A stretch of DNA of 52,753 bases from a virus (lineage: Duplodnaviria; Caudoviricetes), in IMG/VR virus record IMGVR_UViG_3300033153_007861, positions 1-52,753 of that record; one strand, 5' to 3'. A model generated the notes under the pieces. That model did no database searches. It was not told where the DNA came from and saw only the letters and a list, made by a program, of their open reading frames with translations. A program made the translations under genes and the position numbers. How positions within the stretch are numbered: the first letter of the stretch is position 1; every line of letters starts with the position of its first letter. This document shows, one piece after another, positions 1 to 52,753 of this stretch.

Positions 1-1076
1 CCGTCAACTTGTAAATCATCATCAAAAGTCTTTTTCCCATAGAACTTCTGTATTCCATCGTCTACATGTCCCCACTCAACTCCAGCTCCTGCTTTTTGCA
101 AATCACTCAAATTATTATGAATTGAAATTGGAGAAGTAGTAAATGTCTCCTTAAACACACTTTGTATATTACCCTCATTAGCTAATTCACTTTTCTTAAC
201 AATAATTCTACCTACTAATATACAATGGCTCGTTATTAGTATTGGCAAATTAGATGGTTCGGAACTATCTCTTGCAGCGTCTTCATCCGAATACTCCTCA
301 CCAAGTACTGAATAAATATGTGCATCTTCCTCCACACCTCTATACATCCAATTAACAGTCCATTTCTGATTGCCTAGTGTTGTCAATCCTGTAGCATCTT
401 GGTATTGAGTGTTATTGTATGTAGTTCCAAGTATTTGACTCCACACACTGCCATTGTAAGACATTTGATAGAAATCATCAGTAGCAGTATTTACTGCATC
501 AAGAGTAAGTGGCTCTACGTATGCTTTATATACAATACCTGTCGTTAGTAAAACATTCCTACTAGCATTACCAGATATTACAAGACCTGTGTATCGTGTA
601 AATCTATTTAGCCTACTTAGAGTTTCCAATACTTTATTCATAGCACCAGACCCCATATTGCCAAAATCAATAGGATGTATTGTAGCACCTTCTAAGTAGA
701 TAGAAAATATAGGAATCTTATTAGAACTATTTAAATTATCCTTATTAGTGGTTGTAGCATATATAGGTGTTCCAGAATTATAATCGATGTGAACATAATT
801 AAGGTCTCCATCTACCAATGCTAAGTTATTTATGATAGCTATTGTGTAATTAACAGGAACTCCTGTATAGTTAGCATTATCATACAATGAAGCATTACAG
901 GTTGCTATATTAATTGTACCATCACCATTATTAGTAAGAGCCGGTAAAGTTGACCCAGTTATACCTGCCGTAATGAACTCCGTAGAACCTTGACTGTATG
1001 TATCATCAAAGTTTGAATTTATTTTTGCTCTTATAGCACCCATTGTTTCTAAATTATTTAATACTTGCTTTGCCAT
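1..1076 (-). CDS. Tail fibre/receptor-binding protein, N-terminal part (runs off the left edge; missing from the ORF track)
   Basis: ATG at 1076 preceded by GGAGG. Frame stays open to position 1 (MAKQVLNNLETMGAIRAKINSNFDDTY...HNNLSDLQKAG...HVDDGIQKFYGKKTFDDDLQVDG). Lies at the end of the tail operon. Confidence 0.7.
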   Translation of the reverse strand, partial: MAKQVLNNLETMGAIRAKINSNFDDTYSQGSTEFITAGITGSTLPALTNNGDGTINIATCNASLYDNANYTGVPVNYTIAIINNLALVDGDLNYVHIDYNSGTPIYATTTNKDNLNSSNKIPIFSIYLEGATIHPIDFGNMGSGAMNKVLETLSRLNRFTRYTGLVISGNASRNVLLTTGIVYKAYVEPLTLDAVNTATDDFYQMSYNGSVWSQILGTTYNNTQYQDATGLTTLGNQKWTVNWMYRGVEEDAHIYSVLGEEYSDEDAARDSSEPSNLPILITSHCILVGRIIVKKSELANEGNIQSVFKETFTTSPISIHNNLSDLQKAGAGVEWGHVDDGIQKFYGKKTFDDDLQVD

Positions 1077-1199
1077 TTAATCCTCCCAAATTTCAGTATC
1101 GTTCCAAGTTTCAGTATCTATCCAATAATTAATGGTGTCTATAATCTTTTGATTTAACATAATTAAACTCCTAAGTGATAAATCTAATGAAAAATACAT
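1077..1199 (-). CDS. Small tail-region protein, 40 aa (not in ORF track)
   Basis: GGGGGT SD; MYFSLDLSLRSLIMLNQKIIDTINYWIDTETWNDTEIWED*; its TAA abuts the ATG at 1076. Confidence 0.55.
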   Translation of the reverse strand: MYFSLDLSLRSLIMLNQKIIDTINYWIDTETWNDTEIWED

Positions 1200-1208
1200 A
1201 TTACCCCC

Positions 1209-1484
1209 TTAATGTTTATCATAATGAGCATATATAGTGCCACTAGCGAGTTGTATTTGTGAAGCAGGGAATATTATCACCTGTCCAGTTGCAAAGCTGT
1301 CAGAGGTTAATCCCATAACATTACCGTCAATATCTAAACAACCTGCACCCAACACACAGTCTGATATTACCGTAAAAGCTTGTATATTTCCTTCAAATGC
1401 TGTAGTATTACTAATCTTCTCAATATAGTCTGCATTTGATTGATTAAATTTGTCTCTTTTATTTCTACCTTCATTACTCATCAC
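1209..1484 (-). CDS. Hypothetical virion protein
   Basis: ORF with G-rich SD in the tail operon. Confidence 0.6.
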   Translation of the reverse strand: MMSNEGRNKRDKFNQSNADYIEKISNTTAFEGNIQAFTVISDCVLGAGCLDIDGNVMGLTSDSFATGQVIIFPASQIQLASGTIYAHYDKH

Positions 1485-1491
1485 AACCCCC

Positions 1492-1953
1492 TTAATCTTC
1501 TATTCTAAATGTAATTAACTTCTTTTCAGTTGCTGTAAACTTTATTTTCATATAACTATAATCCCTATTCAAAGGCTTGTATTCAACCACCTCTGCGATC
1601 CCTTCTATATATACGTATTTGTCAGGATTAGGTGATATAAAGCAACGTGTACTTAATAATACTTGATCTATAACTACCGCTATATCTTCATTGACAGCAT
1701 TGAGTTCGATCTCAAAATTCCAAAACACACCGTCTTCTTCTTTTGCAGTAGAGCCATCTAGTAATGTGTCATTACTGTAAAGATATTTAACTTTCCTGTC
1801 TATCTTTAAATCAATAGCTATTTCGCCTTCTATTTCAAGTTCGGATACTCCACCATAAATAATCTTATCTTGCTGTATCCTAACAAGATAATATCCATAA
1901 TCTATATCCTGCATATCTTCGCCAAAACTTATTCCAGCTGTATAATCAAACAT
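1492..1953 (-). CDS. Putative tail protein
   Basis: GGAGG SD; position downstream of tape measure and tail-tip genes. Confidence 0.55.
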   Translation of the reverse strand: MFDYTAGISFGEDMQDIDYGYYLVRIQQDKIIYGGVSELEIEGEIAIDLKIDRKVKYLYSNDTLLDGSTAKEEDGVFWNFEIELNAVNEDIAVVIDQVLLSTRCFISPNPDKYVYIEGIAEVVEYKPLNRDYSYMKIKFTATEKKLITFRIED

Positions 1954-1969
1954 CTAACCTCCTTTTTTC

Positions 1970-4483
1970 CTATAATAAAGTTCCAATTCCATTATTATAA
2001 ACATTACTTCTCTCATTTGAATCTAAATTATAATTAAAAACTCTAAAGTCTTCCAGATATAATCCTGTAGTTCCATCGGAATATATATTAAAAAACTGAC
2101 TTGTATTATCACCTTTAATGTTAAGTCGCCCTATTTGTGAATCAACAACAGTATTGTCCACATATAGCCTTATAAATTCCTGTGTACTATCTATTGATAA
2201 GATTATATGTTTCCATGACCCCATAGGTGTAGCATGTATTACATTTGTAGTTGTATTACTATTAGAAATCTCACAATTCAATTCATTGCCTTTAAACTGT
2301 ATTGCCATATAGTCTAGTGAACTTGTTTTAAATAAAATGTTAATTTTAGTAGTACTAAGTGCAGAATAATAGTTCATCCAAAAAGCAACAGTAATATTGT
2401 TAGAATTTATACTAAATTGTTCAGAAGCTATTAATGACGATGAACTTCCGTATGGCAGATAATAACTATTTCTTATCTTACCAGTTTGATTAATAGTAGT
2501 GCCTGTGTTTGTTAAGTTTTGCTTCTCTGTGCCAAAATTATTAACAACTACTCCTGTCTCCTCTTGTAATTTGTAGTGTAAAATAGGTATGTTTTGAGTT
2601 ATATACTCTTGATATGATTCAAGCTCAATAACTTCTTTGTGTTTAGTCATTTTAGTGATTATACCATAACTAACACCATCTTTAATTAAATTATTGCCTA
2701 TTCTAATATCTTGATTCTTATTCTTGATTTTAACTTTGTAATATATCACATTATTAAATTTATCGTAATACCGTTGCAAAACATAATCGTTTAATAAAAA
2801 ATAATTATCAGGACTTAATAAATTCAACTTGTAATCCTTATTATCAAGCTCCCTTAGATTTAAAGTTATATCCGAAACATCCACATTGCCCAATCCTGCA
2901 TTAGTGATAATATTAATATCTGAATTGAAGAAATTAGATTTTAAACCACTTTGCTTCAGTATATCTGATAAGTAATTGAATATGTTGTAATTCTCCTCAG
3001 TATTATATAATAGATTATCAGAATATGACGAAGACTCCCACCTAGAAGTATATAAATCAGCAGGAACAAGCCCTATAACATCCACGATTATTATTCCTGT
3101 ATAATCAAATATTGTACCATTGCTAATATTTAACCTACCACCACTGTAATTTCTAGTACTAAGAAAGTAATTAGTATTAATATAATCAAATGAATATAAT
3201 CCAAGAGTTATCGTGTCTCCATAATCAGATTTTTGATAACTAGATGTAAAATCTAAAATATTCCACTTATAACCTAATGCTCCATGAATACCGCTTCTTT
3301 GTAATTCAAGCATTATTGTTTCAGTATTGGCACCTAAAAATGTACCAACTGGAATACAACAACCAATAAATTTGTTTCCACCCGAGCTAACTACTGAAAA
3401 ATGCGGGAATATGAATATTTGTTTAGGACTACCTATGACATCATGTATATCAACAGTTCCTACCATATCGTAAGCTCCAAATCCGTTAATTTGTATTAAA
3501 TGAACGAATCTATAGCGTTCTGATGGAGTTTCAGGATCAGTATAATCTCTCTCTGCAACAACTGCTATAGCACCTATATGCCTTTCATCTAAACTAGCTT
3601 GATTTAACGCATTACTAACTTGTGTCGATGTTGGAGAAACTGGCAATTCATCATAGGTATAAACCGTGTCAGCAATTTCATTATACAGGAAATTACTACT
3701 AATCACATCACAAACAACAAACCTATCATCCAATTGACCACTAAGGTTGTTCATGTTTAACCTACTTTGCAAGTCTATCTCTTGCCATTTACTATAACCT
3801 ATAGCTATATCTTTGTTTTGGATAGTAATATTATGCGGAAATCCTTTTGCTTCCAATAACTCATTAGCCCTATGTTCAATAAATGAAAGTACACTACGGC
3901 TATTTGCAGTAGATTGATTTTCCCTAGCTACCTCATTAACATACATACCATTATCACGCAACTTTATTTGACCATAATAAGTAAAATCCATGTTTTCATA
4001 ATCTACTGCGGTATTGAAGTATGTTTTTGCTTTATCTTTTTCAGGTTGTGACAAATTATCATATACATTGTCGGTCACATATTGATACTGATCATTACCT
4101 ACATCTTTAAACTTATAACCCATATTTAAATTTTTAGCAAAATAAAATATACTAACAAATGTTATTGTCATTGTTTTTGTTTTGTAATCGTATGATACTA
4201 AGTTGGAATTTTGCTCAACTGGTATATACATAGAAAAACTACTACTACTAATGAAATCTAAGTTAAGATCACACTGTATAAGCGTCTTGCGATTAACTAT
4301 AGCTGTTTTAATGTAATCCAATTCATCAGTATTAATCATAAAATTTAATGTTAAGTTATCTATTGTTCCGATAAACTTCACGGTATCATTACCAGTAGTG
4401 AATGATATATTATTATCCTTAACTTTATCAGTCAAATCATATTCTACACCATCTATATTTATTTTAATATAATTAGACATCAC
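1970..4483 (-). CDS. Tail tip/baseplate protein with C-terminal LamG (concanavalin A-like) domain
   Basis: Follows the tape measure gene. C-terminus ILHYKLQEETG...ITVAFW...WKHIIL...LYVD...LEDFRVFNYNL is a LamG-like jellyroll pattern. Confidence 0.7.
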   Translation of the reverse strand: MMSNYIKINIDGVEYDLTDKVKDNNISFTTGNDTVKFIGTIDNLTLNFMINTDELDYIKTAIVNRKTLIQCDLNLDFISSSSFSMYIPVEQNSNLVSYDYKTKTMTITFVSIFYFAKNLNMGYKFKDVGNDQYQYVTDNVYDNLSQPEKDKAKTYFNTAVDYENMDFTYYGQIKLRDNGMYVNEVARENQSTANSRSVLSFIEHRANELLEAKGFPHNITIQNKDIAIGYSKWQEIDLQSRLNMNNLSGQLDDRFVVCDVISSNFLYNEIADTVYTYDELPVSPTSTQVSNALNQASLDERHIGAIAVVAERDYTDPETPSERYRFVHLIQINGFGAYDMVGTVDIHDVIGSPKQIFIFPHFSVVSSGGNKFIGCCIPVGTFLGANTETIMLELQRSGIHGALGYKWNILDFTSSYQKSDYGDTITLGLYSFDYINTNYFLSTRNYSGGRLNISNGTIFDYTGIIIVDVIGLVPADLYTSRWESSSYSDNLLYNTEENYNIFNYLSDILKQSGLKSNFFNSDINIITNAGLGNVDVSDITLNLRELDNKDYKLNLLSPDNYFLLNDYVLQRYYDKFNNVIYYKVKIKNKNQDIRIGNNLIKDGVSYGIITKMTKHKEVIELESYQEYITQNIPILHYKLQEETGVVVNNFGTEKQNLTNTGTTINQTGKIRNSYYLPYGSSSSLIASEQFSINSNNITVAFWMNYYSALSTTKINILFKTSSLDYMAIQFKGNELNCEISNSNTTTNVIHATPMGSWKHIILSIDSTQEFIRLYVDNTVVDSQIGRLNIKGDNTSQFFNIYSDGTTGLYLEDFRVFNYNLDSNERSNVYNNGIGTLL

Positions 4484-7400
4484 TAAACTCCAATGTACTT
4501 AATTGTTGATTATATTTACTAGTAGATGGCTCTAAATTAATTGCCATTACATCAGTATTCATAGTCATTGTTCCGCCTATAACCACTGGTGATTTCTCTT
4601 TATTTACCGCAATCAATACTTTATTCATGACATTCACTAACTCGCCTGTTTGGAAAATATTAGGTTGAACATATCCACCATTAGCATAACTTGTTGTGTT
4701 TAAGTTTTTCGGGATTGTTATTGAACCTATTGATCCTGCTTGCATTAGATCTTTAAGTTTAGCACCTTTTTTTGTTAATTCAAGAAGCTTTAACCAATCT
4801 CCAACTTGCCCCTTAACACTTTCTTGGGGAGCTACTATTTCACCACTATGAACAATACCTGCTGGTTGATACTTGCCTCCATCACCAGTATATCCACCTA
4901 CTGCAAAACTTGGTTTAGTCGCCTGTATTTGAGCAACATTAGCCATTCCCTTAGCAACAACACTGGCCATTAATACATAATTTAAAGGTGGTACTGTAGA
5001 AGCAAGAGCTTTGTTTGCCGCTGAAAATGTACTTATAATAGCTTCGGCAGTAGAAAGAGCCTTCCAAATTCCAAATTGTTTTTTACCCATAGATTTAGCT
5101 ACATCTGCAAAATTACCTAATGCTGTGATAGAGGCATTAATAGCTTGATCTTCTAACTTTATAATAGCTATTCTATCATTAGCAGCTTTCTCTTTAATCG
5201 CCGTTAATGCAGATTCGTATTGTTCGCCTAGTAATAGTTTTTGCTCATTAGCTAACTCTATAGCATCTATCTCTCTTTGATCAATTTCCATCGTGGCTTC
5301 TATTCCAGCTAGTGTAGCAGGTACTCTCTCATCCACACCACCAATGCCAACTCTTTTTAGCAATATGTCTTTAGTTCTCAACTCTCGTATTTTAATATTT
5401 TCAATTTCTTCATCAGTATGCTTTTTTAACAAATTTAACTTAGCTTGATAATATTGCTGGTCATTGGCTAATTTTCTCTTATTTGCCTCAACCTCAGTAA
5501 TTTCCTCTCTGTCTGCAGCTTGACTAATAACTACTTGTGCATCAGCCTGATATTTTTTAAGCAAATTAAGATCATCTACATAACCTTTAGTTTTCTCTAT
5601 ATATTGCTTGACAATTAACTCTTTTGTTTTACCAAGTATTTCACCGATCAATAAAGCATTTGAATTTTTCTGTATCTTCATTTCTTCCTGAAGAGTTACT
5701 CTTCTTAATTGTGCTAATCTCGTTAAATTCTCTTGCTCTTTCTTTCGTGCATCTCTTAAATACTTATTACGAATACTACTTTTGAGTTGATTAGTTTTCG
5801 CTAATATCATTACATCAGTTTTACTATTATGTTTTAAATCTTCTTTCCAACTTGCTATAAACTTTTCAGCTTCCTTGAGTTCATTTTGCATTGCATTAGT
5901 ATCTAAAAACACGGACAATCTTTCTAATTCAGAAACCTTACCTGATGCTTGCGACAACTCCTTATTAAACTCTTTTGTGAATTCTAACATAGATCTAAAA
6001 CTATCACTTGATCGCTTAGAAACCAGTCCAAGCTCGTCCATTTGTGCATTAATAGATTTTTGTGCATTAACACCAGATCTTAATGATAAATTTATTTCAT
6101 CTTGTATTATTTTTTGTTGCTCAAGGTTTTTTTTATGATTAGTAAGTGCATATTGTATATTACCATGCTGCCGCATACTCATTTCTCCAGCAAGAAACAA
6201 TTCCTTCATTTGATTTCTCAAAGCATCTACATTTTCTATGTTTGTCAATTTAGACACATCTATGTCTGGAGTTTCGCCCTTAAAAATGTCAAATCTTCCT
6301 GTATCAAATGCTTTTTTTACATCAACAACTAATTTGCTAAAGGATTTTTCGTCTAACAATTTTAACTCAAACTCTTTACCTAATACAATTAATTCTTTAA
6401 GTTTTTGAACCTTCATGTCCAAACCAACCTGCTCGACCTTGTTAAGTTTTTCAGTATCAGTTATTAGTTCGTCAAGATTCATCATTCCAAATGCTTCAGG
6501 AGACAATTTTTTTAGTTTTTCAAATATATCCGTTATACCTTCTGTTTTAACTCCGCCACTTTGCTGTATGAGTTTTTTGAGAACAGAAGTATATATCTTA
6601 ATAGACTCAATATTCTTATCTATATCTTTAATTTCCAAATTTACTACTTTTTCTCGAACAACACTTCTCATTCTGTCAAGTATCTTGTTTAGAAGCTCAC
6701 TCTTTTCAATAACTTTACCTATTCCAGCAAACCAATCACTAGTGAAATTAACTATTTGTTTCATCTTACCTAATGTAGTTTCAAGTTCCGTAGCTGCTAA
6801 ATCACCTACTTGTCCTTCTACAATATCAAGAATCATCTCTTGAGCTTTCAATAATTCATTCATCTCTGCATATTGTTTAATCTGTTTAGTTTGCTCTTTC
6901 GTGAATGATACACCAGCTCTATTCATTGCACCTAGGTTTCGTACTGGATCCTGCAATACTTTCCCAAGTTGTTTAGATGAGTTTTGTAAGCCACCAAATA
7001 CTGCGTCTAAATCTAATGCTAGCTGATTAGCCCTAACAAATACCGTATCTAATCCTTTTTCTCTTGCAGATTCAGACATTTCATGCTTAAGTTCCATAAA
7101 GGTTAATAATATGTTTGTTGACTGCTTAAGTATCTCTTCATCAGCCATAATTGTATTATCTTGAAGTTTCTTTACCAATACAGCTATATCAGAGGCGTTT
7201 ATATTAGCATACCTACCTGTAGCCTTAATTAACTCTTGGGACTTCCTGAGTGCCACATTTTGTTCATTATATATACTTAATAATTTATATGCACCTGCTA
7301 TCATTGGCAAAAAAACAAATACCATTTCCATCAATGCCCTACGAACCATTCTTATGGCTTTAATTGCACCTTGTGTTGCATTTTGTACTTTTTTCCAAGC

Positions 7401-7619
7401 TGGAACTTGTTTGTTTATAGTATTAATCATATTATTTATTTCTTGTTCTATTTTTTTTGCATTAGCTACAGCTTTTTGAGCTGCCTCATTGCTTATTATA
7501 TCAGCCCTAGCAGTTTTCTCAATCTTCTTATTTAATTTATCTATCTTTTGAGTTAGTTTTTCTAATTTGTCTATTGCTTTTTTAGCGCTAATATCAACAC
7601 CAATTTTAATATCTGCCAT
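4473..7619 (-). CDS. Tape measure protein
   Basis: 1048-aa helical protein after the tail chaperones; LGKVLQDPVRNLGAMNRAGVSFT and FAVGGYTGDGGKYQPAGIVHSGE motifs. Confidence 0.9.
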   Translation of the reverse strand: MADIKIGVDISAKKAIDKLEKLTQKIDKLNKKIEKTARADIISNEAAQKAVANAKKIEQEINNMINTINKQVPAWKKVQNATQGAIKAIRMVRRALMEMVFVFLPMIAGAYKLLSIYNEQNVALRKSQELIKATGRYANINASDIAVLVKKLQDNTIMADEEILKQSTNILLTFMELKHEMSESAREKGLDTVFVRANQLALDLDAVFGGLQNSSKQLGKVLQDPVRNLGAMNRAGVSFTKEQTKQIKQYAEMNELLKAQEMILDIVEGQVGDLAATELETTLGKMKQIVNFTSDWFAGIGKVIEKSELLNKILDRMRSVVREKVVNLEIKDIDKNIESIKIYTSVLKKLIQQSGGVKTEGITDIFEKLKKLSPEAFGMMNLDELITDTEKLNKVEQVGLDMKVQKLKELIVLGKEFELKLLDEKSFSKLVVDVKKAFDTGRFDIFKGETPDIDVSKLTNIENVDALRNQMKELFLAGEMSMRQHGNIQYALTNHKKNLEQQKIIQDEINLSLRSGVNAQKSINAQMDELGLVSKRSSDSFRSMLEFTKEFNKELSQASGKVSELERLSVFLDTNAMQNELKEAEKFIASWKEDLKHNSKTDVMILAKTNQLKSSIRNKYLRDARKKEQENLTRLAQLRRVTLQEEMKIQKNSNALLIGEILGKTKELIVKQYIEKTKGYVDDLNLLKKYQADAQVVISQAADREEITEVEANKRKLANDQQYYQAKLNLLKKHTDEEIENIKIRELRTKDILLKRVGIGGVDERVPATLAGIEATMEIDQREIDAIELANEQKLLLGEQYESALTAIKEKAANDRIAIIKLEDQAINASITALGNFADVAKSMGKKQFGIWKALSTAEAIISTFSAANKALASTVPPLNYVLMASVVAKGMANVAQIQATKPSFAVGGYTGDGGKYQPAGIVHSGEIVAPQESVKGQVGDWLKLLELTKKGAKLKDLMQAGSIGSITIPKNLNTTSYANGGYVQPNIFQTGELVNVMNKVLIAVNKEKSPVVIGGTMTMNTDVMAINLEPSTSKYNQQLSTLEFSDV

Positions 7620-7633
7620 ACAACCCCCTTTTG

Positions 7634-7975
7634 TTAATTATTTAACACATTATTACAATCTCTATATATAGATAATCTAAAAGCCTCCATAAAATCCATT
7701 TCAAGCAAAGCATTATAGTGTAAAGGGTTGCCATTACTCCACATAATTAAACTATTATCAATAAAACTTTTTAAATTATCAATATTGAACTTTAATTCCG
7801 TACCAAGAAGACTACTGATACTATCCCTTGCATCACTCTTGATACGGTTTATTTTTTGTGTCAACTTATCATTAGATCCTAATTGTTTGTACTGCCGTCC
7901 AATCCGCTCAGTAATTCCGTTAAGACTGTTCCGTATTTTGGATATTTCGATAATGTCTTCTTGTATTTTTTTTTT
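7634..7975 (-). CDS. -1 frame extension of the tail assembly chaperone (gpGT-like)
   Basis: The -1 frame is open from the A10 run (7966-7975) to TAA at 7634 (KKKIQEDIIEISKIRNSLNG...); includes track ORF 7634..7864. Confidence 0.75.
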   Translation of the reverse strand, partial: KKKIQEDIIEISKIRNSLNGITERIGRQYKQLGSNDKLTQKINRIKSDARDSISSLLGTELKFNIDNLKSFIDNSLIMWSNGNPLHYNALLEMDFMEAFRLSIYRDCNNVLNN

Positions 7976-8214
7976 AATTCCTCTATCAATTCCAAGATCT
8001 TACCAAAATCACCATCAGAACCTTCTTTATTATCAATGTCACTTGCCGTCACAGCATTTTTATTTCTATCAGTTAATATTAACGCAAGTAATTCACTCTC
8101 ATTCTTACAAACCCCATTATCGTCCCATAAACCAGCAAGTATTCTAAGCTCTTTGAATTTCAAGGATGATTTTACTAAAAAAGGTTCTCCGAATAATGTA
8201 ATATCATTTTTCAT
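7879..8214 (-). CDS. Tail assembly chaperone (gpG-like)
   Basis: Between tail tube and tape measure genes; contains an A AAA AAA slippery site. Confidence 0.75.
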   Translation of the reverse strand: MKNDITLFGEPFLVKSSLKFKELRILAGLWDDNGVCKNESELLALILTDRNKNAVTASDIDNKEGSDGDFGKILELIEELKKKYKKTLSKYPKYGTVLTELLSGLDGSTNN

Positions 8215-8226
8215 AATTATATTCCT

Positions 8227-8904
8227 TTATCTATTATTTATAATACCGCCGTTTGTTTGTATTAAAGCTATATCAGATTCTGATAACATTCTATTTTTAT
8301 AATATCCAAATTCCTGTACTTTCATATTATAAGCACCAAGCAATTCGTACCCACCTAACGAAATATGACCATCAAACGAACTTAAATCTGTACCACCAAC
8401 ATCAGTAGTTTGTTTCACGCCATCTATCCAAACTTCCAATATCGATGAATCCCAACGACATATAACTATATACCACTCCCCAACATTCATAGGATTTGTG
8501 TAAGTATATTCTCGTTGAGGATATACAGAACTACGAAAAATAACCGCTGCATTAGAAATGCCAATCAAGCTACTTGGTACTTCGGCTTCTAACCTAGATA
8601 TAAAAAGTTGTGCATCTACATCATCCCTTTTTACAACTAAAACAAATGATCCCTCATTTATTGTTTCTGTAACAACATCTGCTAATATTGTATTATTACC
8701 ACTAGACAATTGATAAGCTCTATTATTATTGCCTTTATTATCAGGAATTAACACAGGATTTGTTCCTGCATCCCCAAAACTACCATCATTACCGTTCCCA
8801 CTTTCATCATAAACGACCGTATCGCTTGTTTCAGTGAATGCAAACAGTTGATACAGTCCATCTTGAAGTTGTGTTGGAATAGGGTCAATTGTCCCCGCAG
8901 TAAC
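8227..8904 (-). CDS. LamG-domain extension in frame with the tail tube gene beyond one TGA (probable readthrough product)
   Basis: Open from immediately after TGA 8905-8907: VTAGTIDPIPTQLQDGLYQLFAFTETSDTVVYDESGNGNDG... to 8227; track ORF 8227..8754 is its 3' part. Confidence 0.7.
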   Translation of the reverse strand, partial: VTAGTIDPIPTQLQDGLYQLFAFTETSDTVVYDESGNGNDGSFGDAGTNPVLIPDNKGNNNRAYQLSSGNNTILADVVTETINEGSFVLVVKRDDVDAQLFISRLEAEVPSSLIGISNAAVIFRSSVYPQREYTYTNPMNVGEWYIVICRWDSSILEVWIDGVKQTTDVGGTDLSSFDGHISLGGYELLGAYNMKVQEFGYYKNRMLSESDIALIQTNGGIINNR

Positions 8905-9480
8905 TCAGGTCAAATCAATACGCTCGTAAGGATTCGATTTACCCGGCACTTTACGACCAGTGATTGTTAGATCTTCTGCCATAAGTAGAACCTTACCACC
9001 TATGTTAGATGTATAACCACCCATATCACCTTTATACATGAAGTATAAATCAGAAGGATCACTCTCGTTACTATCCTCGTACCTAATCATAATGTAAGGA
9101 AAGTTTTCTTCCGCCATTACTTCTAAAGCCTTGCTTAACTTGCTTGTTTTCATTTCAATAAAGTTAATGCCACTAAAAGTAGACGACTTGGTCTTTATAG
9201 ATGCCACCACTTCACTAAATCCACTATATTTAGGTTCTTTGTCAACATTATATCCAAATTGAAATGGATTCTCATCTGTATTACCTAGACAAGAATACGA
9301 ATCACTTGGTAAGACGAATTGTTTCGTGGTTGTATTATAATAATCAGCTATATCATAACTTGGTACACCAGCATTATATACTTGTTCACAAACATATACA
9401 ATACCAGCACCTTTTGTTGTACTTGTGGCAGTGATGTCCCTAGTATTATTTAGAGCTGCTACTTCCGCAGGTAATGCCAT
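8905..9480 (-). CDS. Major tail (tube) protein
   Basis: 191 aa, upstream of the chaperones, GAGGT SD; paralogous to the C-terminal part of 9501..10787. Confidence 0.7.
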   Translation of the reverse strand: MALPAEVAALNNTRDITATSTTKGAGIVYVCEQVYNAGVPSYDIADYYNTTTKQFVLPSDSYSCLGNTDENPFQFGYNVDKEPKYSGFSEVVASIKTKSSTFSGINFIEMKTSKLSKALEVMAEENFPYIMIRYEDSNESDPSDLYFMYKGDMGGYTSNIGGKVLLMAEDLTITGRKVPGKSNPYERIDLT

Positions 9481-9500
9481 TCTATACCTCTCTTTCTTTA

Positions 9501-10787
9501 TTATTCATATTTAGTTCCATTGTGATCTAATCTTGTAATAACTCTTTTGTAGTCAGGATGCTTCGCACCATTAATTGTAATGCCTTCAACACCTAATAAC
9601 ACTTTATCTCCAACATTACTTGTAATACTACCACTCATAGAACCACTTGGTATGATATATATTCTATCAGGAATAGCACTTGTATCACTATCTTTGTATG
9701 TTGTAATATAAAATGTATATTGATTATCAGTGTCAAGCAAGGAAACAATCGCATCCTCTAAGATAGTCGTCTTGTTTTCAATAAAAGTAAACCCTGAAAT
9801 ATCTACGGTTTTTTCGGTATAAGATTGTTCTATTTCATCCATATTGTTCAAGTAATCTGTTTGCTCTCCACCCTCTGCAATATTTATATCACCATCCATT
9901 AAAATGTTGCCAAAGCATTTTGCATCAGTTATAACCCCAGTAGAATCATTTATAATGCTTGTTATGTTTTGATCAGCACTTAGTAAATCAGATACATATA
10001 TTAATCCAGCACCTTTATATGTGAAATCAGTACCAGTCGCTCTAGTAATACCCAAATCAAGCATAAATACTTCTTTAGGTGTCCATTCAGAATATATTCT
10101 AGTAGCATAATTAGAGAATGTTTCAGTAAATGCACTTGTCTTATGCTTTAATTCAAAATAATCTAATGTTGCTGAATAAGGCTCTCCCAATGCTCCGCCA
10201 CCGACATATTGTGTAGTCCCTGTTCCAGTAATAGTAAGAGCTACAGGCCCGTCAAATGCACCACCGTTTAAAATCACTCCAACATCTCCATCATATAAAA
10301 GCTCAAATCCAACACTACAATTATCTTTATATACATAACCATCAACATACGATTTAGCAACACCGTCATATATAAAAATTTTCACTTGTCCTTTTGGATC
10401 AGCATTCCATGTAGCTAACTCACCAGCAGAACTGATTTGCGAACCATCTATATGAGCTTCAAATCCAATTGAGCAATTATATAACAAGCTCGCACCATCA
10501 AATAAAAATTGATCTACACTGTGATCGTCAACTGTATTAATAGTCCAATTCAAAGCTAATCTAGTGAAATCACCTGCGGTATAACTTTTTACAAATGCTA
10601 AACTTGTATTTGCATCTGCACCCCAACTAGCATTACCCTCGTATCCTGCAAATGCTTCATCATTTTTGTTTGATTTAAAACTCTTGCCAGCTTCATCAGT
10701 AATACTTACTGTCTCTCCGTCACTAATTAAATTACCAATTCCGTATTTAGGACTTATAACAACACTTGAGTCCGTAAAAACTCCCAT
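9501..10787 (-). CDS. Tail-tube paralogue with ~240-aa N-terminal accessory domain
   Basis: C-terminal ~185 aa share KGAG(L/I)(I/V)YV, C(F/L)GN, FIE.KT and TSN(V/I)G.KVLL with 8905..9480. Confidence 0.6.
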   Translation of the reverse strand: MGVFTDSSVVISPKYGIGNLISDGETVSITDEAGKSFKSNKNDEAFAGYEGNASWGADANTSLAFVKSYTAGDFTRLALNWTINTVDDHSVDQFLFDGASLLYNCSIGFEAHIDGSQISSAGELATWNADPKGQVKIFIYDGVAKSYVDGYVYKDNCSVGFELLYDGDVGVILNGGAFDGPVALTITGTGTTQYVGGGALGEPYSATLDYFELKHKTSAFTETFSNYATRIYSEWTPKEVFMLDLGITRATGTDFTYKGAGLIYVSDLLSADQNITSIINDSTGVITDAKCFGNILMDGDINIAEGGEQTDYLNNMDEIEQSYTEKTVDISGFTFIENKTTILEDAIVSLLDTDNQYTFYITTYKDSDTSAIPDRIYIIPSGSMSGSITSNVGDKVLLGVEGITINGAKHPDYKRVITRLDHNGTKYE

Positions 10788-10815
10788 TTAATACTCCCTT
10801 CCTTGATTTAAATAT

Positions 10816-10840
10816 AAAAAAAAGGGGTATTACCCCCTTT
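10816..10840 (-). terminator. Rho-independent terminator after the major capsid gene
   Basis: AAAGGGGG-TAATA-CCCCTTT followed by a T run on the minus strand. Confidence 0.75.
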
Positions 10841-10848
10841 ATAACTAT

Positions 10849-11805
10849 CTATGCTATTACGCCTTCAAGAACCAAAATATTTAATGGGTTCTTAATTAAA
10901 AATCCATAAGAAGCATCCATCCATATTTTGTAATCACCTAAGGCTCTATCTACTGTGTGGTTTTCTGTCACCAAATCCCTCATCACAAAAGGAATTGTAC
11001 CTGTTTTCCATTTAGACCAAGTAAGATGATTCATGCCGTCTCTGTTTCTAATAGACACATTCGGTGATTTGTGCATGATATACATATTCTTGTCACCAGT
11101 CCATACATTACCGATACTATCCTTATTACTATCAGGAGTATCAAATATAACTACTTTAGATACCATATTGCCAAATACTTTATCTCTAATCATGTTTTCC
11201 AGAGCATTACCGTTAACATCCCATTTATAATTAAGCATGTCAGTAAAATCAAATCTTGTTCTCAAGACTGCAACTACATCTCTTGGAACACCAACAATAA
11301 GATTATCCCTATTTACTAACTTGTCTAAATATGCAGTATATACCCCAAGAATATTATCCGCAGTATCTAATCTGTCAGCACTCGCAACAGTTTGTGTATT
11401 AGTTATTCCAGCCAATGCAGTTTTAAATGCTACTTCATTTTTGAAATCATAGGCATCAATCAAAGTTTTACTTAAAAATATTTTCTCATCTCTTTGTTCC
11501 TTACTGTCCATCTCGTCCCATTCTAAAGCATCGATTTTTTCACCATCATCAAATATTGAAAGAGAGTATTCTAAACTATCTTTCTCTACTGTACCAAACA
11601 CTCTTGAGTTAGTTCCAGAAGATTTTAAATCTGCAACACGAGCTGCTTGTAATTTTCTCACTGCTTGTTTCAATTTACCCTTTCTATCCTTAACAGATAG
11701 TGAAGATAAAAAATTATTGTAAGCAAAGTTGTTATTAAAATACCCTATTGATCCCAGGTATTCAGGCAACCATTTTATTGGTCTTGCTATGTTATTTGTA
11801 CTCAT
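10849..11805 (-). CDS. Major capsid protein
   Basis: 318 aa, after the protease and decoration genes, followed by a terminator. Confidence 0.7.
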   Translation of the reverse strand: MSTNNIARPIKWLPEYLGSIGYFNNNFAYNNFLSSLSVKDRKGKLKQAVRKLQAARVADLKSSGTNSRVFGTVEKDSLEYSLSIFDDGEKIDALEWDEMDSKEQRDEKIFLSKTLIDAYDFKNEVAFKTALAGITNTQTVASADRLDTADNILGVYTAYLDKLVNRDNLIVGVPRDVVAVLRTRFDFTDMLNYKWDVNGNALENMIRDKVFGNMVSKVVIFDTPDSNKDSIGNVWTGDKNMYIMHKSPNVSIRNRDGMNHLTWSKWKTGTIPFVMRDLVTENHTVDRALGDYKIWMDASYGFLIKNPLNILVLEGVIA

Positions 11806-11813
11806 TTCCCCCC

Positions 11814-12230
11814 CTATGTAAGCTTATATGCTAATTGACAAAAATATTCAGTGTATAATGTGTCATCTTGATACCAACTGTGTGATTCAGGTAAAGATGT
11901 TATTGTTCCAACTTCAATAGTACCTGCATCAGTTGTCCCCTTATCAACTATTAAACCGTTTTCATCAATAACAGCTTTTGTACCAACTGTCACATCAGTA
12001 GATTTACAATGAACCATAACGAGCATTCCATCCTCTGTTAATACAGATAATGTCTCGGCAGTAAGATAAGTGTGTTTATCTCTATTTAGTGCATCAACAC
12101 CAGTTTCATCAGCAACAGTTACTTTTCCTGCAGCAGTATATTTTACAAATTGTCTTGCTTTGATACCACCATCGCTTATATACGCTGGAGCTTCCTTTGT
12201 AGTTTGTGCGCTTTCTTTCCAAGCCATCAT
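11814..12230 (-). CDS. Head decoration/capsid cement protein
   Basis: Small beta-rich protein between protease and capsid genes (RQFVKYTAAGKV...). Confidence 0.6.
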   Translation of the reverse strand: MMAWKESAQTTKEAPAYISDGGIKARQFVKYTAAGKVTVADETGVDALNRDKHTYLTAETLSVLTEDGMLVMVHCKSTDVTVGTKAVIDENGLIVDKGTTDAGTIEVGTITSLPESHSWYQDDTLYTEYFCQLAYKLT

Positions 12231-12237
12231 ATCCTCC

Positions 12238-13323
12238 TTATTTATCCTCTACTTTGTCTAATATTTCCATTGCTTCTTCATGATCAGGTTTCCTATTATG
12301 TTTCTTTATAAAAGCATTATATAAACCCGAATATGTATTTTCACTAAACTCTTCTTTTTCAATATCCTGATTCTTCATTTCTCTTGCAGAAAATCCATCA
12401 AGTATTAAATCAACAACCTCAAGACCCATTGAATTGCGAGCATTAATCAAGTTTTCTAATTCTTTTTCAGTACCATCTTCTTCTGTTTTAAGTGTAATAC
12501 CACGAGCGTTAACTAAAGCTTGCACTTCATTTCTAACTCTTAATTCATTAGCAACTTTAAGATCTTTCTTTACTGCAACATACTTCTCGGCAATTTCCTT
12601 ATTTGTCAATTCAAGCTCTCTTACTCTCGCTTGAGCTACTTCTAGTACATTTGTTGGTTTATCAACATTACCATCTTCCTTCTTTCCTTTAGGCATTAAA
12701 TCCCCCTTTTGTATTTTTGTTACACCACGATTCTGTAACATATTAGTATGACGCACTTTTGAAAAATTAGTATTATCACTTTCATTCATTATTCCAGTTA
12801 TTATACCTAACTCTAGTGCTTCATTTGTATTCAAGAACCAGTTTTTACCTTTAACATGATCCAATAATTCCTGACCGTTCATTTTAGTGTTTTCAGAAAG
12901 CAAGTCAAACAATTTACTTTGTAGTACTTCTGCTCTTTCAATACTATCTTTTTGCTCGCTTACAGTTCCGTAATTACCACCTGATACTTCATGTATCATT
13001 ATACTTGTTGAATTAGTCATGTATCTTTCATCCCCAAGAGAGAGAAGTACTGATCCAGCCGACATTGCAACCCCAAAAGCTACCGTCACCAATTTGTTAT
13101 CCATAGCTTTAAGTGCATCAACAAAACCAAACATTGGTTCAATATAACCACCATACGAATTAATGACCAAGTACACATCGTCTTTATAACCGTTATCAAG
13201 TATTTCACCAAGCCTATTCGTAGCCTCTTTCACCGAGTATTCATCTACATTATCAAAAAATAATATTGACTTATCCATATTAATATCCGTGAACTTTAAC
13301 AATTTTACACCCCCTAACTCCAT
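12238..13323 (-). CDS. ClpP-type prohead protease with C-terminal scaffold region
   Basis: INSYGG, GVAMSAGS (catalytic Ser), IMIHEVSGG and EALELGII motifs; coiled-coil C-terminus. Confidence 0.9.
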   Translation of the reverse strand: MELGGVKLLKFTDINMDKSILFFDNVDEYSVKEATNRLGEILDNGYKDDVYLVINSYGGYIEPMFGFVDALKAMDNKLVTVAFGVAMSAGSVLLSLGDERYMTNSTSIMIHEVSGGNYGTVSEQKDSIERAEVLQSKLFDLLSENTKMNGQELLDHVKGKNWFLNTNEALELGIITGIMNESDNTNFSKVRHTNMLQNRGVTKIQKGDLMPKGKKEDGNVDKPTNVLEVAQARVRELELTNKEIAEKYVAVKKDLKVANELRVRNEVQALVNARGITLKTEEDGTEKELENLINARNSMGLEVVDLILDGFSAREMKNQDIEKEEFSENTYSGLYNAFIKKHNRKPDHEEAMEILDKVEDK

Positions 13324-13811
13324 ACTTTATTTAATTTTACACCATCACCCACCAATTTCGGACTAGCATTGTCTGGGTAATTATTTTTACCCAATGCTTT
13401 AATCATACCAATAGCTTCATTTCTATCTATTATAATCAATGAATTAACCTCTGATATATCACTTAATGTAGCCCATCCACTCAAACTAATTTCAGCCATG
13501 GCAATTTTTAATACTAATGTTTTAAATATGTCACTACTGCTAGCTAAAGATGATTTAATATACTGATACATATAAGCATGAGCATCATTAATCCCTGCTT
13601 GTGTCCTGCTCGCTATAATATTCAATAACCTAATCTGTTCAGCTGTTAAATCACCATCTAAAGGCTCACTATTAAATATTTTTCGTAAATTAGAATCTAT
13701 TTTCTCTATAGTTATATCCCCAAGATCCTCATAAGCCAATAGGCAAAAATTAGATATGGTTTGAGTAGAATATTTATCTAGTACATTTATACCTGTTATT
13801 ATCATATCCAT
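13314..13811 (-). CDS. Putative head-tail adaptor (Mu gp36-like)
   Basis: INDAHAYM...LVLKIA...RNEAIGMIKAL pattern; position among head genes. Confidence 0.45.
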   Translation of the reverse strand: MDMIITGINVLDKYSTQTISNFCLLAYEDLGDITIEKIDSNLRKIFNSEPLDGDLTAEQIRLLNIIASRTQAGINDAHAYMYQYIKSSLASSSDIFKTLVLKIAMAEISLSGWATLSDISEVNSLIIIDRNEAIGMIKALGKNNYPDNASPKLVGDGVKLNKVWS

Positions 13812-13835
13812 AACTTACTCCTTAAAAATTTGCAT

Positions 13836-13872
13836 AAAAAAAATAGCAAGATTAAATTAATAACCTTGCTAT
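13836..13872 (-). terminator. Terminator downstream of the tRNA cluster
   Basis: ATAGCAAG...CTTGCTAT stem followed by a T run. Confidence 0.75.
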
Positions 13873-13934
13873 ATATATTATTACCAATCTCTATTACACT
13901 TCCACGATAGGTACGATTAGTTAGTCTTATTACA

Positions 13935-14009
13935 TGGTTGAGGTATCAGGATTCGAACCTGAAAATACTGGAATCAAAGTCCAGTGCCTTGCCGTTTGGC
14001 GATACCTCA
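13935..14009 (-). tRNA. tRNA-Gln(TTG)
   Basis: TGAGGTA acceptor stem, CTGGA-CTTTGAT-TCCAG anticodon arm, GGTTCGAATCC T-arm, encoded CCA. Confidence 0.95.
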
Positions 14010-14023
14010 ATTTATATATAAAA

Positions 14024-14100
14024 TGGAGACGATACCCAGAATCGAACTGGGAAAAATAGATTTTGCAGATCCACGCCTTTACCAATTTAGCCATATCGCC
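14024..14100 (-). tRNA. tRNA-Cys(GCA)
   Basis: GGCGATA acceptor stem, anticodon loop CTGCAAA, GTTCGAT T-loop, encoded CCA. Confidence 0.93.
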
Positions 14101-14111
14101 GTATATAAAAA

Positions 14112-14197
14112 TGGCGGAGAGTATAGGACTCGAACCTATAAGAGTGATTAGCTCGGTAGTTTTCAAGACTACTGACTTACCATTAGCCTAACTCTCC
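14112..14197 (-). tRNA. tRNA-Ser(TGA)
   Basis: GGAGAG acceptor stem, GTAGT-CTTGAAA-ACTAC anticodon arm, long variable arm, GCCA end. Confidence 0.93.
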
Positions 14198-14214
14198 GAA
14201 TATACTGTTGATTT

Positions 14215-14266
14215 AAAACAAAAGCCTACGAGTAAGTTTTATTCATATTTCTTACTCGTAGGCTTT
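14215..14266 (-). terminator. 16-bp hairpin/terminator upstream of the tRNAs
   Basis: AAAGCCTACGAGTAAG...CTTACTCGTAGGCTTT followed by TGTTTT. Confidence 0.7.
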
Positions 14267-14275
14267 GTCAATATA

Positions 14276-14304
14276 AATATAATACTTACCTACTTGAAAG
14301 TCAA
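14276..14304 (-). promoter_or_regulatory. Sigma70-type promoter with AGGTAAGTAT spacer element
   Basis: TTGACT-17 bp-TATATT. Confidence 0.7.
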
Positions 14305-14312
14305 GTATTATT

Positions 14313-14699
14313 TTAGGTTGTTTCTAATTCCATTACAAATACAACTTGATTTCCTTCATTGTTCGGATATATTGATACTATTTCCGCAAATAAATTCTTG
14401 TTTATTTCACCTTTAATTTTCGCCACAATTCCCATGGCATCCGCTGTTGTTTTTTCTACATTCGCATTTACATTCATAACAATACTAATACTAGCATTAG
14501 CACTCATAACAAAATTATTATTATTTAATTTCGATACATTAATATTAACAGAGTTGCTTGTATAGCTATGTAATATTTCTAATAATTTATTCTCGTCATA
14601 ATAGGTTTGCTTTAGCTTGACTGACTTACTCTCAATCACAGGCTTTATCATATTGTAAATTTTATTACTAAATGCTTTCATGTCCATTTCCATAATCAC
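14313..14699 (-). CDS. Putative tail completion/terminator protein
   Basis: Position after the virion morphogenesis gene; overlapping start/stop. Confidence 0.4.
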   Translation of the reverse strand: MIMEMDMKAFSNKIYNMIKPVIESKSVKLKQTYYDENKLLEILHSYTSNSVNINVSKLNNNNFVMSANASISIVMNVNANVEKTTADAMGIVAKIKGEINKNLFAEIVSIYPNNEGNQVVFVMELETT

Positions 14700-15172
14700 C
14701 CCTTCATAATACCTTTAAACTCTATTTCTAAAAATGTACCTAATTCTTGAACAATAATATCTTCGATCTTCTTTTGTTCATGTGTCGTTAAATAATAAAA
14801 TTCTCTTTTAGGTACTACACTTTTTTTTGAAAACACTGTTTTTCCAGCTAATTCATACCTCAATACCTTTTTTCTTACAGGTTTAACCGTATAACCTTTA
14901 TGGTGAGCCAATGCTCTTTTCATAGTAGATCCAATCACAACACCATATCTTCGCTTATACCATTTAATATTATTGTACATTTTACCCGTATCGTACAGTG
15001 TGGTACCACCAGTTAATTTTGCACGAATAGATTTTGTCCAAGGATATCTACTTCCACGACCCTCGTAATCAATATGTCTACGAATCCTACCCTGTACATA
15101 TACACCTAGTTTCTCACTCAATATACCCATAATGAACTTTTTATTTCGCTTAGTTTGTCGCATAAAGCTCAT
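14696..15172 (-). CDS. Phage virion morphogenesis protein (Mu gpG-like)
   Basis: Basic protein with TLYDTGKMYNNI...VIGS...HHKG...VPKREF pattern. Confidence 0.75.
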   Translation of the reverse strand: MSFMRQTKRNKKFIMGILSEKLGVYVQGRIRRHIDYEGRGSRYPWTKSIRAKLTGGTTLYDTGKMYNNIKWYKRRYGVVIGSTMKRALAHHKGYTVKPVRKKVLRYELAGKTVFSKKSVVPKREFYYLTTHEQKKIEDIIVQELGTFLEIEFKGIMKG

Positions 15173-15180
15173 ATTTCCCC

Positions 15181-16020
15181 CTAAAAATCACTCAACTTCT
15201 TATCATACATATACTTATAATTATCAACTAAAGATTCCATGTTTTCTAATTTGAAGTCAAAACCTATATCTGGTAAAATAAATACGGATTGCTTTGATAA
15301 TAATGTTTCTTGAATATCACTTTCGTTAAACTCGCCTTGCTCTAGTGGTTCAAGATAAGACCTACAGTTAAAATGATTAGGCGGTGCTATTAATTCAGTA
15401 ATACTATCACCAACTCTAAATATCTTTCCATTATAACTTCTACAAAATTCAGTAGTTCTATTGTCTAAAGTAGCAGTGTACCTAACTGCTGGATATTTAT
15501 CTTTATTTTGTACAATCTCAAAATAATAAGCAGCTTGAAACAACTTGACAGCATTCGAATCAACAATGCCTAATAACTGCCTTTTATCAATAGCATACTT
15601 TTCTAATTCTTGTCGCACAACATCCCAACCTTCTGGTATTGACTCTGAAATCTTTTCGACATTGTCCAATAATGTCATCTTTGACACTTGGGAACTATGC
15701 TTAGACATATCTTTAATTTGCTTATGAATTTTCTTAAATTTACTCTCGGTTATCAAATCATTATCTATAGCGATATTCTTTAAGGTATTGTAATTTCCAT
15801 TAAGATTAAATTTCTTTACAGATAATCCATAAACCATCAATAAAGCATATAGATACGAATTTATCATTATATTTTCTATCTCAGTATCTAAACTATCGTC
15901 TAACTCGTCAAGCAAATATTCTTTATTAAATTCAGACTTATTGGATATAAGCTCAATATACCTGTCCATTATTTTCTCTATATTATCCAGCGGATATTTA
16001 TCTACAATTAAGTAAAACAC
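15181..16020 (-). CDS. Minor head protein (MuF/SPP1 gp7 family)
   Basis: YTATLDNRTTEFC...PPNHFNCRS signature. Confidence 0.88.
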   Translation of the reverse strand: MFYLIVDKYPLDNIEKIMDRYIELISNKSEFNKEYLLDELDDSLDTEIENIMINSYLYALLMVYGLSVKKFNLNGNYNTLKNIAIDNDLITESKFKKIHKQIKDMSKHSSQVSKMTLLDNVEKISESIPEGWDVVRQELEKYAIDKRQLLGIVDSNAVKLFQAAYYFEIVQNKDKYPAVRYTATLDNRTTEFCRSYNGKIFRVGDSITELIAPPNHFNCRSYLEPLEQGEFNESDIQETLLSKQSVFILPDIGFDFKLENMESLVDNYKYMYDKKLSDF

Positions 16021-16025
16021 TTTCC

Positions 16026-17348
16026 TTAACGAGGCAATCTTTTTTTTTTAAGCAACTCATCAGAAGCATTTCTTAAACCTAAATTAACTTGTTCAGTATT
16101 TAAATCCTCTTCAATGGATATATCTTCAATATCGCTCTCGTCCTCAACAAGACTTGCAATATCAATATTAAACTCATCTGCCACATACTGTTTATTAACC
16201 TTTATCCCAGTAGCCTCATAAACTCCCTTCAATAACAAAGCTTTCTCATGTAGATCTTTTGGCATTTCCAACATAAAATAATCATTCGGAACTTCAAAAG
16301 ATGTATTGAAATTAGCATGAATGAACTTATTAATCAAGCTATTTAAAATATTATTTACAAATCTCATGTCGTCCTTGACCTTATTCTCACCTACCATAGA
16401 CAATTTAGCTGTAGCTGTAGATCTCGTCCCATATCTCTCTTGTTCAGTACCTGCTCCAGTCCCTAAAATTAATTGAGCTAATTGATCATAATTGAATCTC
16501 AAAAACTTCTCAAAACTATCAGTAGGTCTCGTGTCATTAGGTATAGATTTAATGGGGAACTTTTTGTCATCACTACTTGGTGCACTAACAATAGCTATTC
16601 TATCATTCACATATTGATCTAAAGCCTTAACAGCATTTTTATAATCCTCTGAATTTTCGTCTGTATTCCCACTGGTTAATACATAAAAAATGCTTGGTTT
16701 ACCATATAGTTGATTCTTATTAATCCAATCTCCTATTGTCCAATAATTTGCAATAATAAGTTTAAGAGCAGGTGTCAATAATATTCTATCATTTATTAAA
16801 TCCTCTATTATCAATATATTATCACCGTCAATCTTATTTTTTACCTCATACTTATACGCATTTTGTCTATATATATAATATTGATCATTTTCAGGATTTT
16901 TTTCGAAAAATCTCTGATCATGCTCATTAAATGCACCAACAGGATATAATTTACCGTTTATTCTCTGAATATTCATTTCAGCGACACTAAAGCTTCTTAA
17001 TCTTGCATTAATAATTATATCTATTAAATCAGGCAAATATATCTTTTTGATAAAATCCTTAACATAACTCTTTATGCTACTAGGTGTATTATCGGGCGGA
17101 TTCAATGTGAAATTCAAACTCTTAATAGCACTCTTTCTATTCTGAATAAGAGATGAAACTTTCAAGTCATTATCTGCTATAGATGCAAATAGTGACTGCA
17201 ACTGTATAGAATGTCCATAAATATATTTATCGCTATCCGCCCTCATAGCATCGTCTACTTTCTTGGGTGTAATGTCTGATTGTAAATAATATAACATTTC
17301 ATCCAATAACTTCTTCTCATTCCTCTTTATCTTCTTGCTTATATCCAC
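16026..17348 (-). CDS. Portal protein (Mu gp29/DUF935-like)
   Basis: Follows TerL; DLKVSSLIQNRKSAI, FSVAEM, YGKP and LAQLILG motifs. Confidence 0.8.
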   Translation of the reverse strand: MDISKKIKRNEKKLLDEMLYYLQSDITPKKVDDAMRADSDKYIYGHSIQLQSLFASIADNDLKVSSLIQNRKSAIKSLNFTLNPPDNTPSSIKSYVKDFIKKIYLPDLIDIIINARLRSFSVAEMNIQRINGKLYPVGAFNEHDQRFFEKNPENDQYYIYRQNAYKYEVKNKIDGDNILIIEDLINDRILLTPALKLIIANYWTIGDWINKNQLYGKPSIFYVLTSGNTDENSEDYKNAVKALDQYVNDRIAIVSAPSSDDKKFPIKSIPNDTRPTDSFEKFLRFNYDQLAQLILGTGAGTEQERYGTRSTATAKLSMVGENKVKDDMRFVNNILNSLINKFIHANFNTSFEVPNDYFMLEMPKDLHEKALLLKGVYEATGIKVNKQYVADEFNIDIASLVEDESDIEDISIEEDLNTEQVNLGLRNASDELLKKKRLPR

Positions 17349-17357
17349 TTAAGCCTC

Positions 17358-18956
17358 CTATCCAAATTTTCGATTCCTCAATAAACTATTTTTAGGTAAA
17401 TCATATACTTTTGTAATCATATTCATTGATGCCAACATATCAACAAGCCCTACAACACTATCGGGAGCATCATCATGCTTAGCCTTACCTATCCTTGTAA
17501 TAGCCTGCATATTCTTATAAAATGTAGCATATTGCCCGTATCGATCATACCCCTTGTCAGATTCATCAATAAACCAACAAGTTCTCTTCACTTCTCCAGC
17601 AGCCATAATGATTCTACCTAATTTATTACCCATATTCTTTACGGTATCAACTTGACAAAAGTGAGTTGCCTTGCCTTTATTTTTTGAAAGCATATTAATT
17701 ACATCTATTGCTCGCCTTAATTCAATTACAAATCTTGACCCATCATTATTTTCTTCAACTACAATATTTTTTATTTTATGCTCAAATATTTTATCAACAA
17801 TAACAGGAATCGTGTCTTCTATAGGGTCTTGTGTGAACACCACATCATGAATATATAATTGTATATGATTAAACACCGACCCTTCTTTAGGGACTACCAT
17901 CTTGGCTATAGGCATACTTAAATAATCAATACCTTTATCAGCAACATCAATATAAGCAACATTCCTGCCGTCTTTTGGCATACGATGTAAAAGAAATTTG
18001 TTTAAACTTTCGTCAGGAAAAATCTTACTTAAAGCATCTATAGGTTTCTGCATATATTCTGCTGCCCATACCACTGGATCAATAGTGTCTTGTAGTTCTA
18101 TGTATTGTTCAGTGGTTCTACTGTACTCACAATAGCTTTTTCCGTTTTCATCCAATGCAGGTATAATTATTTCTTTATCGTAATAAGGTACTCCTTTTTC
18201 ATTTCTAACTCTACGGGATAATGTCCCTATTAAATCTTCCTTGTGCCATCTTGTACCAATATCAATACGCCTAACATTAGGATTGCCAAATCTACTTGTG
18301 TGAGAACCATCAAACCATGTTATAACATTCTCTCTTACACTATCTGAACTTGCTTTAATGAAATCAGGAAAAACATCATCAGTAATTGCATAAGCATTAG
18401 CACCGAACCCAATAATATTACCACCTACACCATTACCAAAGTAATAACCTTGACTTACATCACCATCTAATTCACCATTTTGCTTGTATTTAATAACTCT
18501 CCAATTTGCTAATCCCTGCTGATTTGGATCTAATCGCACCAACGGAAATACTTCTTGAAATCTCTTTGATCTTACTATATTCCTAATGTCTCTTGCAAAT
18601 TTATTATACAAATCTGAATTACAAGTATTTCTCATTATTGCCAAATCAGGATTTATACCAAAAGACCTACTTACAAATATTGAAATAATATAAGATTTGC
18701 CAGCTCTAGGAGGTAATGATAATGCTATTCTCTCCCATTCACCATCTTCCATCTTCTGTAGTGCTTCTATAACTTCAACCAAATATGGTCTTTTTATTAA
18801 ATCAAAGAAATCACTATCCATATATTGCACATATCCTAAAACGGATTCCCTAGCTTTTTGAAGTTTTAATTCTTTAGTGAGTTTTTTCAATCTAACAACA
18901 GTGCTTTTATTCATCTTGTTCAATTGAAGCACCTCCTTCTTGGATGATTTTTCCAT
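17358..18956 (-). CDS. terL: Terminase large subunit
   Basis: LPPRAGKS Walker A, ITDD Walker B, GTRWHKEDLIG, YMQKP, YIDVAD and HDDAPDS nuclease motifs. Confidence 0.95.
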   Translation of the reverse strand: MEKSSKKEVLQLNKMNKSTVVRLKKLTKELKLQKARESVLGYVQYMDSDFFDLIKRPYLVEVIEALQKMEDGEWERIALSLPPRAGKSYIISIFVSRSFGINPDLAIMRNTCNSDLYNKFARDIRNIVRSKRFQEVFPLVRLDPNQQGLANWRVIKYKQNGELDGDVSQGYYFGNGVGGNIIGFGANAYAITDDVFPDFIKASSDSVRENVITWFDGSHTSRFGNPNVRRIDIGTRWHKEDLIGTLSRRVRNEKGVPYYDKEIIIPALDENGKSYCEYSRTTEQYIELQDTIDPVVWAAEYMQKPIDALSKIFPDESLNKFLLHRMPKDGRNVAYIDVADKGIDYLSMPIAKMVVPKEGSVFNHIQLYIHDVVFTQDPIEDTIPVIVDKIFEHKIKNIVVEENNDGSRFVIELRRAIDVINMLSKNKGKATHFCQVDTVKNMGNKLGRIIMAAGEVKRTCWFIDESDKGYDRYGQYATFYKNMQAITRIGKAKHDDAPDSVVGLVDMLASMNMITKVYDLPKNSLLRNRKFG

Positions 18957-19347
18957 TCGTAAGAGAAGCTATTTCTTTCAGTAGCGAATCAATATCGCCA
19001 TCTGCTTCACTTAATACAATATCTTTATCCTTTGTTGACCACCCTTGTTGAATTAACTCCAATTTAACCATTGATTGGGGTATAGTATTATCTAAGCCAC
19101 CTCTTTCAACTCCAGACTCTTTCTTGTTGTGACATAATAAGATTAAATTCTGCAATGCTGGAACTCTCATAAATTCATCAAATGAAATGCCACTAAGAGA
19201 TGTAAATTCCTTAATAATTGGAATAGGGGTTTCCTGAATGTACTTATAAAAGTTTTTTCCTAAGTCATCGATGTCATCGTTCGTAATAAACTGCTTACCT
19301 ATTTGACCCCATTCACTTACCTTTGGTAGACTTACCATTCTCTTCAT
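18907..19347 (-). CDS. Putative terminase small subunit
   Basis: Directly upstream of and overlapping terL; 146 aa. Confidence 0.6.
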   Translation of the reverse strand: MKRMVSLPKVSEWGQIGKQFITNDDIDDLGKNFYKYIQETPIPIIKEFTSLSGISFDEFMRVPALQNLILLCHNKKESGVERGGLDNTIPQSMVKLELIQQGWSTKDKDIVLSEADGDIDSLLKEIASLTNGKIIQEGGASIEQDE

Positions 19348-19993
19348 TTTTACCTTCCTTTTTAAATAAACTATCTGTCTTATTTAAATTTCTCGCTATC
19401 CTCCCAGTCAATTCTTCTTGTTCTTTAATATAATCTTCAATTTCTTCTCGTGTCATCTCGCCTTTTCTGTATCGTTCAACAAAACTTAATGGAACAAATA
19501 TACTATCAGGATACGGTACATCACCCAATCGTAATGTATTGTTATGTTCACGCCTTGTCTCTTTCCTCATTTCACCCCTAAATTGATCTGTGGATAAAAA
19601 ATAAGCCTTATAAAAATAAGGCACAAACTCTTCATCAGGATAATGTTTCTCATTCAACTCTCTTGTCCACGAGTTGTCAGCTTTTGGTATTGGTCTTAAA
19701 AACAACTTCCCGATACCTGGTATCCGAACCATACCTTCCTTTATGATTTTCTGTTTCATTAACTCGAAATACCTATCCATTAACTCGTTAAATTCCAATC
19801 TGCCAATATCGATACCAGTCATATTCATATTACTATAATTTATCTTGGTTGGAGCACAATTTGATATGTAATTCTTCTGCTTCCTACTAATTTTTAAACT
19901 AAAAGGATCTCTCATTACACCTACTACATAACCTTGCTTTTCCTCATATTCAGATCTTTTTTTTGCTTTGTCATCTGACATTACAACCTCCAT
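19313..19993 (-). CDS. Hypothetical protein with possible HU/IHF-like DNA-binding segment
   Basis: MKQKIIKEGMVRIPGIGKLF resembles the HU signature; likely start at the second Met, behind GGAGG. Confidence 0.4.
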   Translation of the reverse strand: MEVVMSDDKAKKRSEYEEKQGYVVGVMRDPFSLKISRKQKNYISNCAPTKINYSNMNMTGIDIGRLEFNELMDRYFELMKQKIIKEGMVRIPGIGKLFLRPIPKADNSWTRELNEKHYPDEEFVPYFYKAYFLSTDQFRGEMRKETRREHNNTLRLGDVPYPDSIFVPLSFVERYRKGEMTREEIEDYIKEQEELTGRIARNLNKTDSLFKKEGKNEENGKSTKGK

Positions 19994-20007
19994 TTATTTG
20001 TAGATAC

Positions 20008-20042
20008 AAAAAAAATACACACCAACTTTACTTGATATGTAT
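20008..20042 (-). terminator. Leader terminator ahead of the packaging/head operon
   Basis: AUACAUAUCAA/UUGGUGUGUAU stem with G-U pairs followed by a U run. Confidence 0.65.
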
Positions 20043-20058
20043 TTGTCGAACCTCTTAT

Positions 20059-20087
20059 AATATAATACTTACCTGCTGCTTTGTCAA
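20059..20087 (-). promoter_or_regulatory. Putative late promoter with AGGTAAGTAT spacer element
   Basis: TTGACA-17 bp-TATATT. Confidence 0.75.
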
Positions 20088-20842
20088 CCTTTTAATATTT
20101 TTCTTATATCATCGCTAAAATCAATACAAGTTATAACCTCGTATTCTGCATTCTTTTTATTAAACCACACTATCTCTAATGTATCCACATTTATATCAGC
20201 GACATCCTTCAGTAGTACCTTGTATAAGCTTAATTGAATACTGTACTTTACGAAATTACATTCTTGATATTTATTAAACGGATACAACATTTCATTACCA
20301 TATTTACTATATGTATTTATATCCTTGCTAGTTTTATAATCAATCAATACTACTTTCCCATTACGATCCATTGCTAACAGGTCACCAGAACCAGCAACCT
20401 CATAATCAAGCGACCCTAACACTACTTCTGGAGCAATTGCTGTATATTTCCCACTTTTAAAATAATTGTTCCAATAACTATCGGCTTGCTGTCTTAATAC
20501 TTCATCGTCACCTTCATAGATTGCATCAACACCATATCCCTTTTGCTCCATATACTCGTGAACATAATTACCTCTCACACATGAAGCATCAGCTTTCCTT
20601 TGCCACCTATCTTGTATATCCTGAATACTCACACGCTCCCTATTAGCCACCGCAGCAACTATATGTCCAGTAGGGTCAAATGGCTTATGATACTTCTTAA
20701 TCCATCCCGTGCCACTTATTGGAAATGTATAATTAATTATTGGTATCGTATAGGTGTGTGATTTCTCATGAAATACGATATTGTCAAAATTATAAAGCTT
20801 CATTTTAATTATCCCTAGCTTATTCTTGAATGTATCAATCAT
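20084..20842 (-). CDS. PD-(D/E)XK exonuclease (Cas4/RecB-like phage type)
   Basis: FHEKSHTY, RGNYVHEYME, PE...AGSGDLL, LIDYKT and YSIQLSLY motifs. Confidence 0.88.
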   Translation of the reverse strand: MIDTFKNKLGIIKMKLYNFDNIVFHEKSHTYTIPIINYTFPISGTGWIKKYHKPFDPTGHIVAAVANRERVSIQDIQDRWQRKADASCVRGNYVHEYMEQKGYGVDAIYEGDDEVLRQQADSYWNNYFKSGKYTAIAPEVVLGSLDYEVAGSGDLLAMDRNGKVVLIDYKTSKDINTYSKYGNEMLYPFNKYQECNFVKYSIQLSLYKVLLKDVADINVDTLEIVWFNKKNAEYEVITCIDFSDDIRKILKG

Positions 20843-21042
20843 TACCCAACTCCTTTTCTTAACATATCTATATACTTGTCAGTAGTTTTCTCGCACAAAT
20901 CCATATTGTATTGTACTTTATTTATGCCAGTTATAATCCAAAACAACACTTCTAACATCATTGCCCATAAACTTAAACCTGCCCACGCAATCAAAAATAC
21001 ACTCACTGGTACAACACTCAATCTCCACAAAAATCTTCTCAT
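20842..21042 (-). CDS. Small membrane protein
   Basis: GGAGGAG SD; hydrophobic N-terminal half. Confidence 0.65.
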   Translation of the reverse strand: MRRFLWRLSVVPVSVFLIAWAGLSLWAMMLEVLFWIITGINKVQYNMDLCEKTTDKYIDMLRKGVG

Positions 21043-21050
21043 TACTCCTC

Positions 21051-21380
21051 CTATTTATCCATCAATATTACAAACAACCCTACCTTATCACAAAAAAACC
21101 TCTTGTCTATATGACTATTTGGCTGTGAAACATGACTCTTTAATTTATCTAACTCAATATCAAGTGCTGATTTACTATTTAGTAATATTGCTTTATTATC
21201 TTGACGAAGATATAAATTGAAACAATATCGCTCACACGAAGGAAAACCATCACTTTCCTTATCTTCTACCGCTTTAATAAAAAACTTAAAGCCATCATAT
21301 TCAAAATACACTACCCATGACTTAACCTTGGTAATTTTAAGTTTTGACAAATCCGTAATAATTGTCGACACTCCACTCAT
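21051..21380 (-). CDS. Hypothetical protein (start moved to ATG 21380)
   Basis: GGAGGAG-TC-ATG at 21380; promoter directly upstream. Confidence 0.65.
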   Translation of the reverse strand: MSGVSTIITDLSKLKITKVKSWVVYFEYDGFKFFIKAVEDKESDGFPSCERYCFNLYLRQDNKAILLNSKSALDIELDKLKSHVSQPNSHIDKRFFCDKVGLFVILMDK

Positions 21381-21408
21381 GACTCCTCCCTTTAACTGTA
21401 TTACAACT

Positions 21409-21437
21409 AATATACTATCATCAATATTAAATGTCAA
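21409..21437 (-). promoter_or_regulatory. Sigma70-type promoter
   Basis: TTGACA-17 bp-TATATT. Confidence 0.7.
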
Positions 21438-21566
21438 GCTTATTAAATAAGTTTTTAAAAATAACCTCTAATACATTGACTACTATTGAATTTCCCGCTT
21501 GCTTGTATAGTTGTGTGCTTGTGTTTGTGATCCTATACCAGCAAATGCTTCAAATACTTTTAGCAT
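21427..21566 (-). pseudogene. dcm: C5 cytosine methyltransferase remnant (only N- and C-termini remain)
   Basis: AAGGAG SD and MLKVFEAFAGIGSQTQA (motif I) joined out of frame to TQLYKQAGNSIVVNVLEVIFKNLF (motif X). Confidence 0.85.
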
Positions 21567-21732
21567 ATTTTTCTCCTTATTGTTTTTTGTTTAAATTTAC
21601 ACTACTCACGGCATTTTATTAATCTTGTATATAAGTTATAGTAGAAATCAATTTGACAGCTACAGCACCCCTAGAATCGCCTAATTTTAGTATATTCGGA
21701 ATGAGCTTTCTTTTCAGTACGATTAATCAGTC

Positions 21733-22391
21733 TTATCTCTTAGAATTTTCAATGTATGTCCAAAGATATAAATCAATATCTATATTTATAAATTTCTTCA
21801 ATCTCCCTATTGTTAGCAAATCAACTAATGAATATTTTACATCAAATCCGTAATCATCATCGCCATACATTGTGCAGTAGTTCTCAATTCAGTATCAATT
21901 CCAACTAATGATAAATTATGTACGAGTTCGTCAATTAGATTCAATACTGTATTATCAATCGATACTGACTCTTTTTCCTCACTTGTAGATACGGTCGATT
22001 GCTTGCAGTCGACTATGTTATGTTTTGATCTATCTTGTGTATTACTAACTGTATTACTAACTGTATTACTATAATACTTGCTTTCAGGGATAGGTAAAAT
22101 AGGGTGTTTTATGATTTTCAAGTACCTCTTACTTATTTCTTGTGAATCGTAAATATGTTCAATTCTTGATGAAACATATCCTTTTTTAACAAGATTATTA
22201 ATAATAACACTAACTCTTTTTTTAGATAAGCATAGAAATGTTGCAAAATGCTTGTTTCCAGCAAAGCATCCTTCTCCGTTATCTAAACTATCTATCTCTA
22301 CATATAGTATTTTCTCCTGTAAAGTTAAATTATTACTCAACCATACTTCTTTTGGAATCCAAACACCTTTAAAATCTCTATGCAAACCCAT
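21733..22391 (-). pseudogene. Phage replication initiator (winged HTH, replisome-organiser type), frameshifted near 21890
   Basis: FKGVWIPKEVWLSNNLTLQEKILYVEIDSLDNGEGCFAGNKHFA HTH; the C-terminal domain IENYCTMYGDDDYGFDVKYSLVDLL lies in another frame (21733..21888). Confidence 0.7.
22038..22071. repeat. 12-bp tandem repeat, about 3 copies, inside rep (iteron-like)
   Basis: TGTATTACTAAC x2 plus TGTATTACTA (SNTV repeats). Confidence 0.8.
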
Positions 22392-22414
22392 TGCATCCTC
22401 CTAATTTTAGTTAT

Positions 22415-22560
22415 AAAAAAAGCCCTTAACCTTGCAAGGAAAGTGAGAATCCCATAATTGCTGACACTGACAATTATAGAAATTTCCTTGCAGAGTTAAA
22501 GACTGTTTTGTGTTTTTTAGTGCAACGCCATTGTATTGTATCAGCTTCTCACGACCGACA
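22415..22560 (-). ncRNA. c4/CI-like antisense RNA/attenuator leader
   Basis: 22-bp outer stem, inner stem, loop UGUCAG and bulge UUCUCAC complementary to upstream GUGAGAA-GCUGAUA; U tract follows. Confidence 0.65.
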
Positions 22561-22565
22561 ATTAC

Positions 22566-22594
22566 AATATAATACTTACCTACTGATAATACAA
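22566..22594 (-). promoter_or_regulatory. Promoter with AGGTAAGTAT spacer element
   Basis: TTGTAT-17 bp-TATATT. Confidence 0.6.
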
Positions 22595-22632
22595 GACAAT
22601 TCACATAATTATGATTGAAAACAATAAAAACC

Positions 22633-22661
22633 TTGATTTACAGGGGCTTATGTGTTATATT
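22633..22661 (+). promoter_or_regulatory. Divergent promoter for the plus-strand arm
   Basis: TTGATT-17 bp-TATATT. Confidence 0.6.
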
Positions 22662-22734
22662 TAAGTATGATTAAATGCAAGTTCTTTTAAATGTATAACA
22701 TAGAAAACAATAATAAATAACAAGGAGAATAATA

Positions 22735-23148
22735 ATGAGAAAAGTATTTTTAGGCGGAACTTGTGCGGAAAGTATCTGGAGAGAAGAGTTAATTGGAAAA
22801 TTAAAGATAGATTACTTTGATCCAGTTGTTGAAGATTGGAATGAGGAAGCACAGGAAAAAGAGATTGAACAGAGAGAAGCCTGCGATTATGTTTTATATA
22901 CGATAACTCCACAAATGAAAGGCGTGTATTCTATTGCGGAAGTTGTGGATGATAGCAATAAGAGACCTGATAAAACTATATTCTGTTTACTTGGTTTTTA
23001 TGATGGTGGTAAGTTTACGGCAAGGGAATTAATGTCCCTGTATGCAGTGTTAAAATTAGTAAGTAGTAATGGCGGAAGAGTGTTTACTGATTTAGATAGT
23101 GTAGCTAATTACTTAAACAAGGAGAATAACAATGTCACCATTAATTAG
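22735..23148 (+). CDS. Nucleoside 2-deoxyribosyltransferase-like protein
   Basis: KVFLGGTC..S.WREELI...YFDPVVEDW...CDYVLY...SIAE pattern. Confidence 0.8.
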   Translation: MRKVFLGGTCAESIWREELIGKLKIDYFDPVVEDWNEEAQEKEIEQREACDYVLYTITPQMKGVYSIAEVVDDSNKRPDKTIFCLLGFYDGGKFTARELMSLYAVLKLVSSNGGRVFTDLDSVANYLNKENNNVTIN

Positions 23149-23716
23149 ATTGCACAGTAAAATATTAAATAATGTATCAGGATTAGTCAAAGAGAACTTA
23201 GGTGTGAAATTACAGACAGGTTGGGAATACGCAATGTTTCCTGACTTAGCATTAGGTTCGCATGGGTATGATGTTAATACAGGTAATGGAAGTATTGTTA
23301 AGGAGATTATGTGTTGTGCAAATCCTATCTATTCAAACATTGTTTTTAATCAATCAAATATGGTTCACTATATTGCCGATGCACTAAGTATTGGTCAGAT
23401 AAGCTCTGATTTTTGGGGATTTAAAGACAATATGATTGATTTTAAAATGGAGTTTCATAAATATCCCAAAGTAGAATTTGCAGATGTGATTAAGTATCAG
23501 GATAGAGAAGGTATTGAGAATTTAGCTGATTTAGAGTATCAAATTAAATATGAAATGAGAGAAGTGTATAAGTTTAACCAAGAACTACTGAATAATAGTG
23601 TATGGAAATACTTATGGTCAAATAAGTTTGAAGTAATGAGATTGAACTTATATCGCAAAGCAGTGATATTAAGCTATATTGGTATATGGTTAAGTGAAAA
23701 AGGAGAATTAGAATGA
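23132..23716 (+). CDS. Hypothetical protein, possibly Zn-dependent phospholipase C/S1-P1 fold
   Basis: N-terminal His, FPD and HYIADA motifs. Confidence 0.35.
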   Translation: MSPLIRLHSKILNNVSGLVKENLGVKLQTGWEYAMFPDLALGSHGYDVNTGNGSIVKEIMCCANPIYSNIVFNQSNMVHYIADALSIGQISSDFWGFKDNMIDFKMEFHKYPKVEFADVIKYQDREGIENLADLEYQIKYEMREVYKFNQELLNNSVWKYLWSNKFEVMRLNLYRKAVILSYIGIWLSEKGELE

Positions 23717-24441
23717 ATGATATAGAATTAATTAAGGGTGATTGCTTAGGTGTTATGGATGAATTAATAGATAAAGGCATTGAAGTAGATGCTATAATAA
23801 CCGATCCACCTTTTGGAATATCAAGAGAAAATAATATCTCTACTATGAAAAATAAATACGGAAAATTAGCATACGGAACAGGAATTGATTTTGGCGAGTG
23901 GGATAAAAATGTTGATTTGTATTCTTGGATCAATAAAGGTGTGAAATTGTTAAATAAAAACGGCTGTATGTTTATATTTAATGATTGGAAGAATCTTGGT
24001 AATATTGCCAAATACGCCGAATCATTAGGGATGGATATAAAAGACTGTTTTCGTTGGGAAAAAACAAACCCAATGCCAAGAAATAGAGACAGGAGATATA
24101 TAACTGACTTTGAAATGGGTGTTTGGTTAGTAAAAAAGAAATCTAAATGGGTGTTTAATAGACAAGATGATAAGTTTCAAAGACCTAAATTTGTGAGCAA
24201 CTCAGTTTCAGGCAAGGAGAAAACAAAACATCCCACTCAAAAACCAATAAACTTAATGGAGCTTTTAATAAAAATACACACAAATGAAAATGATATAATT
24301 TTAGATCCATTTATGGGTTCAGGTACAACAGGTGTTGCTTGTAAGAATTTAAATAGGAAATTTATAGGTATTGAGAAGGATGAAGCATATTTTAATATAG
24401 CAAAAGATAGGATTGTAAATTATAAAGGAGGTTTAAAGTGA
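23713..24441 (+). CDS. DNA methyltransferase (N6-A/N4-C, beta class)
   Basis: GDCL, ITDPPF, HPTQKP and LDPFMGSGTT motifs. Confidence 0.95.
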   Translation: MNDIELIKGDCLGVMDELIDKGIEVDAIITDPPFGISRENNISTMKNKYGKLAYGTGIDFGEWDKNVDLYSWINKGVKLLNKNGCMFIFNDWKNLGNIAKYAESLGMDIKDCFRWEKTNPMPRNRDRRYITDFEMGVWLVKKKSKWVFNRQDDKFQRPKFVSNSVSGKEKTKHPTQKPINLMELLIKIHTNENDIILDPFMGSGTTGVACKNLNRKFIGIEKDEAYFNIAKDRIVNYKGGLK

Positions 24442-25064
24442 GCGAAGTTTTAAAAAATGATGATGGGTTTTTAAATGTAAATAACGAGATATTAATTAGT
24501 AGTAAAGTAGTTGCAGAACAATTAGGTAGAAGACACGATGATGTTGTGAAGTTTTTATTAACTAAAATAAATGACCGAACTAGATCGGATATCTTTTTAG
24601 GTGATTATCAAGACAGCATGAATAGGTGTCAAAAAGAAATACTTTTAACCAAAAGAGGATTTACTTTATATATGTTTAGCATTAATGGACACGATGAGTT
24701 CAAGCTAAAATATATCGATAAGTTCGATAAAATGGAAAGAGCTTTAAGGGATATTCGATATATCAAGTTCAGTAGGAAACAACAGGTTGAGCAAATGAGT
24801 ATACTGCAAGATTTATTACCTGAGGAGTTAAAGAAAGATAAGATTCCGTATATTAAGGCAAATATGGTTTCAAATAAAGCTACATCTAATTACTTTGGAT
24901 TTCCTAAAATGATCAAAAAGGGAGATATGAATATTGATATGTTAGAATTAAGAGATAAGATATTAGATGACTACTTGAAACTATATGATATTGCTGGCAC
25001 TACTGATGGATTGAAAGAAATTATCTACAATAAATATAAACAGTTATCTATAAAGGAGAGTTAG
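24438..25064 (+). CDS. rha: Rha family regulator
   Basis: ISSKVVAEQLGRRHDDV...YQDSMNR...LTKRGF...FKLKYIDKFDKME. Confidence 0.85.
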   Translation: MSEVLKNDDGFLNVNNEILISSKVVAEQLGRRHDDVVKFLLTKINDRTRSDIFLGDYQDSMNRCQKEILLTKRGFTLYMFSINGHDEFKLKYIDKFDKMERALRDIRYIKFSRKQQVEQMSILQDLLPEELKKDKIPYIKANMVSNKATSNYFGFPKMIKKGDMNIDMLELRDKILDDYLKLYDIAGTTDGLKEIIYNKYKQLSIKES

Positions 25065-25877
25065 ATGTTTGAGTTAAAAAACAAAGGTGAAACAAGAGAA
25101 TGTGCCAAATGTAATCACACTTGGTTTAAACAGTATCACTTATGGAATAATGGAGAGGAACAATATATATGTTTTCACTGTGGCACATTAACACCTATTG
25201 ATATGACGGAAACAATAATAAATGTTAGATTTAGAAGGTTACAATATGAAGAGAATGAGCGTGCAACAGTGAATAATCAAGGACTATTATTAGCAAGTAA
25301 GTTTGATTTATATAATACACAAGACAGCACTGGTGAGATATATCAATTAGAATTAAATGGAAATATTATAGGTGAAACTTCACGAGTTAAAACATTAAGA
25401 ATGATGACTAGGATTCTGCCTAAGAAGTGTCAATTAACAATAAGGGTTCAAAGTTATTCAGAATATAATACACTTAAAAATAGAATATATGCTATATTTG
25501 AGGGAGATGCACTTAGAGTTATTACACAAAGCACAAGTAATATTAGGGAGCTGACTGGAATGTCAGATACAACCTTGAATACTTTGAATAAATCAAATAA
25601 AACAACATTTAAATACAAACAATTCAAAATACACAATATGCGATTACATGACACTTACACGGTAAAGTCTAATGAAGAAGAGATATTTAAGTCAAATGTG
25701 CTGAAAGATGTTCAGAGTAGATATTTTCCTGATAAATCAGTAGATACATTAGGCAGAGCAATCAAAAATGAAAGTTTAAATGATACTGAATATACTTTGG
25801 AGGTAAATACTAACATAAGTGAAAGTAATTGTAGTATAATTCGATTAGGACTTATGAGTAAAAAGAGTGATAAGTGA
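25065..25877 (+). CDS. Zn-ribbon-containing hypothetical protein
   Basis: CAKC...CFHC at the N-terminus. Confidence 0.55.
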   Translation: MFELKNKGETRECAKCNHTWFKQYHLWNNGEEQYICFHCGTLTPIDMTETIINVRFRRLQYEENERATVNNQGLLLASKFDLYNTQDSTGEIYQLELNGNIIGETSRVKTLRMMTRILPKKCQLTIRVQSYSEYNTLKNRIYAIFEGDALRVITQSTSNIRELTGMSDTTLNTLNKSNKTTFKYKQFKIHNMRLHDTYTVKSNEEEIFKSNVLKDVQSRYFPDKSVDTLGRAIKNESLNDTEYTLEVNTNISESNCSIIRLGLMSKKSDK

Positions 25878-25980
25878 AGTATGATAAAAGCAATAGGTTT
25901 TAGTGACAAGTCGAGATTTAAATGTAGGGATTATTTTAAATAGCGGCACATCATCTATAATAGAATATATGTGAAAGGAG

Positions 25981-26181
25981 ATGATTATGTTTGAGCAAAA
26001 ACACGGTATGGGTGGATACACAGGATGCAAAAGTTTTAATAGTGATATTGTAAGTTATAGACTTCCTAATGAAATATACGCAACGGAAGAACAAGTGTTA
26101 TTAGAAGAAATTAAGTGGAGGATATTTCTGGAAAACATGGACAACTTAATGAAACAATTAAAAAGTGATTACTTTGAATAA
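25981..26181 (+). CDS. Hypothetical protein
   Basis: AAGGAG SD. Confidence 0.55.
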   Translation: MIMFEQKHGMGGYTGCKSFNSDIVSYRLPNEIYATEEQVLLEEIKWRIFLENMDNLMKQLKSDYFE

Positions 26182-26203
26182 TAAGAAAAAAACAAAAAAG
26201 AAC

Positions 26204-26232
26204 TTGACAACGCAATATTGATGTAGTATATT
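26204..26232 (+). promoter_or_regulatory. Sigma70-type promoter
   Basis: TTGACA-17 bp-TATATT. Confidence 0.75.
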
Positions 26233-26349
26233 AGGGTAGTGGTTAAGCTAAGTTCTTTTAAATGTTATAATTATGGAGGTATTATGTGTCATAGAGTGGA
26301 TTTTAGGGCAAGCAAACAAAGCAGAAAAAATTAATAAATTGGAGGAGAT

Positions 26350-26718
26350 ATGAATTTATATGCAGTAATTTTTATACATCATGCACCAAAAGGTAACGAA
26401 AAAGGAATAAAAGAATATGTTTTGGCTGAAAGTGATGAGCAAATGTATGATTATATTGATAGTAAATACATGAGTTGGGATTGGAGTGATAAAGATGAAG
26501 ACCCAGAAGATTATTATATGGATGATGACGAGTGTCGTACATATAAAGACTATTTAGTTAAAATAAAAGGCGAAATGTATTCGGAACCTGATTTGGATGA
26601 TTTATTTTACGGCAGGACACTTTTTGGGTGGAAGATGATACAACAGGATTATAATGATGATTGTGCAAGTTTAATAGAATTAGGAGTGATAAGCACAATA
26701 AACAAGGAGGAAAAGTGA
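26350..26718 (+). CDS. Acidic hypothetical protein
   Basis: GGAGGAG SD; D/E-rich. Confidence 0.7.
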   Translation: MNLYAVIFIHHAPKGNEKGIKEYVLAESDEQMYDYIDSKYMSWDWSDKDEDPEDYYMDDDECRTYKDYLVKIKGEMYSEPDLDDLFYGRTLFGWKMIQQDYNDDCASLIELGVISTINKEEK

Positions 26719-27431
26719 GTATATTTACAAAGAGAATAGAGGCTAGAGAGCCTGAAACACTAATGATTATAGGAAAACCCAAGTGTGGAAAAACATCCAT
26801 AGTTAGTAAATTACCTAATAGTGTTATAATAGACTATGAGGGTGGAACTAAATACATAAATCATGACCATGTGATAGATGTGGTTAATTCAGATTTCAGT
26901 ATGTGGGGAGAGTTATCTAAAATAAAAGGTCAATATGAGTTTGGGATTATAGATACTGCGACATACATGGAACAATACCTAATGACACAAATAGTTAATA
27001 GTTATAATAGTATCAGGACACCAGATAAACACATTGCTACAATAGGGGATATACCGCATGGTGGAGGATATGGAATATTGAGGCAGAAAACTGCTGCACA
27101 TATAGATTTTTTAAAATCTATCTTTAATAAATTAATAATATTGGGTCACACAAAGAGTAGGGTTATTGATAGTGACGAGATAGCATTAGATTTGGCATTA
27201 ACTGGAAAAAATGTAGACTTAGTTTTATCCGGTATGGATACTATAGCTTATATGCACAGGGATAAGGAGAATGGCGTATTGTCATTTGAAGCAAGTAGCA
27301 AAATTGTAGCTGGTTCACGAGTTAGTGCATTAGATAGGCGTAAAATCATAATATCTATTAAAAAAGAAGATAGTATCGATACTTTCTGGAGTGAAATATA
27401 TCCTGATACTTTAAAACCCAAGGAGAGATAA
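26715..27431 (+). CDS. AAA-family ATPase (Sak4-like recombinase); start moved to GTG 26715
   Basis: GKPKCGKT Walker A, IDYEGG, IIDT, GGGY and ILGH motifs; AGGAGG SD before the GTG. Confidence 0.8.
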   Translation: MSIFTKRIEAREPETLMIIGKPKCGKTSIVSKLPNSVIIDYEGGTKYINHDHVIDVVNSDFSMWGELSKIKGQYEFGIIDTATYMEQYLMTQIVNSYNSIRTPDKHIATIGDIPHGGGYGILRQKTAAHIDFLKSIFNKLIILGHTKSRVIDSDEIALDLALTGKNVDLVLSGMDTIAYMHRDKENGVLSFEASSKIVAGSRVSALDRRKIIISIKKEDSIDTFWSEIYPDTLKPKER

Positions 27432-27433
27432 TT

Positions 27434-28108
27434 ATGGATATTACATTAATTAATTGGACAACAAACGAAATAGATACAGTGTATTCTGCTGCTAAATTAT
27501 GTACTAATAAATTGGATTACTGGGAAAACATTGTAGAATCGATAAAAATAAGTGATAAAATTAAAAAGAAATTGATACAAATAATTGTAGAAAGTGGTCA
27601 CCATTCAGTACTGGAGCATATAAATCTTACATTCGGCATAAGCGGGATAAGTAGAGCAAGTGGTAGGCAATTATTAAGATCAAGGATAGCATCCTTTACA
27701 GAGAAATCTCAAAGGTATGTAGAAATGGATGATATATGCTTCATTAAACCTGAATCTATATCTAGGAATAGTAAAACCAATCTGGCATTTGATAAACTTA
27801 TGGCTGATATTCAGAATATGTATGATGAAATGATCGAGCTAGGAATACCAAAAGAGGATGCTAGGTTTATTCTACCTAATGCAACACCTACTGACATGGT
27901 TATAACTCTTAATTTTAGGGAATTAATGCACATTTGTAGTGGTAGATTGTGTACAAAAGCTCAATGGGAAATACGGGGGGTCGTAGAAGCCATGAAAGAA
28001 GAAGTTGAGAAGTGTCTGGGGAAATTCTGGAGTGATATGTTAGTACCTAAATGTGTGTCACTAGGGAAATGTAATGAAAAAAAGAGTTGTGGATATATAA
28101 ACAAGTAA
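27434..28108 (+). CDS. thyX: FAD-dependent thymidylate synthase
   Basis: GHHSVLEH, ISRA...QLLRSRIASFTEKSQRYV, EDARFILP and AQWEIR motifs. Confidence 0.95.
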   Translation: MDITLINWTTNEIDTVYSAAKLCTNKLDYWENIVESIKISDKIKKKLIQIIVESGHHSVLEHINLTFGISGISRASGRQLLRSRIASFTEKSQRYVEMDDICFIKPESISRNSKTNLAFDKLMADIQNMYDEMIELGIPKEDARFILPNATPTDMVITLNFRELMHICSGRLCTKAQWEIRGVVEAMKEEVEKCLGKFWSDMLVPKCVSLGKCNEKKSCGYINK

Positions 28109-28120
28109 ATGAGATGTGAT

Positions 28121-28285
28121 ATGGGAGTTTTAACAATAGTTTCATTGATACTTATGACATTAAAATTAATGAGTATTACAAGTGTGAGTTGGGTAGTAGT
28201 AATCTTACCTTTTATGGTAGAATTTATAGTCGCATTGGTGGTTTTATTTATTACAGTATACATTGGAATGAAATCTAAGAAATAA
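28121..28285 (+). CDS. Small membrane protein (not in track)
   Basis: MGVLTIVSLILMTLKLMSITSVSWVVVILPF... resembles a common phage LKL...W transmembrane peptide. Confidence 0.65.
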   Translation: MGVLTIVSLILMTLKLMSITSVSWVVVILPFMVEFIVALVVLFITVYIGMKSKK

Positions 28286-28328
28286 TTAACAATAAGGCTT
28301 GCGAAAGTGAGCCTACAAGGAGGTTATA

Positions 28329-28487
28329 ATGAATGAAATGATATTTGTTTACTACGAACCAAGTCCACTTGTATATAAAATGGTATTTTTATTGTCTGCA
28401 TCACCATTCATATATGTAATATTGGCTTTTTTGTGGACTAAAGTTATAAAAAAAATGATTGACAATTATAAATATTGGAAAGACTAA
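28329..28487 (+). CDS. Small membrane protein (not in track)
   Basis: AGGAGG SD; 52 aa with one hydrophobic segment. Confidence 0.6.
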   Translation: MNEMIFVYYEPSPLVYKMVFLLSASPFIYVILAFLWTKVIKKMIDNYKYWKD

Positions 28488-28510
28488 CTCTTAAGTAAAG
28501 GAGACTGAAA

Positions 28511-29167
28511 ATGATTAAGTATAAAGTTTGGATCAGAAGTTTTGATATTGAAGAAATAGACATAGTGAAAGAAACCAAGAGTTTTGTATATTGCAATATA
28601 GGTTTTGTCGGCAATTTGGATTTACACAAGGAAAGCAAGAACTCAAAAGAAGGAATTTATTTCGATACTAGAGAAGAGGCGACACAATATGTGTTGTCAG
28701 TAGCAAGTGAAAAACAAGCATTTTATAACAAAGTAATAGAGGATAATAGCCCTAGTTGTGATTACAAGTACACCAAACATGATATAGATATTGCTAAGTT
28801 GATTTACTTTCAAGAGGTAGTAGTTACAAGTATAGTGGAATTGTGTGAGAAGAAAATACAGGTATTAGGTGCGATGAAGAAAAAACCCAAAGCTTTAGAA
28901 TTTTACATCAATTTATTGGATTATTACATGCCAATAGATGAGAAACTAAAAGGTAATACTGACAACAACTCAACTGCACTTCAAGATTCACTAACACCTA
29001 ACCAAATGAATACTTTCGCAAGAGCAGTGTTTACAGCATTAGAATTGATAGAAAAACATGGTCACAACAGATCAATATGGAATAAAATAGAAAATATGTA
29101 TAATTTAGTTCATGCAAATAACTATGTTGCCAACAGGGCAGCATTTAACACAGGATTTGGAGGTTAA
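28511..29167 (+). CDS. Hypothetical protein
   Basis: AAGGAG SD; long ORF. Confidence 0.65.
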   Translation: MIKYKVWIRSFDIEEIDIVKETKSFVYCNIGFVGNLDLHKESKNSKEGIYFDTREEATQYVLSVASEKQAFYNKVIEDNSPSCDYKYTKHDIDIAKLIYFQEVVVTSIVELCEKKIQVLGAMKKKPKALEFYINLLDYYMPIDEKLKGNTDNNSTALQDSLTPNQMNTFARAVFTALELIEKHGHNRSIWNKIENMYNLVHANNYVANRAAFNTGFGG

Positions 29168-29169
29168 GA

Positions 29170-29685
29170 ATGAAGTGGAAAAAAGGTGATATTTTGGTTA
29201 GTATTGATGGTGAGAAAGAGGTACTTGGGGTGATGGATAATCTATATGTCATGAGCTGTATTGATAATTTTGAACTAGTAGATGGAATGTATCTTGAACA
29301 AGAGTTAATTAATCTTGGTTACGACTTACCAGTTCCAAAGAAAATGCACCTAGGTACTACTGAGAGTTCTCTGTATATCTGGTACGACAATGTGTCAATC
29401 GGATATATTGATGAAGACGGGGAATGTCGCATATTAAATTCAAACTATTCTATCCAAAATCACAATCAATGGAGAAAAGACGGATGTTTGATTGATAGTA
29501 CTATTATTGAATGGAATGATAGTGAATATGAACTAGCAAAATCTAGCATAGGTAGTATAGTACTAAGAAAAGCAGGTGTGATTGATGGAGTTATTTACAA
29601 TTTCCATTACACTCGTTATGAGCATAACTGTAATGACGACAATATTATACGACATAAACATAATAATTGCCCTATAGGGTTTTAA
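29170..29685 (+). CDS. Hypothetical protein sharing a C-terminal domain with 40385..41173
   Basis: N.WRKDG...NI.RHK.N..PI.F shared. Confidence 0.7.
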   Translation: MKWKKGDILVSIDGEKEVLGVMDNLYVMSCIDNFELVDGMYLEQELINLGYDLPVPKKMHLGTTESSLYIWYDNVSIGYIDEDGECRILNSNYSIQNHNQWRKDGCLIDSTIIEWNDSEYELAKSSIGSIVLRKAGVIDGVIYNFHYTRYEHNCNDDNIIRHKHNNCPIGF

Positions 29686-29700
29686 AAAAGGGGAATTAAA

Positions 29701-30189
29701 TTGAATAGAATAACGGACAGAGAGTATGTTAGAAATATGAGTGATGCTGATTTTAAGAAATATCACAGGAACTACATGGAAAAGATCAGTGATAGATTAG
29801 AAAGGTGTCGAACCAGCTTTGACAAGGAGCTTTATTCATTCAATTTGCTTGCAATTGGCAATGTGTGTCCTAATTGTAATGAACAGTTTAATTCTAAATG
29901 GTCACACGGTAAACACCAAACCTGTAGTAGTTGTACATCGGAGTTTGGATCTTGGGGAAACGCAGTATGTTTAATGAAAATAACTCAACAAGAAGTTGAT
30001 AATATTTTAATTACGTATTTTTCAGATGTAGAGACACGCAATGTGCAAAGATTATACTTTGATACAGAGTTTGAATCTTGGGGTAGAAATATAAACAATA
30101 ATGATAAATTAGGACTCATATCTGAATTATTAAGAAGACGACAAAATGGTACATTAGATCAATTTATTGTTAATACGAAATCGATATAA
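29701..30189 (+). CDS. Zn-finger hypothetical protein
   Basis: CPNC...CSSC. Confidence 0.6.
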   Translation: MNRITDREYVRNMSDADFKKYHRNYMEKISDRLERCRTSFDKELYSFNLLAIGNVCPNCNEQFNSKWSHGKHQTCSSCTSEFGSWGNAVCLMKITQQEVDNILITYFSDVETRNVQRLYFDTEFESWGRNINNNDKLGLISELLRRRQNGTLDQFIVNTKSI

Positions 30190-30200
30190 GGAGGATTTAA

Positions 30201-30761
30201 TTGAAAGAAATTAAACAAAATGGAAATACGGTTGAAATAGGCGATAATGGTATGAAAAGAGATAGTAGTGATAGAAAACCAAGATACGACCTTATTTCAG
30301 CAGGTTTCCACAGTACGGTACAGGATTATGTATTTGAGAAGATCGATGTTGATTTATATAATATATCAAATAAGTTATTTCAAGTAGCCAAGGATAGCAA
30401 TATAGAGTTTCTTGGTGAGCTGCTTGGTAATATTATTCAGTATGATATATATGTAAATGGAAACGGTAATTTAGTTGACTACTTAAATGACAACATACTT
30501 TACTATTGGGAATCATTAGCGTTCAGGTTAAGTGATGGTGCTAAGTATTATGGTGCTAATAACTGGAAGAAAGCAAGAGGATTAGAGGAGTACGAGAGGT
30601 TTATTGAAAGTTTTGTAAGGCATAGTTTTGAGGTATTAAGAAACAGCATAGATGAAGAGCATATATCAGGAGTAATGTTTAATTTAATGGGAATACACTA
30701 CATGAGAGAAAACGGGTTTGTGAACTACAAACCAATTATTGAAATAAGCATGGATTTATAA
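30201..30761 (+). CDS. dATP/dGTP diphosphohydrolase-domain protein (DUF5664-like)
   Basis: G.KRD...KPRYDLI, GAKYYGANNWKK, S..RH and H...V.FN motifs. Confidence 0.75.
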   Translation: MKEIKQNGNTVEIGDNGMKRDSSDRKPRYDLISAGFHSTVQDYVFEKIDVDLYNISNKLFQVAKDSNIEFLGELLGNIIQYDIYVNGNGNLVDYLNDNILYYWESLAFRLSDGAKYYGANNWKKARGLEEYERFIESFVRHSFEVLRNSIDEEHISGVMFNLMGIHYMRENGFVNYKPIIEISMDL

Positions 30762-30769
30762 AAATATTT

Positions 30770-30795
30770 AAGTGGTGTAAAAGCCACTTTTTTAT
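30770..30795 (+). terminator. Rho-independent terminator
   Basis: AAGTGG-TGTAAAAG-CCACTT-TTTT. Confidence 0.8.
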
Positions 30796-30818
30796 ATTCA
30801 TTTTTTAGTAAAAAACTA

Positions 30819-30847
30819 TTGACAAATGATTCAATATGTATTATATT
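30819..30847 (+). promoter_or_regulatory. Sigma70-type promoter
   Basis: TTGACA-17 bp-TATATT. Confidence 0.75.
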
Positions 30848-30873
30848 GAGTGTATACTAAAAGGAGGTTCAAT

Positions 30874-31188
30874 ATGAATTTATATAACAAGGTAGCATTG
30901 GTGATAGCAATATCGGGATTATTGATTTTATCAATAACATCACATATAGCAATTATCAACATTGAGAAAGTTCACAGAAGTACAGTGGTAAATTTTGAGA
31001 CCCAAGTAGATAGTTTAGCCAAGCGAGTAGTATCACTTAGTGACAGTTTAAGGGAAACAAATATTACACTCAAGGTATGTAGCGAGCTTACAGTACAAAA
31101 CAGCTTATTAGTACAGAGTAGTAATAGATTAAATGCGGTACATACAAAGGCTCTTAAAGGGATCTTTAAACACCTAGGAGTTAAATAG
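30874..31188 (+). CDS. Membrane-anchored coiled-coil protein
   Basis: AGGAGG SD before ATG 30874; N-terminal hydrophobic helix. Confidence 0.65.
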   Translation: MNLYNKVALVIAISGLLILSITSHIAIINIEKVHRSTVVNFETQVDSLAKRVVSLSDSLRETNITLKVCSELTVQNSLLVQSSNRLNAVHTKALKGIFKHLGVK

Positions 31189-31589
31189 TGTATTATGAAA
31201 AGACAATCATGCAAGAGGAAATAGATAAATATAAACTCGGTGAAGTATTAAAGCAAGTAGTGGAAAAAGATTTATCATTACGAGAATTTGCTGACTATAA
31301 ACACAGTACATTATTTATCAATTTCCTAAATATGATTTCAGAAGATATATTACGAGACCAATCATTTTCATTGACATATGAAGAGGAATCGGAAGGTATG
31401 TTCTTTACTACCAAGGGCGATATAGAAGTAGAAATTGAAATATATGCGGATTTTAATCGTGATTATGATATGCCGCCAGATTACATCGTAAATGATAGTA
31501 GGGAAATGATTATAGAAGGCAGTATGATAGCATTAATGGTAAATAAACAAGATGATACTTATTGGTTCAGTATTGATAACTTAACATAA
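31188..31589 (+). CDS. Acidic hypothetical protein
   Basis: ORF in operon. Confidence 0.6.
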   Translation: MYYEKTIMQEEIDKYKLGEVLKQVVEKDLSLREFADYKHSTLFINFLNMISEDILRDQSFSLTYEEESEGMFFTTKGDIEVEIEIYADFNRDYDMPPDYIVNDSREMIIEGSMIALMVNKQDDTYWFSIDNLT

Positions 31590-31598
31590 GGAGGTAGT

Positions 31599-31907
31599 AT
31601 GAAAGTTGGTGATATGTTAAATAGAATAGGGACTTCGCAGTATCATAGAGTATGCCTAATAGATATATCTAAAGGGAACGACGGAGCAAATATTACTATA
31701 TATCATCTTAGTGCCGCCAATCATAATTTTCACCTTTATTCAGGACTCAATAGCTATGTAATAGAGGAGATAGAGGAGAAATTTATACTTGTAGATACAA
31801 TACATTTATCAGTAGAGGAAATAGTGAGGGAGTTGGGGTTAAATGTCAATGTTATTGTTTATTCACAGGAGTTAGTTAAAAAAAGGGGTTGTTATGGAAA
31901 AAGCTAG
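31599..31907 (+). CDS. Hypothetical protein
   Basis: AGGAGG SD. Confidence 0.65.
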   Translation: MKVGDMLNRIGTSQYHRVCLIDISKGNDGANITIYHLSAANHNFHLYSGLNSYVIEEIEEKFILVDTIHLSVEEIVRELGLNVNVIVYSQELVKKRGCYGKS

Positions 31908-32190
31908 ATGGAAGGTAATTAAGGATTACCCAGAATACAAAATTAATCAGTATGGGCAGGTTCGATTAATAGGAGATGATAGTGACATTATTTCCGCAAT
32001 TTATCAGCGTTCATACACAGGATTAGCAGTTAAGCTTAGGAATCATAAAACTAACAAGGCTACATATAAGGCTGTCAGAAGCCTTGTGTATAAGCACTTC
32101 GTAGAGGACAAGGGTGATATAATAATTTCTCATAGGGACAGGGATATACACAACACTTACTATAAAAACTTAGTACACGGGAGGATATAA
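31894..32190 (+). CDS. NUMOD4/HNH homing-endonuclease-like protein (degenerate)
   Basis: WKVIKDYPEYKINQYGQVR (NUMOD4); LVYKHF...ISHRDRDIHNTYYKNL (HNH-like). Confidence 0.7.
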   Translation: MEKARWKVIKDYPEYKINQYGQVRLIGDDSDIISAIYQRSYTGLAVKLRNHKTNKATYKAVRSLVYKHFVEDKGDIIISHRDRDIHNTYYKNLVHGRI

Positions 32191-32765
32191 TGAGTAATAA
32201 CGAAATAAAACAATTGGAATTGACAGTGGAGATGGCAAAAGAGATGTACGAGACTGCAAGCGAAGCAGTAAAAAAGATGCTGGAAGTTAATTTTACTCCA
32301 GAGGAATTAGGTGTTGATAATAGACCTAGAAAGTTTGGAGATTTAGGATATATAGGTGGTTTTTATTTCCATGATAATAAAATAAAATACAGTCATAACT
32401 TAACTGCTGATCCTATTTTAAATCCATTAGCCGCACCAACAATAGATGATATAGAATCTTATTTGGCGAAGTGTCAACTTCTACAATTAGCAAAGGCTCT
32501 GAATGATGGCGAGGTGAATAAGGAGTGGATTAATAATGCGGAGGAAGTTTTCTTTGTAGATAATGTAAATGGGAGTACTCAATACAAAAAAAACTTCCTG
32601 TATACAGTATGCACATTTTATATAAGCTCACATAGAAAAGATGTATTGTTCAAGAGAGAAGAGGATGCGTTGTTTAGTCTGAAACATCATCGTAAACTTT
32701 GGCTACAGTATTTCATGTTAGATGCGGATGTGACTGACTGGAATAGAGCAACTTATAAAGTGTAA
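32190..32765 (+). CDS. Hypothetical protein
   Basis: GGAGG SD; last gene of the plus-strand arm. Confidence 0.7.
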   Translation: MSNNEIKQLELTVEMAKEMYETASEAVKKMLEVNFTPEELGVDNRPRKFGDLGYIGGFYFHDNKIKYSHNLTADPILNPLAAPTIDDIESYLAKCQLLQLAKALNDGEVNKEWINNAEEVFFVDNVNGSTQYKKNFLYTVCTFYISSHRKDVLFKREEDALFSLKHHRKLWLQYFMLDADVTDWNRATYKV

Positions 32766-33077
32766 TAAAATAGGGTAGCGGGGGAAATTGGTAGGTAAAT
32801 TTGAGGGGGTCGAATAGAAAAGACCCCACCCCTTGCTTAAATAAGTTTATATATATACATAAGTATTTATATACAGTACTAACAATCCCTACTTGACATA
32901 ATGGTTATTATCAGAACCACTTTTTCAACCCCCTAAGGGCGTATTCTGAATTATACCCACCTGTCCCCTCTCCCCCGCCAAAACAAAACAAATAAAAGAT
33001 GCAATCAAAGTTTAATTAATGTAATGAACGAACCCCCTTTACCCCTTAATCCCCCATGCATCCTACTATCCTAATAC

Positions 33078-33195
33078 TTATCCACATAATTACTACTTCC
33101 AAATAACCCCCGCTTATCCCCTCTATATGCACACATTCCAATACTTATCCACATCCTTACTTCCACTTACCCACATCTCCCGATACTTATCCGCA
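33078..33195. promoter_or_regulatory. Cluster of DnaA-box-like sites
   Basis: TTATCCACA at 33078 and 33145, TTACCCACA at 33167, TTATCCGCA at 33187. Confidence 0.6.
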
Positions 33196-33383
33196 TAATA
33201 CACTTATATATATTACTGCACCTATAAATCCCACTATACACAATTAACAAACTCTATATTATCACTTTCGAATATCGAGTATTATAAGCTTCGCAACTAT
33301 TTCGCCTGCATTATCCGTCGTGTCTCGATAATTACGAGTCTCATAAGCCCTATATGCGCATCTTATATTTCGATTTAGAGCAC

Positions 33384-33410
33384 AAAAAAACACTCTCGAA
33401 AGAGTGCTTT
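33384..33410 (-). terminator. Terminator of the early minus-strand operon
   Basis: GCACTC-TTTC-GAGAGTG followed by a T run. Confidence 0.8.
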
Positions 33411-33455
33411 AATATGATTAAATAATTATTGTTTTATAGTTTCATCTCTTATATT

Positions 33456-33623
33456 CTAACACTTAATAACTTGATCATACTTGATTATTGATAACTTCTC
33501 GTGCTGTATTGGTACTGTCTCCTGTTTTTTATCTAATACAACTAACAATGCAATCACTGTAAACACTACAAACAATACTATCAATGGTGTTATTATGCCA
33601 GCACTGAATACCTTCTTATTCAT
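33456..33623 (-). CDS. Small membrane protein (early region)
   Basis: G-run SD before MNKKVFSAG...; hydrophobic segment. Confidence 0.6.
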   Translation of the reverse strand: MNKKVFSAGIITPLIVLFVVFTVIALLVVLDKKQETVPIQHEKLSIIKYDQVIKC

Positions 33624-33652
33624 TTGCCACCCCCCCCCCTTTTTATTTACTC

Positions 33653-33865
33653 TCAATCGTTAAAAACTACTTCTTTTCTTAATACATAATCAACAAGCAT
33701 ACCGACCATGAATTCTACATTCCATTTTATTTCTACATGATGATCATGTACTAATACACTACATCTCACCTTTTTATTTTGTTTTTGAAGTGTATCAACA
33801 TACTGCTTTAAATAATATGCATCTTTCATATTGATTATACTTGTCTTTACTAATGCTTCATTCAT
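33653..33865 (-). CDS. Early hypothetical protein
   Basis: AAAAGGGGGCTTAAAATG initiation motif. Confidence 0.65.
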   Translation of the reverse strand: MNEALVKTSIINMKDAYYLKQYVDTLQKQNKKVRCSVLVHDHHVEIKWNVEFMVGMLVDYVLRKEVVFND

Positions 33866-33866
33866 T

Positions 33867-34154
33867 TTAAGCCCCCTTTTTTTTGCAAGAATCTAAAAAA
33901 CCTATTCTTTTTAGTTGATTTACAATATAATCATCTAAGCTTTCATCTATTATATTTTTATCATAATATTGCGCATTGAATCTAATTATAAAAAATACGC
34001 AGTGTGCTATTTTGCTAAAATATACCTTGTTTATTACTCTTGAAAGATTTATCTTGCAAGGCTTTTTAGTGTGAAGCTCGCAAAGTTCAGAAACAACTTC
34101 CTTTATTGTTAAACCATTTTCTAGCTTGATTGCAATTAGTTCTTTTGTTGTCAT
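33867..34154 (-). CDS. Early hypothetical protein
   Basis: AAAAGAGGTTTAAAATG motif. Confidence 0.65.
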   Translation of the reverse strand: MTTKELIAIKLENGLTIKEVVSELCELHTKKPCKINLSRVINKVYFSKIAHCVFFIIRFNAQYYDKNIIDESLDDYIVNQLKRIGFLDSCKKKGA

Positions 34155-34169
34155 TTTAAACCTCTTTTT

Positions 34170-34484
34170 TTAAAATAATTGAATACCTGTTTTTATTATT
34201 TCAATAATCTTGCCCGCAATTTCATTCAAAATTGGAATTTTCGACTCATCAACTTGATTATTTTGTATCAAAAATTCCAATTTTTCAAAGTTTGCAAGTT
34301 GTATATCTTGCTTGTTATACTGTTTTTCAAGCTCTTTTAAACCTTTATTTAAAATCATGTCATTATGTTTTGAAATACAATTTCGTACTTCTACTCCAAA
34401 ATCCATCGCTTTTGTTAAATGTCTCGCATGTCTATCTAATAATTTCATTGCTTCGTTCATTTTTATTGCATCCTGTAATTCCAT
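34170..34484 (-). CDS. Early hypothetical protein
   Basis: AAAAGGTGGTTTAAAATG motif. Confidence 0.65.
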   Translation of the reverse strand: MELQDAIKMNEAMKLLDRHARHLTKAMDFGVEVRNCISKHNDMILNKGLKELEKQYNKQDIQLANFEKLEFLIQNNQVDESKIPILNEIAGKIIEIIKTGIQLF

Positions 34485-34527
34485 TTTAAACCACCTTTTT
34501 TGATTAAAATCATTTTGTACTCATTTT

Positions 34528-34905
34528 TTACTCACACATTAGTTTTTCCATTTTTTCATATGAATCTATTTTAACCCATTTATTTGTGAATTTTATATAC
34601 AAGTAATTGTCATCACATTTCATATGATAATTTATCTTATAGAAAAATAACGTCTTGAACAAGCTTGCTGCATTTAAATTTATAAAATTAGACTCTTCAT
34701 CTACAGACTCATCAATTGTCACATTTTCAAAATTTAGTTTACAATATATGTGCGATTCGTTAATTTCAACAATATATTCTCTATTTTCTATAATATCACT
34801 TTCATTAAACAATTCAATTTTCATTTTAATTTTACTATTTTTAAAATAATGCTCAATAATTTCCTTGATTTCTGTTATTATTATTTCGACACAGATGTCC
34901 TTCAT
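34528..34905 (-). CDS. Early hypothetical protein
   Basis: AAAAGGGGTTTAAATTATG motif. Confidence 0.65.
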   Translation of the reverse strand: MKDICVEIIITEIKEIIEHYFKNSKIKMKIELFNESDIIENREYIVEINESHIYCKLNFENVTIDESVDEESNFINLNAASLFKTLFFYKINYHMKCDDNYLYIKFTNKWVKIDSYEKMEKLMCE

Positions 34906-34922
34906 AATTTAAACCCCTTTTT

Positions 34923-35180
34923 TTAATTATTTATATATTCATTTACCATTTTTCGCAATTGCTCAAAATCAATAGTATCACTAAATATTATAATATAAAT
35001 ATCTTCTGGTCGAGCAGGTTTTATATTTTTAACTGCAAAAACGGGTTTATTTGCTAATTTCAGATCTAGATTAAACGGATCAATATGTATACGCCCCTTA
35101 CCTACGATCTCATTATCTATTATACTATTATCAATTAACATCATTTTAAACTCACCTCGATTATATACTACTGCTTTCAT
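34923..35180 (-). CDS. Early hypothetical protein
   Basis: AAAAGGGGCTTGAAATG motif. Confidence 0.65.
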   Translation of the reverse strand: MKAVVYNRGEFKMMLIDNSIIDNEIVGKGRIHIDPFNLDLKLANKPVFAVKNIKPARPEDIYIIIFSDTIDFEQLRKMVNEYINN

Positions 35181-35256
35181 TTCAAGCCCCTTTTTTAATT
35201 TTTAATAATTTATAATTAAAAAACTATTATCGTTAATTTTTGATTATTTTTTCAAA

Positions 35257-35460
35257 TTACCACAAATGCGATTCATTAAACCAAGCATTTTCATTTTCTA
35301 GTTGATATAAGTAAAATTTTTCATCTCTTGATAAAATAACGCATTGTACTTTTCTACTTTCTATATATTCGGCTAATCCGCTAATTTGTCTTAGGTCTTT
35401 AATTTGATTCAAAAATCGCACATTGTCACCAACTTTGAATTTATTTACTAATACCTTCAT
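35257..35460 (-). CDS. Early hypothetical protein (SH3/KOW-like)
   Basis: KFKVGDNVR...YLYQLE...WF.E pattern. Confidence 0.6.
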   Translation of the reverse strand: MKVLVNKFKVGDNVRFLNQIKDLRQISGLAEYIESRKVQCVILSRDEKFYLYQLENENAWFNESHLW

Positions 35461-35491
35461 GTCATCCCCCTTTTTTTAATTTAAAATTATT

Positions 35492-35827
35492 TTAATGTGC
35501 ACTAACTAAGAAACTATTATCATTAATTTCAATAAATATTGCTCTGTCTCCTATATAATACCTGATTTCTTGCTTGTCTTCTAAATCACTAACATCATCT
35601 TTAGTTATACCGTGTTCGCTTATATATTCATCATAAGTATACTCGATGTATTCTGCACATAATGAAATTGTATCTAATACTATATCTTGTCCGCTTTCGT
35701 CAGCAGATCGCTCTAAATAATCAAATAAAGCGACTTTTGCATCATAACTAAAATTAGTGTCGTTATATGTATTACTCATTGCATTTACAAACTCATCTTG
35801 ACCTATTCTTTTTATTATTCCCCTCAT
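35492..35827 (-). CDS. Acidic early protein
   Basis: NFSYDAKVALFDYLE...LD.ISLC.EY.EY pattern seen in small phage early proteins. Confidence 0.7.
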   Translation of the reverse strand: MRGIIKRIGQDEFVNAMSNTYNDTNFSYDAKVALFDYLERSADESGQDIVLDTISLCAEYIEYTYDEYISEHGITKDDVSDLEDKQEIRYYIGDRAIFIEINDNSFLVSAH

Positions 35828-35845
35828 TTTAAACCCCTTTTCTTT

Positions 35846-36001
35846 TTAATTTACATACCTTTTAATTCTTACATTTTCACTACCAACTAATGACCCGACT
35901 GCTTCACATATCCATTCAATGTCGTCAATATTCCTTTCAGACACATTTAATTTTCTTGTTACTTCTTTGTTTTCATTTAATACTTGTAATTCTATTATCA
36001 T
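35846..36001 (-). CDS. Early hypothetical protein, 51 aa (not in track)
   Basis: AAAAGGGGGTTGAATCATG; MIIELQVLNENKEVTRKL... Confidence 0.6.
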   Translation of the reverse strand: MIIELQVLNENKEVTRKLNVSERNIDDIEWICEAVGSLVGSENVRIKRYVN

Positions 36002-36030
36002 GATTCAACCCCCTTTTTTTTTATTAATAT

Positions 36031-36237
36031 CTACTTGCAATATGCTCTTTTATATTTCATTTGCGCACATCTGATTTCTCTATAAATTGTATCTTTTAAA
36101 TCTGATAAATCTGAATAATCACTTTTTTTAATCAATATATGCCAGCTTGTCCCGTTCAGTCCTACCCCCCAGCCATTTTTTTCTTTTTGAATATAACACT
36201 TTCCATAATATTGAAATTTTTTTCTCAAATCTATCAT
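36031..36237 (-). CDS. First early hypothetical protein
   Basis: AAAAGGGGGC SD; directly downstream of the tandem promoters. Confidence 0.65.
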   Translation of the reverse strand: MIDLRKKFQYYGKCYIQKEKNGWGVGLNGTSWHILIKKSDYSDLSDLKDTIYREIRCAQMKYKRAYCK

Positions 36238-36311
36238 AACATGCCCCCTTTTTTTTAGTAAAAAACCAAGATTTGTTTAAAAAAATAGCTTTTTACATTG
36301 ATTGTTTTTTT

Positions 36312-36679
36312 TCTTGCATCTCATACTTACAATATAACACATTTTTTTCTGTAAGTCAAGGAAAAAATAATTTTTTTTCATTTTTCTTACTTGCTACATC
36401 GTATGATTTGCAAGATTGAAACTGTAGCTCGTAACAGTATTTTATATCTCTCTTGCATCTCATACTTATAATATAGTACATCTTACACTATAAGTCAAGT
36501 AAAAAATAACTTTTTTTTCATTTTTCCAATTTACATTTAAAAGTGTTCTTGTTTCTTACATTTACAAGATAGTATATTTTACAGTGTAAGTCAAGTAAAA
36601 AATAATTTTTTATGATTTGTCATTATAGCAAATTGCATATAATGAACACATGTATAATACATTTACAGATAAAATGCAA
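36312..36679 (-). promoter_or_regulatory. Tandem array of 3-4 promoters built from direct repeats
   Basis: TTGACT-17-TATATT (36331-36359, 36470-36498), TTGACT-17-TATCTT (36566-36594), TTGCAT-17-TATACA (36651-36679); A/T-tract UP-like elements. Confidence 0.8.
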
Positions 36680-36718
36680 GTATTATTTCAAAAAAACACC
36701 CAATACACCCCTCTATAT

Positions 36719-36760
36719 ATAGTCTTCTATAGATAGTCTTCTATAGATAGTCTTCTATAG
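36719..36760. repeat. 14-bp tandem repeat x3
   Basis: ATAGTCTTCTATAG x3 followed by degenerate copies. Confidence 0.9.
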
Positions 36761-36928
36761 ATAATTTCTTATAGATAAATTTATATACATACCCTTCTTT
36801 ATAAAGTGTAAATATTTTATAATTGAGATTTTTTCGCTTTTCGTAGTATAGTCAATGTCACTATGGACTTACTTTTTTACGAAAATGAAAATGAAAAACA
36901 CCTTGCGTAAACAATGTGTTGAGAAAAA

Positions 36929-37633
36929 TTATTTAATATCAAGAGCGTAAGCCTCGAACCACACTTCCTTATGATAAGAATTTACTGCTCCGTAATTTAC
37001 ATCAGGTACCTTTATTGACAACTCGTAATCTACCTCACTTTGCATATCCCTAACAACCTTAGTAAGTTGTCTCCAATCAAACTTCATTCCATGATATATA
37101 ATCTGCATCTTTTTTACAGTAGCATAATCAAGTGATTTGTCAAGTTCAACCTTAAGCTTCTTGTTTTCTTTAGAGAATTTACTTGCTGTCGCCATCGATG
37201 TAGCTTCTCTCCTACTTCCAATTTCTGCCTTAGTCCTCACTGCTTCATTTCTTTCAAGTAATGCCTGCTCTTTCTTTTCAACTTCATCAGCATAGAGCCT
37301 TAGTGCTTCAGGTAATGATTGTGGTAAACTTGCTTTCAGTTTCTTCTCGCATTCAATGAAATACTTTCTCGCTTGTTTACCTTTATTATTTCTTGCGAGC
37401 ATAGATAATTCTTTAGCCATATCTAAAGAAAGTTGGTATTCTTTTGTCTTCCCACCACTTACTAAATTTTTAGTAAACGATTTATAGTCTTGATTTTCAA
37501 TAAAATCAAAGTCTTTAATTGAGTTATTAATCCAATCGTTAAACCTACTTTTAATTTCCAAAAACAAATACAATTCTCTGCCGTCAACTCTTCTTTCATT
37601 CTCAACCACTTCAATCTTAATTAATTCATTCAT
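36929..37633 (-). CDS. AntA/AntB-family antirepressor
   Basis: VDGRELYLFLEIKSRFNDWI...EYQLSLDMAKELSM...ARKYFIECEK; likely start ATG 37633. Confidence 0.9.
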   Translation of the reverse strand: MNELIKIEVVENERRVDGRELYLFLEIKSRFNDWINNSIKDFDFIENQDYKSFTKNLVSGGKTKEYQLSLDMAKELSMLARNNKGKQARKYFIECEKKLKASLPQSLPEALRLYADEVEKKEQALLERNEAVRTKAEIGSRREATSMATASKFSKENKKLKVELDKSLDYATVKKMQIIYHGMKFDWRQLTKVVRDMQSEVDYELSIKVPDVNYGAVNSYHKEVWFEAYALDIK

Positions 37634-37634
37634 C

Positions 37635-37706
37635 TTAAACACACCTTTCATAAGTTAATTGCATAATGCCATCTTTATTTTCAATACCTAAATTCATTAA
37701 TTCCAT
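37635..37706 (-). pseudogene. Rha remnant, 23 aa
   Basis: MELMNLGIENKDG is identical to the start of 48752..48961, then IMQLTYERCV*. Confidence 0.7.
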
Positions 37707-37707
37707 T

Positions 37708-38154
37708 TTAAACTCCTTCATAATAAACCACACAATTCGGTTGTATATCATAAGTCTTTCCATCATATGTTACATTGATAAATTTTCCATAACAATTTCT
37801 CCAAACACGATTAACTTCTACAATTTTACCAATTGGTATTTTTTCATAACGACTATAGTGGACACCTGTTTCACAATAAGCCTCCTTTACAGTATACAAT
37901 AAAGTTCCTTGTGTTACATTGTATGTATCGTCGTTTAAAAACATTAAATTACTATCTTTTTTAACAGATGGTTTCTCAGGTGGTTTCTCAAAAAGAAACG
38001 CATACTCATCTTTTAGAATTGAAACCTTTTTGGATATAGGTTCAGGCACTGACTCTCCTGATTCTACCTTAGTACTTACATCTACTGCATCACCCGTATT
38101 TGTAGCAAGCACTAATATGAGAATTAGTAATACGATTGCAATTAGTACCTCCAT
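37708..38154 (-). CDS. Membrane-anchored hypothetical protein
   Basis: N-terminal hydrophobic helix; AAGGGGTTTAAAATG. Confidence 0.65.
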   Translation of the reverse strand: MEVLIAIVLLILILVLATNTGDAVDVSTKVESGESVPEPISKKVSILKDEYAFLFEKPPEKPSVKKDSNLMFLNDDTYNVTQGTLLYTVKEAYCETGVHYSRYEKIPIGKIVEVNRVWRNCYGKFINVTYDGKTYDIQPNCVVYYEGV

Positions 38155-38155
38155 T

Positions 38156-38701
38156 TTAAACCCCTTTGTGTAATTGTGTATATACTGACAATGCCATGCC
38201 TATTGCATCAGCCTCGTCTTCAGTACTCCACTCAATATTCATACTGTCAAGCTCTGCCTGTGTCATCAATTTATTCTTCTTGCCTTTCCATTCATTAACA
38301 CTAATCATATCTACATACAATCCTAATTTGGTGAATAATGTAAAATAAAACATACTCGCATAGTTAACACTTGTAAATGCCCATGCACTCCTGTGAGCCC
38401 TACAGTTCTTCTTATTAGCAAAACCCTCTATCAATACCACCACTGAATTTTCTTCGTGATAATCCAGTATTAGCTCCATTAAATTAGAGAACCTAATGTC
38501 ATCTTGTACTAATTCCCTAAACCTATTTAATACAGGTATTGTCTTCTTTTTCCGAATACTTTGCATTTTAAAAAAACCACTCTCAATTACATTACCTGTA
38601 GTTAAGTCAAATATACACCACCCATTTTTCCTAGTTGAACCATCAATAGTGAGCAGTATGTTTGCCTGCTTAGCCTTATCTATAACTTCCTGTCTAATCA
38701 A
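38156..38701 (-). CDS. RuvC-like Holliday junction resolvase
   Basis: LTIDGST..GWCI, VLIEG, WKG...K and DEADAIGM motifs. Confidence 0.8.
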   Translation of the reverse strand: MIRQEVIDKAKQANILLTIDGSTRKNGWCIFDLTTGNVIESGFFKMQSIRKKKTIPVLNRFRELVQDDIRFSNLMELILDYHEENSVVVLIEGFANKKNCRAHRSAWAFTSVNYASMFYFTLFTKLGLYVDMISVNEWKGKKNKLMTQAELDSMNIEWSTEDEADAIGMALSVYTQLHKGV

Positions 38702-38764
38702 CTATACCTCCTGTTTTTATCGCAAACTATCTATCGTTATTACTATACTCATTTTAAATCTCCT

Positions 38765-39160
38765 TTAAAGTTTCACTTGCTCCGCAGAATACCTTGCTCT
38801 TTCATCACTTAAAGATATATTAAATATTTTCATTATTGACTCTTCTATCTCCAATACTGTATCCTTATTATAAAGCGTGACAACATCGTATACACACAAA
38901 TCGTTATCCCTCATTTGATCAAGTAAACTTTCCTTGTTATCATAAAAGATAGTTTCGCCTGTGTAATTGTTTTTTATATAATAATAAGGTGCATCCAATA
39001 TCTCTATCTTATTATCACCCCAATAAGGACTATCTTCAACACATATTAACGAGTACCTTAATGATAAAAAGTGTGTTTCAGTAACATAGGAATCGTGATC
39101 AACAAATATATACTTATCTTCATGATGTACCCTTATCGCTATTTTCAACCTCTCAAACAT
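38765..39160 (-). CDS. Hypothetical protein
   Basis: AAGGAG SD. Confidence 0.65.
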   Translation of the reverse strand: MFERLKIAIRVHHEDKYIFVDHDSYVTETHFLSLRYSLICVEDSPYWGDNKIEILDAPYYYIKNNYTGETIFYDNKESLLDQMRDNDLCVYDVVTLYNKDTVLEIEESIMKIFNISLSDERARYSAEQVKL

Positions 39161-39176
39161 TATTATCTCCTTATAT

Positions 39177-39205
39177 AAAAATAGAGCAGGCTTTCACCTA
39201 CTCTT
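39177..39205 (-). terminator. Terminator after the SSB gene
   Basis: AGAGTAGG-TGAAAG-CCTGCTCT-ATTTTT. Confidence 0.7.
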
Positions 39206-39242
39206 ATTTGTTATTAATATATATCATCCTTTCAGTTTACTA

Positions 39243-39842
39243 TTAAAACGGTACATCACTACTATTGATTGGTGCTTGCACATTTTTAACTCTTTCATCT
39301 ACTGGTTCCAACTTCCTTGCTATTTCAATATCCTTAGCAGGCTTGTTTTTAATAAACTCACTGAATGTTTTATTATCAGAAACTCTATACGACCCCTTAA
39401 GATCATATTTAAACTTATCCTGACCTTGAGTATTAGTATAATCTACCCTTACCAATCCAATATGCACCTGATTATCCTCAGGTATATTTGTTAAACTAAG
39501 AGCTGTATTATACTGTAGTTGAACCATCGTGGTTTCTAAAACCAAATTTCCTTGACTGTCTAAAGGATGTCCAATATTGTTCATCAATGCCGTAAATATA
39601 CCTATTGCAAATTTGACAGCACCATTTTTACCTTTCGTGTACAATTTACTAAATGTCTTTTTACCACTACTGTTTACAAATGTTATACTTACAATATTTG
39701 TCCCGTTTTCATTCTCGCTAAACATAACCTCTTTAACTGTCACATTCTCATTTAACCCTGTTATAAAACCACTACCAATACTTGCATTTGCCGCTTCTTC
39801 TTTAGCAATTGACCCGCTTAACATACCTATATCGAAACTCAT
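39243..39842 (-). CDS. Putative single-stranded DNA-binding protein
   Basis: OB-like beta pattern, C-terminal SSDVPF tail, replication module context. Confidence 0.65.
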   Translation of the reverse strand: MSFDIGMLSGSIAKEEAANASIGSGFITGLNENVTVKEVMFSENENGTNIVSITFVNSSGKKTFSKLYTKGKNGAVKFAIGIFTALMNNIGHPLDSQGNLVLETTMVQLQYNTALSLTNIPEDNQVHIGLVRVDYTNTQGQDKFKYDLKGSYRVSDNKTFSEFIKNKPAKDIEIARKLEPVDERVKNVQAPINSSDVPF

Positions 39843-39852
39843 TTTTAACTCC

Positions 39853-40134
39853 TTATTTTACTTTTAATTTAGTGTCTATCCTTAATGGATACTTAAACAC
39901 TTGTGACATTTTATACTTCGCTACACTTAATTTCTTTTCCATCGATATATGAAATTGCTTGTGTCGACTAACCTCCCAATGTATCACTTCGTACATCTTT
40001 ATAAACCTATCGTATATCACGAACCTGATAAACTTCCTAGTGATAACCATATCTTCAATATTGCCCTCGTAACTTCTATGTATTGCATCCACCCATTTGT
40101 TTATTTTTAACCATTCCTCTAATCTATAAAGCAT
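39853..40134 (-). CDS. Hypothetical protein
   Basis: Coupled ORF. Confidence 0.55.
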   Translation of the reverse strand: MLYRLEEWLKINKWVDAIHRSYEGNIEDMVITRKFIRFVIYDRFIKMYEVIHWEVSRHKQFHISMEKKLSVAKYKMSQVFKYPLRIDTKLKVK

Positions 40135-40376
40135 TATTCCCTACTTACAGCTACATCAATGATTGGGGCATACAATTCGTCTAATGATAAACCATAAAAC
40201 TTAGCTATCTTAGTCCATATTGATATTTGACCCTGCCCTACATCGTGTTTCTCGTACCTCCTAAGAGTTTTAAGTTGAATACCTATCCCACTACTTGCTT
40301 CTTTTTGAGTCAGATCTTCAATATCCCTTAGAATCCTTAACTTATGCCCAATACTTTTGATCGTTTTAATCCTCAT
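40134..40376 (-). CDS. XRE-family HTH regulator
   Basis: KLRILR...LTQKEAS..IGI...TLRRYE...KIAKFYGLSLDEL. Confidence 0.88.
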   Translation of the reverse strand: MRIKTIKSIGHKLRILRDIEDLTQKEASSGIGIQLKTLRRYEKHDVGQGQISIWTKIAKFYGLSLDELYAPIIDVAVSRE

Positions 40377-40384
40377 TATACCTC

Positions 40385-41173
40385 CTAGAAAGAAATTGGT
40401 TTTTTGTTGTATTTGTGTCGCATGATATTATAATCACCACACTGTGCTAGATATTCATTGCCTCTTAAATCATATATGTACCCATTAGAAATATCTTTTC
40501 TACTTAAAATACCGAGGTCACTTATTGTATACTCTCCACCTTTCCATTTCATAGAATCTCTATTTACTTGCATTCCGTCTTTTCGCCATTCATTGTATGC
40601 TTTAACCTTGTTCAAGTCATTTAAAATATAGCACCCTCCTTGCTTATTAATATGCCCTATTTGCTCTCCTTTGTATTCGATAATCAACGAACCATCTATA
40701 ATATATAGGTACAATTTGTTGATATGCCCCATTGGATATTCATCACAAGCATTAACTCCTCTTGATTTGCAATTATCAATCATTTCCCGCATCTTCGGAG
40801 TTATGTCACTAGTATATAATTCGTAATTTTCATATATATCATAAGAGAGACCATCATGTGCAAACACTTGTTGTTCTTTAGAATCCCACACATGCAACAT
40901 CATCATAGATAAATCTTCATCATCCCAACACCAAACTAAACTCCTATCTTCCCAGTCTTGCTTTTTGTGAGAAACTTTCCATCTCATGAATTGCCAAACT
41001 CCACCAGTTTGTTTACAGTTAGGTTCAGGGTTGTATTTGATAATAAAGGGAGGATCCGCTCGTTCATCAAAAAAACAATTGTCACCCTCTTCACTTTCCA
41101 ATGTATTACCATCCATCATTAATAGAATCATTTCTTTTTTCGTCATTTCCCTAAATTCATTACCTTTCATCAC
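40385..41173 (-). CDS. Hypothetical two-domain protein (C-terminus paralogous to 29170..29685)
   Basis: Shared WRKDG...RHK.N..PI.F. Confidence 0.7.
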   Translation of the reverse strand: MMKGNEFREMTKKEMILLMMDGNTLESEEGDNCFFDERADPPFIIKYNPEPNCKQTGGVWQFMRWKVSHKKQDWEDRSLVWCWDDEDLSMMMLHVWDSKEQQVFAHDGLSYDIYENYELYTSDITPKMREMIDNCKSRGVNACDEYPMGHINKLYLYIIDGSLIIEYKGEQIGHINKQGGCYILNDLNKVKAYNEWRKDGMQVNRDSMKWKGGEYTISDLGILSRKDISNGYIYDLRGNEYLAQCGDYNIMRHKYNKKPISF

Positions 41174-41206
41174 CTTGCTCCTTTTTTAACATTTAAAAGA
41201 TACCTT

Positions 41207-41235
41207 AATATACTACATTGCCATTTACTTGTCAA
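41207..41235 (-). promoter_or_regulatory. Sigma70-type promoter
   Basis: TTGACA-17 bp-TATATT. Confidence 0.75.
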
Positions 41236-41240
41236 GTAAA

Positions 41241-41624
41241 TTATAATTTATTTTTATCACACCTCATATTCATAACAGCCAACTCCAAATGCTCGAGACT
41301 TATACTATAAGGAACATCAGTTTTATAATAATGCTCTAATTCAATACTCAACTTATCGCTAATAAAAAAACCTTCTTTACTTTTAATCCACTTGGTAAAT
41401 TTAAGTGCAAAATCTTTACTATCCTTTTTGTCACCAAAACTCACCTTAACTTTTGCTCCGATAGTGATTAGCCACCCTGTTATATACCCACACAGTACCT
41501 CGTATGGTTCCGTGTATTGAAAATCACCCTCTACTGACAATCTTGCAGGATAAGTGTGCAATACACTCCTCTTCTCGTCAAATATAAGCATATGTGTTTT
41601 AAGATAATCCTGAAACTCTAGCAT
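41241..41624 (-). CDS. Hypothetical protein
   Basis: GGAGG SD; follows the primase-helicase. Confidence 0.6.
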   Translation of the reverse strand: MLEFQDYLKTHMLIFDEKRSVLHTYPARLSVEGDFQYTEPYEVLCGYITGWLITIGAKVKVSFGDKKDSKDFALKFTKWIKSKEGFFISDKLSIELEHYYKTDVPYSISLEHLELAVMNMRCDKNKL

Positions 41625-41625
41625 A

Positions 41626-43422
41626 CTACAATTTCCTCCAGGAGTAATCGTTAATTACATATTTCTCATTAAAATTAATCTCCTTGAACCTTCTTGTTGC
41701 CTTATCAAATATCATTTTTACCTCCCCTAGGTCGCCTGCTTCTCTATTTTTCACTATTTCTAAATTCATGTCATGATCACCACCCTTTTTCATCCTGTGA
41801 ACAATCAATACATTATCTGCCAAATTGGTTATATTTCCTGATCCAGCTATTGATTTCTTGGACACTATTTCAGATTTATTTGGATGTGCTACAAGTATAA
41901 TGTGTACCGGGTACTTCTTTACGAAATTAACCATATCAACTATAGCTTCTGTCTCTTGTTTTAACTCGTTAGCTCCGTAATTACTCTTGCCTAATGTTAA
42001 AAAATTATCTATTACAAAGAACTTTACGCCTAATCTACGATACAGATAACTAAATGATTTCAATACAGCCTTGGTCTCCACAGATGATTTAGTACTATCG
42101 TACAAATAAGCATTATCATCGAACCATTTATCGATTTTCTTTACCGCATAATCTTTTGGTATATACTTTATTTTTCCGTATTTATTTCGATACTCAACAA
42201 GATCACTTTGGTTGCAAGCTTGGCTTAGTATCCATGACTTATACTGATTATGTGATAATTCTGCGGAAAACACCCCTGCCTTATATCCACCCTCTACAAT
42301 ATTTAATAGTATTTGACCTAGAAAAGTTGATTTACCCGACCCATTCTCACCTGTTAAGATAGTTAATTCGTTCAATCTAAACCCTTCCAATATGTGCGAT
42401 AACGAATGAAAACCAGTTGGTATTGATTCCAGTTCTCTGTTTACTTTAATACTAGATAAAGATATAGCACTTTCATTACCAACTAATCTATAGGTTTTAA
42501 TGCACTTCAGTACATTGTCAATACCTTCCGCTACCAACAACTCATTAACATCATTATGCTGCTTAGGCACAGTAGATATAGCCATTTTTTCACTACCATA
42601 GCGGATGATAGTGTTTGCAATAAACTCCTCACCAGCTTTGTCATTGTCTGCTATCAATATAATTAATGGTATTTCTTCCAACCAATCAAAACAATTCTCA
42701 ATCCAACTCAAATCACTTGTGCCAGATGGTATTGACACAACATTAGTATATCCACTTTCATATATACTTAAAGCATCTATCTCGCCTTCACAAATGACCA
42801 GTGTCTGATGTTTATCTATATTGTTCATGCCCCACAATATAGGTTTTGAACCTGACACTCTCCAGCTCTTTTTACCATCACCTTTCTTGTAACCAATAGC
42901 TCTGTATTTACCAAAAACCTCTTCTCCATTGTCATCATAATATGGAAAATAAACAGATGGTATGATACCATCCCTGTAGTAATTCACCTCTCCAATATCA
43001 AAGGCATTTAATGTCTCAGTACTAATACCTCTATCTTTAAATTCCCGTACTGCTTGGTCTCCAAGTTCTTTATGTTTGACATTAGGCTTAGTATACTCTT
43101 TAGGCTTAATATACACCCCGTTGTCTTTCACATTATCCGTAATACTTAACCCCATTTCCTCTTTGACTTTATTAAACGCCTCTTTAAATTCAATATTATA
43201 CTTGTCTTCATAAGCTGAAAATATATCCAACTTTTCACCACATGAAAAACATTTCCAGAAATTACCATCTTTATACCACTTGAAACTTGGTGTTTTATCT
43301 TCATGAAACGGACAAGAAGCATCATTCCCTTTATATGCGAAGCTATACAAACTAGCTATTACATCCTTAGCTCTGTCTCCGTATCGCCCTCTTAAATCAT
43401 CAGTTGTTATTTGCATTACCAC
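41626..43422 (-). CDS. Bifunctional DNA primase-helicase (CHC2 Zn finger, TOPRIM, SF4 helicase)
   Basis: CPFHEDKTPSF...CFSCG; CEGEIDALS and DNDKAG; GENGSGKS, FVIDN, LVAHP, IAGSG and KNR motifs. Confidence 0.95.
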   Translation of the reverse strand: MVMQITTDDLRGRYGDRAKDVIASLYSFAYKGNDASCPFHEDKTPSFKWYKDGNFWKCFSCGEKLDIFSAYEDKYNIEFKEAFNKVKEEMGLSITDNVKDNGVYIKPKEYTKPNVKHKELGDQAVREFKDRGISTETLNAFDIGEVNYYRDGIIPSVYFPYYDDNGEEVFGKYRAIGYKKGDGKKSWRVSGSKPILWGMNNIDKHQTLVICEGEIDALSIYESGYTNVVSIPSGTSDLSWIENCFDWLEEIPLIILIADNDKAGEEFIANTIIRYGSEKMAISTVPKQHNDVNELLVAEGIDNVLKCIKTYRLVGNESAISLSSIKVNRELESIPTGFHSLSHILEGFRLNELTILTGENGSGKSTFLGQILLNIVEGGYKAGVFSAELSHNQYKSWILSQACNQSDLVEYRNKYGKIKYIPKDYAVKKIDKWFDDNAYLYDSTKSSVETKAVLKSFSYLYRRLGVKFFVIDNFLTLGKSNYGANELKQETEAIVDMVNFVKKYPVHIILVAHPNKSEIVSKKSIAGSGNITNLADNVLIVHRMKKGGDHDMNLEIVKNREAGDLGEVKMIFDKATRRFKEINFNEKYVINDYSWRKL

Positions 43423-43456
43423 CTCACTTCATACTTGTAATTTACTCCAACTACAT

Positions 43457-44005
43457 CTATGCCTCCATATCTAACTTTGGCTCTTCATAAACCTCTTTTT
43501 CAATATCAGGTTTCGCATTATTATTCACCTTTGGTGTATTCTCTACTGTCTCATCTAAAAACTTCTCCATACCATTTGCCTGTTTAATAAATGCAGTCAG
43601 TTCAAATTTATGTGTATAAAAACATTCGTCATCAATTAATATACCATGATAATTATCCATGGATTCCTTGGCTTGCTCAACAGTATATGTTTTCAATAGC
43701 GTATTAATAGCACTCTTAAGCTTAGGAGATATAACCTTTTTTATCTTAATCCTCTTGCTATTCCAATATTCCACTAAATCTTTAACGACATCCATACTAA
43801 CTGACGGTTTCTTTTTGGGTATCTCCAATACAGCATAATGAGTTATATTCTTAATCAATGCCCATTTAGTCCTGCCAACAACACCATAGGATATATTCCT
43901 AATAATACGAGCTATTTTCCACTCTTTATCCTTGGTAACAACAAGTACTTCTTTTCCTGAATTAATAATCTTATCTTCCTTACCTAGCTTAATCAACTCC
44001 ATCAC
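43457..44005 (-). CDS. Hypothetical protein: DUF551-like N-terminus plus replication-initiator C-terminal-like domain
   Basis: EVLV...ITHYAVLEIP; VEYWNSK...SMDNYHGILIDDECFYTHKFELTAFI. Confidence 0.5.
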   Translation of the reverse strand: MMELIKLGKEDKIINSGKEVLVVTKDKEWKIARIIRNISYGVVGRTKWALIKNITHYAVLEIPKKKPSVSMDVVKDLVEYWNSKRIKIKKVISPKLKSAINTLLKTYTVEQAKESMDNYHGILIDDECFYTHKFELTAFIKQANGMEKFLDETVENTPKVNNNAKPDIEKEVYEEPKLDMEA

Positions 44006-44372
44006 ATTCCTCCAAAGAATAGTTTTTTAAACAATCATTTAAGTAATTCGCCAACTTCTCAACATCATCTTTGTCCCATACAACAAAAACATCTTTATCG
44101 TCATATAAGCCATCTCTACAAAGGCAGTTCAAGTCAGCTTTGAACTCTTGAAAACTGTCTCTTTTTTTCATAGTACCCCATGACCAAGCGTCATAATCCA
44201 TATCAAACTCAGTCAATAAGTCTTGCTCATGCCAATCATAATCCATATCACTCTTATTGCTTTTTTTACAATACAAACCCTTCATTACCTCAGATCCACT
44301 ATAAATATCTACTCTACTGTAAATAATATTTCTCGGTAAATTCAAAAAATCCTTTCTTTTGTATAATCTCAC
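43989..44372 (-). CDS. Hypothetical protein (start moved to GTG 44372)
   Basis: GGAGGAGTT-GTG. Confidence 0.7.
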   Translation of the reverse strand: MRLYKRKDFLNLPRNIIYSRVDIYSGSEVMKGLYCKKSNKSDMDYDWHEQDLLTEFDMDYDAWSWGTMKKRDSFQEFKADLNCLCRDGLYDDKDVFVVWDKDDVEKLANYLNDCLKNYSLEECDGVD

Positions 44373-44388
44373 AACTCCTCCTATATAC

Positions 44389-45196
44389 TTAATATTCACT
44401 TATTTTTTGATATCCACCTATTTCTTGTGATCCACTTATTTTTTGATATCCACCTATTTTTTGATATCCACCTATTTCTTGCCATTCACTTATTTTTTGA
44501 TATCCACCTATTTTTTGATATCCACCTATTTCTTGATATCCACCTATTTCTTGATATCCACCTATTTTTTGATATCCACTTATTTCTTGATATCCACCTA
44601 TTTTTTGATATCCACCTATTTCTTGATATCCACTTATTTCTTGATATTCACTTATTTCTTGATATTCACCTATTTCTTGCCATTCACCTATTTCTTGTGA
44701 CCCACTTATTTCTTGATATTCACTTATTTTTTGATATCCACCTATTTCTTGTGATCCAATAACTATTTGATATTCACCTACTATTTGATATCCACCTATT
44801 TCTTGTGATCCACCTACTATTTGGTATTCACATACTTCTTGCCATCCACCTATTTCTTGTGATCCAATAACTATTTGATATCCACCTACTATTTGATATC
44901 CACCTATTTCTTGTGATCCACCTACTATTTGGTATTCACCTATTTCTTGCCATCCACCTATTTCTTGATATTCACTTATTTTTTGATATTCACCTATTTC
45001 TTGCCATCCACCTATTTCTTGATATCCACCTACTATTTGGTATTCACCTATTTTTTGATATCCACCTATTTCTTGTGATCCACTTATTTCTTGATATCCA
45101 CCTATTTCTTGTGATCCAATAACATAATCAAAATATTTAGTAGTATATGATCCTGAAACATAATCCTTTATATTTTTCATCTATAACTACTTTCAT
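44389..45196 (-). pseudogene. Frameshifted, C-terminally truncated copy of the hexapeptide-repeat gene (~40 repeats)
   Basis: Same RBS and start as 46146, but a 14-nt deletion gives MKVVIDEKYKGLCFRIIYY*; lacks the C-terminal domain. Confidence 0.7.
44392..45120. repeat. 18-bp tandem repeat array 1
   Basis: Consensus GGTGGATATCAAGAAATA on the minus strand. Confidence 0.95.
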
Positions 45197-45204
45197 AACT
45201 CCTC

Positions 45205-46146
45205 CTATATACTTAATATCCATTTTTTATTATCATTCCAAAATTTTAAACCTTTTTTACCATCCATGTCTATTATTTCTTTATCTGTAAATAATTTCCA
45301 TTCTTTTTTTGTATATAATTTACATCCTATTTTTATATGATTATCTAATATGTAAATTACATAAATATTACCAGTTATTCTTTTTATACTTTTTGTACTG
45401 CATTTCATTATACTAATTATTTCACTTACTATTTGTGACCCACCTACTATTTGATATTCACCTATTTCTTGCCATTCACCTATTTCTTGTGACCCACTTA
45501 TTTCTTGATATTCACTTATTTTTTGATATCCACTTACTATTTGATATTCACCTACTATTTGGTATTCACCTATTTTTTGTGATCCAATAATTTCTTGATA
45601 TCCACTTATTTTTTGTGATCCAATAATTTTTTGATATCCACCTATTTCTTGTGATCCAATAACTATTTGATATTCACTTACTATTTGTGACCCACCTATT
45701 TCTTGTGATTCACCTATTTCTTGATATCCACCTATTTCTTGCCATCCACCTATTTCTTGATATTCATTTATTTTTTGATATTCACCTATTTCTTGTGATC
45801 CACTTATTTCTTGATATCCACCTATTTCTTGTGATCCAATAACTATTTGATATTCACTTACTATTTGTGACCCACCTATTTCTTGTGATTCACCTATTTC
45901 TTGATATCCACCTATTTCTTGTGATTCACCTATTTCTTGTGATCCACTTATTTTTTGATATCCACCTATTTCTTGTGATCCACTTATTTTTTGATATCCA
46001 CCTATTTCTTGTGATCCACTTATTTCTTGATATCCACCTATTTCTTGTGATCCAATAACATAATCAAAATATTTAGTAGTATATGATCCTGAAACATATT
46101 CTACTTTTTCTAATCCTTTATATTTTTCATCTATAACTACTTTCAT
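45205..46146 (-). CDS. Hexapeptide-repeat (beta-helix-like) protein with C-terminal IGC domain (DUF5758-like)
   Basis: ~35 copies of [YSW]Q[EKI][IV][GSI][GE]; C-terminus HIKIGCKLYTKKEW..F...EI..MDG...LKFW. Confidence 0.8.
   Translation of the reverse strand: MKVVIDEKYKGLEKVEYVSGSYTTKYFDYVIGSQEIGGYQEISGSQEIGGYQKISGSQEIGGYQKISGSQEIGESQEIGGYQEIGESQEIGGSQIVSEYQIVIGSQEIGGYQEISGSQEIGEYQKINEYQEIGGWQEIGGYQEIGESQEIGGSQIVSEYQIVIGSQEIGGYQKIIGSQKISGYQEIIGSQKIGEYQIVGEYQIVSGYQKISEYQEISGSQEIGEWQEIGEYQIVGGSQIVSEIISIMKCSTKSIKRITGNIYVIYILDNHIKIGCKLYTKKEWKLFTDKEIIDMDGKKGLKFWNDNKKWILSI
45421..46056. repeat. 18-bp tandem repeat array 2
   Basis: Same unit alphabet as array 1. Confidence 0.95.
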
Positions 46147-46154
46147 AACTCCTC

Positions 46155-46289
46155 CTATATACTTAACAAAACACTGTTCACGCCTGTTGAATATCCTAAT
46201 TGGTATCGTAGCCTACCTATGTAAAACATCAAGCAGAACGCTAATATAATCAATAATACGATGTATCTTTTTGCATTATACTCTCTCAT
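46155..46289 (-). CDS. Small membrane protein, 44 aa (not in track)
   Basis: ATGA overlap with the stop at 46286; MREYNAKRYIVLLIILAFCLMFYIG...LLSI*. Confidence 0.6.
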   Translation of the reverse strand: MREYNAKRYIVLLIILAFCLMFYIGRLRYQLGYSTGVNSVLLSI

Positions 46290-46486
46290 TTGATTTCCTT
46301 TAATTTAAGCCAAGCAACTATATCTTTAAGATATAGATAATTACCGCCTCTAATCGATGTTGTTTGTGTTCTAAAGGCTAGTATATGCTGCACAGTTGAT
46401 AATGGTACACCGAAATACTCCGCTACATGTCTTTGTTTTAACCCTGCCTTAGCTAGCATTACATCAAACTCTCTTCTTATTTTCAT
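46286..46486 (-). CDS. Cro/XRE-like HTH protein
   Basis: LAKAGLKQRHVAEYFGVPLSTVQHIL. Confidence 0.75.
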   Translation of the reverse strand: MKIRREFDVMLAKAGLKQRHVAEYFGVPLSTVQHILAFRTQTTSIRGGNYLYLKDIVAWLKLKEIK

Positions 46487-46674
46487 TATTCTTCTCCTTT
46501 CCTATATATCTCATTTAATTCAAGCAATATTAACCCAGTCTGTCTTAATTCAGTTATCAATATCGCATATTCAGTGACATTCATATCGATATTTGCAACC
46601 TTATCTTGCCTATACTTATTTTCATTTTCCAAACGATCAATCACCTTTTTTAGTAATTCTTTAGTTTTCATCAT
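46486..46674 (-). CDS. Hypothetical protein
   Basis: AAGGAG SD. Confidence 0.6.
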   Translation of the reverse strand: MMKTKELLKKVIDRLENENKYRQDKVANIDMNVTEYAILITELRQTGLILLELNEIYRKGEE

Positions 46675-46755
46675 AATACTCCTTGCTTTAATTTTACTTT
46701 TACTTTAAGATTACACTTTTAAAAGAACTTTAGTTTTTTACTACAACCCTTGGTA

Positions 46756-46781
46756 TAAAAAGTGGGCTTTTACACCCACTG
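46756..46781 (-). terminator. Leader terminator
   Basis: AGTGGG-TGTAAAAG-CCCACT-TTTT; same loop as the terminator at 30770. Confidence 0.7.
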
Positions 46782-46822
46782 ACTTCAAGGAGATGAAGAA
46801 TGAAAACTTTAATTTCTTATTT

Positions 46823-46851
46823 AATATAATACATTGATTACTATTTGTCAA
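46823..46851 (-). promoter_or_regulatory. Promoter of the replication arm
   Basis: TTGACA-17 bp-TATATT. Confidence 0.75.
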
Positions 46852-46859
46852 GGATAAAA

Positions 46860-47431
46860 TTAATTTATTTCTAATTGGTATGTTTCGAGCCATACTTCCT
46901 TGTGATATGTGTTTACCTTCCCATAATTAGCATCAAACACCTTATCCATTAATTCAAAATCAAACTCATCCTGCATTTGACGAGCAGTATCCTTAAGTAG
47001 TCTCCAATTGAATTTAATGCCGTGATATTGCAATTGCATTCTCTTTATGCTTGCATAGTCCTTAGATTTATCAAGCTCTATTTTAAGCTTTTTAACTTCT
47101 TTAGATTTTTGTGAAGCTGTGTTCATTGCAGTAGCTGTTTTCTTATCACTTATATAAGATTTGGTTCTAACCGCCTCATCTCTTTGAGTGATAGCTAATT
47201 CTTTTTCCTGCTCTCTAACTATTAATGCTTGCAATGCTTCAATATAAGTTGTTGGTAAATTAGCCTTCAATTTCTTTTCACACTCAATAAAATAATTTCG
47301 TGCTTCCTCACCTTTTTCAGTTCGTGCCATCATAGATAATTTTTTAGCAAAGTCTATTGATAGCTGAAAATCCATAGTCTCATTGCCGTTCGTCTTAATG
47401 ACGAACCCCCTATAATCTTAATTAATTCCAT
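46860..47431 (-). pseudogene. AntA/AntB antirepressor with internal deletion/frameshift
   Basis: RBS and MELIKI at 47431 joined out of frame to DYRGFVIKTNGNETMDFQLSIDFAKKLSM...ARNYFIECEK. Confidence 0.75.
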
Positions 47432-47464
47432 TTTAAACTCCTTTTAATTATTATGATTAATTCC
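47426..47464 (-). repeat. 39-bp inverted repeat, left copy
   Basis: GGAATTAATCATAATAATTAAAAGGAGTTTAAAATGGAA. Confidence 0.9.
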
Positions 47465-47546
47465 AATATAATAAAACAAACTCTATATGTCAATAATTTA
47501 ATTTATCAATTTTATCCTTGACATACAACACCAATAATATTATATT
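47465..47546. promoter_or_regulatory. Back-to-back divergent promoters
   Basis: TTGACA-17-TATATT on the minus strand (47465-47493) and the plus strand (47518-47546). Confidence 0.75.
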
Positions 47547-47552
47547 TACACT

Positions 47553-47900
47553 GTAGATTTTTTCTAATGAATTTATTCAAAGAAAGCTACTCGAATGAAT
47601 CTTATCTGTTTGAAATTACTGTTCGGATTCATCTTAAATAAAGGGGATAGAAGAGTTTAGCATAGCCCCACTGCTGATTGGTGTTAATAACAGGTCGTAA
47701 GCAGGCTAATGAGTGTATATCGCACAATAAACAATACGACATAGGTAGCAATGATATTAAAGCACCCACCTGATTGACAGAGGCTCTATGAAGAATAGAA
47801 TTAGCGGTCAAAGGTAAACACTTTAGGGTATTTTTTTTTAAAATCTTACCCCTAGGATATAGTTTACCTGAAATCAAAAGGATATGAAGAATAGTATTAG
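47553..47900 (+). ncRNA. Candidate structured RNA or long leader
   Basis: ~390-nt stretch without a credible ORF after a promoter, containing about five consecutive stems. Confidence 0.45.
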
Positions 47901-47947
47901 TTATAGTGTATAGTAATAGTAATGTATTTTAATTAAGGAGTTAAGTT

Positions 47948-48346
47948 ATGAAGTTTAAACATTTAGTTATGTTAAAGGAAAATGGTTATTGTCTGGTATA
48001 TAAGAAGTATAGAAAAAGGTTAGTTCGTAGAATATTAAACAATTCATATATGGTGGAGCTTATCCCGTTATTTGAAAATACTAAAAAATGGATTGAAATG
48101 TTTAAACACGATAAATATATTAAGCTTTGTATTCACCCATATATAGGAGACTTAATATACGAGAACATACATAAATATAGTAAAGAACAACAAGAGTATA
48201 TTATTGATGCAATATATAAGTATTCATTCACTACGAGTATATACAATACATCTGCAGTTGCACTAATGAAGCACGGCTACTGTATTCAAGAGTATTTAAA
48301 GTGTAATGTTAAAGCATACAGAGAATATGCGATGGATATTAAATAA
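47948..48346 (+). CDS. Hypothetical protein
   Basis: AAGGAG SD. Confidence 0.65.
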   Translation: MKFKHLVMLKENGYCLVYKKYRKRLVRRILNNSYMVELIPLFENTKKWIEMFKHDKYIKLCIHPYIGDLIYENIHKYSKEQQEYIIDAIYKYSFTTSIYNTSAVALMKHGYCIQEYLKCNVKAYREYAMDIK

Positions 48347-48350
48347 CTCC

Positions 48351-48379
48351 TTGACTTCAAGGTGTGAATTTATTATCTT
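48351..48379 (+). promoter_or_regulatory. Sigma70-type promoter
   Basis: TTGACT-17 bp-TATCTT. Confidence 0.65.
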
Positions 48380-48386
48380 TAGATAA

Positions 48387-48425
48387 GGAATTAATCATAA
48401 TAATCAAAAGGAGTTTAAAATGGAA
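48387..48425 (+). repeat. 39-bp inverted repeat, right copy (1 mismatch)
   Basis: GGAATTAATCATAATAATCAAAAGGAGTTTAAAATGGAA. Confidence 0.9.
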
Positions 48426-48761
48426 CGAAACTTAAGAGAAATTAGTTTTTATGTTAATACAATATGCTCTATACAATTAAGACGAAAATTAAAGGTAGAT
48501 GAAGATGAGATAAGCATATTTGGTATAGTTGTAAATCCTTCTGATTCTATAGAATATATAAACCCAACATTAGCAATAAATACTATTGATGGAAAAGAAT
48601 ATTTGTTTTACTTTAATACTGATGAAGAATTAAACAATGCTTATGAAGATTTTTTAGGAAAAAGTGCAATTTCAAATATAGTCTTAATTTGTGCAACTAC
48701 TACTTGGCAAAATAGTTTTGAAAAAAAGAATATAATTAAAAGGAGTTTAAAATGGAATTAA
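48420..48761 (+). CDS. Hypothetical protein
   Basis: AAGGAG SD. Confidence 0.6.
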   Translation: MERNLREISFYVNTICSIQLRRKLKVDEDEISIFGIVVNPSDSIEYINPTLAINTIDGKEYLFYFNTDEELNNAYEDFLGKSAISNIVLICATTTWQNSFEKKNIIKRSLKWN

Positions 48762-48961
48762 TGAATTTAGGTATTGAAAATAAAGATGGTATGATTTTAG
48801 TGAGTAGTAGGATTGTGGCAGAGAAATTGGAAAAGGAACATAATAAAGTTTTATTAAAAATAAGAGAAGTTTTAACTAAAGCCGAATATGGCTTGAGTGA
48901 ATATAAAGCCACAAGTGGCGACATCTTTTTAAATAAATGTAAAGTAAACAAAGGGGTTTAA
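48752..48961 (+). pseudogene. Truncated Rha family protein
   Basis: VSSRIVAEKLEKEHNKVL..IR...SEYKATSG then ends; lacks the LT..GF/FK..YI core present in 24438..25064. Confidence 0.7.
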
Positions 48962-48962
48962 A

Positions 48963-49670
48963 ATGGAATTAATCAAGATTGAAGTAGTAGAAAATGAAAG
49001 AAGAGTTGATGGTAGAGAGTTATGGAGATTTTTAGAAATTAAAACCGAGTTTGCGAAATGGGTTGATAGATATATTAAAGACTTTGACTTTATTGATGGA
49101 CAGGACTTTTCGTCATTTTTGGACAAAAGTAAAGGTGGTCGACCAAGTAAGGAATATCAATTATCTTTAGATATGGCAAAAGAATTATCTATGTTAGCAA
49201 GAAATGATAAAGGTAAAGAAGCAAGAAAGTATTTTATTGAGTGTGAAAAGAAATTGAAACAAGCACCACAACAACAAGCACCACAAACAAGATTAGAGTG
49301 GATAAAACTAGCATTACAACAAGAAGAAGAAAAACAACAATTACAAATTGAAAAAGATTATGCTGTTAGAACTAAAGCCGAAATTGGCTCGAGACGGGAA
49401 GCAACATCTATGGCAACCGCAAGCAAATTTTCTAAAGAAAACAAGAAGCTTAAAAGTTATATTGGTGAGTGTGAAGATTATGCAACTATCTTAGCAGTTG
49501 AACGAATTTACAAGGATGGTGGTTTTAAGTGGAGAGAACTAAAGAAGTATTGTATAGCTAATGAACTTGAAGTCAAGGAAGCACCAGATAAGCGATTCGG
49601 CAAGGTGAAATCTTATCCTGCTAAAGCTTGGTTAGAACTGTATGGTGTAGAATTAAGCGAGATATTTTAA
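48963..49670 (+). CDS. AntA/AntB-family antirepressor
   Basis: VDGRELWRFLE...GGRPSKEYQLSLDMAKELSM...ARKYFIECEK. Confidence 0.9.
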   Translation: MELIKIEVVENERRVDGRELWRFLEIKTEFAKWVDRYIKDFDFIDGQDFSSFLDKSKGGRPSKEYQLSLDMAKELSMLARNDKGKEARKYFIECEKKLKQAPQQQAPQTRLEWIKLALQQEEEKQQLQIEKDYAVRTKAEIGSRREATSMATASKFSKENKKLKSYIGECEDYATILAVERIYKDGGFKWRELKKYCIANELEVKEAPDKRFGKVKSYPAKAWLELYGVELSEIF

Positions 49671-49677
49671 TAACAAA

Positions 49678-49704
49678 CAAAGCCCTTTAATTAGGGCTTA
49701 TTTT
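49678..49704. terminator. Bidirectional terminator between convergent operons
   Basis: AAGCCCT-TTAATT-AGGGCTT. Confidence 0.7.
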
Positions 49705-49997
49705 AGATATTGTTCCAAGCTCGACTTGTCAATAATTATTCTACCATCTACCTTGTATGAACGAACCTTTTTCTTACTAGCAAGATCATATAGGGCATTC
49801 TTTTCAATATTAAACATAACACTAGCTTGCTTAACTCCTATGAAACCATTAAGTTTCCTTACTTCCTCATACTGAACAAGTTTACCTCGTAGATAACCGT
49901 TTGATTGCCTTATACCTCCCATATTGAGTAATAAAGCAAAGATCGTTATTGCCATTACTGCACATATCCCACCCATTAATCTAATATCTTTTAGCAT
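49698..49997 (-). CDS. N-terminal transmembrane segment plus excisionase-like HTH protein
   Basis: Hydrophobic N-terminus; IGVKQASVMFNIEKNALYDLASKKKVRSYKVDGRIII. Confidence 0.6.
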   Translation of the reverse strand: MLKDIRLMGGICAVMAITIFALLLNMGGIRQSNGYLRGKLVQYEEVRKLNGFIGVKQASVMFNIEKNALYDLASKKKVRSYKVDGRIIIDKSSLEQYLK

Positions 49998-50673
49998 TTA
50001 TCTTCCTTTCAGCATATTCTATTGCTACTGCATGGCTAATTGTATCATCTATGAAATTTGCAAAGTCAGCATATAGACGATATATTTTATTATTCTCAAT
50101 ATCTTCATATAGAAACTTCAATTCATCCTGAAACTGCTCCGTTCTTTCCTTATGATGCCTATTGAAATCACTACTCCATTTAAACCCGACCATATCAATA
50201 GCCTTGATGATGTATTCCTGTGTTTTGCCATCAATAAGATTCAACCAATACTCCAAATGCTTAACATCAACACCTCTTTGTTGCATACTGTTATGAAGCG
50301 ATATGATTTCTTGGCTTTTATTACTAAGAAACTTCTTGACTACTGTATTGGAGACTAATTGTAGTTTCCTATTGGCTAATGCAGATAATTTGTAATCATA
50401 ATTATGTAGTGTAGCTTGAATATCCCTATTGGTTTCAATAACAGTAGTTAATTCAACAATAACTTCGGTATTCCTGTCAGTATCCTTCCCTATCTTATCA
50501 AGCTTAATATTTATGGAATCTAAGGGTTTATTTTTACTTACACCCACTTTGTAATATGCCCAAATACCAAATGCAACTAATATTGACAGTATAATCTGAA
50601 AATATACTGGTTGACCTTTTGTAATAGTAGTTATTTTACTTATCATGGTACTTATTAATGACACACTTTCCAT
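49981..50673 (-). CDS. Membrane-anchored protein of the lysis region
   Basis: Transmembrane segment near the N-terminus followed by a coiled coil. Confidence 0.6.
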   Translation of the reverse strand: MESVSLISTMISKITTITKGQPVYFQIILSILVAFGIWAYYKVGVSKNKPLDSINIKLDKIGKDTDRNTEVIVELTTVIETNRDIQATLHNYDYKLSALANRKLQLVSNTVVKKFLSNKSQEIISLHNSMQQRGVDVKHLEYWLNLIDGKTQEYIIKAIDMVGFKWSSDFNRHHKERTEQFQDELKFLYEDIENNKIYRLYADFANFIDDTISHAVAIEYAERKINAKRY

Positions 50674-50677
50674 TCTA

Positions 50678-51172
50678 TTACCCCTTTATCTGTTGCAATA
50701 ACTCCTTGTTTCTCTTAGCCCTATTTGGTGTTTGTTTTGCATACTGACTATCCATTATCTCGTTCCCAGCATCAAAATATCGTTCATCCCTTAAATATGA
50801 AATAGTTTTTTTGAACTTTTTAAAACCATTCAACCCTAACTGGAATATCATATCATAAACCACAAGCATAGCACTCTCACTTAACATGTTGAGACCGAAG
50901 ATAGTTCTGTATTGTATATCTATCTTTCGAATATCATTCATTAACAATGTGTCTATATTTTCATCGGTCAACATGAAATCATCCCAATCATTAGTATAAT
51001 ATGCTTTCATTTGCTCTTTATTTAGCGAATTTACCTCACTCATACTAAAAGGATTTGTTTCAAGGTTTCTACCTACCCCTATGGTTAAATAGCCAGCAGT
51101 ACACTTGTATGCCTTATATTTAATACCCTCTTCCATTTTCAACTTTTCTATTAATTTATCTATAAACATCAT
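50678..51172 (-). CDS. Endolysin (T4-lysozyme-like muramidase, GH24)
   Basis: EEGIKYKAYKCTAGYLTIGVGRNL, DMIFQLG...FKKFKK and QTPNRA motifs. Confidence 0.92.
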   Translation of the reverse strand: MMFIDKLIEKLKMEEGIKYKAYKCTAGYLTIGVGRNLETNPFSMSEVNSLNKEQMKAYYTNDWDDFMLTDENIDTLLMNDIRKIDIQYRTIFGLNMLSESAMLVVYDMIFQLGLNGFKKFKKTISYLRDERYFDAGNEIMDSQYAKQTPNRAKRNKELLQQIKG

Positions 51173-51660
51173 TAAATATCCCTCTTTTCTTTTTGAGTTT
51201 TTTTAGAGTTTCCAAAATAAAACTTTAATACATCGTTTGGATAGTTTGATACATAACCAAGTAAAATCATAGCTATATCTCGATTACCGCCTTCTAATCC
51301 AATATACAAAATTGTAAACATAAACACGAACGATAACACAACTACCATTAAGGCGAGGTATTCGTCAAATCTTCTAATAAATTTATCATTACTTTGATTA
51401 TCACTAATTGCTTTTGATCTCGTATTAGCCAAATCTTCATTTTCTAATCTTATTAACTCAAGCTCATTATTTATCTCTAATTGTTTAAGTTTAAGAATAT
51501 TCTCTGGATTTTTCAAGGCTTTTTCAATATCATTTTCATTACTCAAACCCAAGGTGTTACAAATCAAGTCCGATACAACATTACCACCGATAGGTAAGGT
51601 TTTCCCCAAGAGTTTCAAGCCATTCCTTGCTAACACTTTCCCTATTTTTTTAAAATTCAT
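51172..51660 (-). CDS. Putative holin
   Basis: Adjacent to the endolysin; two C-terminal TM segments and FYFGNS motif. Confidence 0.7.
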   Translation of the reverse strand: MNFKKIGKVLARNGLKLLGKTLPIGGNVVSDLICNTLGLSNENDIEKALKNPENILKLKQLEINNELELIRLENEDLANTRSKAISDNQSNDKFIRRFDEYLALMVVVLSFVFMFTILYIGLEGGNRDIAMILLGYVSNYPNDVLKFYFGNSKKTQKEKRDI

Positions 51661-51671
51661 AGCTCCATCCT

Positions 51672-51890
51672 TTACATAAAAATTAATGCTATTATAGTTG
51701 AGAATAATAAAATATCACCAAATACAATGATGTAATACAGTATTCTTAATTTCTTATTAAAAATAACCATATTCTCCTTAAAACACCTCCTATAAGCATT
51801 TCTGCTCACCTCATTGATAAGATGAGCAGAATAAAACCCTCCGAAGAGGATCATTATTATTATACTACTGATATTCCAGTTATTGTCCAA
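51672..51890 (-). CDS. Small two-TM membrane protein
   Basis: Two hydrophobic segments upstream of the holin. Confidence 0.55.
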   Translation of the reverse strand: MDNNWNISSIIIMILFGGFYSAHLINEVSRNAYRRCFKENMVIFNKKLRILYYIIVFGDILLFSTIIALIFM

Positions 51891-52753
51891 CCTCGTGCTT
51901 CAAGATTAGTCACTGCAGTATTGCTCGCAGTCGTTCTTGTCATTCCTGTAGCTATGAAATCTCCATTATCTTTAGTGCAGGCTTCATATGCTTCCAATGT
52001 AGCGTCCATATCAGTGCTACTCATAGCAGTGTTTGACAAAATACTGACAAAAGGAACATCATCTCCAGATACATTTACATAAGCTCCTGTTGCATTAACA
52101 CAATTAGTTAAATTTAAACTATTATTTAAATTAGATAAATCTGCCAAATCTCCTGTTATTAGTGAGCAATCAGTTAAGCTTAAATAACTTTTTAAATTAG
52201 GTAAATCTGCCAAATCTCCTGTTATTAGTGAGCATTTAGATAATCCTAAATGCTCAGTCAAATTGGGTAAATCTGATAAATCCCCTGTCATTTCAGTGCA
52301 ATCCATTAATCTGAGATAGTAATTTAAATATTTAAAATCTTTTAAATCACCACGATATAAAGTATTAGTGTCATTATCATTCAACTCAACACCTACACTA
52401 TTAATAAAATCACCTTCTAAAATTACCCTGCCTGCTCTTGTAAGTGTTTTAACAGGTCGTTCTGCTGTCGATGTAGTCCCATCAATGAAATACCATTTTC
52501 TATTAAGTACATTTGTAGCTGAAAAATCAAATACCCCTACTTTTGCGAATAAGGTTATTTGTTGTAAAACTGTATTATTAACCCATTCAGAACCATTATA
52601 AGTATGTTTGCTATGAGTAGTTAAATTATACACTTCGGCACCATCAGTCATTCCAGTTAAAGCATTCATTTCAGTGGTAGTTACTCGTGTTCCGTAACTA
52701 TATGAAGTAGTTGCGATAGTATCAGGAGTTATATCTAATAGTCCGTCAGGTGT
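51860..52753 (-). CDS. Tail-fibre C-terminal part with 22-aa leucine-rich repeats (frame open to the right edge)
   Basis: TPDGLLDITPDT...TTTEMNALTG; (I/M)TGDL(A/S)DL(P/S)NL repeats. Confidence 0.65.
   Translation of the reverse strand, partial: TPDGLLDITPDTIATTSYSYGTRVTTTEMNALTGMTDGAEVYNLTTHSKHTYNGSEWVNNTVLQQITLFAKVGVFDFSATNVLNRKWYFIDGTTSTAERPVKTLTRAGRVILEGDFINSVGVELNDNDTNTLYRGDLKDFKYLNYYLRLMDCTEMTGDLSDLPNLTEHLGLSKCSLITGDLADLPNLKSYLSLTDCSLITGDLADLSNLNNSLNLTNCVNATGAYVNVSGDDVPFVSILSNTAMSSTDMDATLEAYEACTKDNGDFIATGMTRTTASNTAVTNLEARGWTITGISVV

Follow-up and report, generated by a model that had tools for sequence, protein, structure and literature searches.

Does the TGA that closes a short gene of a tailed phage mark the end of one protein only, or is it a point at which some of the ribosomes go on into a second domain that lies open behind it? 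The question is raised by a locus on the minus strand of the stretch of DNA analysed here, hereafter the window, which is an entire IMG/VR virus record of 52,753 bp, estimated to be 93% complete and with a G+C content of about 32%. An open reading frame of 191 codons (9480..8908, minus strand), ending in ERIDLT (C-terminus ...GKSNPYERIDLT, then TGA), is closed by the TGA at 8907..8905 and is followed in the same frame by 225 sense codons (8904..8230, minus strand), up to a TAA at 8229..8227. This is how a first-pass annotation of the sequence had described the locus, and the coordinates confirm it. The stop stands in the context ACC-TGA-GTT-ACT (8905..8907, minus strand), the extension behind it opens with VTAGTIDPIPTQLQDGLYQLFAFTETSDTVVYDESGNGNDG, and no further in-frame stop is met for 225 codons, where many genes of the window have a second one within 0-5 codons. 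How unusual this is may be seen from a crude set of 83 non-overlapping ORFs of the window, in which TAA is the stop of 54, TAG of 18 and TGA of 11. The other 10 of the 11 ORFs that end in TGA have in-frame extensions of at most 21 codons, and extensions of at least 100 codons are found behind five other ORFs, the canonical start of the next gene lying in all five at no more than 5 codons from the stop. Because the remaining TGA-ending ORFs are followed by such short frames, and because the long extensions found elsewhere are explained by adjoining gene starts, the long open frame behind this TGA is beyond what chance would give; it is the only one among the 11 to combine a long open frame with the lack of initiation signals of its own.

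The same counts settle the matter of the genetic code, which in this phage is the standard one. Reassignment of TGA throughout the genome is ruled out by the ORFs, 10 of 11, in which TGA is followed by a short extension only, and by the lack of a suppressor tRNA. Three phage tRNAs were found with ARAGORN, namely Gln(ttg), Cys(gca) and Ser(tga), the tRNA-Cys(GCA) at 14024..14100 (minus strand) having the two others on either side. All three are ordinary and the count of suppressors among them is 0, so that a suppressor tRNA as the decoder of the TGA was rejected. The role at the UGA that had been proposed for the tRNA-Cys(GCA) is unsupported, as it is an ordinary tRNA and as, in the available text of an E. 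coli study, Trp almost always replaces TGA (PMC11126739). Phages with recoded stops, in which TGA or TAG is reassigned, have in common with our locus an in-frame TGA within one apparent protein, but they differ from the window by their code.

To judge from profile comparisons, the extension is made of a linker and of a complete LamG/ConA-like domain. The module begins at the codon directly after the stop, without a spacer: the linker codons (VTAGTIDPIPTQL; 8866..8904, minus strand) align with the linker GLVRPAEPVQPIPPQL of a related protein, P0003, and pass, at a boundary that is approximate, into the LamG / ConA-like lectin domain (8230..8865, minus strand), which is closed by the TAA at 8229..8227. 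The Pfam family Laminin_G_3 (PF13385) is matched with 20.1 bits, under its gathering cut-off of 27.6, the nearest relatives of the extension scoring 22.5 (P0003) and 25.7 bits (P0004). A profile of the extension family, built from 12 sequences, is far more telling: compared with the PDB, it finds 82 sequences at E <=0.01, the best matches being 4qvs_A (E 4.2e-16, profile positions 25-229 of 254) and the arabinanase module 5hon_A (E 5.4e-16), with pentraxins and pappalysin coming next. These matches to solved LamG/ConA-like structures, at E 4e-16, bear out the LamG domain that had been placed behind the TGA from the sequence alone. The homology to LamG begins about 10 residues past the TGA, and the best conserved block of the family, G-L-V-x-Y/W-x-F ... 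D-E-S-G-N-G-N-D-G, corresponds in the alignment of the 12 sequences to residues 14-40 after it. An AlphaFold model of the fusion has a mean pLDDT of 44.7 and is unusable, its LamG part being predicted mostly as strands, with blocks at 50-82.

Where could translation of this module start, if it were to start on its own? The codons ATG, GTG and TTG are absent in frame from the first 50 codons after the TGA. The first canonical in-frame start is the GTG of codon 51 (8752..8754, minus strand), at which an annotated ORF of 175 aa begins, and the candidate in-frame starts within codons 1-55 amount to ATT (codons 6, 9 and 53), CTG (17 and 20) and this GTG (51, position 8754). An AGGA is placed 9 nt 5' of the GTG at 8754, and its duplex with a generic anti-SD sequence has a computed energy of -4.3 kcal/mol, where the median over a set of 59 genes from the window is -8.1; 12 of these genes have an SD that is as weak or weaker, 47 have a stronger one, and a duplex of -4.0 kcal/mol is attained by 17% of 2000 random positions. 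The ATT codons 6 and 9 sit behind a run of GGGG and give duplexes of -4.5 and -5.7 kcal/mol. The first-pass annotation, which had seen neither an ATG nor an SD in the 150 nt before the GTG, was right on the start, no ATG, GTG or TTG being present in the 50 codons, but on the SD it overlooked the weak AGGA in front of the GTG. It was right again in holding that the GTG would truncate the domain: the DESGNGNDG motif lies upstream of the annotated start, and a protein begun there would, by the family alignment, be without this motif and without the first conserved strands of the domain.

The 191-codon gene (8908..9480, minus strand), the product of which is 94% identical to P0002/L001, is likely to encode the major tail (tube) protein. 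In siphophages, the gene of the major tail protein is found directly upstream of G/GT. An example of a tail protein gene beside G/GT is provided by gpG, gpGT and gpV of phage lambda, in the account available to us (PMC5009743). In the window, the order in the reading direction is terminase, portal, minor head protein, Neck1-type connector and the three tRNAs, then prohead protease, a 318-aa probable capsid protein, a 428-aa protein and the 191-aa ORF with its extension, and finally a pair of chaperones and the tape measure protein. The pair consists of a tail assembly chaperone G-like ORF of 111 aa (7879..8214, minus strand), carrying an A10 slippery run at 7966..7975, and of a T-like part, an ORF of 76 aa (7634..7864, minus strand) in the -1 frame relative to G. 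The A10 run belongs to the G frame, from which a -1 shift at the run would lead into an open frame that extends through the 76-aa ORF, the classic G/GT layout; the run is also kept in L001, a related contig described below. The tape measure protein (1048 aa; 4473..7619, minus strand) matches PHROG tape-measure families with a best E of 7e-24. As the gene lies directly upstream of the G/GT pair and of the tape measure gene, the 191-aa protein is most likely the tail tube subunit, on the basis of gene order only. The label had been given to it from the start, and the order of the genes fits, but no tail-tube family in Pfam or PHROGs matches the protein and PF25595 matches nothing in the window at E <=10. 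Comparison of a profile of its six-member family with the PDB gave nothing meaningful. A feature search in the ESM-Atlas with the 191-aa protein returned Phage_TTP_16 clusters at 0.93, a lead only, which the N-terminal half of P0003, taken as query in its turn, did not reproduce; AlphaFold, given 6 sequences, produced for the protein an unusable model with a mean pLDDT of 33.1. The 428-aa protein (9501..10787, minus strand) is a paralogue, made of a 236-aa N-terminal domain of no known kind and of a C-terminal tube-like copy: its residues 237-421 are 31% identical to the 191-aa protein (BLASTP, E 4e-14), and its homologues are P0005 and P0008. Its N-terminal domain was considered as a possible kin of the LamG module and discarded, no similarity being seen (BLASTP best E 3.6).

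The relatives of the two halves tell more about the junction. The read-through product with the TGA translated as W (P0001) was the query of an exhaustive HMMER protein search, which gave 42 proteins at E <=1e-3. Only the LamG half is matched by 38 of them, and only the tube half by 3 (P0002 and the paralogues P0005 and P0008); a single one, P0003, matches both. In 20 of the 38 LamG-only matches the best stretch begins at query residues 188-223, well ahead of the residue encoded by the GTG, which is 243. P0003, from a contig of 49.8 kb, is a protein of 425 aa encoded by a single uninterrupted ORF; it aligns with the read-through product over residues 3-416, with 175 of 424 positions identical (42%, E 4e-98). 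At the junction, its ERYVLEGLVRPAEPVQPIPPQLEG stands opposite ERIDLT*VT--AGTIDPIPTQLQDG, and the residue aligned to the TGA is Gly, specified by a sense codon. Because P0003 encodes both halves as one ORF, the tube-LamG architecture is, by this alignment, a natural one, with the stop of the window falling in the linker, and for the same reason the fusion product would be a plausible protein. P0004 has the same module after an unrelated N-terminus of 93 residues, so that the LamG module with its linker appears to be a portable unit.

The third relative, L001, is a 16-kb IMG/VR contig with a tube protein 94% identical to that of the window. This protein ends after the same Thr191, with TAG-TAA, and the chaperone start comes 28 nt further; the LamG module is absent behind the tube gene and across the 16-kb record. 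Homology to the window is lost after Thr191 and picked up again where the chaperone gene begins; when the endpoints of a deletion were sought, the AT-rich spacer of L001 could be placed in the module at chance sites only. Between the window and L001, dS amounts to 0.63 (tube gene), 0.59 (capsid gene) and 0.79 (chaperone gene), by which the two phages are not very close. We have therefore a family in three states, L001 being devoid of the module, the window having it after a stop and P0003 having it fused. Conservation of the stop in relatives, considered as support for recoding, is a mixed matter: L001 has a stop at the same codon, but without the extension, and P0003 has the extension, but with a sense codon.

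Further searches added little to this picture. Megablast and tblastn against GenBank phages gave no match; IMG/VR yielded nothing either, whether scanned with the LamG module, P0003 or P0004 or searched for the junction pattern, and two scans of metagenomes for relatives were equally without result. Scans of IMG/VR with the fusion and paralogue alignments returned only the L001 contig and three distant LamG loci, and a profile search of genome contigs returned 25 loci, all matching the LamG half. Among recorded proteins, one from a contig of 3325 bp is identical to the 417-aa product, with Trp in place of the stop; its origin could be a TGG allele or else gene calling under code 4. The split products of 191 and 175 aa are each recorded on 2 contigs, possibly one scaffold held twice.

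The reading that we prefer, and to which we give an even chance of being right, is that the UGA is leaky and that its readthrough yields a minor tube-LamG subunit of about 417 aa. Translation of the tube gene would normally terminate at the UGA, to give a protein of 191 aa (about 21 kDa). A minority of the ribosomes would read the UGA by means of a near-cognate tRNA, most likely tRNA-Trp, and would pass through the short linker into the complete LamG/ConA-like domain, resulting in a product of 417 aa, of about 46 kDa. This longer subunit would be built into the tail tube alongside the short one, in sub-stoichiometric amount, and the tail would display a probable carbohydrate-binding module along its length. 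Readthrough and its selection, the nature of the inserted residue, the incorporation of the product into the tail and the binding of sugars are steps that we infer, and each of them may hold.

What can be said in favour of this scenario begins with the age of the stop. Because the tubes of L001 and of the window both end after Thr191, comparison of the two suggests that the stop predates the split of these phages. A stop after the same residue is automatic if it is ancestral; otherwise, it must be put down to coincidence, L001 having been cut by a deletion where the window was hit by a point mutation. The argument presupposes a loss of the module in L001, as opposed to its recent gain in the window. 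Among single substitutions in the module, 4.5% create a stop; if the stop is old, an untranslated module of 675 nt would have accumulated about 0.3 substitutions per site, and about 9 stops would be expected where 0 are found. The absence of stops would then mean that the module is under selection, hence that it is translated, and readthrough would be the simplest route to this end, since the module has no start of its own. It is consistent with readthrough that L001, without the module, has a tandem stop, where the window has the leakiest stop with no back-up. We may go one step further, with more hesitation and somewhat short of even confidence, and consider the UGA as an old, selected recoding site: the ancestor shared with L001 would already have made a minor tube-LamG subunit, the lineage of L001 would have deleted the module and tightened the stop to TAG-TAA, and that of P0003 would have fixed the fusion.

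The local context of the stop goes in the same direction. Reporters in E. coli, in the available part of the study, had TGA as the most error-prone stop, with readthrough raised by a G and lowered by a T at position +4 (PMC11126739). The TGA of the window is followed by G, a +4 context that is favourable by the measure of those E. coli reporters (PMC11126739). Other considerations count against readthrough. The only relative with an extension, P0003, has, in the alignment, a sense codon at the junction, so that a stop combined with the module is seen in no second genome. No significant stimulatory RNA structure was found downstream of the TGA (z -0.59; 49 of 200 shuffles fold equally well). 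Finally, the recorded 417-aa product with Trp, if it comes from a TGG allele, could make of the TGA of the window a nonsense variant.

This last point belongs to the most serious of the rival explanations, in which a constitutive tube-LamG fusion has been broken, either by a recent nonsense mutation, or in a minority variant of the population, or by an error of the consensus or of the assembly. The module would then either not be made, the bare tube being sufficient, as in L001, or really be present on every subunit. We hold this explanation to be doubtful, yet of a weight that must be taken seriously. The uninterrupted ORF of P0003 fits it, as does the tube of L001, which works without LamG. 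The TGA is a single substitution away from TGG, GGA, CGA, AGA, TGT, TGC, TCA and TTA, a recent change would leave the downstream frame intact, and the 417-aa product with W at the position of the stop is known from another contig. Moreover, the record is a metagenome assembly, and it is from this single assembly that the TGA is known. Against the idea of an assembly error, substitution errors are uncommon in an assembled consensus sequence, and the 191-aa and 175-aa products each occur on 2 contigs, though these may be the same scaffold twice. Against the idea of a broken fusion as a whole, the position of the L001 stop would have to be ascribed to the coincidence already mentioned.

A separate gene for the LamG protein, to which we now turn, is improbable. 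It would start from the GTG at 8754 (175 aa) or from an ATT or CTG nearer to the stop, possibly by termination-reinitiation. The GTG preceded by its AGGA at 9 nt is in favour of it, as is the choice of this GTG by the gene callers; so are the ATT codons 6 and 9 with the GGGG run in front of them. Yet the SD is weak, 47 of 59 phage genes doing better, and a start at the GTG removes the conserved N-terminal strands and the motif. ATT and CTG are rare as starts in bacteria. Furthermore, a free LamG protein would be without an evident means of attachment to the virion, and its homologues P0003 and P0004 carry LamG in fused form. Any other recoding event at the TGA is very improbable indeed, be it a stop hop from ACC to the ACU two codons on, which the matching Thr codons on both sides of the stop would allow and the product of which would differ from that of readthrough only by two fewer residues, but of which no natural in-frame case is known in the available text of PMC5009743, a chance Thr codon within three codons being moreover fairly frequent, or the insertion of selenocysteine, for which no significant hairpin behind the UGA could serve as a SECIS element.

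If we come back to readthrough, the case nearest to it by mechanism would be the A1 protein of phage Q-beta. There, a UGA at the end of a structural gene is read as Trp to make a minor extended subunit. The CP-RTD of luteoviruses has, in the available account, the same general form, with a leaky stop after a major structural gene and a minor subunit extended at its C-terminus (PMC9553062). Both differ from the window in that they concern capsid proteins of RNA viruses, when we have here a tail protein of a tailed dsDNA phage. Among tailed phages, decoration of the tube is known from programmed frameshifting, which, in the texts available, makes extensions of tube proteins in SPP1 (gp17.1*), in Listeria phages and in the lactococcal 936 group (TpeX), the latter carrying carbohydrate-binding modules that bind host cells (PMC5009743, PMC6669499). 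As these sources describe them, gp17.1* and TpeX resemble what is proposed, and only proposed, for the window in that a share of the tail protein subunits gains, by recoding, a C-terminal adhesin or carbohydrate-binding domain; they differ by their use of a +1 or -1 frameshift into another frame, whereas the window has its extension in the frame of the tube gene, after a UGA, and needs no slippery site. Their domains are Ig/FN3-like, that of the window is LamG/ConA-like, and searches of Pfam, PHROGs and GenBank phages found no sequence relationship between the protein of the window and these tail proteins. The case of the window would work like the frameshift-made extensions but, with its same-frame extension, is not one of them; a tail tube-LamG readthrough would be their analogue. 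The same order, a tube followed by an exposed binding domain, is presented by P0003 in our alignment and, as far as the available text describes it, by lambda gpV with its C-terminal Ig-like domain and by the decorated MTP of phage p2 (PMC6669499). In these three, the domain is on every subunit, while in the window a stop intervenes.

These comparisons allow us to place the locus among the ways in which domains are acquired. According to the available part of PMC5009743, non-homologous recombination brings in mobile domains either in frame or out of frame, and selection acts on the result; a module that had come to lie after a leaky stop, and in frame with it, would be a third possible outcome of such an insertion. 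If this is what happened here, partial decoration of the tail with a lectin has been reached by stop-codon readthrough and not by frameshifting. Among open-access papers and preprints, we found none that describes a tailed phage in which a tail protein is subject to stop-codon readthrough, and, should the reading of the UGA as an old recoding site be true, this would be the first structural decoration of a tailed dsDNA phage made by readthrough. Host physiology affects readthrough, and under the same condition the phage could tune in this way the density of the lectin on its tail. The states seen in L001, in the window and in P0003 would form a small natural experiment on the evolution of the stoichiometry of a decoration. 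Annotation pipelines, for their part, break up such genes: the tube part is called as a short gene and the remainder, truncated, as a 'hypothetical protein', which is what befell this locus.

The tube-like ORF, which probably encodes the major tail protein, does not stand alone. Directly upstream of it lies a gene for a 428-aa protein (9501-10787, minus strand) that ends in another copy of the tube-like domain (31% identity, E 4e-14). The N-terminal 236 residues of this protein form a domain of unknown kind, in which no similarity to the LamG module could be detected. Two tube-like paralogues are therefore encoded by the phage, one extended at its N-terminus, the other potentially extended at its C-terminus. 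This pair has been kept in the related 16-kb contig L001, and a 430-aa protein homologous to the upstream paralogue (P0005) is also on record.

The LamG module, for its part, is found in other company. A 316-aa protein encoded on a 1343-bp contig (P0004) comprises both the LamG module and the linker motif P-E-L-E-G-K-I-Y-Q-L-F as they occur in the window, here attached to an unrelated N-terminal domain of 93 residues. Joined in this way to a different partner, the module is mobile, a cassette that passes between structural proteins. The exact 417-aa product, with tryptophan at the position of the in-frame TGA, is itself present in the protein collection, in the cluster of the tube-half homologue P0002, where its source is another contig, of 3325 bp; the tryptophan stems either from a TGG allele or from gene calling that applied genetic code 4 to a short contig of low GC content.

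Further along the tail module we find the classic G/GT tail chaperone arrangement (7634-8214, minus strand): an A10 slippery run (7966-7975, minus strand), also conserved in L001, lies within the 111-aa ORF of the pair, and from this run onwards the -1 frame stays open across the 76-aa ORF. When the ORF translations are compared by eye, the tape measure protein of the window (4473-7619, minus strand; 1048 aa) and that of L001 (5199-8366; 1055 aa) seem well conserved at both ends and very different in the middle, a contrast suggestive of mosaic exchange in the tail module.

Within the head module, three tRNA genes, Gln(ttg), Cys(gca) and Ser(tga) (13935-14197, minus strand), are flanked by connector genes and the prohead protease.

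Follow-up and report, generated by a model that had tools for sequence, protein, structure and literature searches.

Gene remnants with very short junction repeats in the accessory genes of a metagenome-assembled Caudoviricetes phage

Known routes of phage gene loss and the genome studied here

Deletions between short direct repeats are an older finding in T4 rII and in T7, phage antirepressors are known to shuffle Bro-N and KilA-N modules, and defective prophages undergo pseudogene decay. Parts of a study of T7 and T4 under Cas9 describe microhomology deletions in non-essential genes, where the flanking repeats reach 15 bp (PMC11294054), and portions of two further papers describe single-strand annealing proteins that recombine short, diverged sequences (PMC5499656, PMC8093625). 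Here, we describe six gene remnants in an IMG/VR record of a phage (Duplodnaviria; Caudoviricetes) with a length of 52.7 kb and a G+C content of ~31%, the whole of which is referred to as the window. The six loci, namely dcm (cytosine methyltransferase), rep (replication initiator), two rha genes, one copy of antA and copy B of a hexapeptide-repeat gene, are probably pseudogene remnants left by independent short-homology deletions and antirepressor module swaps in dispensable genes. A sequence-only reading had singled them out and placed them correctly, and profile and homolog matches establish all six as true gene remnants. Its further claim, that each locus keeps its start and a later segment, holds for dcm, rep, antA and the repeat-gene copy, where the sequence flanking the gap, on either side, follows that of an intact allele. 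It could not be shown for rha remnant 2, whose tail has no significant match; for the rha stubs, colinearity was seen on the 5' side only.

As in the T7 and T4 microhomology deletions, the interiors of dispensable genes have been lost, and at the three readable junctions a single copy of a short direct repeat is left. Unlike the Cas9 cases, these are natural events, six of them in one wild genome, and the readable repeats measure 2-6 nt rather than up to 15 bp. As in antirepressor shuffling, where Rha, AntA and Bro-N heads share tails, the antA C-terminal domain is found behind three heads (AntA, Rha or Bro-N) among the relatives listed, and the antA gene of a relative (P0151) is a mosaic of two paralogs from the window; the window differs in that two leftover 5' stubs of a putatively displaced Rha head, with near-identical starts, are still present. 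A gene for an AAA_24 (Sak4-type) protein is present, as in mosaicism driven by annealing proteins, and may have had a role in the scars. Like defective prophages, this genome has accessory genes broken by deletions, but its terminase (full-length PHROG match) and the other genes scanned are unbroken, the CheckV completeness of the record is 93%, and the remnants are fresh rather than eroded; no integrase was seen among the few proteins scanned. Phages are already known to lose gene interiors at very short repeats; this genome records such losses unusually well and reveals no new mechanism. Should the junctions, all read from one metagenome assembly, hold in reads, they would form a compact natural example of phages shedding and remodelling accessory genes. 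Intact paralogs nearby and the intact alleles of a relative would then make deletion size, junction homology and the constraint imposed by neighbouring signals measurable, and the genome could serve to examine whether accessory-gene loss is driven by host defences.

The closest relative, a 57,008-base contig that carries P0002 (rep) and P0151, was compared at the protein level only. IMG/VR searches returned one locus for the nuclease query (contig L084, 84%) and 15 loci, all at ≤31%, for the primase-helicase query; metagenome contigs searched for close kin gave nine loci (best 39% over a short stretch), the terminase query found no kin among genome contigs, and megablast of positions 21000-45900 against cultured phages gave zero matches. 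One genome-contig match to the rha query (L111) was discarded as spurious, the protein being rhodanese-like. An Rfam scan of the window detected three tRNAs and nothing else.

Structure of the six remnants

The 5' part of dcm (21516..21578, minus strand) consists of an RBS and ATG (spanning 21578-21564, ATG at 21566) and codons 1-17 (21566-21516) with a FAGIG motif, its frame continuing to a stop at 21483. These codons match the N-termini of phage cytosine methyltransferases in 11 records (69-86% identity, each with E 0.09-9), and in 10 of the 11 the match lies under a feature annotated as methylase. The 3' part (21427..21549, minus strand) occupies a second frame of 40 codons plus a stop and matches positions 292-323 of 324 in PF00145 (E 3.9e-6) as well as 262 phage records (best 74%, E 4e-6). 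Six Javan phages are common to both match lists, and 984 nt separate the two pieces in Javan172. About 1 kb has been lost, codons 1-17 and the last ~32 codons being kept in differing frames, and the junction falls within 21525-21516 (a 10-nt ambiguity). The PF00145 catalytic core is incomplete, reduced to the positions given above with the 17 N-terminal codons in the other frame; judged from its sequence, the locus is a remnant and not a working C5 cytosine DNA methyltransferase. A promoter-like site (21409..21437, minus strand; TTGACA, 17 nt, TATATT; 11/12) overlaps the last dcm codons, and a similar site lies ahead of the same downstream genes in the relative L084.

The N-terminal part of rep (21837..22391, minus strand) is a 184-aa ORF with a PF13730 (HTH_36) head that is colinear with the 257-aa protein P0002 to 21889 and then runs through 17 out-of-frame codons. 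The C-terminal part (21733..21888, minus strand) lies in the other frame, with P0002 residues 209-252 at 21888-21757 and a stop at 21735-21733. Identity to P0002 is 74% over residues 1 to ~182 and 34/44 (77%, E 2e-19) over residues 209-252. This alignment locates the junction, previously estimated at ~21890, at 21889|21888, with an out-of-frame loss of ~79 nt and a possible overlap of 0-2 nt; there is also an in-frame 14-aa (42-nt) gap after residue 103, near 22085. PHROG profiles cover the first halves only, the 80 loci returned by the IMG/VR rep query (best 58%) match the head only, and no C-terminal remnant turned up downstream of rep when 23 IMG/VR rep homologs served as tblastn queries, but the closer P0002 revealed one. 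Separately, the first 78 nt of contig L084 encode, on the opposite strand, P0002 residues 206-231, an arrangement resembling a fold-back at the contig end.

Gene A and its copy B are built from 18-nt repeats in arrays. Gene A (45205..46146, minus strand) has 35 six-residue units followed by a 70-aa C-terminal domain, and copy B (44389..45196, minus strand) retains the original ATG at 45196, has a 14-nt deletion at 45163/45162 and has a new out-of-frame ATG at 45180 that opens a 263-aa ORF. Around this TA-flanked, frameshifting gap the 5' end of B is identical to A at 113/113 nt. B also lacks the ~70-aa C-terminal domain, with a junction at ~44397-44392 bearing ATAT. A 23-nt end-of-gene/RBS/start cassette flanks the two genes in three copies (46166-46144, 45216-45194 and 44392-44370, minus strand).

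Two antA genes are intact, each matching AntA at positions 1-68 of 68: antA1 (36929..37651, minus strand; probable start ATG 37633) and antA2 (48963..49670, plus strand). The remnant copy has a 5' part (47354..47444, minus strand) with an RBS, ATG at 47431, six original codons and a frameshifted tail (25 codons in total), and a 3' part (46860..47417, minus strand) of 185 codons that is colinear with P0151 from residue 51 and holds a 171-aa ORF from ATG 47375; only positions 50-68 of 68 in Pfam AntA (PF08346) are present. The loss is of 136 nt between two AAGATT repeats, residues 7-50 of the ortholog P0151 being absent, and the remaining repeat copy lies at 47419-47414. The 5' AAGATT copy is assigned from the DNA of both paralogs, and the 3' copy fits Glu-Asp-Tyr of the P0151 protein. 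Junction repeats are readable at three sites, AAGATT in antA and TA (5') and ATAT (3') in gene B, and their lengths of 6, 2 and 4 nt agree with the overlap of 2-6 nt proposed in the sequence-only reading. P0151 matches the scar copy in its middle (55/64, 86%) and antA2 at its end (56/64); by the evidence of this mosaic, antA paralogs have recombined in this lineage. The truncation is peculiar to this copy; among the 118 relatives listed from other contigs, only 3 fall outside the range of 210-318 aa.

The first rha remnant (37635..37718, minus strand) has an RBS and a 23-codon ORF (37706-37635) that keeps 13-14 codons of Rha and stops 1 nt before the probable antA1 start. The second (48740..48961, plus strand) has an RBS and a 69-codon ORF (48752-48961) that holds only the N-terminal part of the Rha domain (Phage_pRha, PF09669, positions 1-29 of 91) and whose stop abuts the antA2 start. 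An intact Rha paralog in the window (24438..25064, plus strand; Phage_pRha 1-91 of 91) serves as internal reference, and the intact antirepressor behind the stubs is ~250 aa. Compared with an intact 250-aa Rha+ANT protein (L110, the one locus found by the IMG/VR rha query), remnant 2 is 61% identical over residues 2-45, and it is colinear with relatives to residue ~58-66; its tail matches the intact relative at an E of 3.5, which is not significant, and tblastn of remnant 2 against cultured phages gave zero matches. The RBS and first 13 codons of the two stubs are identical at 54/56 nt, versus 74-86% for the adjoining antA genes (probability ~4e-4 at an 80% background and 0.011 at 86%), which also speaks for recombination in this lineage. 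The stubs are 5' leftovers of a Rha-type antirepressor, the rest of which would have been deleted or else replaced as an AntA-type module recombined in; such N-terminal module replacement would explain them as well as deletion does. In the representative library, 14 of the 26 on-family relatives of remnant 2 are ≤125 aa; these entries may be fragments, or proteins with a short Rha head may genuinely recur.

Origin of the deletions

For dcm, rep, the antA copy and gene B, independent deletions joined at direct repeats of 2-6 nt would account for the structures observed. They would have arisen by illegitimate recombination, through replication slippage or through resection and annealing after a break; we infer both this enzymology and the initiating event. 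The suggestion of the sequence-only reading that the losses were clean deletions and not slow point-mutation decay is borne out by the rep tail (77% to P0002 versus 74% for the in-frame part) and the antA middle (86% to P0151): the kept pieces are no more diverged than neighbouring sequence, which therefore points to young, clean deletions. Gene starts and ends would survive for selective reasons, likewise conjectural, as they carry signals that neighbours need; a promoter-like site overlaps the end of dcm, and at many junctions the RBS of a gene is formed by the final codons of the gene before it. They would survive also since the events are recent, and complete deletions would be invisible. 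A process preserving operon coupling, offered earlier as an alternative, would apply to the two rha stubs at most, whose stops abut the antA starts, and does not suit dcm, rep, antA and gene B, which run out of frame and end early. The literature on pseudogene rates in phages yielded no usable baseline.

It is unlikely that the scars record defence pressure in nature, with one wild genome preserving half a dozen recent escape events. Such escape, for which we would give no better prospects, would have removed CRISPR-Cas or restriction sites or defence-triggering genes, with the phage nuclease and a Sak4-type annealing protein rejoining the ends at microhomologies. The clean short-homology events recognised here all lie in dispensable genes, and the nuclease and Sak4-like ATPase named in the sequence-only reading are both encoded, as a PD-(D/E)XK nuclease (20084..20842, minus strand) and an AAA_24 (Sak4-type) ATPase (26745..27431, plus strand). 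Sections of the published work report that, in the laboratory, microhomology joining lets T7 escape Cas9 in non-essential genes only (PMC11294054) and describe a Sak4 with single-strand annealing activity (PMC5928155). However, the overlaps, at 2-6 nt, fall below the 8-15 bp given in the discussion of PMC11294054, two of the losses (14 nt in gene B and the in-frame 42 nt in rep) resemble ordinary slippage, and the sequence holds no feature that separates induced from spontaneous breaks. The proposed link to dcm, rha, antA and rep as widely shared phage genes is weakened, the choice of genes being partly ascertainment: 17 of the 20 accessory ORFs besides these lack a PHROG family match, and scars there would therefore be unrecognisable.

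Functional remodelling, in which the short ORFs would serve for coupling or as leader peptides and the shortened antA and gene B would still encode working proteins, is quite improbable as a general account. It would fit the stops of both rha stubs beside an antA start, the near-identity of their first 56 nt (54/56) and the frequency of short Rha-head proteins in the library, and the 171-aa antA and 263-aa gene B ORFs, still open in a genome of ~31% G+C, could be remodelled rather than dead genes. Against it, frameshifts produced the leaders of dcm, rep, antA and gene B, all of which terminate at 17-27 codons, short of the next start, the truncated antA form stands alone among the listed relatives, and the new start codons have no good RBS at the right distance. 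Least likely is an artefact of assembly or population, in which variants were joined or repeats collapsed so that some deletions are absent from any single phage: the record is a metagenome assembly, the 18-nt arrays of genes A and B assemble poorly and the start of L084 resembles a contig-end fold-back, but unique sequence surrounds five of the junctions, the six loci are independent of one another, and an assembler cannot make a 79-nt, 136-nt or frame-changing 1-kb deletion unless reads carry one.

Weaker candidates and a shared leader

Two further positions had been put forward as weaker scar candidates. An 11-codon mini-ORF with a strong RBS (38717..38752, minus strand) lies upstream of a RuvC-like gene (38156-38701), and was rejected as a scar of that gene because the gene is intact, at full length against 2/2 relatives. 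The other, a 16-codon mini-ORF (26284..26334, plus strand), lies downstream of a promoter-like site and has no homology support as a scar. Finally, a 39-nt leader that extends from the transcript start region to the ATG (47426..47464, minus strand) is identical at 38/39 positions to 48387-48425 (plus strand), and the two copies head two divergent units.

Remnants of dcm, rep and antA genes

The sequence-only reading had proposed that six loci keep the starts and ends of genes whose interiors are missing, and gene remnants were confirmed at these loci. The 5' part of the methyltransferase gene dcm (minus strand) has a strong RBS and ATG at 21578-21564, opening a 27-codon frame whose first 14-17 residues match phage cytosine methyltransferase N-termini in 11 records (69-86% identity; each match weak alone, E 0.09-9), with 10 of the 11 matches in methylase-annotated features. 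A second frame, 21549-21427, corresponds to PF00145 positions 292-323 of 324 (E 3.9e-6), and also matches DNA-methyltransferase PHROGs and 262 phage records (best 74% identity, E 4e-6). Six Streptococcus Javan phages are common to the N-terminal and C-terminal match lists, and one of them, Javan172, has 984 nt between the two pieces in a gene of ~1.1 kb. In the window the pieces overlap in different frames, with the junction inside 21525-21516, indicating that ~1 kb of dcm was lost and the frame broken. A promoter-like site (11/12 matches) lies over the last dcm codons. The related contig L084, found with a nuclease query (84%), has no dcm in that slot, and a matching promoter-like site precedes the same downstream genes; at its positions 215-245, before the shared promoter, there is nothing more than an RBS with a mini-ORF of four codons.

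The rep remnant is a 184-aa ORF with an HTH_36 head, whose matches to replication-initiator PHROG profiles are confined to their first halves, and those to IMG/VR rep relatives to the head. Among the matches listed, all but 6 of 119 rep relatives are longer than 184 aa. The rep tail was not found with IMG/VR rep homologs as queries and was later seen with P0002 (257 aa, 74% identity, from a 57,008-base contig), which was recovered with P0003 (259 aa) in a large protein search. Residues 1 to ~182 of P0002 follow the window ORF, except for an in-frame 14-residue gap, and a different frame, at 21888-21757, carries the match to residues 209-252 (34/44 identical, E 2e-19), in agreement with P0003 (E 3e-12). 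This two-frame alignment places the junction at 21889|21888, with ~79 nt lost, matching the position of ~21890 proposed earlier. The 14 linker residues absent in frame relative to both P0002 and P0003, at 22085 (-), rep residue 103, may have been lost in one more small interior deletion or else have been inserted in the two relatives. Beside the primase-helicase gene, 43457-44005 (-) matches C-terminal residues 214-293 of a rep homolog at locus L062 (E 3e-8), so this phage has the head and the tail of such an initiator in two different genes, separated by 21 kb. In L084:1-119, the first 78 nt, read on the opposite strand, code for P0002 residues 206-231, and residues 243-257 follow in forward orientation (both 100%); this arrangement looks like a fold-back artefact at the contig end.

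Three antA copies are present in the window, two covering AntA domain positions 1-68 of 68 and the third (47444..46860, minus strand) only positions 50-68. This third copy retains an RBS and six codons before the frame changes, and 29/31 nt are identical to the start of antA2. Its ortholog P0151 (232 aa, encoded on the same contig as P0002 and P0271) is identical at 55/64 residues over the middle, and residues 7-50 of P0151 are missing from the window copy. The sequence AAGATT forms codons 5-6 of the scar copy, and the same six bases fit Glu-Asp-Tyr at the far end of the gap, implying that 136 nt were deleted between direct repeats, out of frame. Among the matches listed, 118 antA relatives come from other contigs, and all but 3 of them measure 210-318 aa.

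Repeat genes and rha stubs

Two tandem genes at 44389-46146 (-) are built from an 18-nt unit that specifies six residues (e.g. GGYQEI) and recurs ~35-40 times. In gene A (45205..46146), 35 units are followed by an end domain of 70 residues; copy B (44389..45196) has ~40 units and lacks this domain. Over its 5' 113 nt, copy B is the same as gene A, save a 14-nt gap flanked by TA that shifts the frame, and the array is opened again by an ATG at 45180 that is out of frame. At its 3' end, the array meets the terminal cassette at ATAT. Three copies of a 23-nt cassette flank genes A and B and could have mediated the duplication. Both genes match PHROG families of unknown function, and an Atlas search, taken as no more than a lead, placed them nearest viral hexapeptide-repeat (Hexapep) clusters (score 0.92).

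Of the rha gene thought to keep its start and a terminal segment at 48740..48961 (+), the start was borne out: this 69-codon remnant 2 corresponds to positions 1-29 of the 91 in the Pfam Rha domain, and its residues 2-45 are 61% identical to a 250-aa protein of the IMG/VR locus L110 with a whole Rha domain and an ANT domain. The terminal segment was not, as the tail gave no significant match when compared with the intact relative. In a representative library, remnant 2 is colinear with relatives up to about residue 58-66, and among its 26 on-family matches 12 are at least 165 aa and 14 at most 125 aa; short Rha forms may be common, or the short entries may be fragments. Remnant 1 (37635..37718, minus strand) has 23 codons, and from the RBS through codon 13 it shares 54/56 nt with remnant 2 (probability ~4e-4 to 0.011, by background taken); the adjoining antA genes are 74-86% identical. 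In both stubs the stop codon lies beside the antA start. Among the relatives listed, the antA C-domain is found after AntA, Rha or Bro-N heads, and P0151 is a mosaic of two window antA paralogs. Head replacement by recombination therefore accounts for the rha stubs equally well as deletion.

Two weaker candidate scars had been proposed. That at 38717 was rejected: both relatives found for the RuvC-like gene (38156-38701), with 84% and 75% identity and lengths of 180 and 178 aa, begin with a matching N-terminus, so the gene is whole; an 11-codon mini-ORF lies at 38752-38717 (-). For the other, a mini-ORF at 26284, there was no homology evidence.

Origin of the deletions

The retained pieces are conserved to the same degree as their surroundings, which points to clean, fairly recent deletions, as had been suggested, rather than slow decay by point mutation. 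Overlaps of 2, 4 and 6 nt were seen at three junctions, within the 2-6 nt noted earlier. The proposed mechanism is supported in part; preserved operon coupling as the general reason for kept starts is not, because the frame is broken in 4/6 events. At many gene junctions a common RBS-stop-start cassette is present, and the final codons of the first gene supply the RBS of the one after it; given these cassettes and the promoter over the end of dcm, the neighbours would be spared by interior deletions only. Recognition of scars is biased; 17/20 other accessory ORFs have no PHROG family match.

The window encodes a PD-(D/E)XK nuclease and a Sak4-type ATPase, which may have had a part in making the scars. 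T7 escapes Cas9 in the laboratory via microhomology joining in non-essential genes (PMC11294054), and by analogy CRISPR or restriction escape would be a plausible candidate trigger. Short-homology deletions as such are a known form of gene loss in phages.

Genome organization

The 52,753-base record is a complete IMG/VR virus record, classed linear and 93% complete (CheckV), with a G+C content of ~31%. No close cultured phage was found at the DNA level by megablast of 21000-45900. Minus-strand genes at 1-21 kb include the large terminase and, downstream of it, three tRNA genes (Gln, Cys, Ser; 13935-14197). Plus-strand genes at 22.7-32.8 kb include an intact N6/N4 methylase, an intact Rha protein and the AAA_24 (Sak4-type) ATPase, and are followed by a minus-strand early block (33-47.4 kb) with the primase-helicase and a short plus-strand unit (47.9-49.7 kb). 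A 39-nt leader up to the ATG (38/39 identical; 47426-47464 (-) and 48387-48425 (+)) heads two divergent early units, each copy preceded by a near-consensus promoter-like site; the 922-nt segment between these inverted repeats could in principle invert. Between the divergent promoters, 47560-47900 has no convincing gene, no Rfam match and, judged by eye only, G+C above its surroundings. Intergenic 36277-36767 contains a 109-nt direct repeat in three copies and a 14-nt tandem unit in four, which could be origin iterons or a regulatory site. Three 66-nt tandem repeats (68-100% identical) at 52101-52298 fall within the last minus-strand gene, which is cut off by the end of the record.

What the first reader, a model, noticed from the sequence alone, without database searches (positions are those of the whole stretch)
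22415..22560. c4/CI-type loop-plus-bulge antisense RNA controlling rep
Seen on the minus strand: the leader has GUGAGAA-GCUGAUA (22552-22539) inside a small hairpin. A long hairpin follows (22504-22421; G-U pairs favour this strand). Its apical loop UGUCAG(C) and 3' bulge UUCUCAC are colinearly complementary to the two halves of that target, and a U tract lies just before the rep RBS. Established: P1 c4 and P4 CI RNAs use two separated single-stranded segments to pair with adjacent a/b targets and cause termination. Inference: an RNA-based immunity or attenuation switch for replication in a phage unrelated to P1/P4.
Basis: partly seen in the sequence, partly recalled or inferred. Interest (0 to 1): 0.7.

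Follow-up and report, generated by a model that had tools for sequence, protein, structure and literature searches.

The report
Self-pairing terminator leader before phage rep
A short RNA leader in front of a phage replication-type gene folds into a small hairpin and a long terminator hairpin whose exposed segments are complementary to each other; the same design, with different but always matching loop sequences, recurs before the homologous gene in many unrelated phages and probably meters expression of that gene.

Summary
On the minus strand, a promoter is followed by a weak 5' hairpin (HP1, 22560-22539), an 84-nt hairpin (22504-22421, -35.7 kcal/mol), U7, a Shine-Dalgarno site and the start of a 184-aa rep-organizer-like gene. 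The HP1 loop GUGAGAA is the exact complement of the 7-nt bulge UUCUCAC. The HP1 3' arm can pair with the apical UGUCAGC. Chance of both together is about 4e-5.

There are no close relatives, so this copy cannot be tested by covariation. However, leaders before rep homologs in other phages show the same logic. 14 of 28 distinct terminator apices have a complement of 7 nt or more in an upstream hairpin loop, against 1.6 expected (P about 2e-11). I counted more than 20 different matching loop pairs. Loops are 3-7 times more variable than the rest of the leader.

It is not an Rfam C4/CI member: there is no model match, no downstream target and no integrase.

Best reading: a kissing-loop transcription attenuator or small leader RNA for the rep operon, analogous in logic to P4 CI and P1 c4. 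Whether the contact acts in cis or in trans is open. No Rfam family or paper describing this class was found.

The parts
22566..22594 (-). Promoter P1: -35 TTGTAT (22594-22589), 17-nt spacer, -10 TATATT (22571-22566). Predicted start is near 22559.
   Evidence: Read. The 16-nt spacer/-10 block AGGTAAGTATTATATT recurs at two other minus-strand promoters with -35 TTGACA and TTGACT. The consensus scan did not list P1, because its -35 matches only 3 of 6.
22539..22560 (-). HP1: 5'-terminal weak hairpin UGUCGGU / CGUGAGAA / GCUGAUA, with 3 G-U pairs among 7.
   Evidence: (dG -5.5).
22546..22552 (-). X1: GUGAGAA in the HP1 loop, exact complement of the bulge.
   Evidence: P(unpaired) 0.86. Duplex -7.6 kcal/mol.
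22539..22545 (-). X2: GCUGAUA, the 3' arm of HP1. It can pair with the apical UGUCAGC (7 bp, 1 G-U).
   Evidence: duplex -7.8. P(unpaired) 0.24.
22505..22538 (-). A/C-rich, G-poor linker.
   Evidence: Mostly unpaired in the centroid.
22421..22504 (-). Long terminator hairpin: a 21-bp lower stem with two single-nucleotide interruptions, a 7-nt 3' bulge, a 12-bp upper stem and an 8-nt loop.
   Evidence: -35.7 kcal/mol; most stable of 61 candidates.
22443..22449 (-). X1': the bulge UUCUCAC.
   Evidence: P(unpaired) 0.95.
22460..22466 (-). X2': the apical UGUCAGC. UGUCA is unpaired and GC closes the stem.
   Evidence: The 5' arm of HP1 plus its upstream bases is a 10-of-11 direct repeat of this region (D2).
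22415..22421 (-). U7 tract directly after the hairpin. The first U can pair with A22504.
22397..22402 (-). Shine-Dalgarno AGGAGG, 5 nt before the ATG. It is not sequestered by the hairpin.
21837..22391 (-). 184-aa gene. Its N-terminal winged-helix domain resembles that of phage replication initiators and replisome organizers.
   Evidence: PHROG 270/2880/19658 'replication initiation protein', E 7e-14 to 3e-11. Pfam HTH_36, E 7e-10.

Best explanation
This is the promoter-proximal leader of the operon that begins with the rep-organizer-like gene.

Transcription from P1 starts at about 22559. The RNA first forms the weak 5' hairpin HP1. About 35 nt later it forms a very stable 84-nt hairpin followed by U7, that is, an intrinsic terminator 25 nt before the rep start. 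Most transcripts should therefore end here as an RNA of about 145 nt, and only read-through transcripts express rep.

The HP1 loop pairs with the 7-nt bulge of the terminator hairpin, as a loop-bulge 'kiss'. This contact can extend by strand displacement: the apical loop replaces the G-U-rich 5' arm of HP1 on the HP1 3' arm.

I take this RNA-RNA contact to be the regulatory and specificity element of a transcription attenuator. It sets or senses how much polymerase passes into rep. Terminated or trimmed leader RNAs can make the same contact with nascent leaders of sibling genomes, which would give dose-dependent, type-specific negative control. That is the logic of P4 CI, P1 c4 and plasmid copy control.

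Shown: the structure, the strand bias, the complementarity, and the recurrence and covariation of the design before rep homologs.
Inferred: termination at U7, the regulatory role of the contact, and any action in trans.
For: In the window:
- Anatomy and strand bias are as described.
- The complementarity is unlikely by chance: 0.0043 for the bulge alone and 4e-5 for both halves.
- The HP1 5' arm mimics the apical loop (direct repeat D2, 10 of 11). It pairs less well with X2 (3 G-U) than the apex does (1 G-U). This is the layout of a toehold plus strand exchange.

In the class:
- I compared 150 unique regions upstream of rep homologs. Of these, 72 have a hairpin plus U tract within 90 nt of the start.
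- Of the 28 distinct terminator apices, 14 have a Watson-Crick complement of 7 nt or more within 130 nt upstream. Shuffles predict 1.6 (Poisson-binomial P 2e-11). Sequence controls gave 2, 0 and 2.
- Among 670 other terminator-like hairpins in the same loci, 69 (10%) reach 7 nt, against 11 of 16 rep-leader hairpins under the same filter.
- Several of those 69 are themselves operon leaders of the same kind.
- The partner lies in a hairpin loop in the cases inspected.
- Family 1: 40 of 40 unique regions are complementary, with three loop types that differ at 1 to 4 of 7 positions, all compensated.
- Family 2: the kissing helix is 97.6% paired, and 3 of its 7 pairs change on both sides. For the whole structure, no shuffle in 500 reached the observed covariation score, and slid controls were 39-54% paired.
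- G-U pairs in the stems point to RNA on this strand.
- In family 1 the loops are 3-7 times more variable (0.30-0.37 differences per site) than stems, linker and internal loops (0.05-0.13).
- Loop type was exchanged between the two Rep clades in 3 of 75 loci.
- The pairing length clusters at 6-8 nt, the size of classical loop-loop complexes (this comparison is recalled knowledge).
Against: - There are no RNA data: no sequencing run was listed.
- No close relative of this particular leader was found. The window's own pairing is therefore untested by covariation and rests on analogy.
- Here the partner is a bulge, not the apex as in the other lineages.
- The kiss does not compete with the terminator stem, and I found no alternative antiterminator helix. 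How pairing would change termination is therefore unexplained.
- The P1 -35 is weak (3 of 6) and the consensus scan missed it.
- The two other copies of the same promoter are also followed by a hairpin plus U tract but have no HP1. The terminator may thus belong to a genome-wide antitermination scheme.
- 14 of the 28 apices have no 7-nt complement.
- Three of the four cultured phages with rep homologs that I fetched were folded or read upstream of rep, and none shows such a leader. In the fourth (Bcep22) the annotated rep gene overlaps the upstream gene, leaving no intergenic room; I did not read its sequence.
- No integrase was found in the window or in 5 relatives, which weakens a lysogenic-immunity role.
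- Both partners sit on one molecule, so a purely intramolecular fold is the simplest physical outcome.
Confidence: 0.58

Rival explanations
1. Purely intramolecular module. The loop-bulge contact is only a tertiary brace of the leader or small RNA. It could compact the RNA, protect its 5' end, or speed or stabilise terminator folding. It has no trans-acting or specificity role.
For: - Both partners are on one transcript.
- There are no other copies of the target in the window. In three relatives' genomes the 8-nt motif occurs 1-2 further times each, about the control level.
- No integrase was found.
- By my rough geometry, linkers are long enough for a cis contact in the lineages I inspected.
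Against: - A cis brace gives no reason for the loops to be the most variable part of otherwise conserved leaders, or for loop types to move between backgrounds.
- 7-8 perfect pairs is more than intramolecular tertiary contacts usually need (recalled).
Confidence: 0.3
2. Factor-dependent antitermination (lambda Q/N-like logic). The hairpin plus U7 is a constitutive promoter-proximal terminator, like those after the two sister promoters. A phage protein overrides it, and the complementarity is incidental to that control.
For: - Three minus-strand promoters share an identical 16-nt spacer/-10 block.
- Each is followed by a hairpin plus U tract within about 60 nt: -14.4 and -25.2 kcal/mol for P2 and P3.
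- The terminator stem cannot be opened by the kiss.
Against: - No antiterminator gene was identified.
- This does not explain the 4e-5 bipartite complementarity or the class-wide covariation.
- The two mechanisms are not exclusive.
Confidence: 0.2
3. A true member of the P1 c4 / P4 CI family: a processed immunity RNA of a temperate phage.
For: There are two separated single-stranded segments colinearly complementary to adjacent targets upstream in the same leader, and a replication gene downstream. P4 CI is described as preventing expression of the phage's replication genes by premature termination through pairing with seqA and seqC (passage read in PMC4825925).
Against: - There is no match to RF01695 in the whole record at E<=10, and no C4-type hit among all Rfam families at E<=10 in 22100-22900.
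- There is no downstream target copy (and reading of 22420-22380).
- No integrase was found.
Confidence: 0.04
4. An ordinary strong terminator whose complementarity to the leader is coincidence.
For: - AT-rich genome (31.7% GC).
- 7-nt matches occur for about 10% of unrelated hairpins.
- The per-sequence p for a 7-mer was only 0.045 in the broad test.
Against: - The exact bulge match plus the adjacent second half has a probability of 4e-5.
- The bulge consists of exactly the complementary 7 nt.
- The same design recurs before rep homologs far above chance.
Confidence: 0.08
5. A DNA-level element, such as operator half-sites, a cruciform or an origin, rather than an RNA.
For: The element lies in the divergent promoter region next to a replication-type gene. 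Inverted repeats are present.
Against: - The strand asymmetry of folding (z -4.3 against -1.1) and the G-U pairs would be A-C mismatches in DNA or on the other strand.
- The complementary 7-mers sit about 100 bp apart in the unpaired parts of hairpins.
- A U tract and a promoter frame the element.
Confidence: 0.03

Closest known systems
Phage P4 CI RNA (seqA / seqB / seqC)
   Same: - The regulator is a sense-strand RNA made from the leader of the operon it controls.
- It is complementary to a target upstream in the same leader.
- The outcome is premature termination before the replication genes (passage in PMC4825925).
   Different: - P4 also has a downstream target (seqC); none exists here.
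- CI is a processed RNA in the Rfam C4 family, as I recall; there is no model match here.
- P4 is temperate; no integrase was found here.
- Here the complementary segments sit in the intrinsic terminator hairpin itself.
Phage P1/P7 c4 antisense RNA (a1b1, a'b', a2b2; Rfam RF01695)
   Same: Two separated single-stranded segments pair with two adjacent target boxes, and an upstream copy of the boxes lies in the same transcript. The P1 details are recalled; the c4 role in Ant control is from passages of PMC8201110.
   Different: - c4 acts on a2b2 at the icd RBS, causing translation block and polarity (recalled); no RBS-proximal target exists here.
- c4 controls an antirepressor, not rep.
- There is no sequence or structure similarity.
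Antisense-RNA attenuation and copy control of plasmid rep genes (pT181, pIP501, ColE1, R1; IncB/IncI pseudoknot activator)
   Same: Loop-loop 'kissing' of about 7 nt is the recognition step. There is a terminator or structured leader just before a replication initiator gene. The loops act as specificity (incompatibility) determinants. All of this is recalled knowledge; pMV158 RNAII was seen only in a search listing.
   Different: - Those regulators are countertranscripts from the opposite strand, fully complementary to the leader.
- Here both partners are on the same strand and only the loops match.
- No plus-strand promoter reading into the leader was listed.
- No alternative preemptor helix was found.
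Short terminated transcripts from promoter-proximal terminators (lambda PR'-tR' 6S RNA, StxS)
   Same: A promoter is followed within about 150 nt by a strong intrinsic terminator, which yields an abundant small RNA unless terminator read-through occurs (recalled).
   Different: Those depend on the Q protein and lack self-complementary loops. No Q-like gene was identified here.
RNAs that pair loop-to-loop between molecules (phi29 pRNA; GOLLD/ROOL cages)
   Same: Complementary loops on one RNA co-vary between relatives and can pair intermolecularly (recalled for pRNA; for GOLLD/ROOL I saw only the search listing and the start of the abstract).
   Different: Those are packaging or cage RNAs, not terminator leaders. 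No Rfam match was found.

Membership tests
Rfam C4 (RF01695; P1/P7 c4, P4 CI) | Match to the family covariance model | tested here: not met
   0 matches at E<=10 in the whole 52,753-nt record. No C4-type family appears among the 6 weak hits at E<=10 in 22100-22900.
c4/CI-type immunity RNA | Two separated single-stranded segments colinearly complementary to adjacent target boxes | tested here: met
   Bulge UUCUCAC with GUGAGAA (exact). Apical UGUCAGC with GCUGAUA (1 G-U). The second half requires HP1 to open.
c4/CI-type immunity RNA | Target copy downstream, at or before the controlled gene's RBS (a2b2 / seqC) | tested here: not met
   No further copy within 3 mismatches beyond chance: 5 found against 5.1 expected. 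None lies between 22420 and the rep start.
c4/CI-type immunity RNA | Processed stable RNA acting in trans; temperate context | not testable with these tools
   No sequencing run was listed. No tyrosine integrase in the 93%-complete record argues against a temperate context but is not decisive.
Intrinsic (Rho-independent) terminator | Stable stem directly followed by a U tract on the transcribed strand | tested here: met
   -35.7 kcal/mol hairpin followed by U7. The simple scan did not list it.
Countertranscript attenuation of rep (pT181/pIP501 type) | Antisense promoter on the opposite strand, and mutually exclusive leader folds | tested here: not met
   The plus-strand promoter-like sites near the leader all point away from it. 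No alternative helix involving the terminator arms was seen or by inspection.
Kissing-loop rep-operon leaders (class delineated here) | Promoter-proximal 5' hairpin whose loop is complementary over 6-8 nt or more to a single-stranded part of a downstream terminator hairpin, upstream of a rep-organizer homolog | tested here: met
   Met in the window, with the variation that the partner is a 3' bulge (plus the apex) rather than the apex alone.

The most novel reading that the evidence does not exclude
Phages of at least five bacterial phyla (by MAG labels) carry an undescribed class of 'self-kissing' leader RNAs at the head of their replication operons. The fast-evolving, always-matching loop pair would be an RNA-only specificity code. 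Terminated leader RNAs would then recognise nascent leaders of genomes of the same type and throttle rep. This would be a plasmid-style copy-number, incompatibility or superinfection control operating in phages that lack integrases. The window's loop-plus-bulge version would add a toehold and strand-exchange step.
Probability: 0.25. Interest if true: 0.85.

Novelty: new variant of a known kind. Interest (0 to 1): 0.7.

Why it matters
If the reading is right, RNA-RNA loop recognition would not be confined to plasmid countertranscripts and to the P1/P4/N15 immunity RNAs. It would be a common way for phages to gate their replication module, built into the terminator hairpin of the leader itself.

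The class offers a natural set of orthogonal loop pairs, with more than 20 different matching sequences found here. These could be used to study how a kissing contact affects intrinsic termination, to test RNA-based cross-talk or exclusion between related phages, and to design orthogonal riboregulators.

It would also add a family to RNA databases. No Rfam model hit the window or any of the 31 relatives' loci scanned.

Tried and rejected
- Close relatives of the window leader. blastn of 22300-22750 against cultured phages found no match. Protein-guided scans of viral, genome and metagenome contigs gave at best 58-66% identity over partial matches to the N-terminal domain, with different leaders. 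A pattern built from the lower stem gave 43 unrelated hits.
- More loop types in family 1. Two pattern scans of viral contigs gave only chance matches.
- Expression data. No RNA holder or any run was listed.
- Earlier findings were not open.
- Cultured phages with rep homologs (44 records). Four were fetched and three upstream regions were folded. None has this leader. In Bcep22 the annotated rep gene overlaps the upstream gene.
- Extra copies of the loop motif in three relatives' genomes: 1-2 per genome, at about the control level.
- Leader-peptide attenuation. Family 1 leaders can be read as a 12-codon ORF starting in HP1. However, the first codon varies (ATG/GTG/TTG/CTG/GCG), and L037, L170 and the window have no equivalent. 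Rejected as a general mechanism (reading).
- Classical terminator/antiterminator alternative. No competing helix was found (and inspection).
- The 65-aa ORF overlapping the leader (22407-22604) has no Pfam or PHROG match and starts upstream of the predicted transcript start.
- Literature. Seven full-text searches listed no paper describing such leaders. I read only listings, plus passages of PMC4825925 and PMC8201110. Supplements were not seen.

Full report
**What is in the window**

Read on the minus strand, the region contains the following in order:
- a promoter: TTGTAT at 22594-22589, a 17-nt spacer, and TATATT at 22571-22566;
- a weak 5' hairpin HP1 (UGUCGGU / CGUGAGAA / GCUGAUA, 22560-22539);
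- a 34-nt A/C-rich linker;
- an 84-nt hairpin at 22504-22421;
- U7 at 22421-22415;
- AGGAGG at 22402-22397;
- the ATG at 22391 of a 184-aa ORF.

The long hairpin has a 21-bp lower stem with two single-nucleotide interruptions, a 7-nt 3' bulge, a 12-bp upper stem with three U-G pairs, and an 8-nt loop.

The minus-strand RNA folds to -43.1 kcal/mol (z -4.3; 0 of 200 shuffles as good). The plus strand folds only to -28.8 (z -1.1; 27 of 200). Among 61 hairpin+T-tract candidates in the whole window it is the most stable, at -34.1 against -24.8 for the next.

The ORF product matches PHROG 'replication initiation protein' families over its N-terminal part (E 7e-14 to 3e-11) and Pfam HTH_36. On the same strand it is followed by an exonuclease, the large terminase and a 440-aa ORF I did not scan.

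The 65-aa ORF that overlaps the leader has no family match and starts upstream of the predicted transcript start.

**The complementarity**

The bulge UUCUCAC (22449-22443) is the exact complement of GUGAGAA (22552-22546) in the HP1 loop. Both are single-stranded in the ensemble, with P(unpaired) 0.95 and 0.86.

The adjacent GCUGAUA (22545-22539) can pair with the apical UGUCAGC (22466-22460) through 7 pairs, one of them G-U. However, it forms the 3' arm of HP1 (P unpaired 0.24), and two of the apical bases close the upper stem.

In 200,000 dinucleotide shuffles of the 56-nt leader, the bulge complement appears with probability 0.0043 and both halves colinear with 4e-5. These estimates are post hoc.

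The 5' arm of HP1 with its upstream bases is a 10-of-11 direct repeat of the upper-stem and apex sequence (D2). It pairs with GCUGAUA through three G-U pairs, where the apex needs only one. The layout is that of a toehold (loop to bulge) followed by strand exchange. That reading is my inference.

No other copy of the 14-nt target exists in the genome beyond chance: 5 hits at 3 mismatches or fewer, against 5.1 expected.

**Is it a c4/CI RNA?**

No.
- Rfam at gathering thresholds finds only three tRNAs in the window.
- At E<=10, the stretch 22100-22900 gives six weak hits to snoRNA, miRNA and sRNA families, all far below their thresholds, and no C4-type family.
- RF01695 searched over the whole record gives nothing at E<=10.
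- There is no downstream target at the rep RBS.
- No tyrosine integrase was found in the 93%-complete record.
- The phage encodes its own primase/helicase, a Sak4-like protein and three Ant/Rha-like proteins. It has 31.7% GC.

**Relatives**

No close relative of this leader was found. However, the N-terminal domain of the protein is widespread, so I collected regions upstream of its homologs from viral, genome and metagenome contigs.

Of 150 unique upstream regions, 72 have a hairpin plus U tract within 90 nt of the start. They reduce to 28 distinct terminator apices.

Fourteen of these 28 have a Watson-Crick complement of 7 nt or more within the 130 nt upstream. Dinucleotide shuffles predict 1.6 (Poisson-binomial P 2e-11). 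Direct-repeat, reversed and non-reversed-complement controls gave 2, 0 and 2.

As a natural control, 69 of 670 other terminator-like hairpins in the same loci (10%) reach 7 nt, against 11 of 16 rep-leader hairpins under the same filter. Several of those 69 turned out to be leaders of the same kind, placed before an inserted gene that precedes rep.

In the cases I inspected, the upstream partner lies in the loop of a promoter-proximal hairpin.

The negatives include:
- a clade with a plain terminator after an upstream gene (L067-L080 type);
- L160, L200/L061, L101, L123 and L001;
- cultured phages: of the four rep-homolog records fetched, the three whose upstream regions I folded show no such leader, and in Bcep22 the annotated rep gene overlaps the upstream gene.

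**Covariation**

Family 1 comprises 78 loci, 27 unique leaders and 40 unique upstream regions, all complementary. It has three loop types: AUUGCAG(A)/(U)CUGCAAU, GUCGGAU/AUCCGAC and GUUGCAG/CUGCAAC. The rest of the leader is nearly invariant. Mean pairwise difference per site is 0.30-0.37 in the two loops, against 0.05-0.13 in stems, linker, internal loops and the U tract. Loop type follows the two Rep clades except in 3 of 75 loci.

Family 2 has 6 distinct leaders and four loop types, with a fifth in the related L185. Counted with the tool, its kissing helix is 97.6% paired, and 3 of its 7 pairs change on both sides. For the whole structure, 97.7% of cells are paired against 39-54% when partners are slid, and no shuffle in 500 reaches the covariation score. 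G-U pairs in its stems point to RNA on this strand.

Further lineages each carry a different matching pair: L037, L057/L187, L058/L171, L062/L196, L063/L195, L064, L116, L117, L121, L126, L127, L186, L201 and L206. L115 and L185 were read by eye; one search also found the L185 pair.

MAG labels place such leaders in Saprospiraceae, Glaciecola, Acutalibacteraceae, Phycisphaerae, Fimenecus and Brevinematales contigs. Binning of phage contigs can be wrong.

None of 31 relatives' loci matched any Rfam family.

**How it most likely works**

Shown:
- a strand-specific structured leader with a terminator-like end;
- accessible complementary segments;
- a recurrent, co-varying loop-loop design before rep homologs.

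Inferred:
- Most P1 transcripts stop at U7 as an RNA of about 145 nt.
- The loop-bulge contact is the functional core of an attenuator.

The pairing does not overlap the terminator stem, and I found no alternative antiterminator helix. The contact therefore cannot act as a classical switch. It must either change folding kinetics or RNA stability in cis, or serve recognition between molecules.

The pattern of variation favours a specificity role. The loops are the fastest-changing part of otherwise conserved leaders and always stay matched, the pairing length is 6-8 nt, and loop types occasionally exchange between backgrounds. This is what is seen in plasmid incompatibility loops and, as I recall, in P1/P7 c4.

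P4 CI is described as stopping transcription before the P4 replication genes by pairing with complementary sequences upstream and downstream of itself (PMC4825925, passage read). That is the closest known logic.

Several points weigh against trans action. Both partners are on one molecule. There is no independent promoter for the hairpin. No integrase was found in the window or in five relatives' records, three of them at least 90% complete.

I therefore put about 0.58 on a kissing-loop attenuator or leader RNA that controls rep. Within that, about 0.25 is on type-specific action in trans.

**A complication in this genome**

The 16-nt block AGGTAAGTATTATATT (spacer plus -10) recurs at two other minus-strand promoters, with -35 TTGACA at 20087-20082 and TTGACT at 14304-14299. 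There are three matches at 3 mismatches or fewer, against 0.62 expected.

Both are also followed within about 60 nt by a hairpin plus U tract (-14.4 and -25.2 kcal/mol). They lie before the packaging genes and before the tRNA cluster, respectively.

This suggests a genome-wide promoter-proximal termination and antitermination scheme, in which the P1 leader alone carries the extra HP1 and kissing layer. No antiterminator gene was identified.

**Novelty**

Seven full-text searches listed no description of such leaders. I saw listings only, apart from passages of two papers; supplements are closed.

I rate it a new variant of a known kind. The known kind is leader-encoded, sense-strand riboregulators and loop-loop control of rep. 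The new variant has both complementary loops in one leader, one of them inside an intrinsic terminator hairpin. The window's copy is a further variant, using a bulge plus the apex.

Noticed in passing
window 22566-22594, 20059-20087, 14276-14304 (minus strand): Three sigma-70-type promoters share an identical 16-nt spacer/-10 block (AGGTAAGTATTATATT). Each is followed within about 60 nt by a hairpin plus U tract. They head the rep-like, packaging and tRNA/structural gene blocks. This may be a binding site for a phage regulator and a promoter-proximal termination/antitermination scheme.
   Followed up: partly
window 13938-14197 (minus strand): There is a cluster of three tRNA genes directly downstream of the third promoter and its leader hairpin (14263-14224).
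   Followed up: no
window 22554-22564 and 22466-22476: An 11-nt direct repeat (10 of 11) links the start of the leader and the 5' arm of HP1 with the upper stem and apex of the terminator hairpin. The HP1 5' arm is therefore a weaker copy of the apical loop.
   Followed up: partly
window 24438-25064, 36929-37651, 48963-49670: Three paralogous Ant/Rha-like (anti-repressor type) genes occur in a record with no tyrosine integrase. The record also has a primase/helicase (41626-43422) and a Sak4-like protein (26661-27431).
   Followed up: partly
L166, L167, L168, L174, L176 (leaders at about 900-1000 of L166, L168, L174 and L176, and about 160-250 of L167): In family 2 a gene is inserted between the kissing-loop leader and rep. 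I read its product by eye, without a family scan, as HNH/AP2-type endonuclease-like. In L170 the leader abuts rep directly.
   Followed up: no
L135 and other family 1 loci, about 95 nt before the rep ATG: The single-stranded linker and the 9x9 internal loop of the family 1 terminator are almost invariant and share short motifs (GAAYUU, UUGAUA). This suggests a further binding site. The leader can also be read as a 12-codon ORF whose first codon varies among ATG, GTG, TTG, CTG and GCG.
   Followed up: partly
L121 about 1285-1500: Two successive hairpins lie upstream of rep. One has a 10-nt complement upstream (GAAAAACUCG / CGAGUUUUUC) and the other an 8-nt complement.
   Followed up: no
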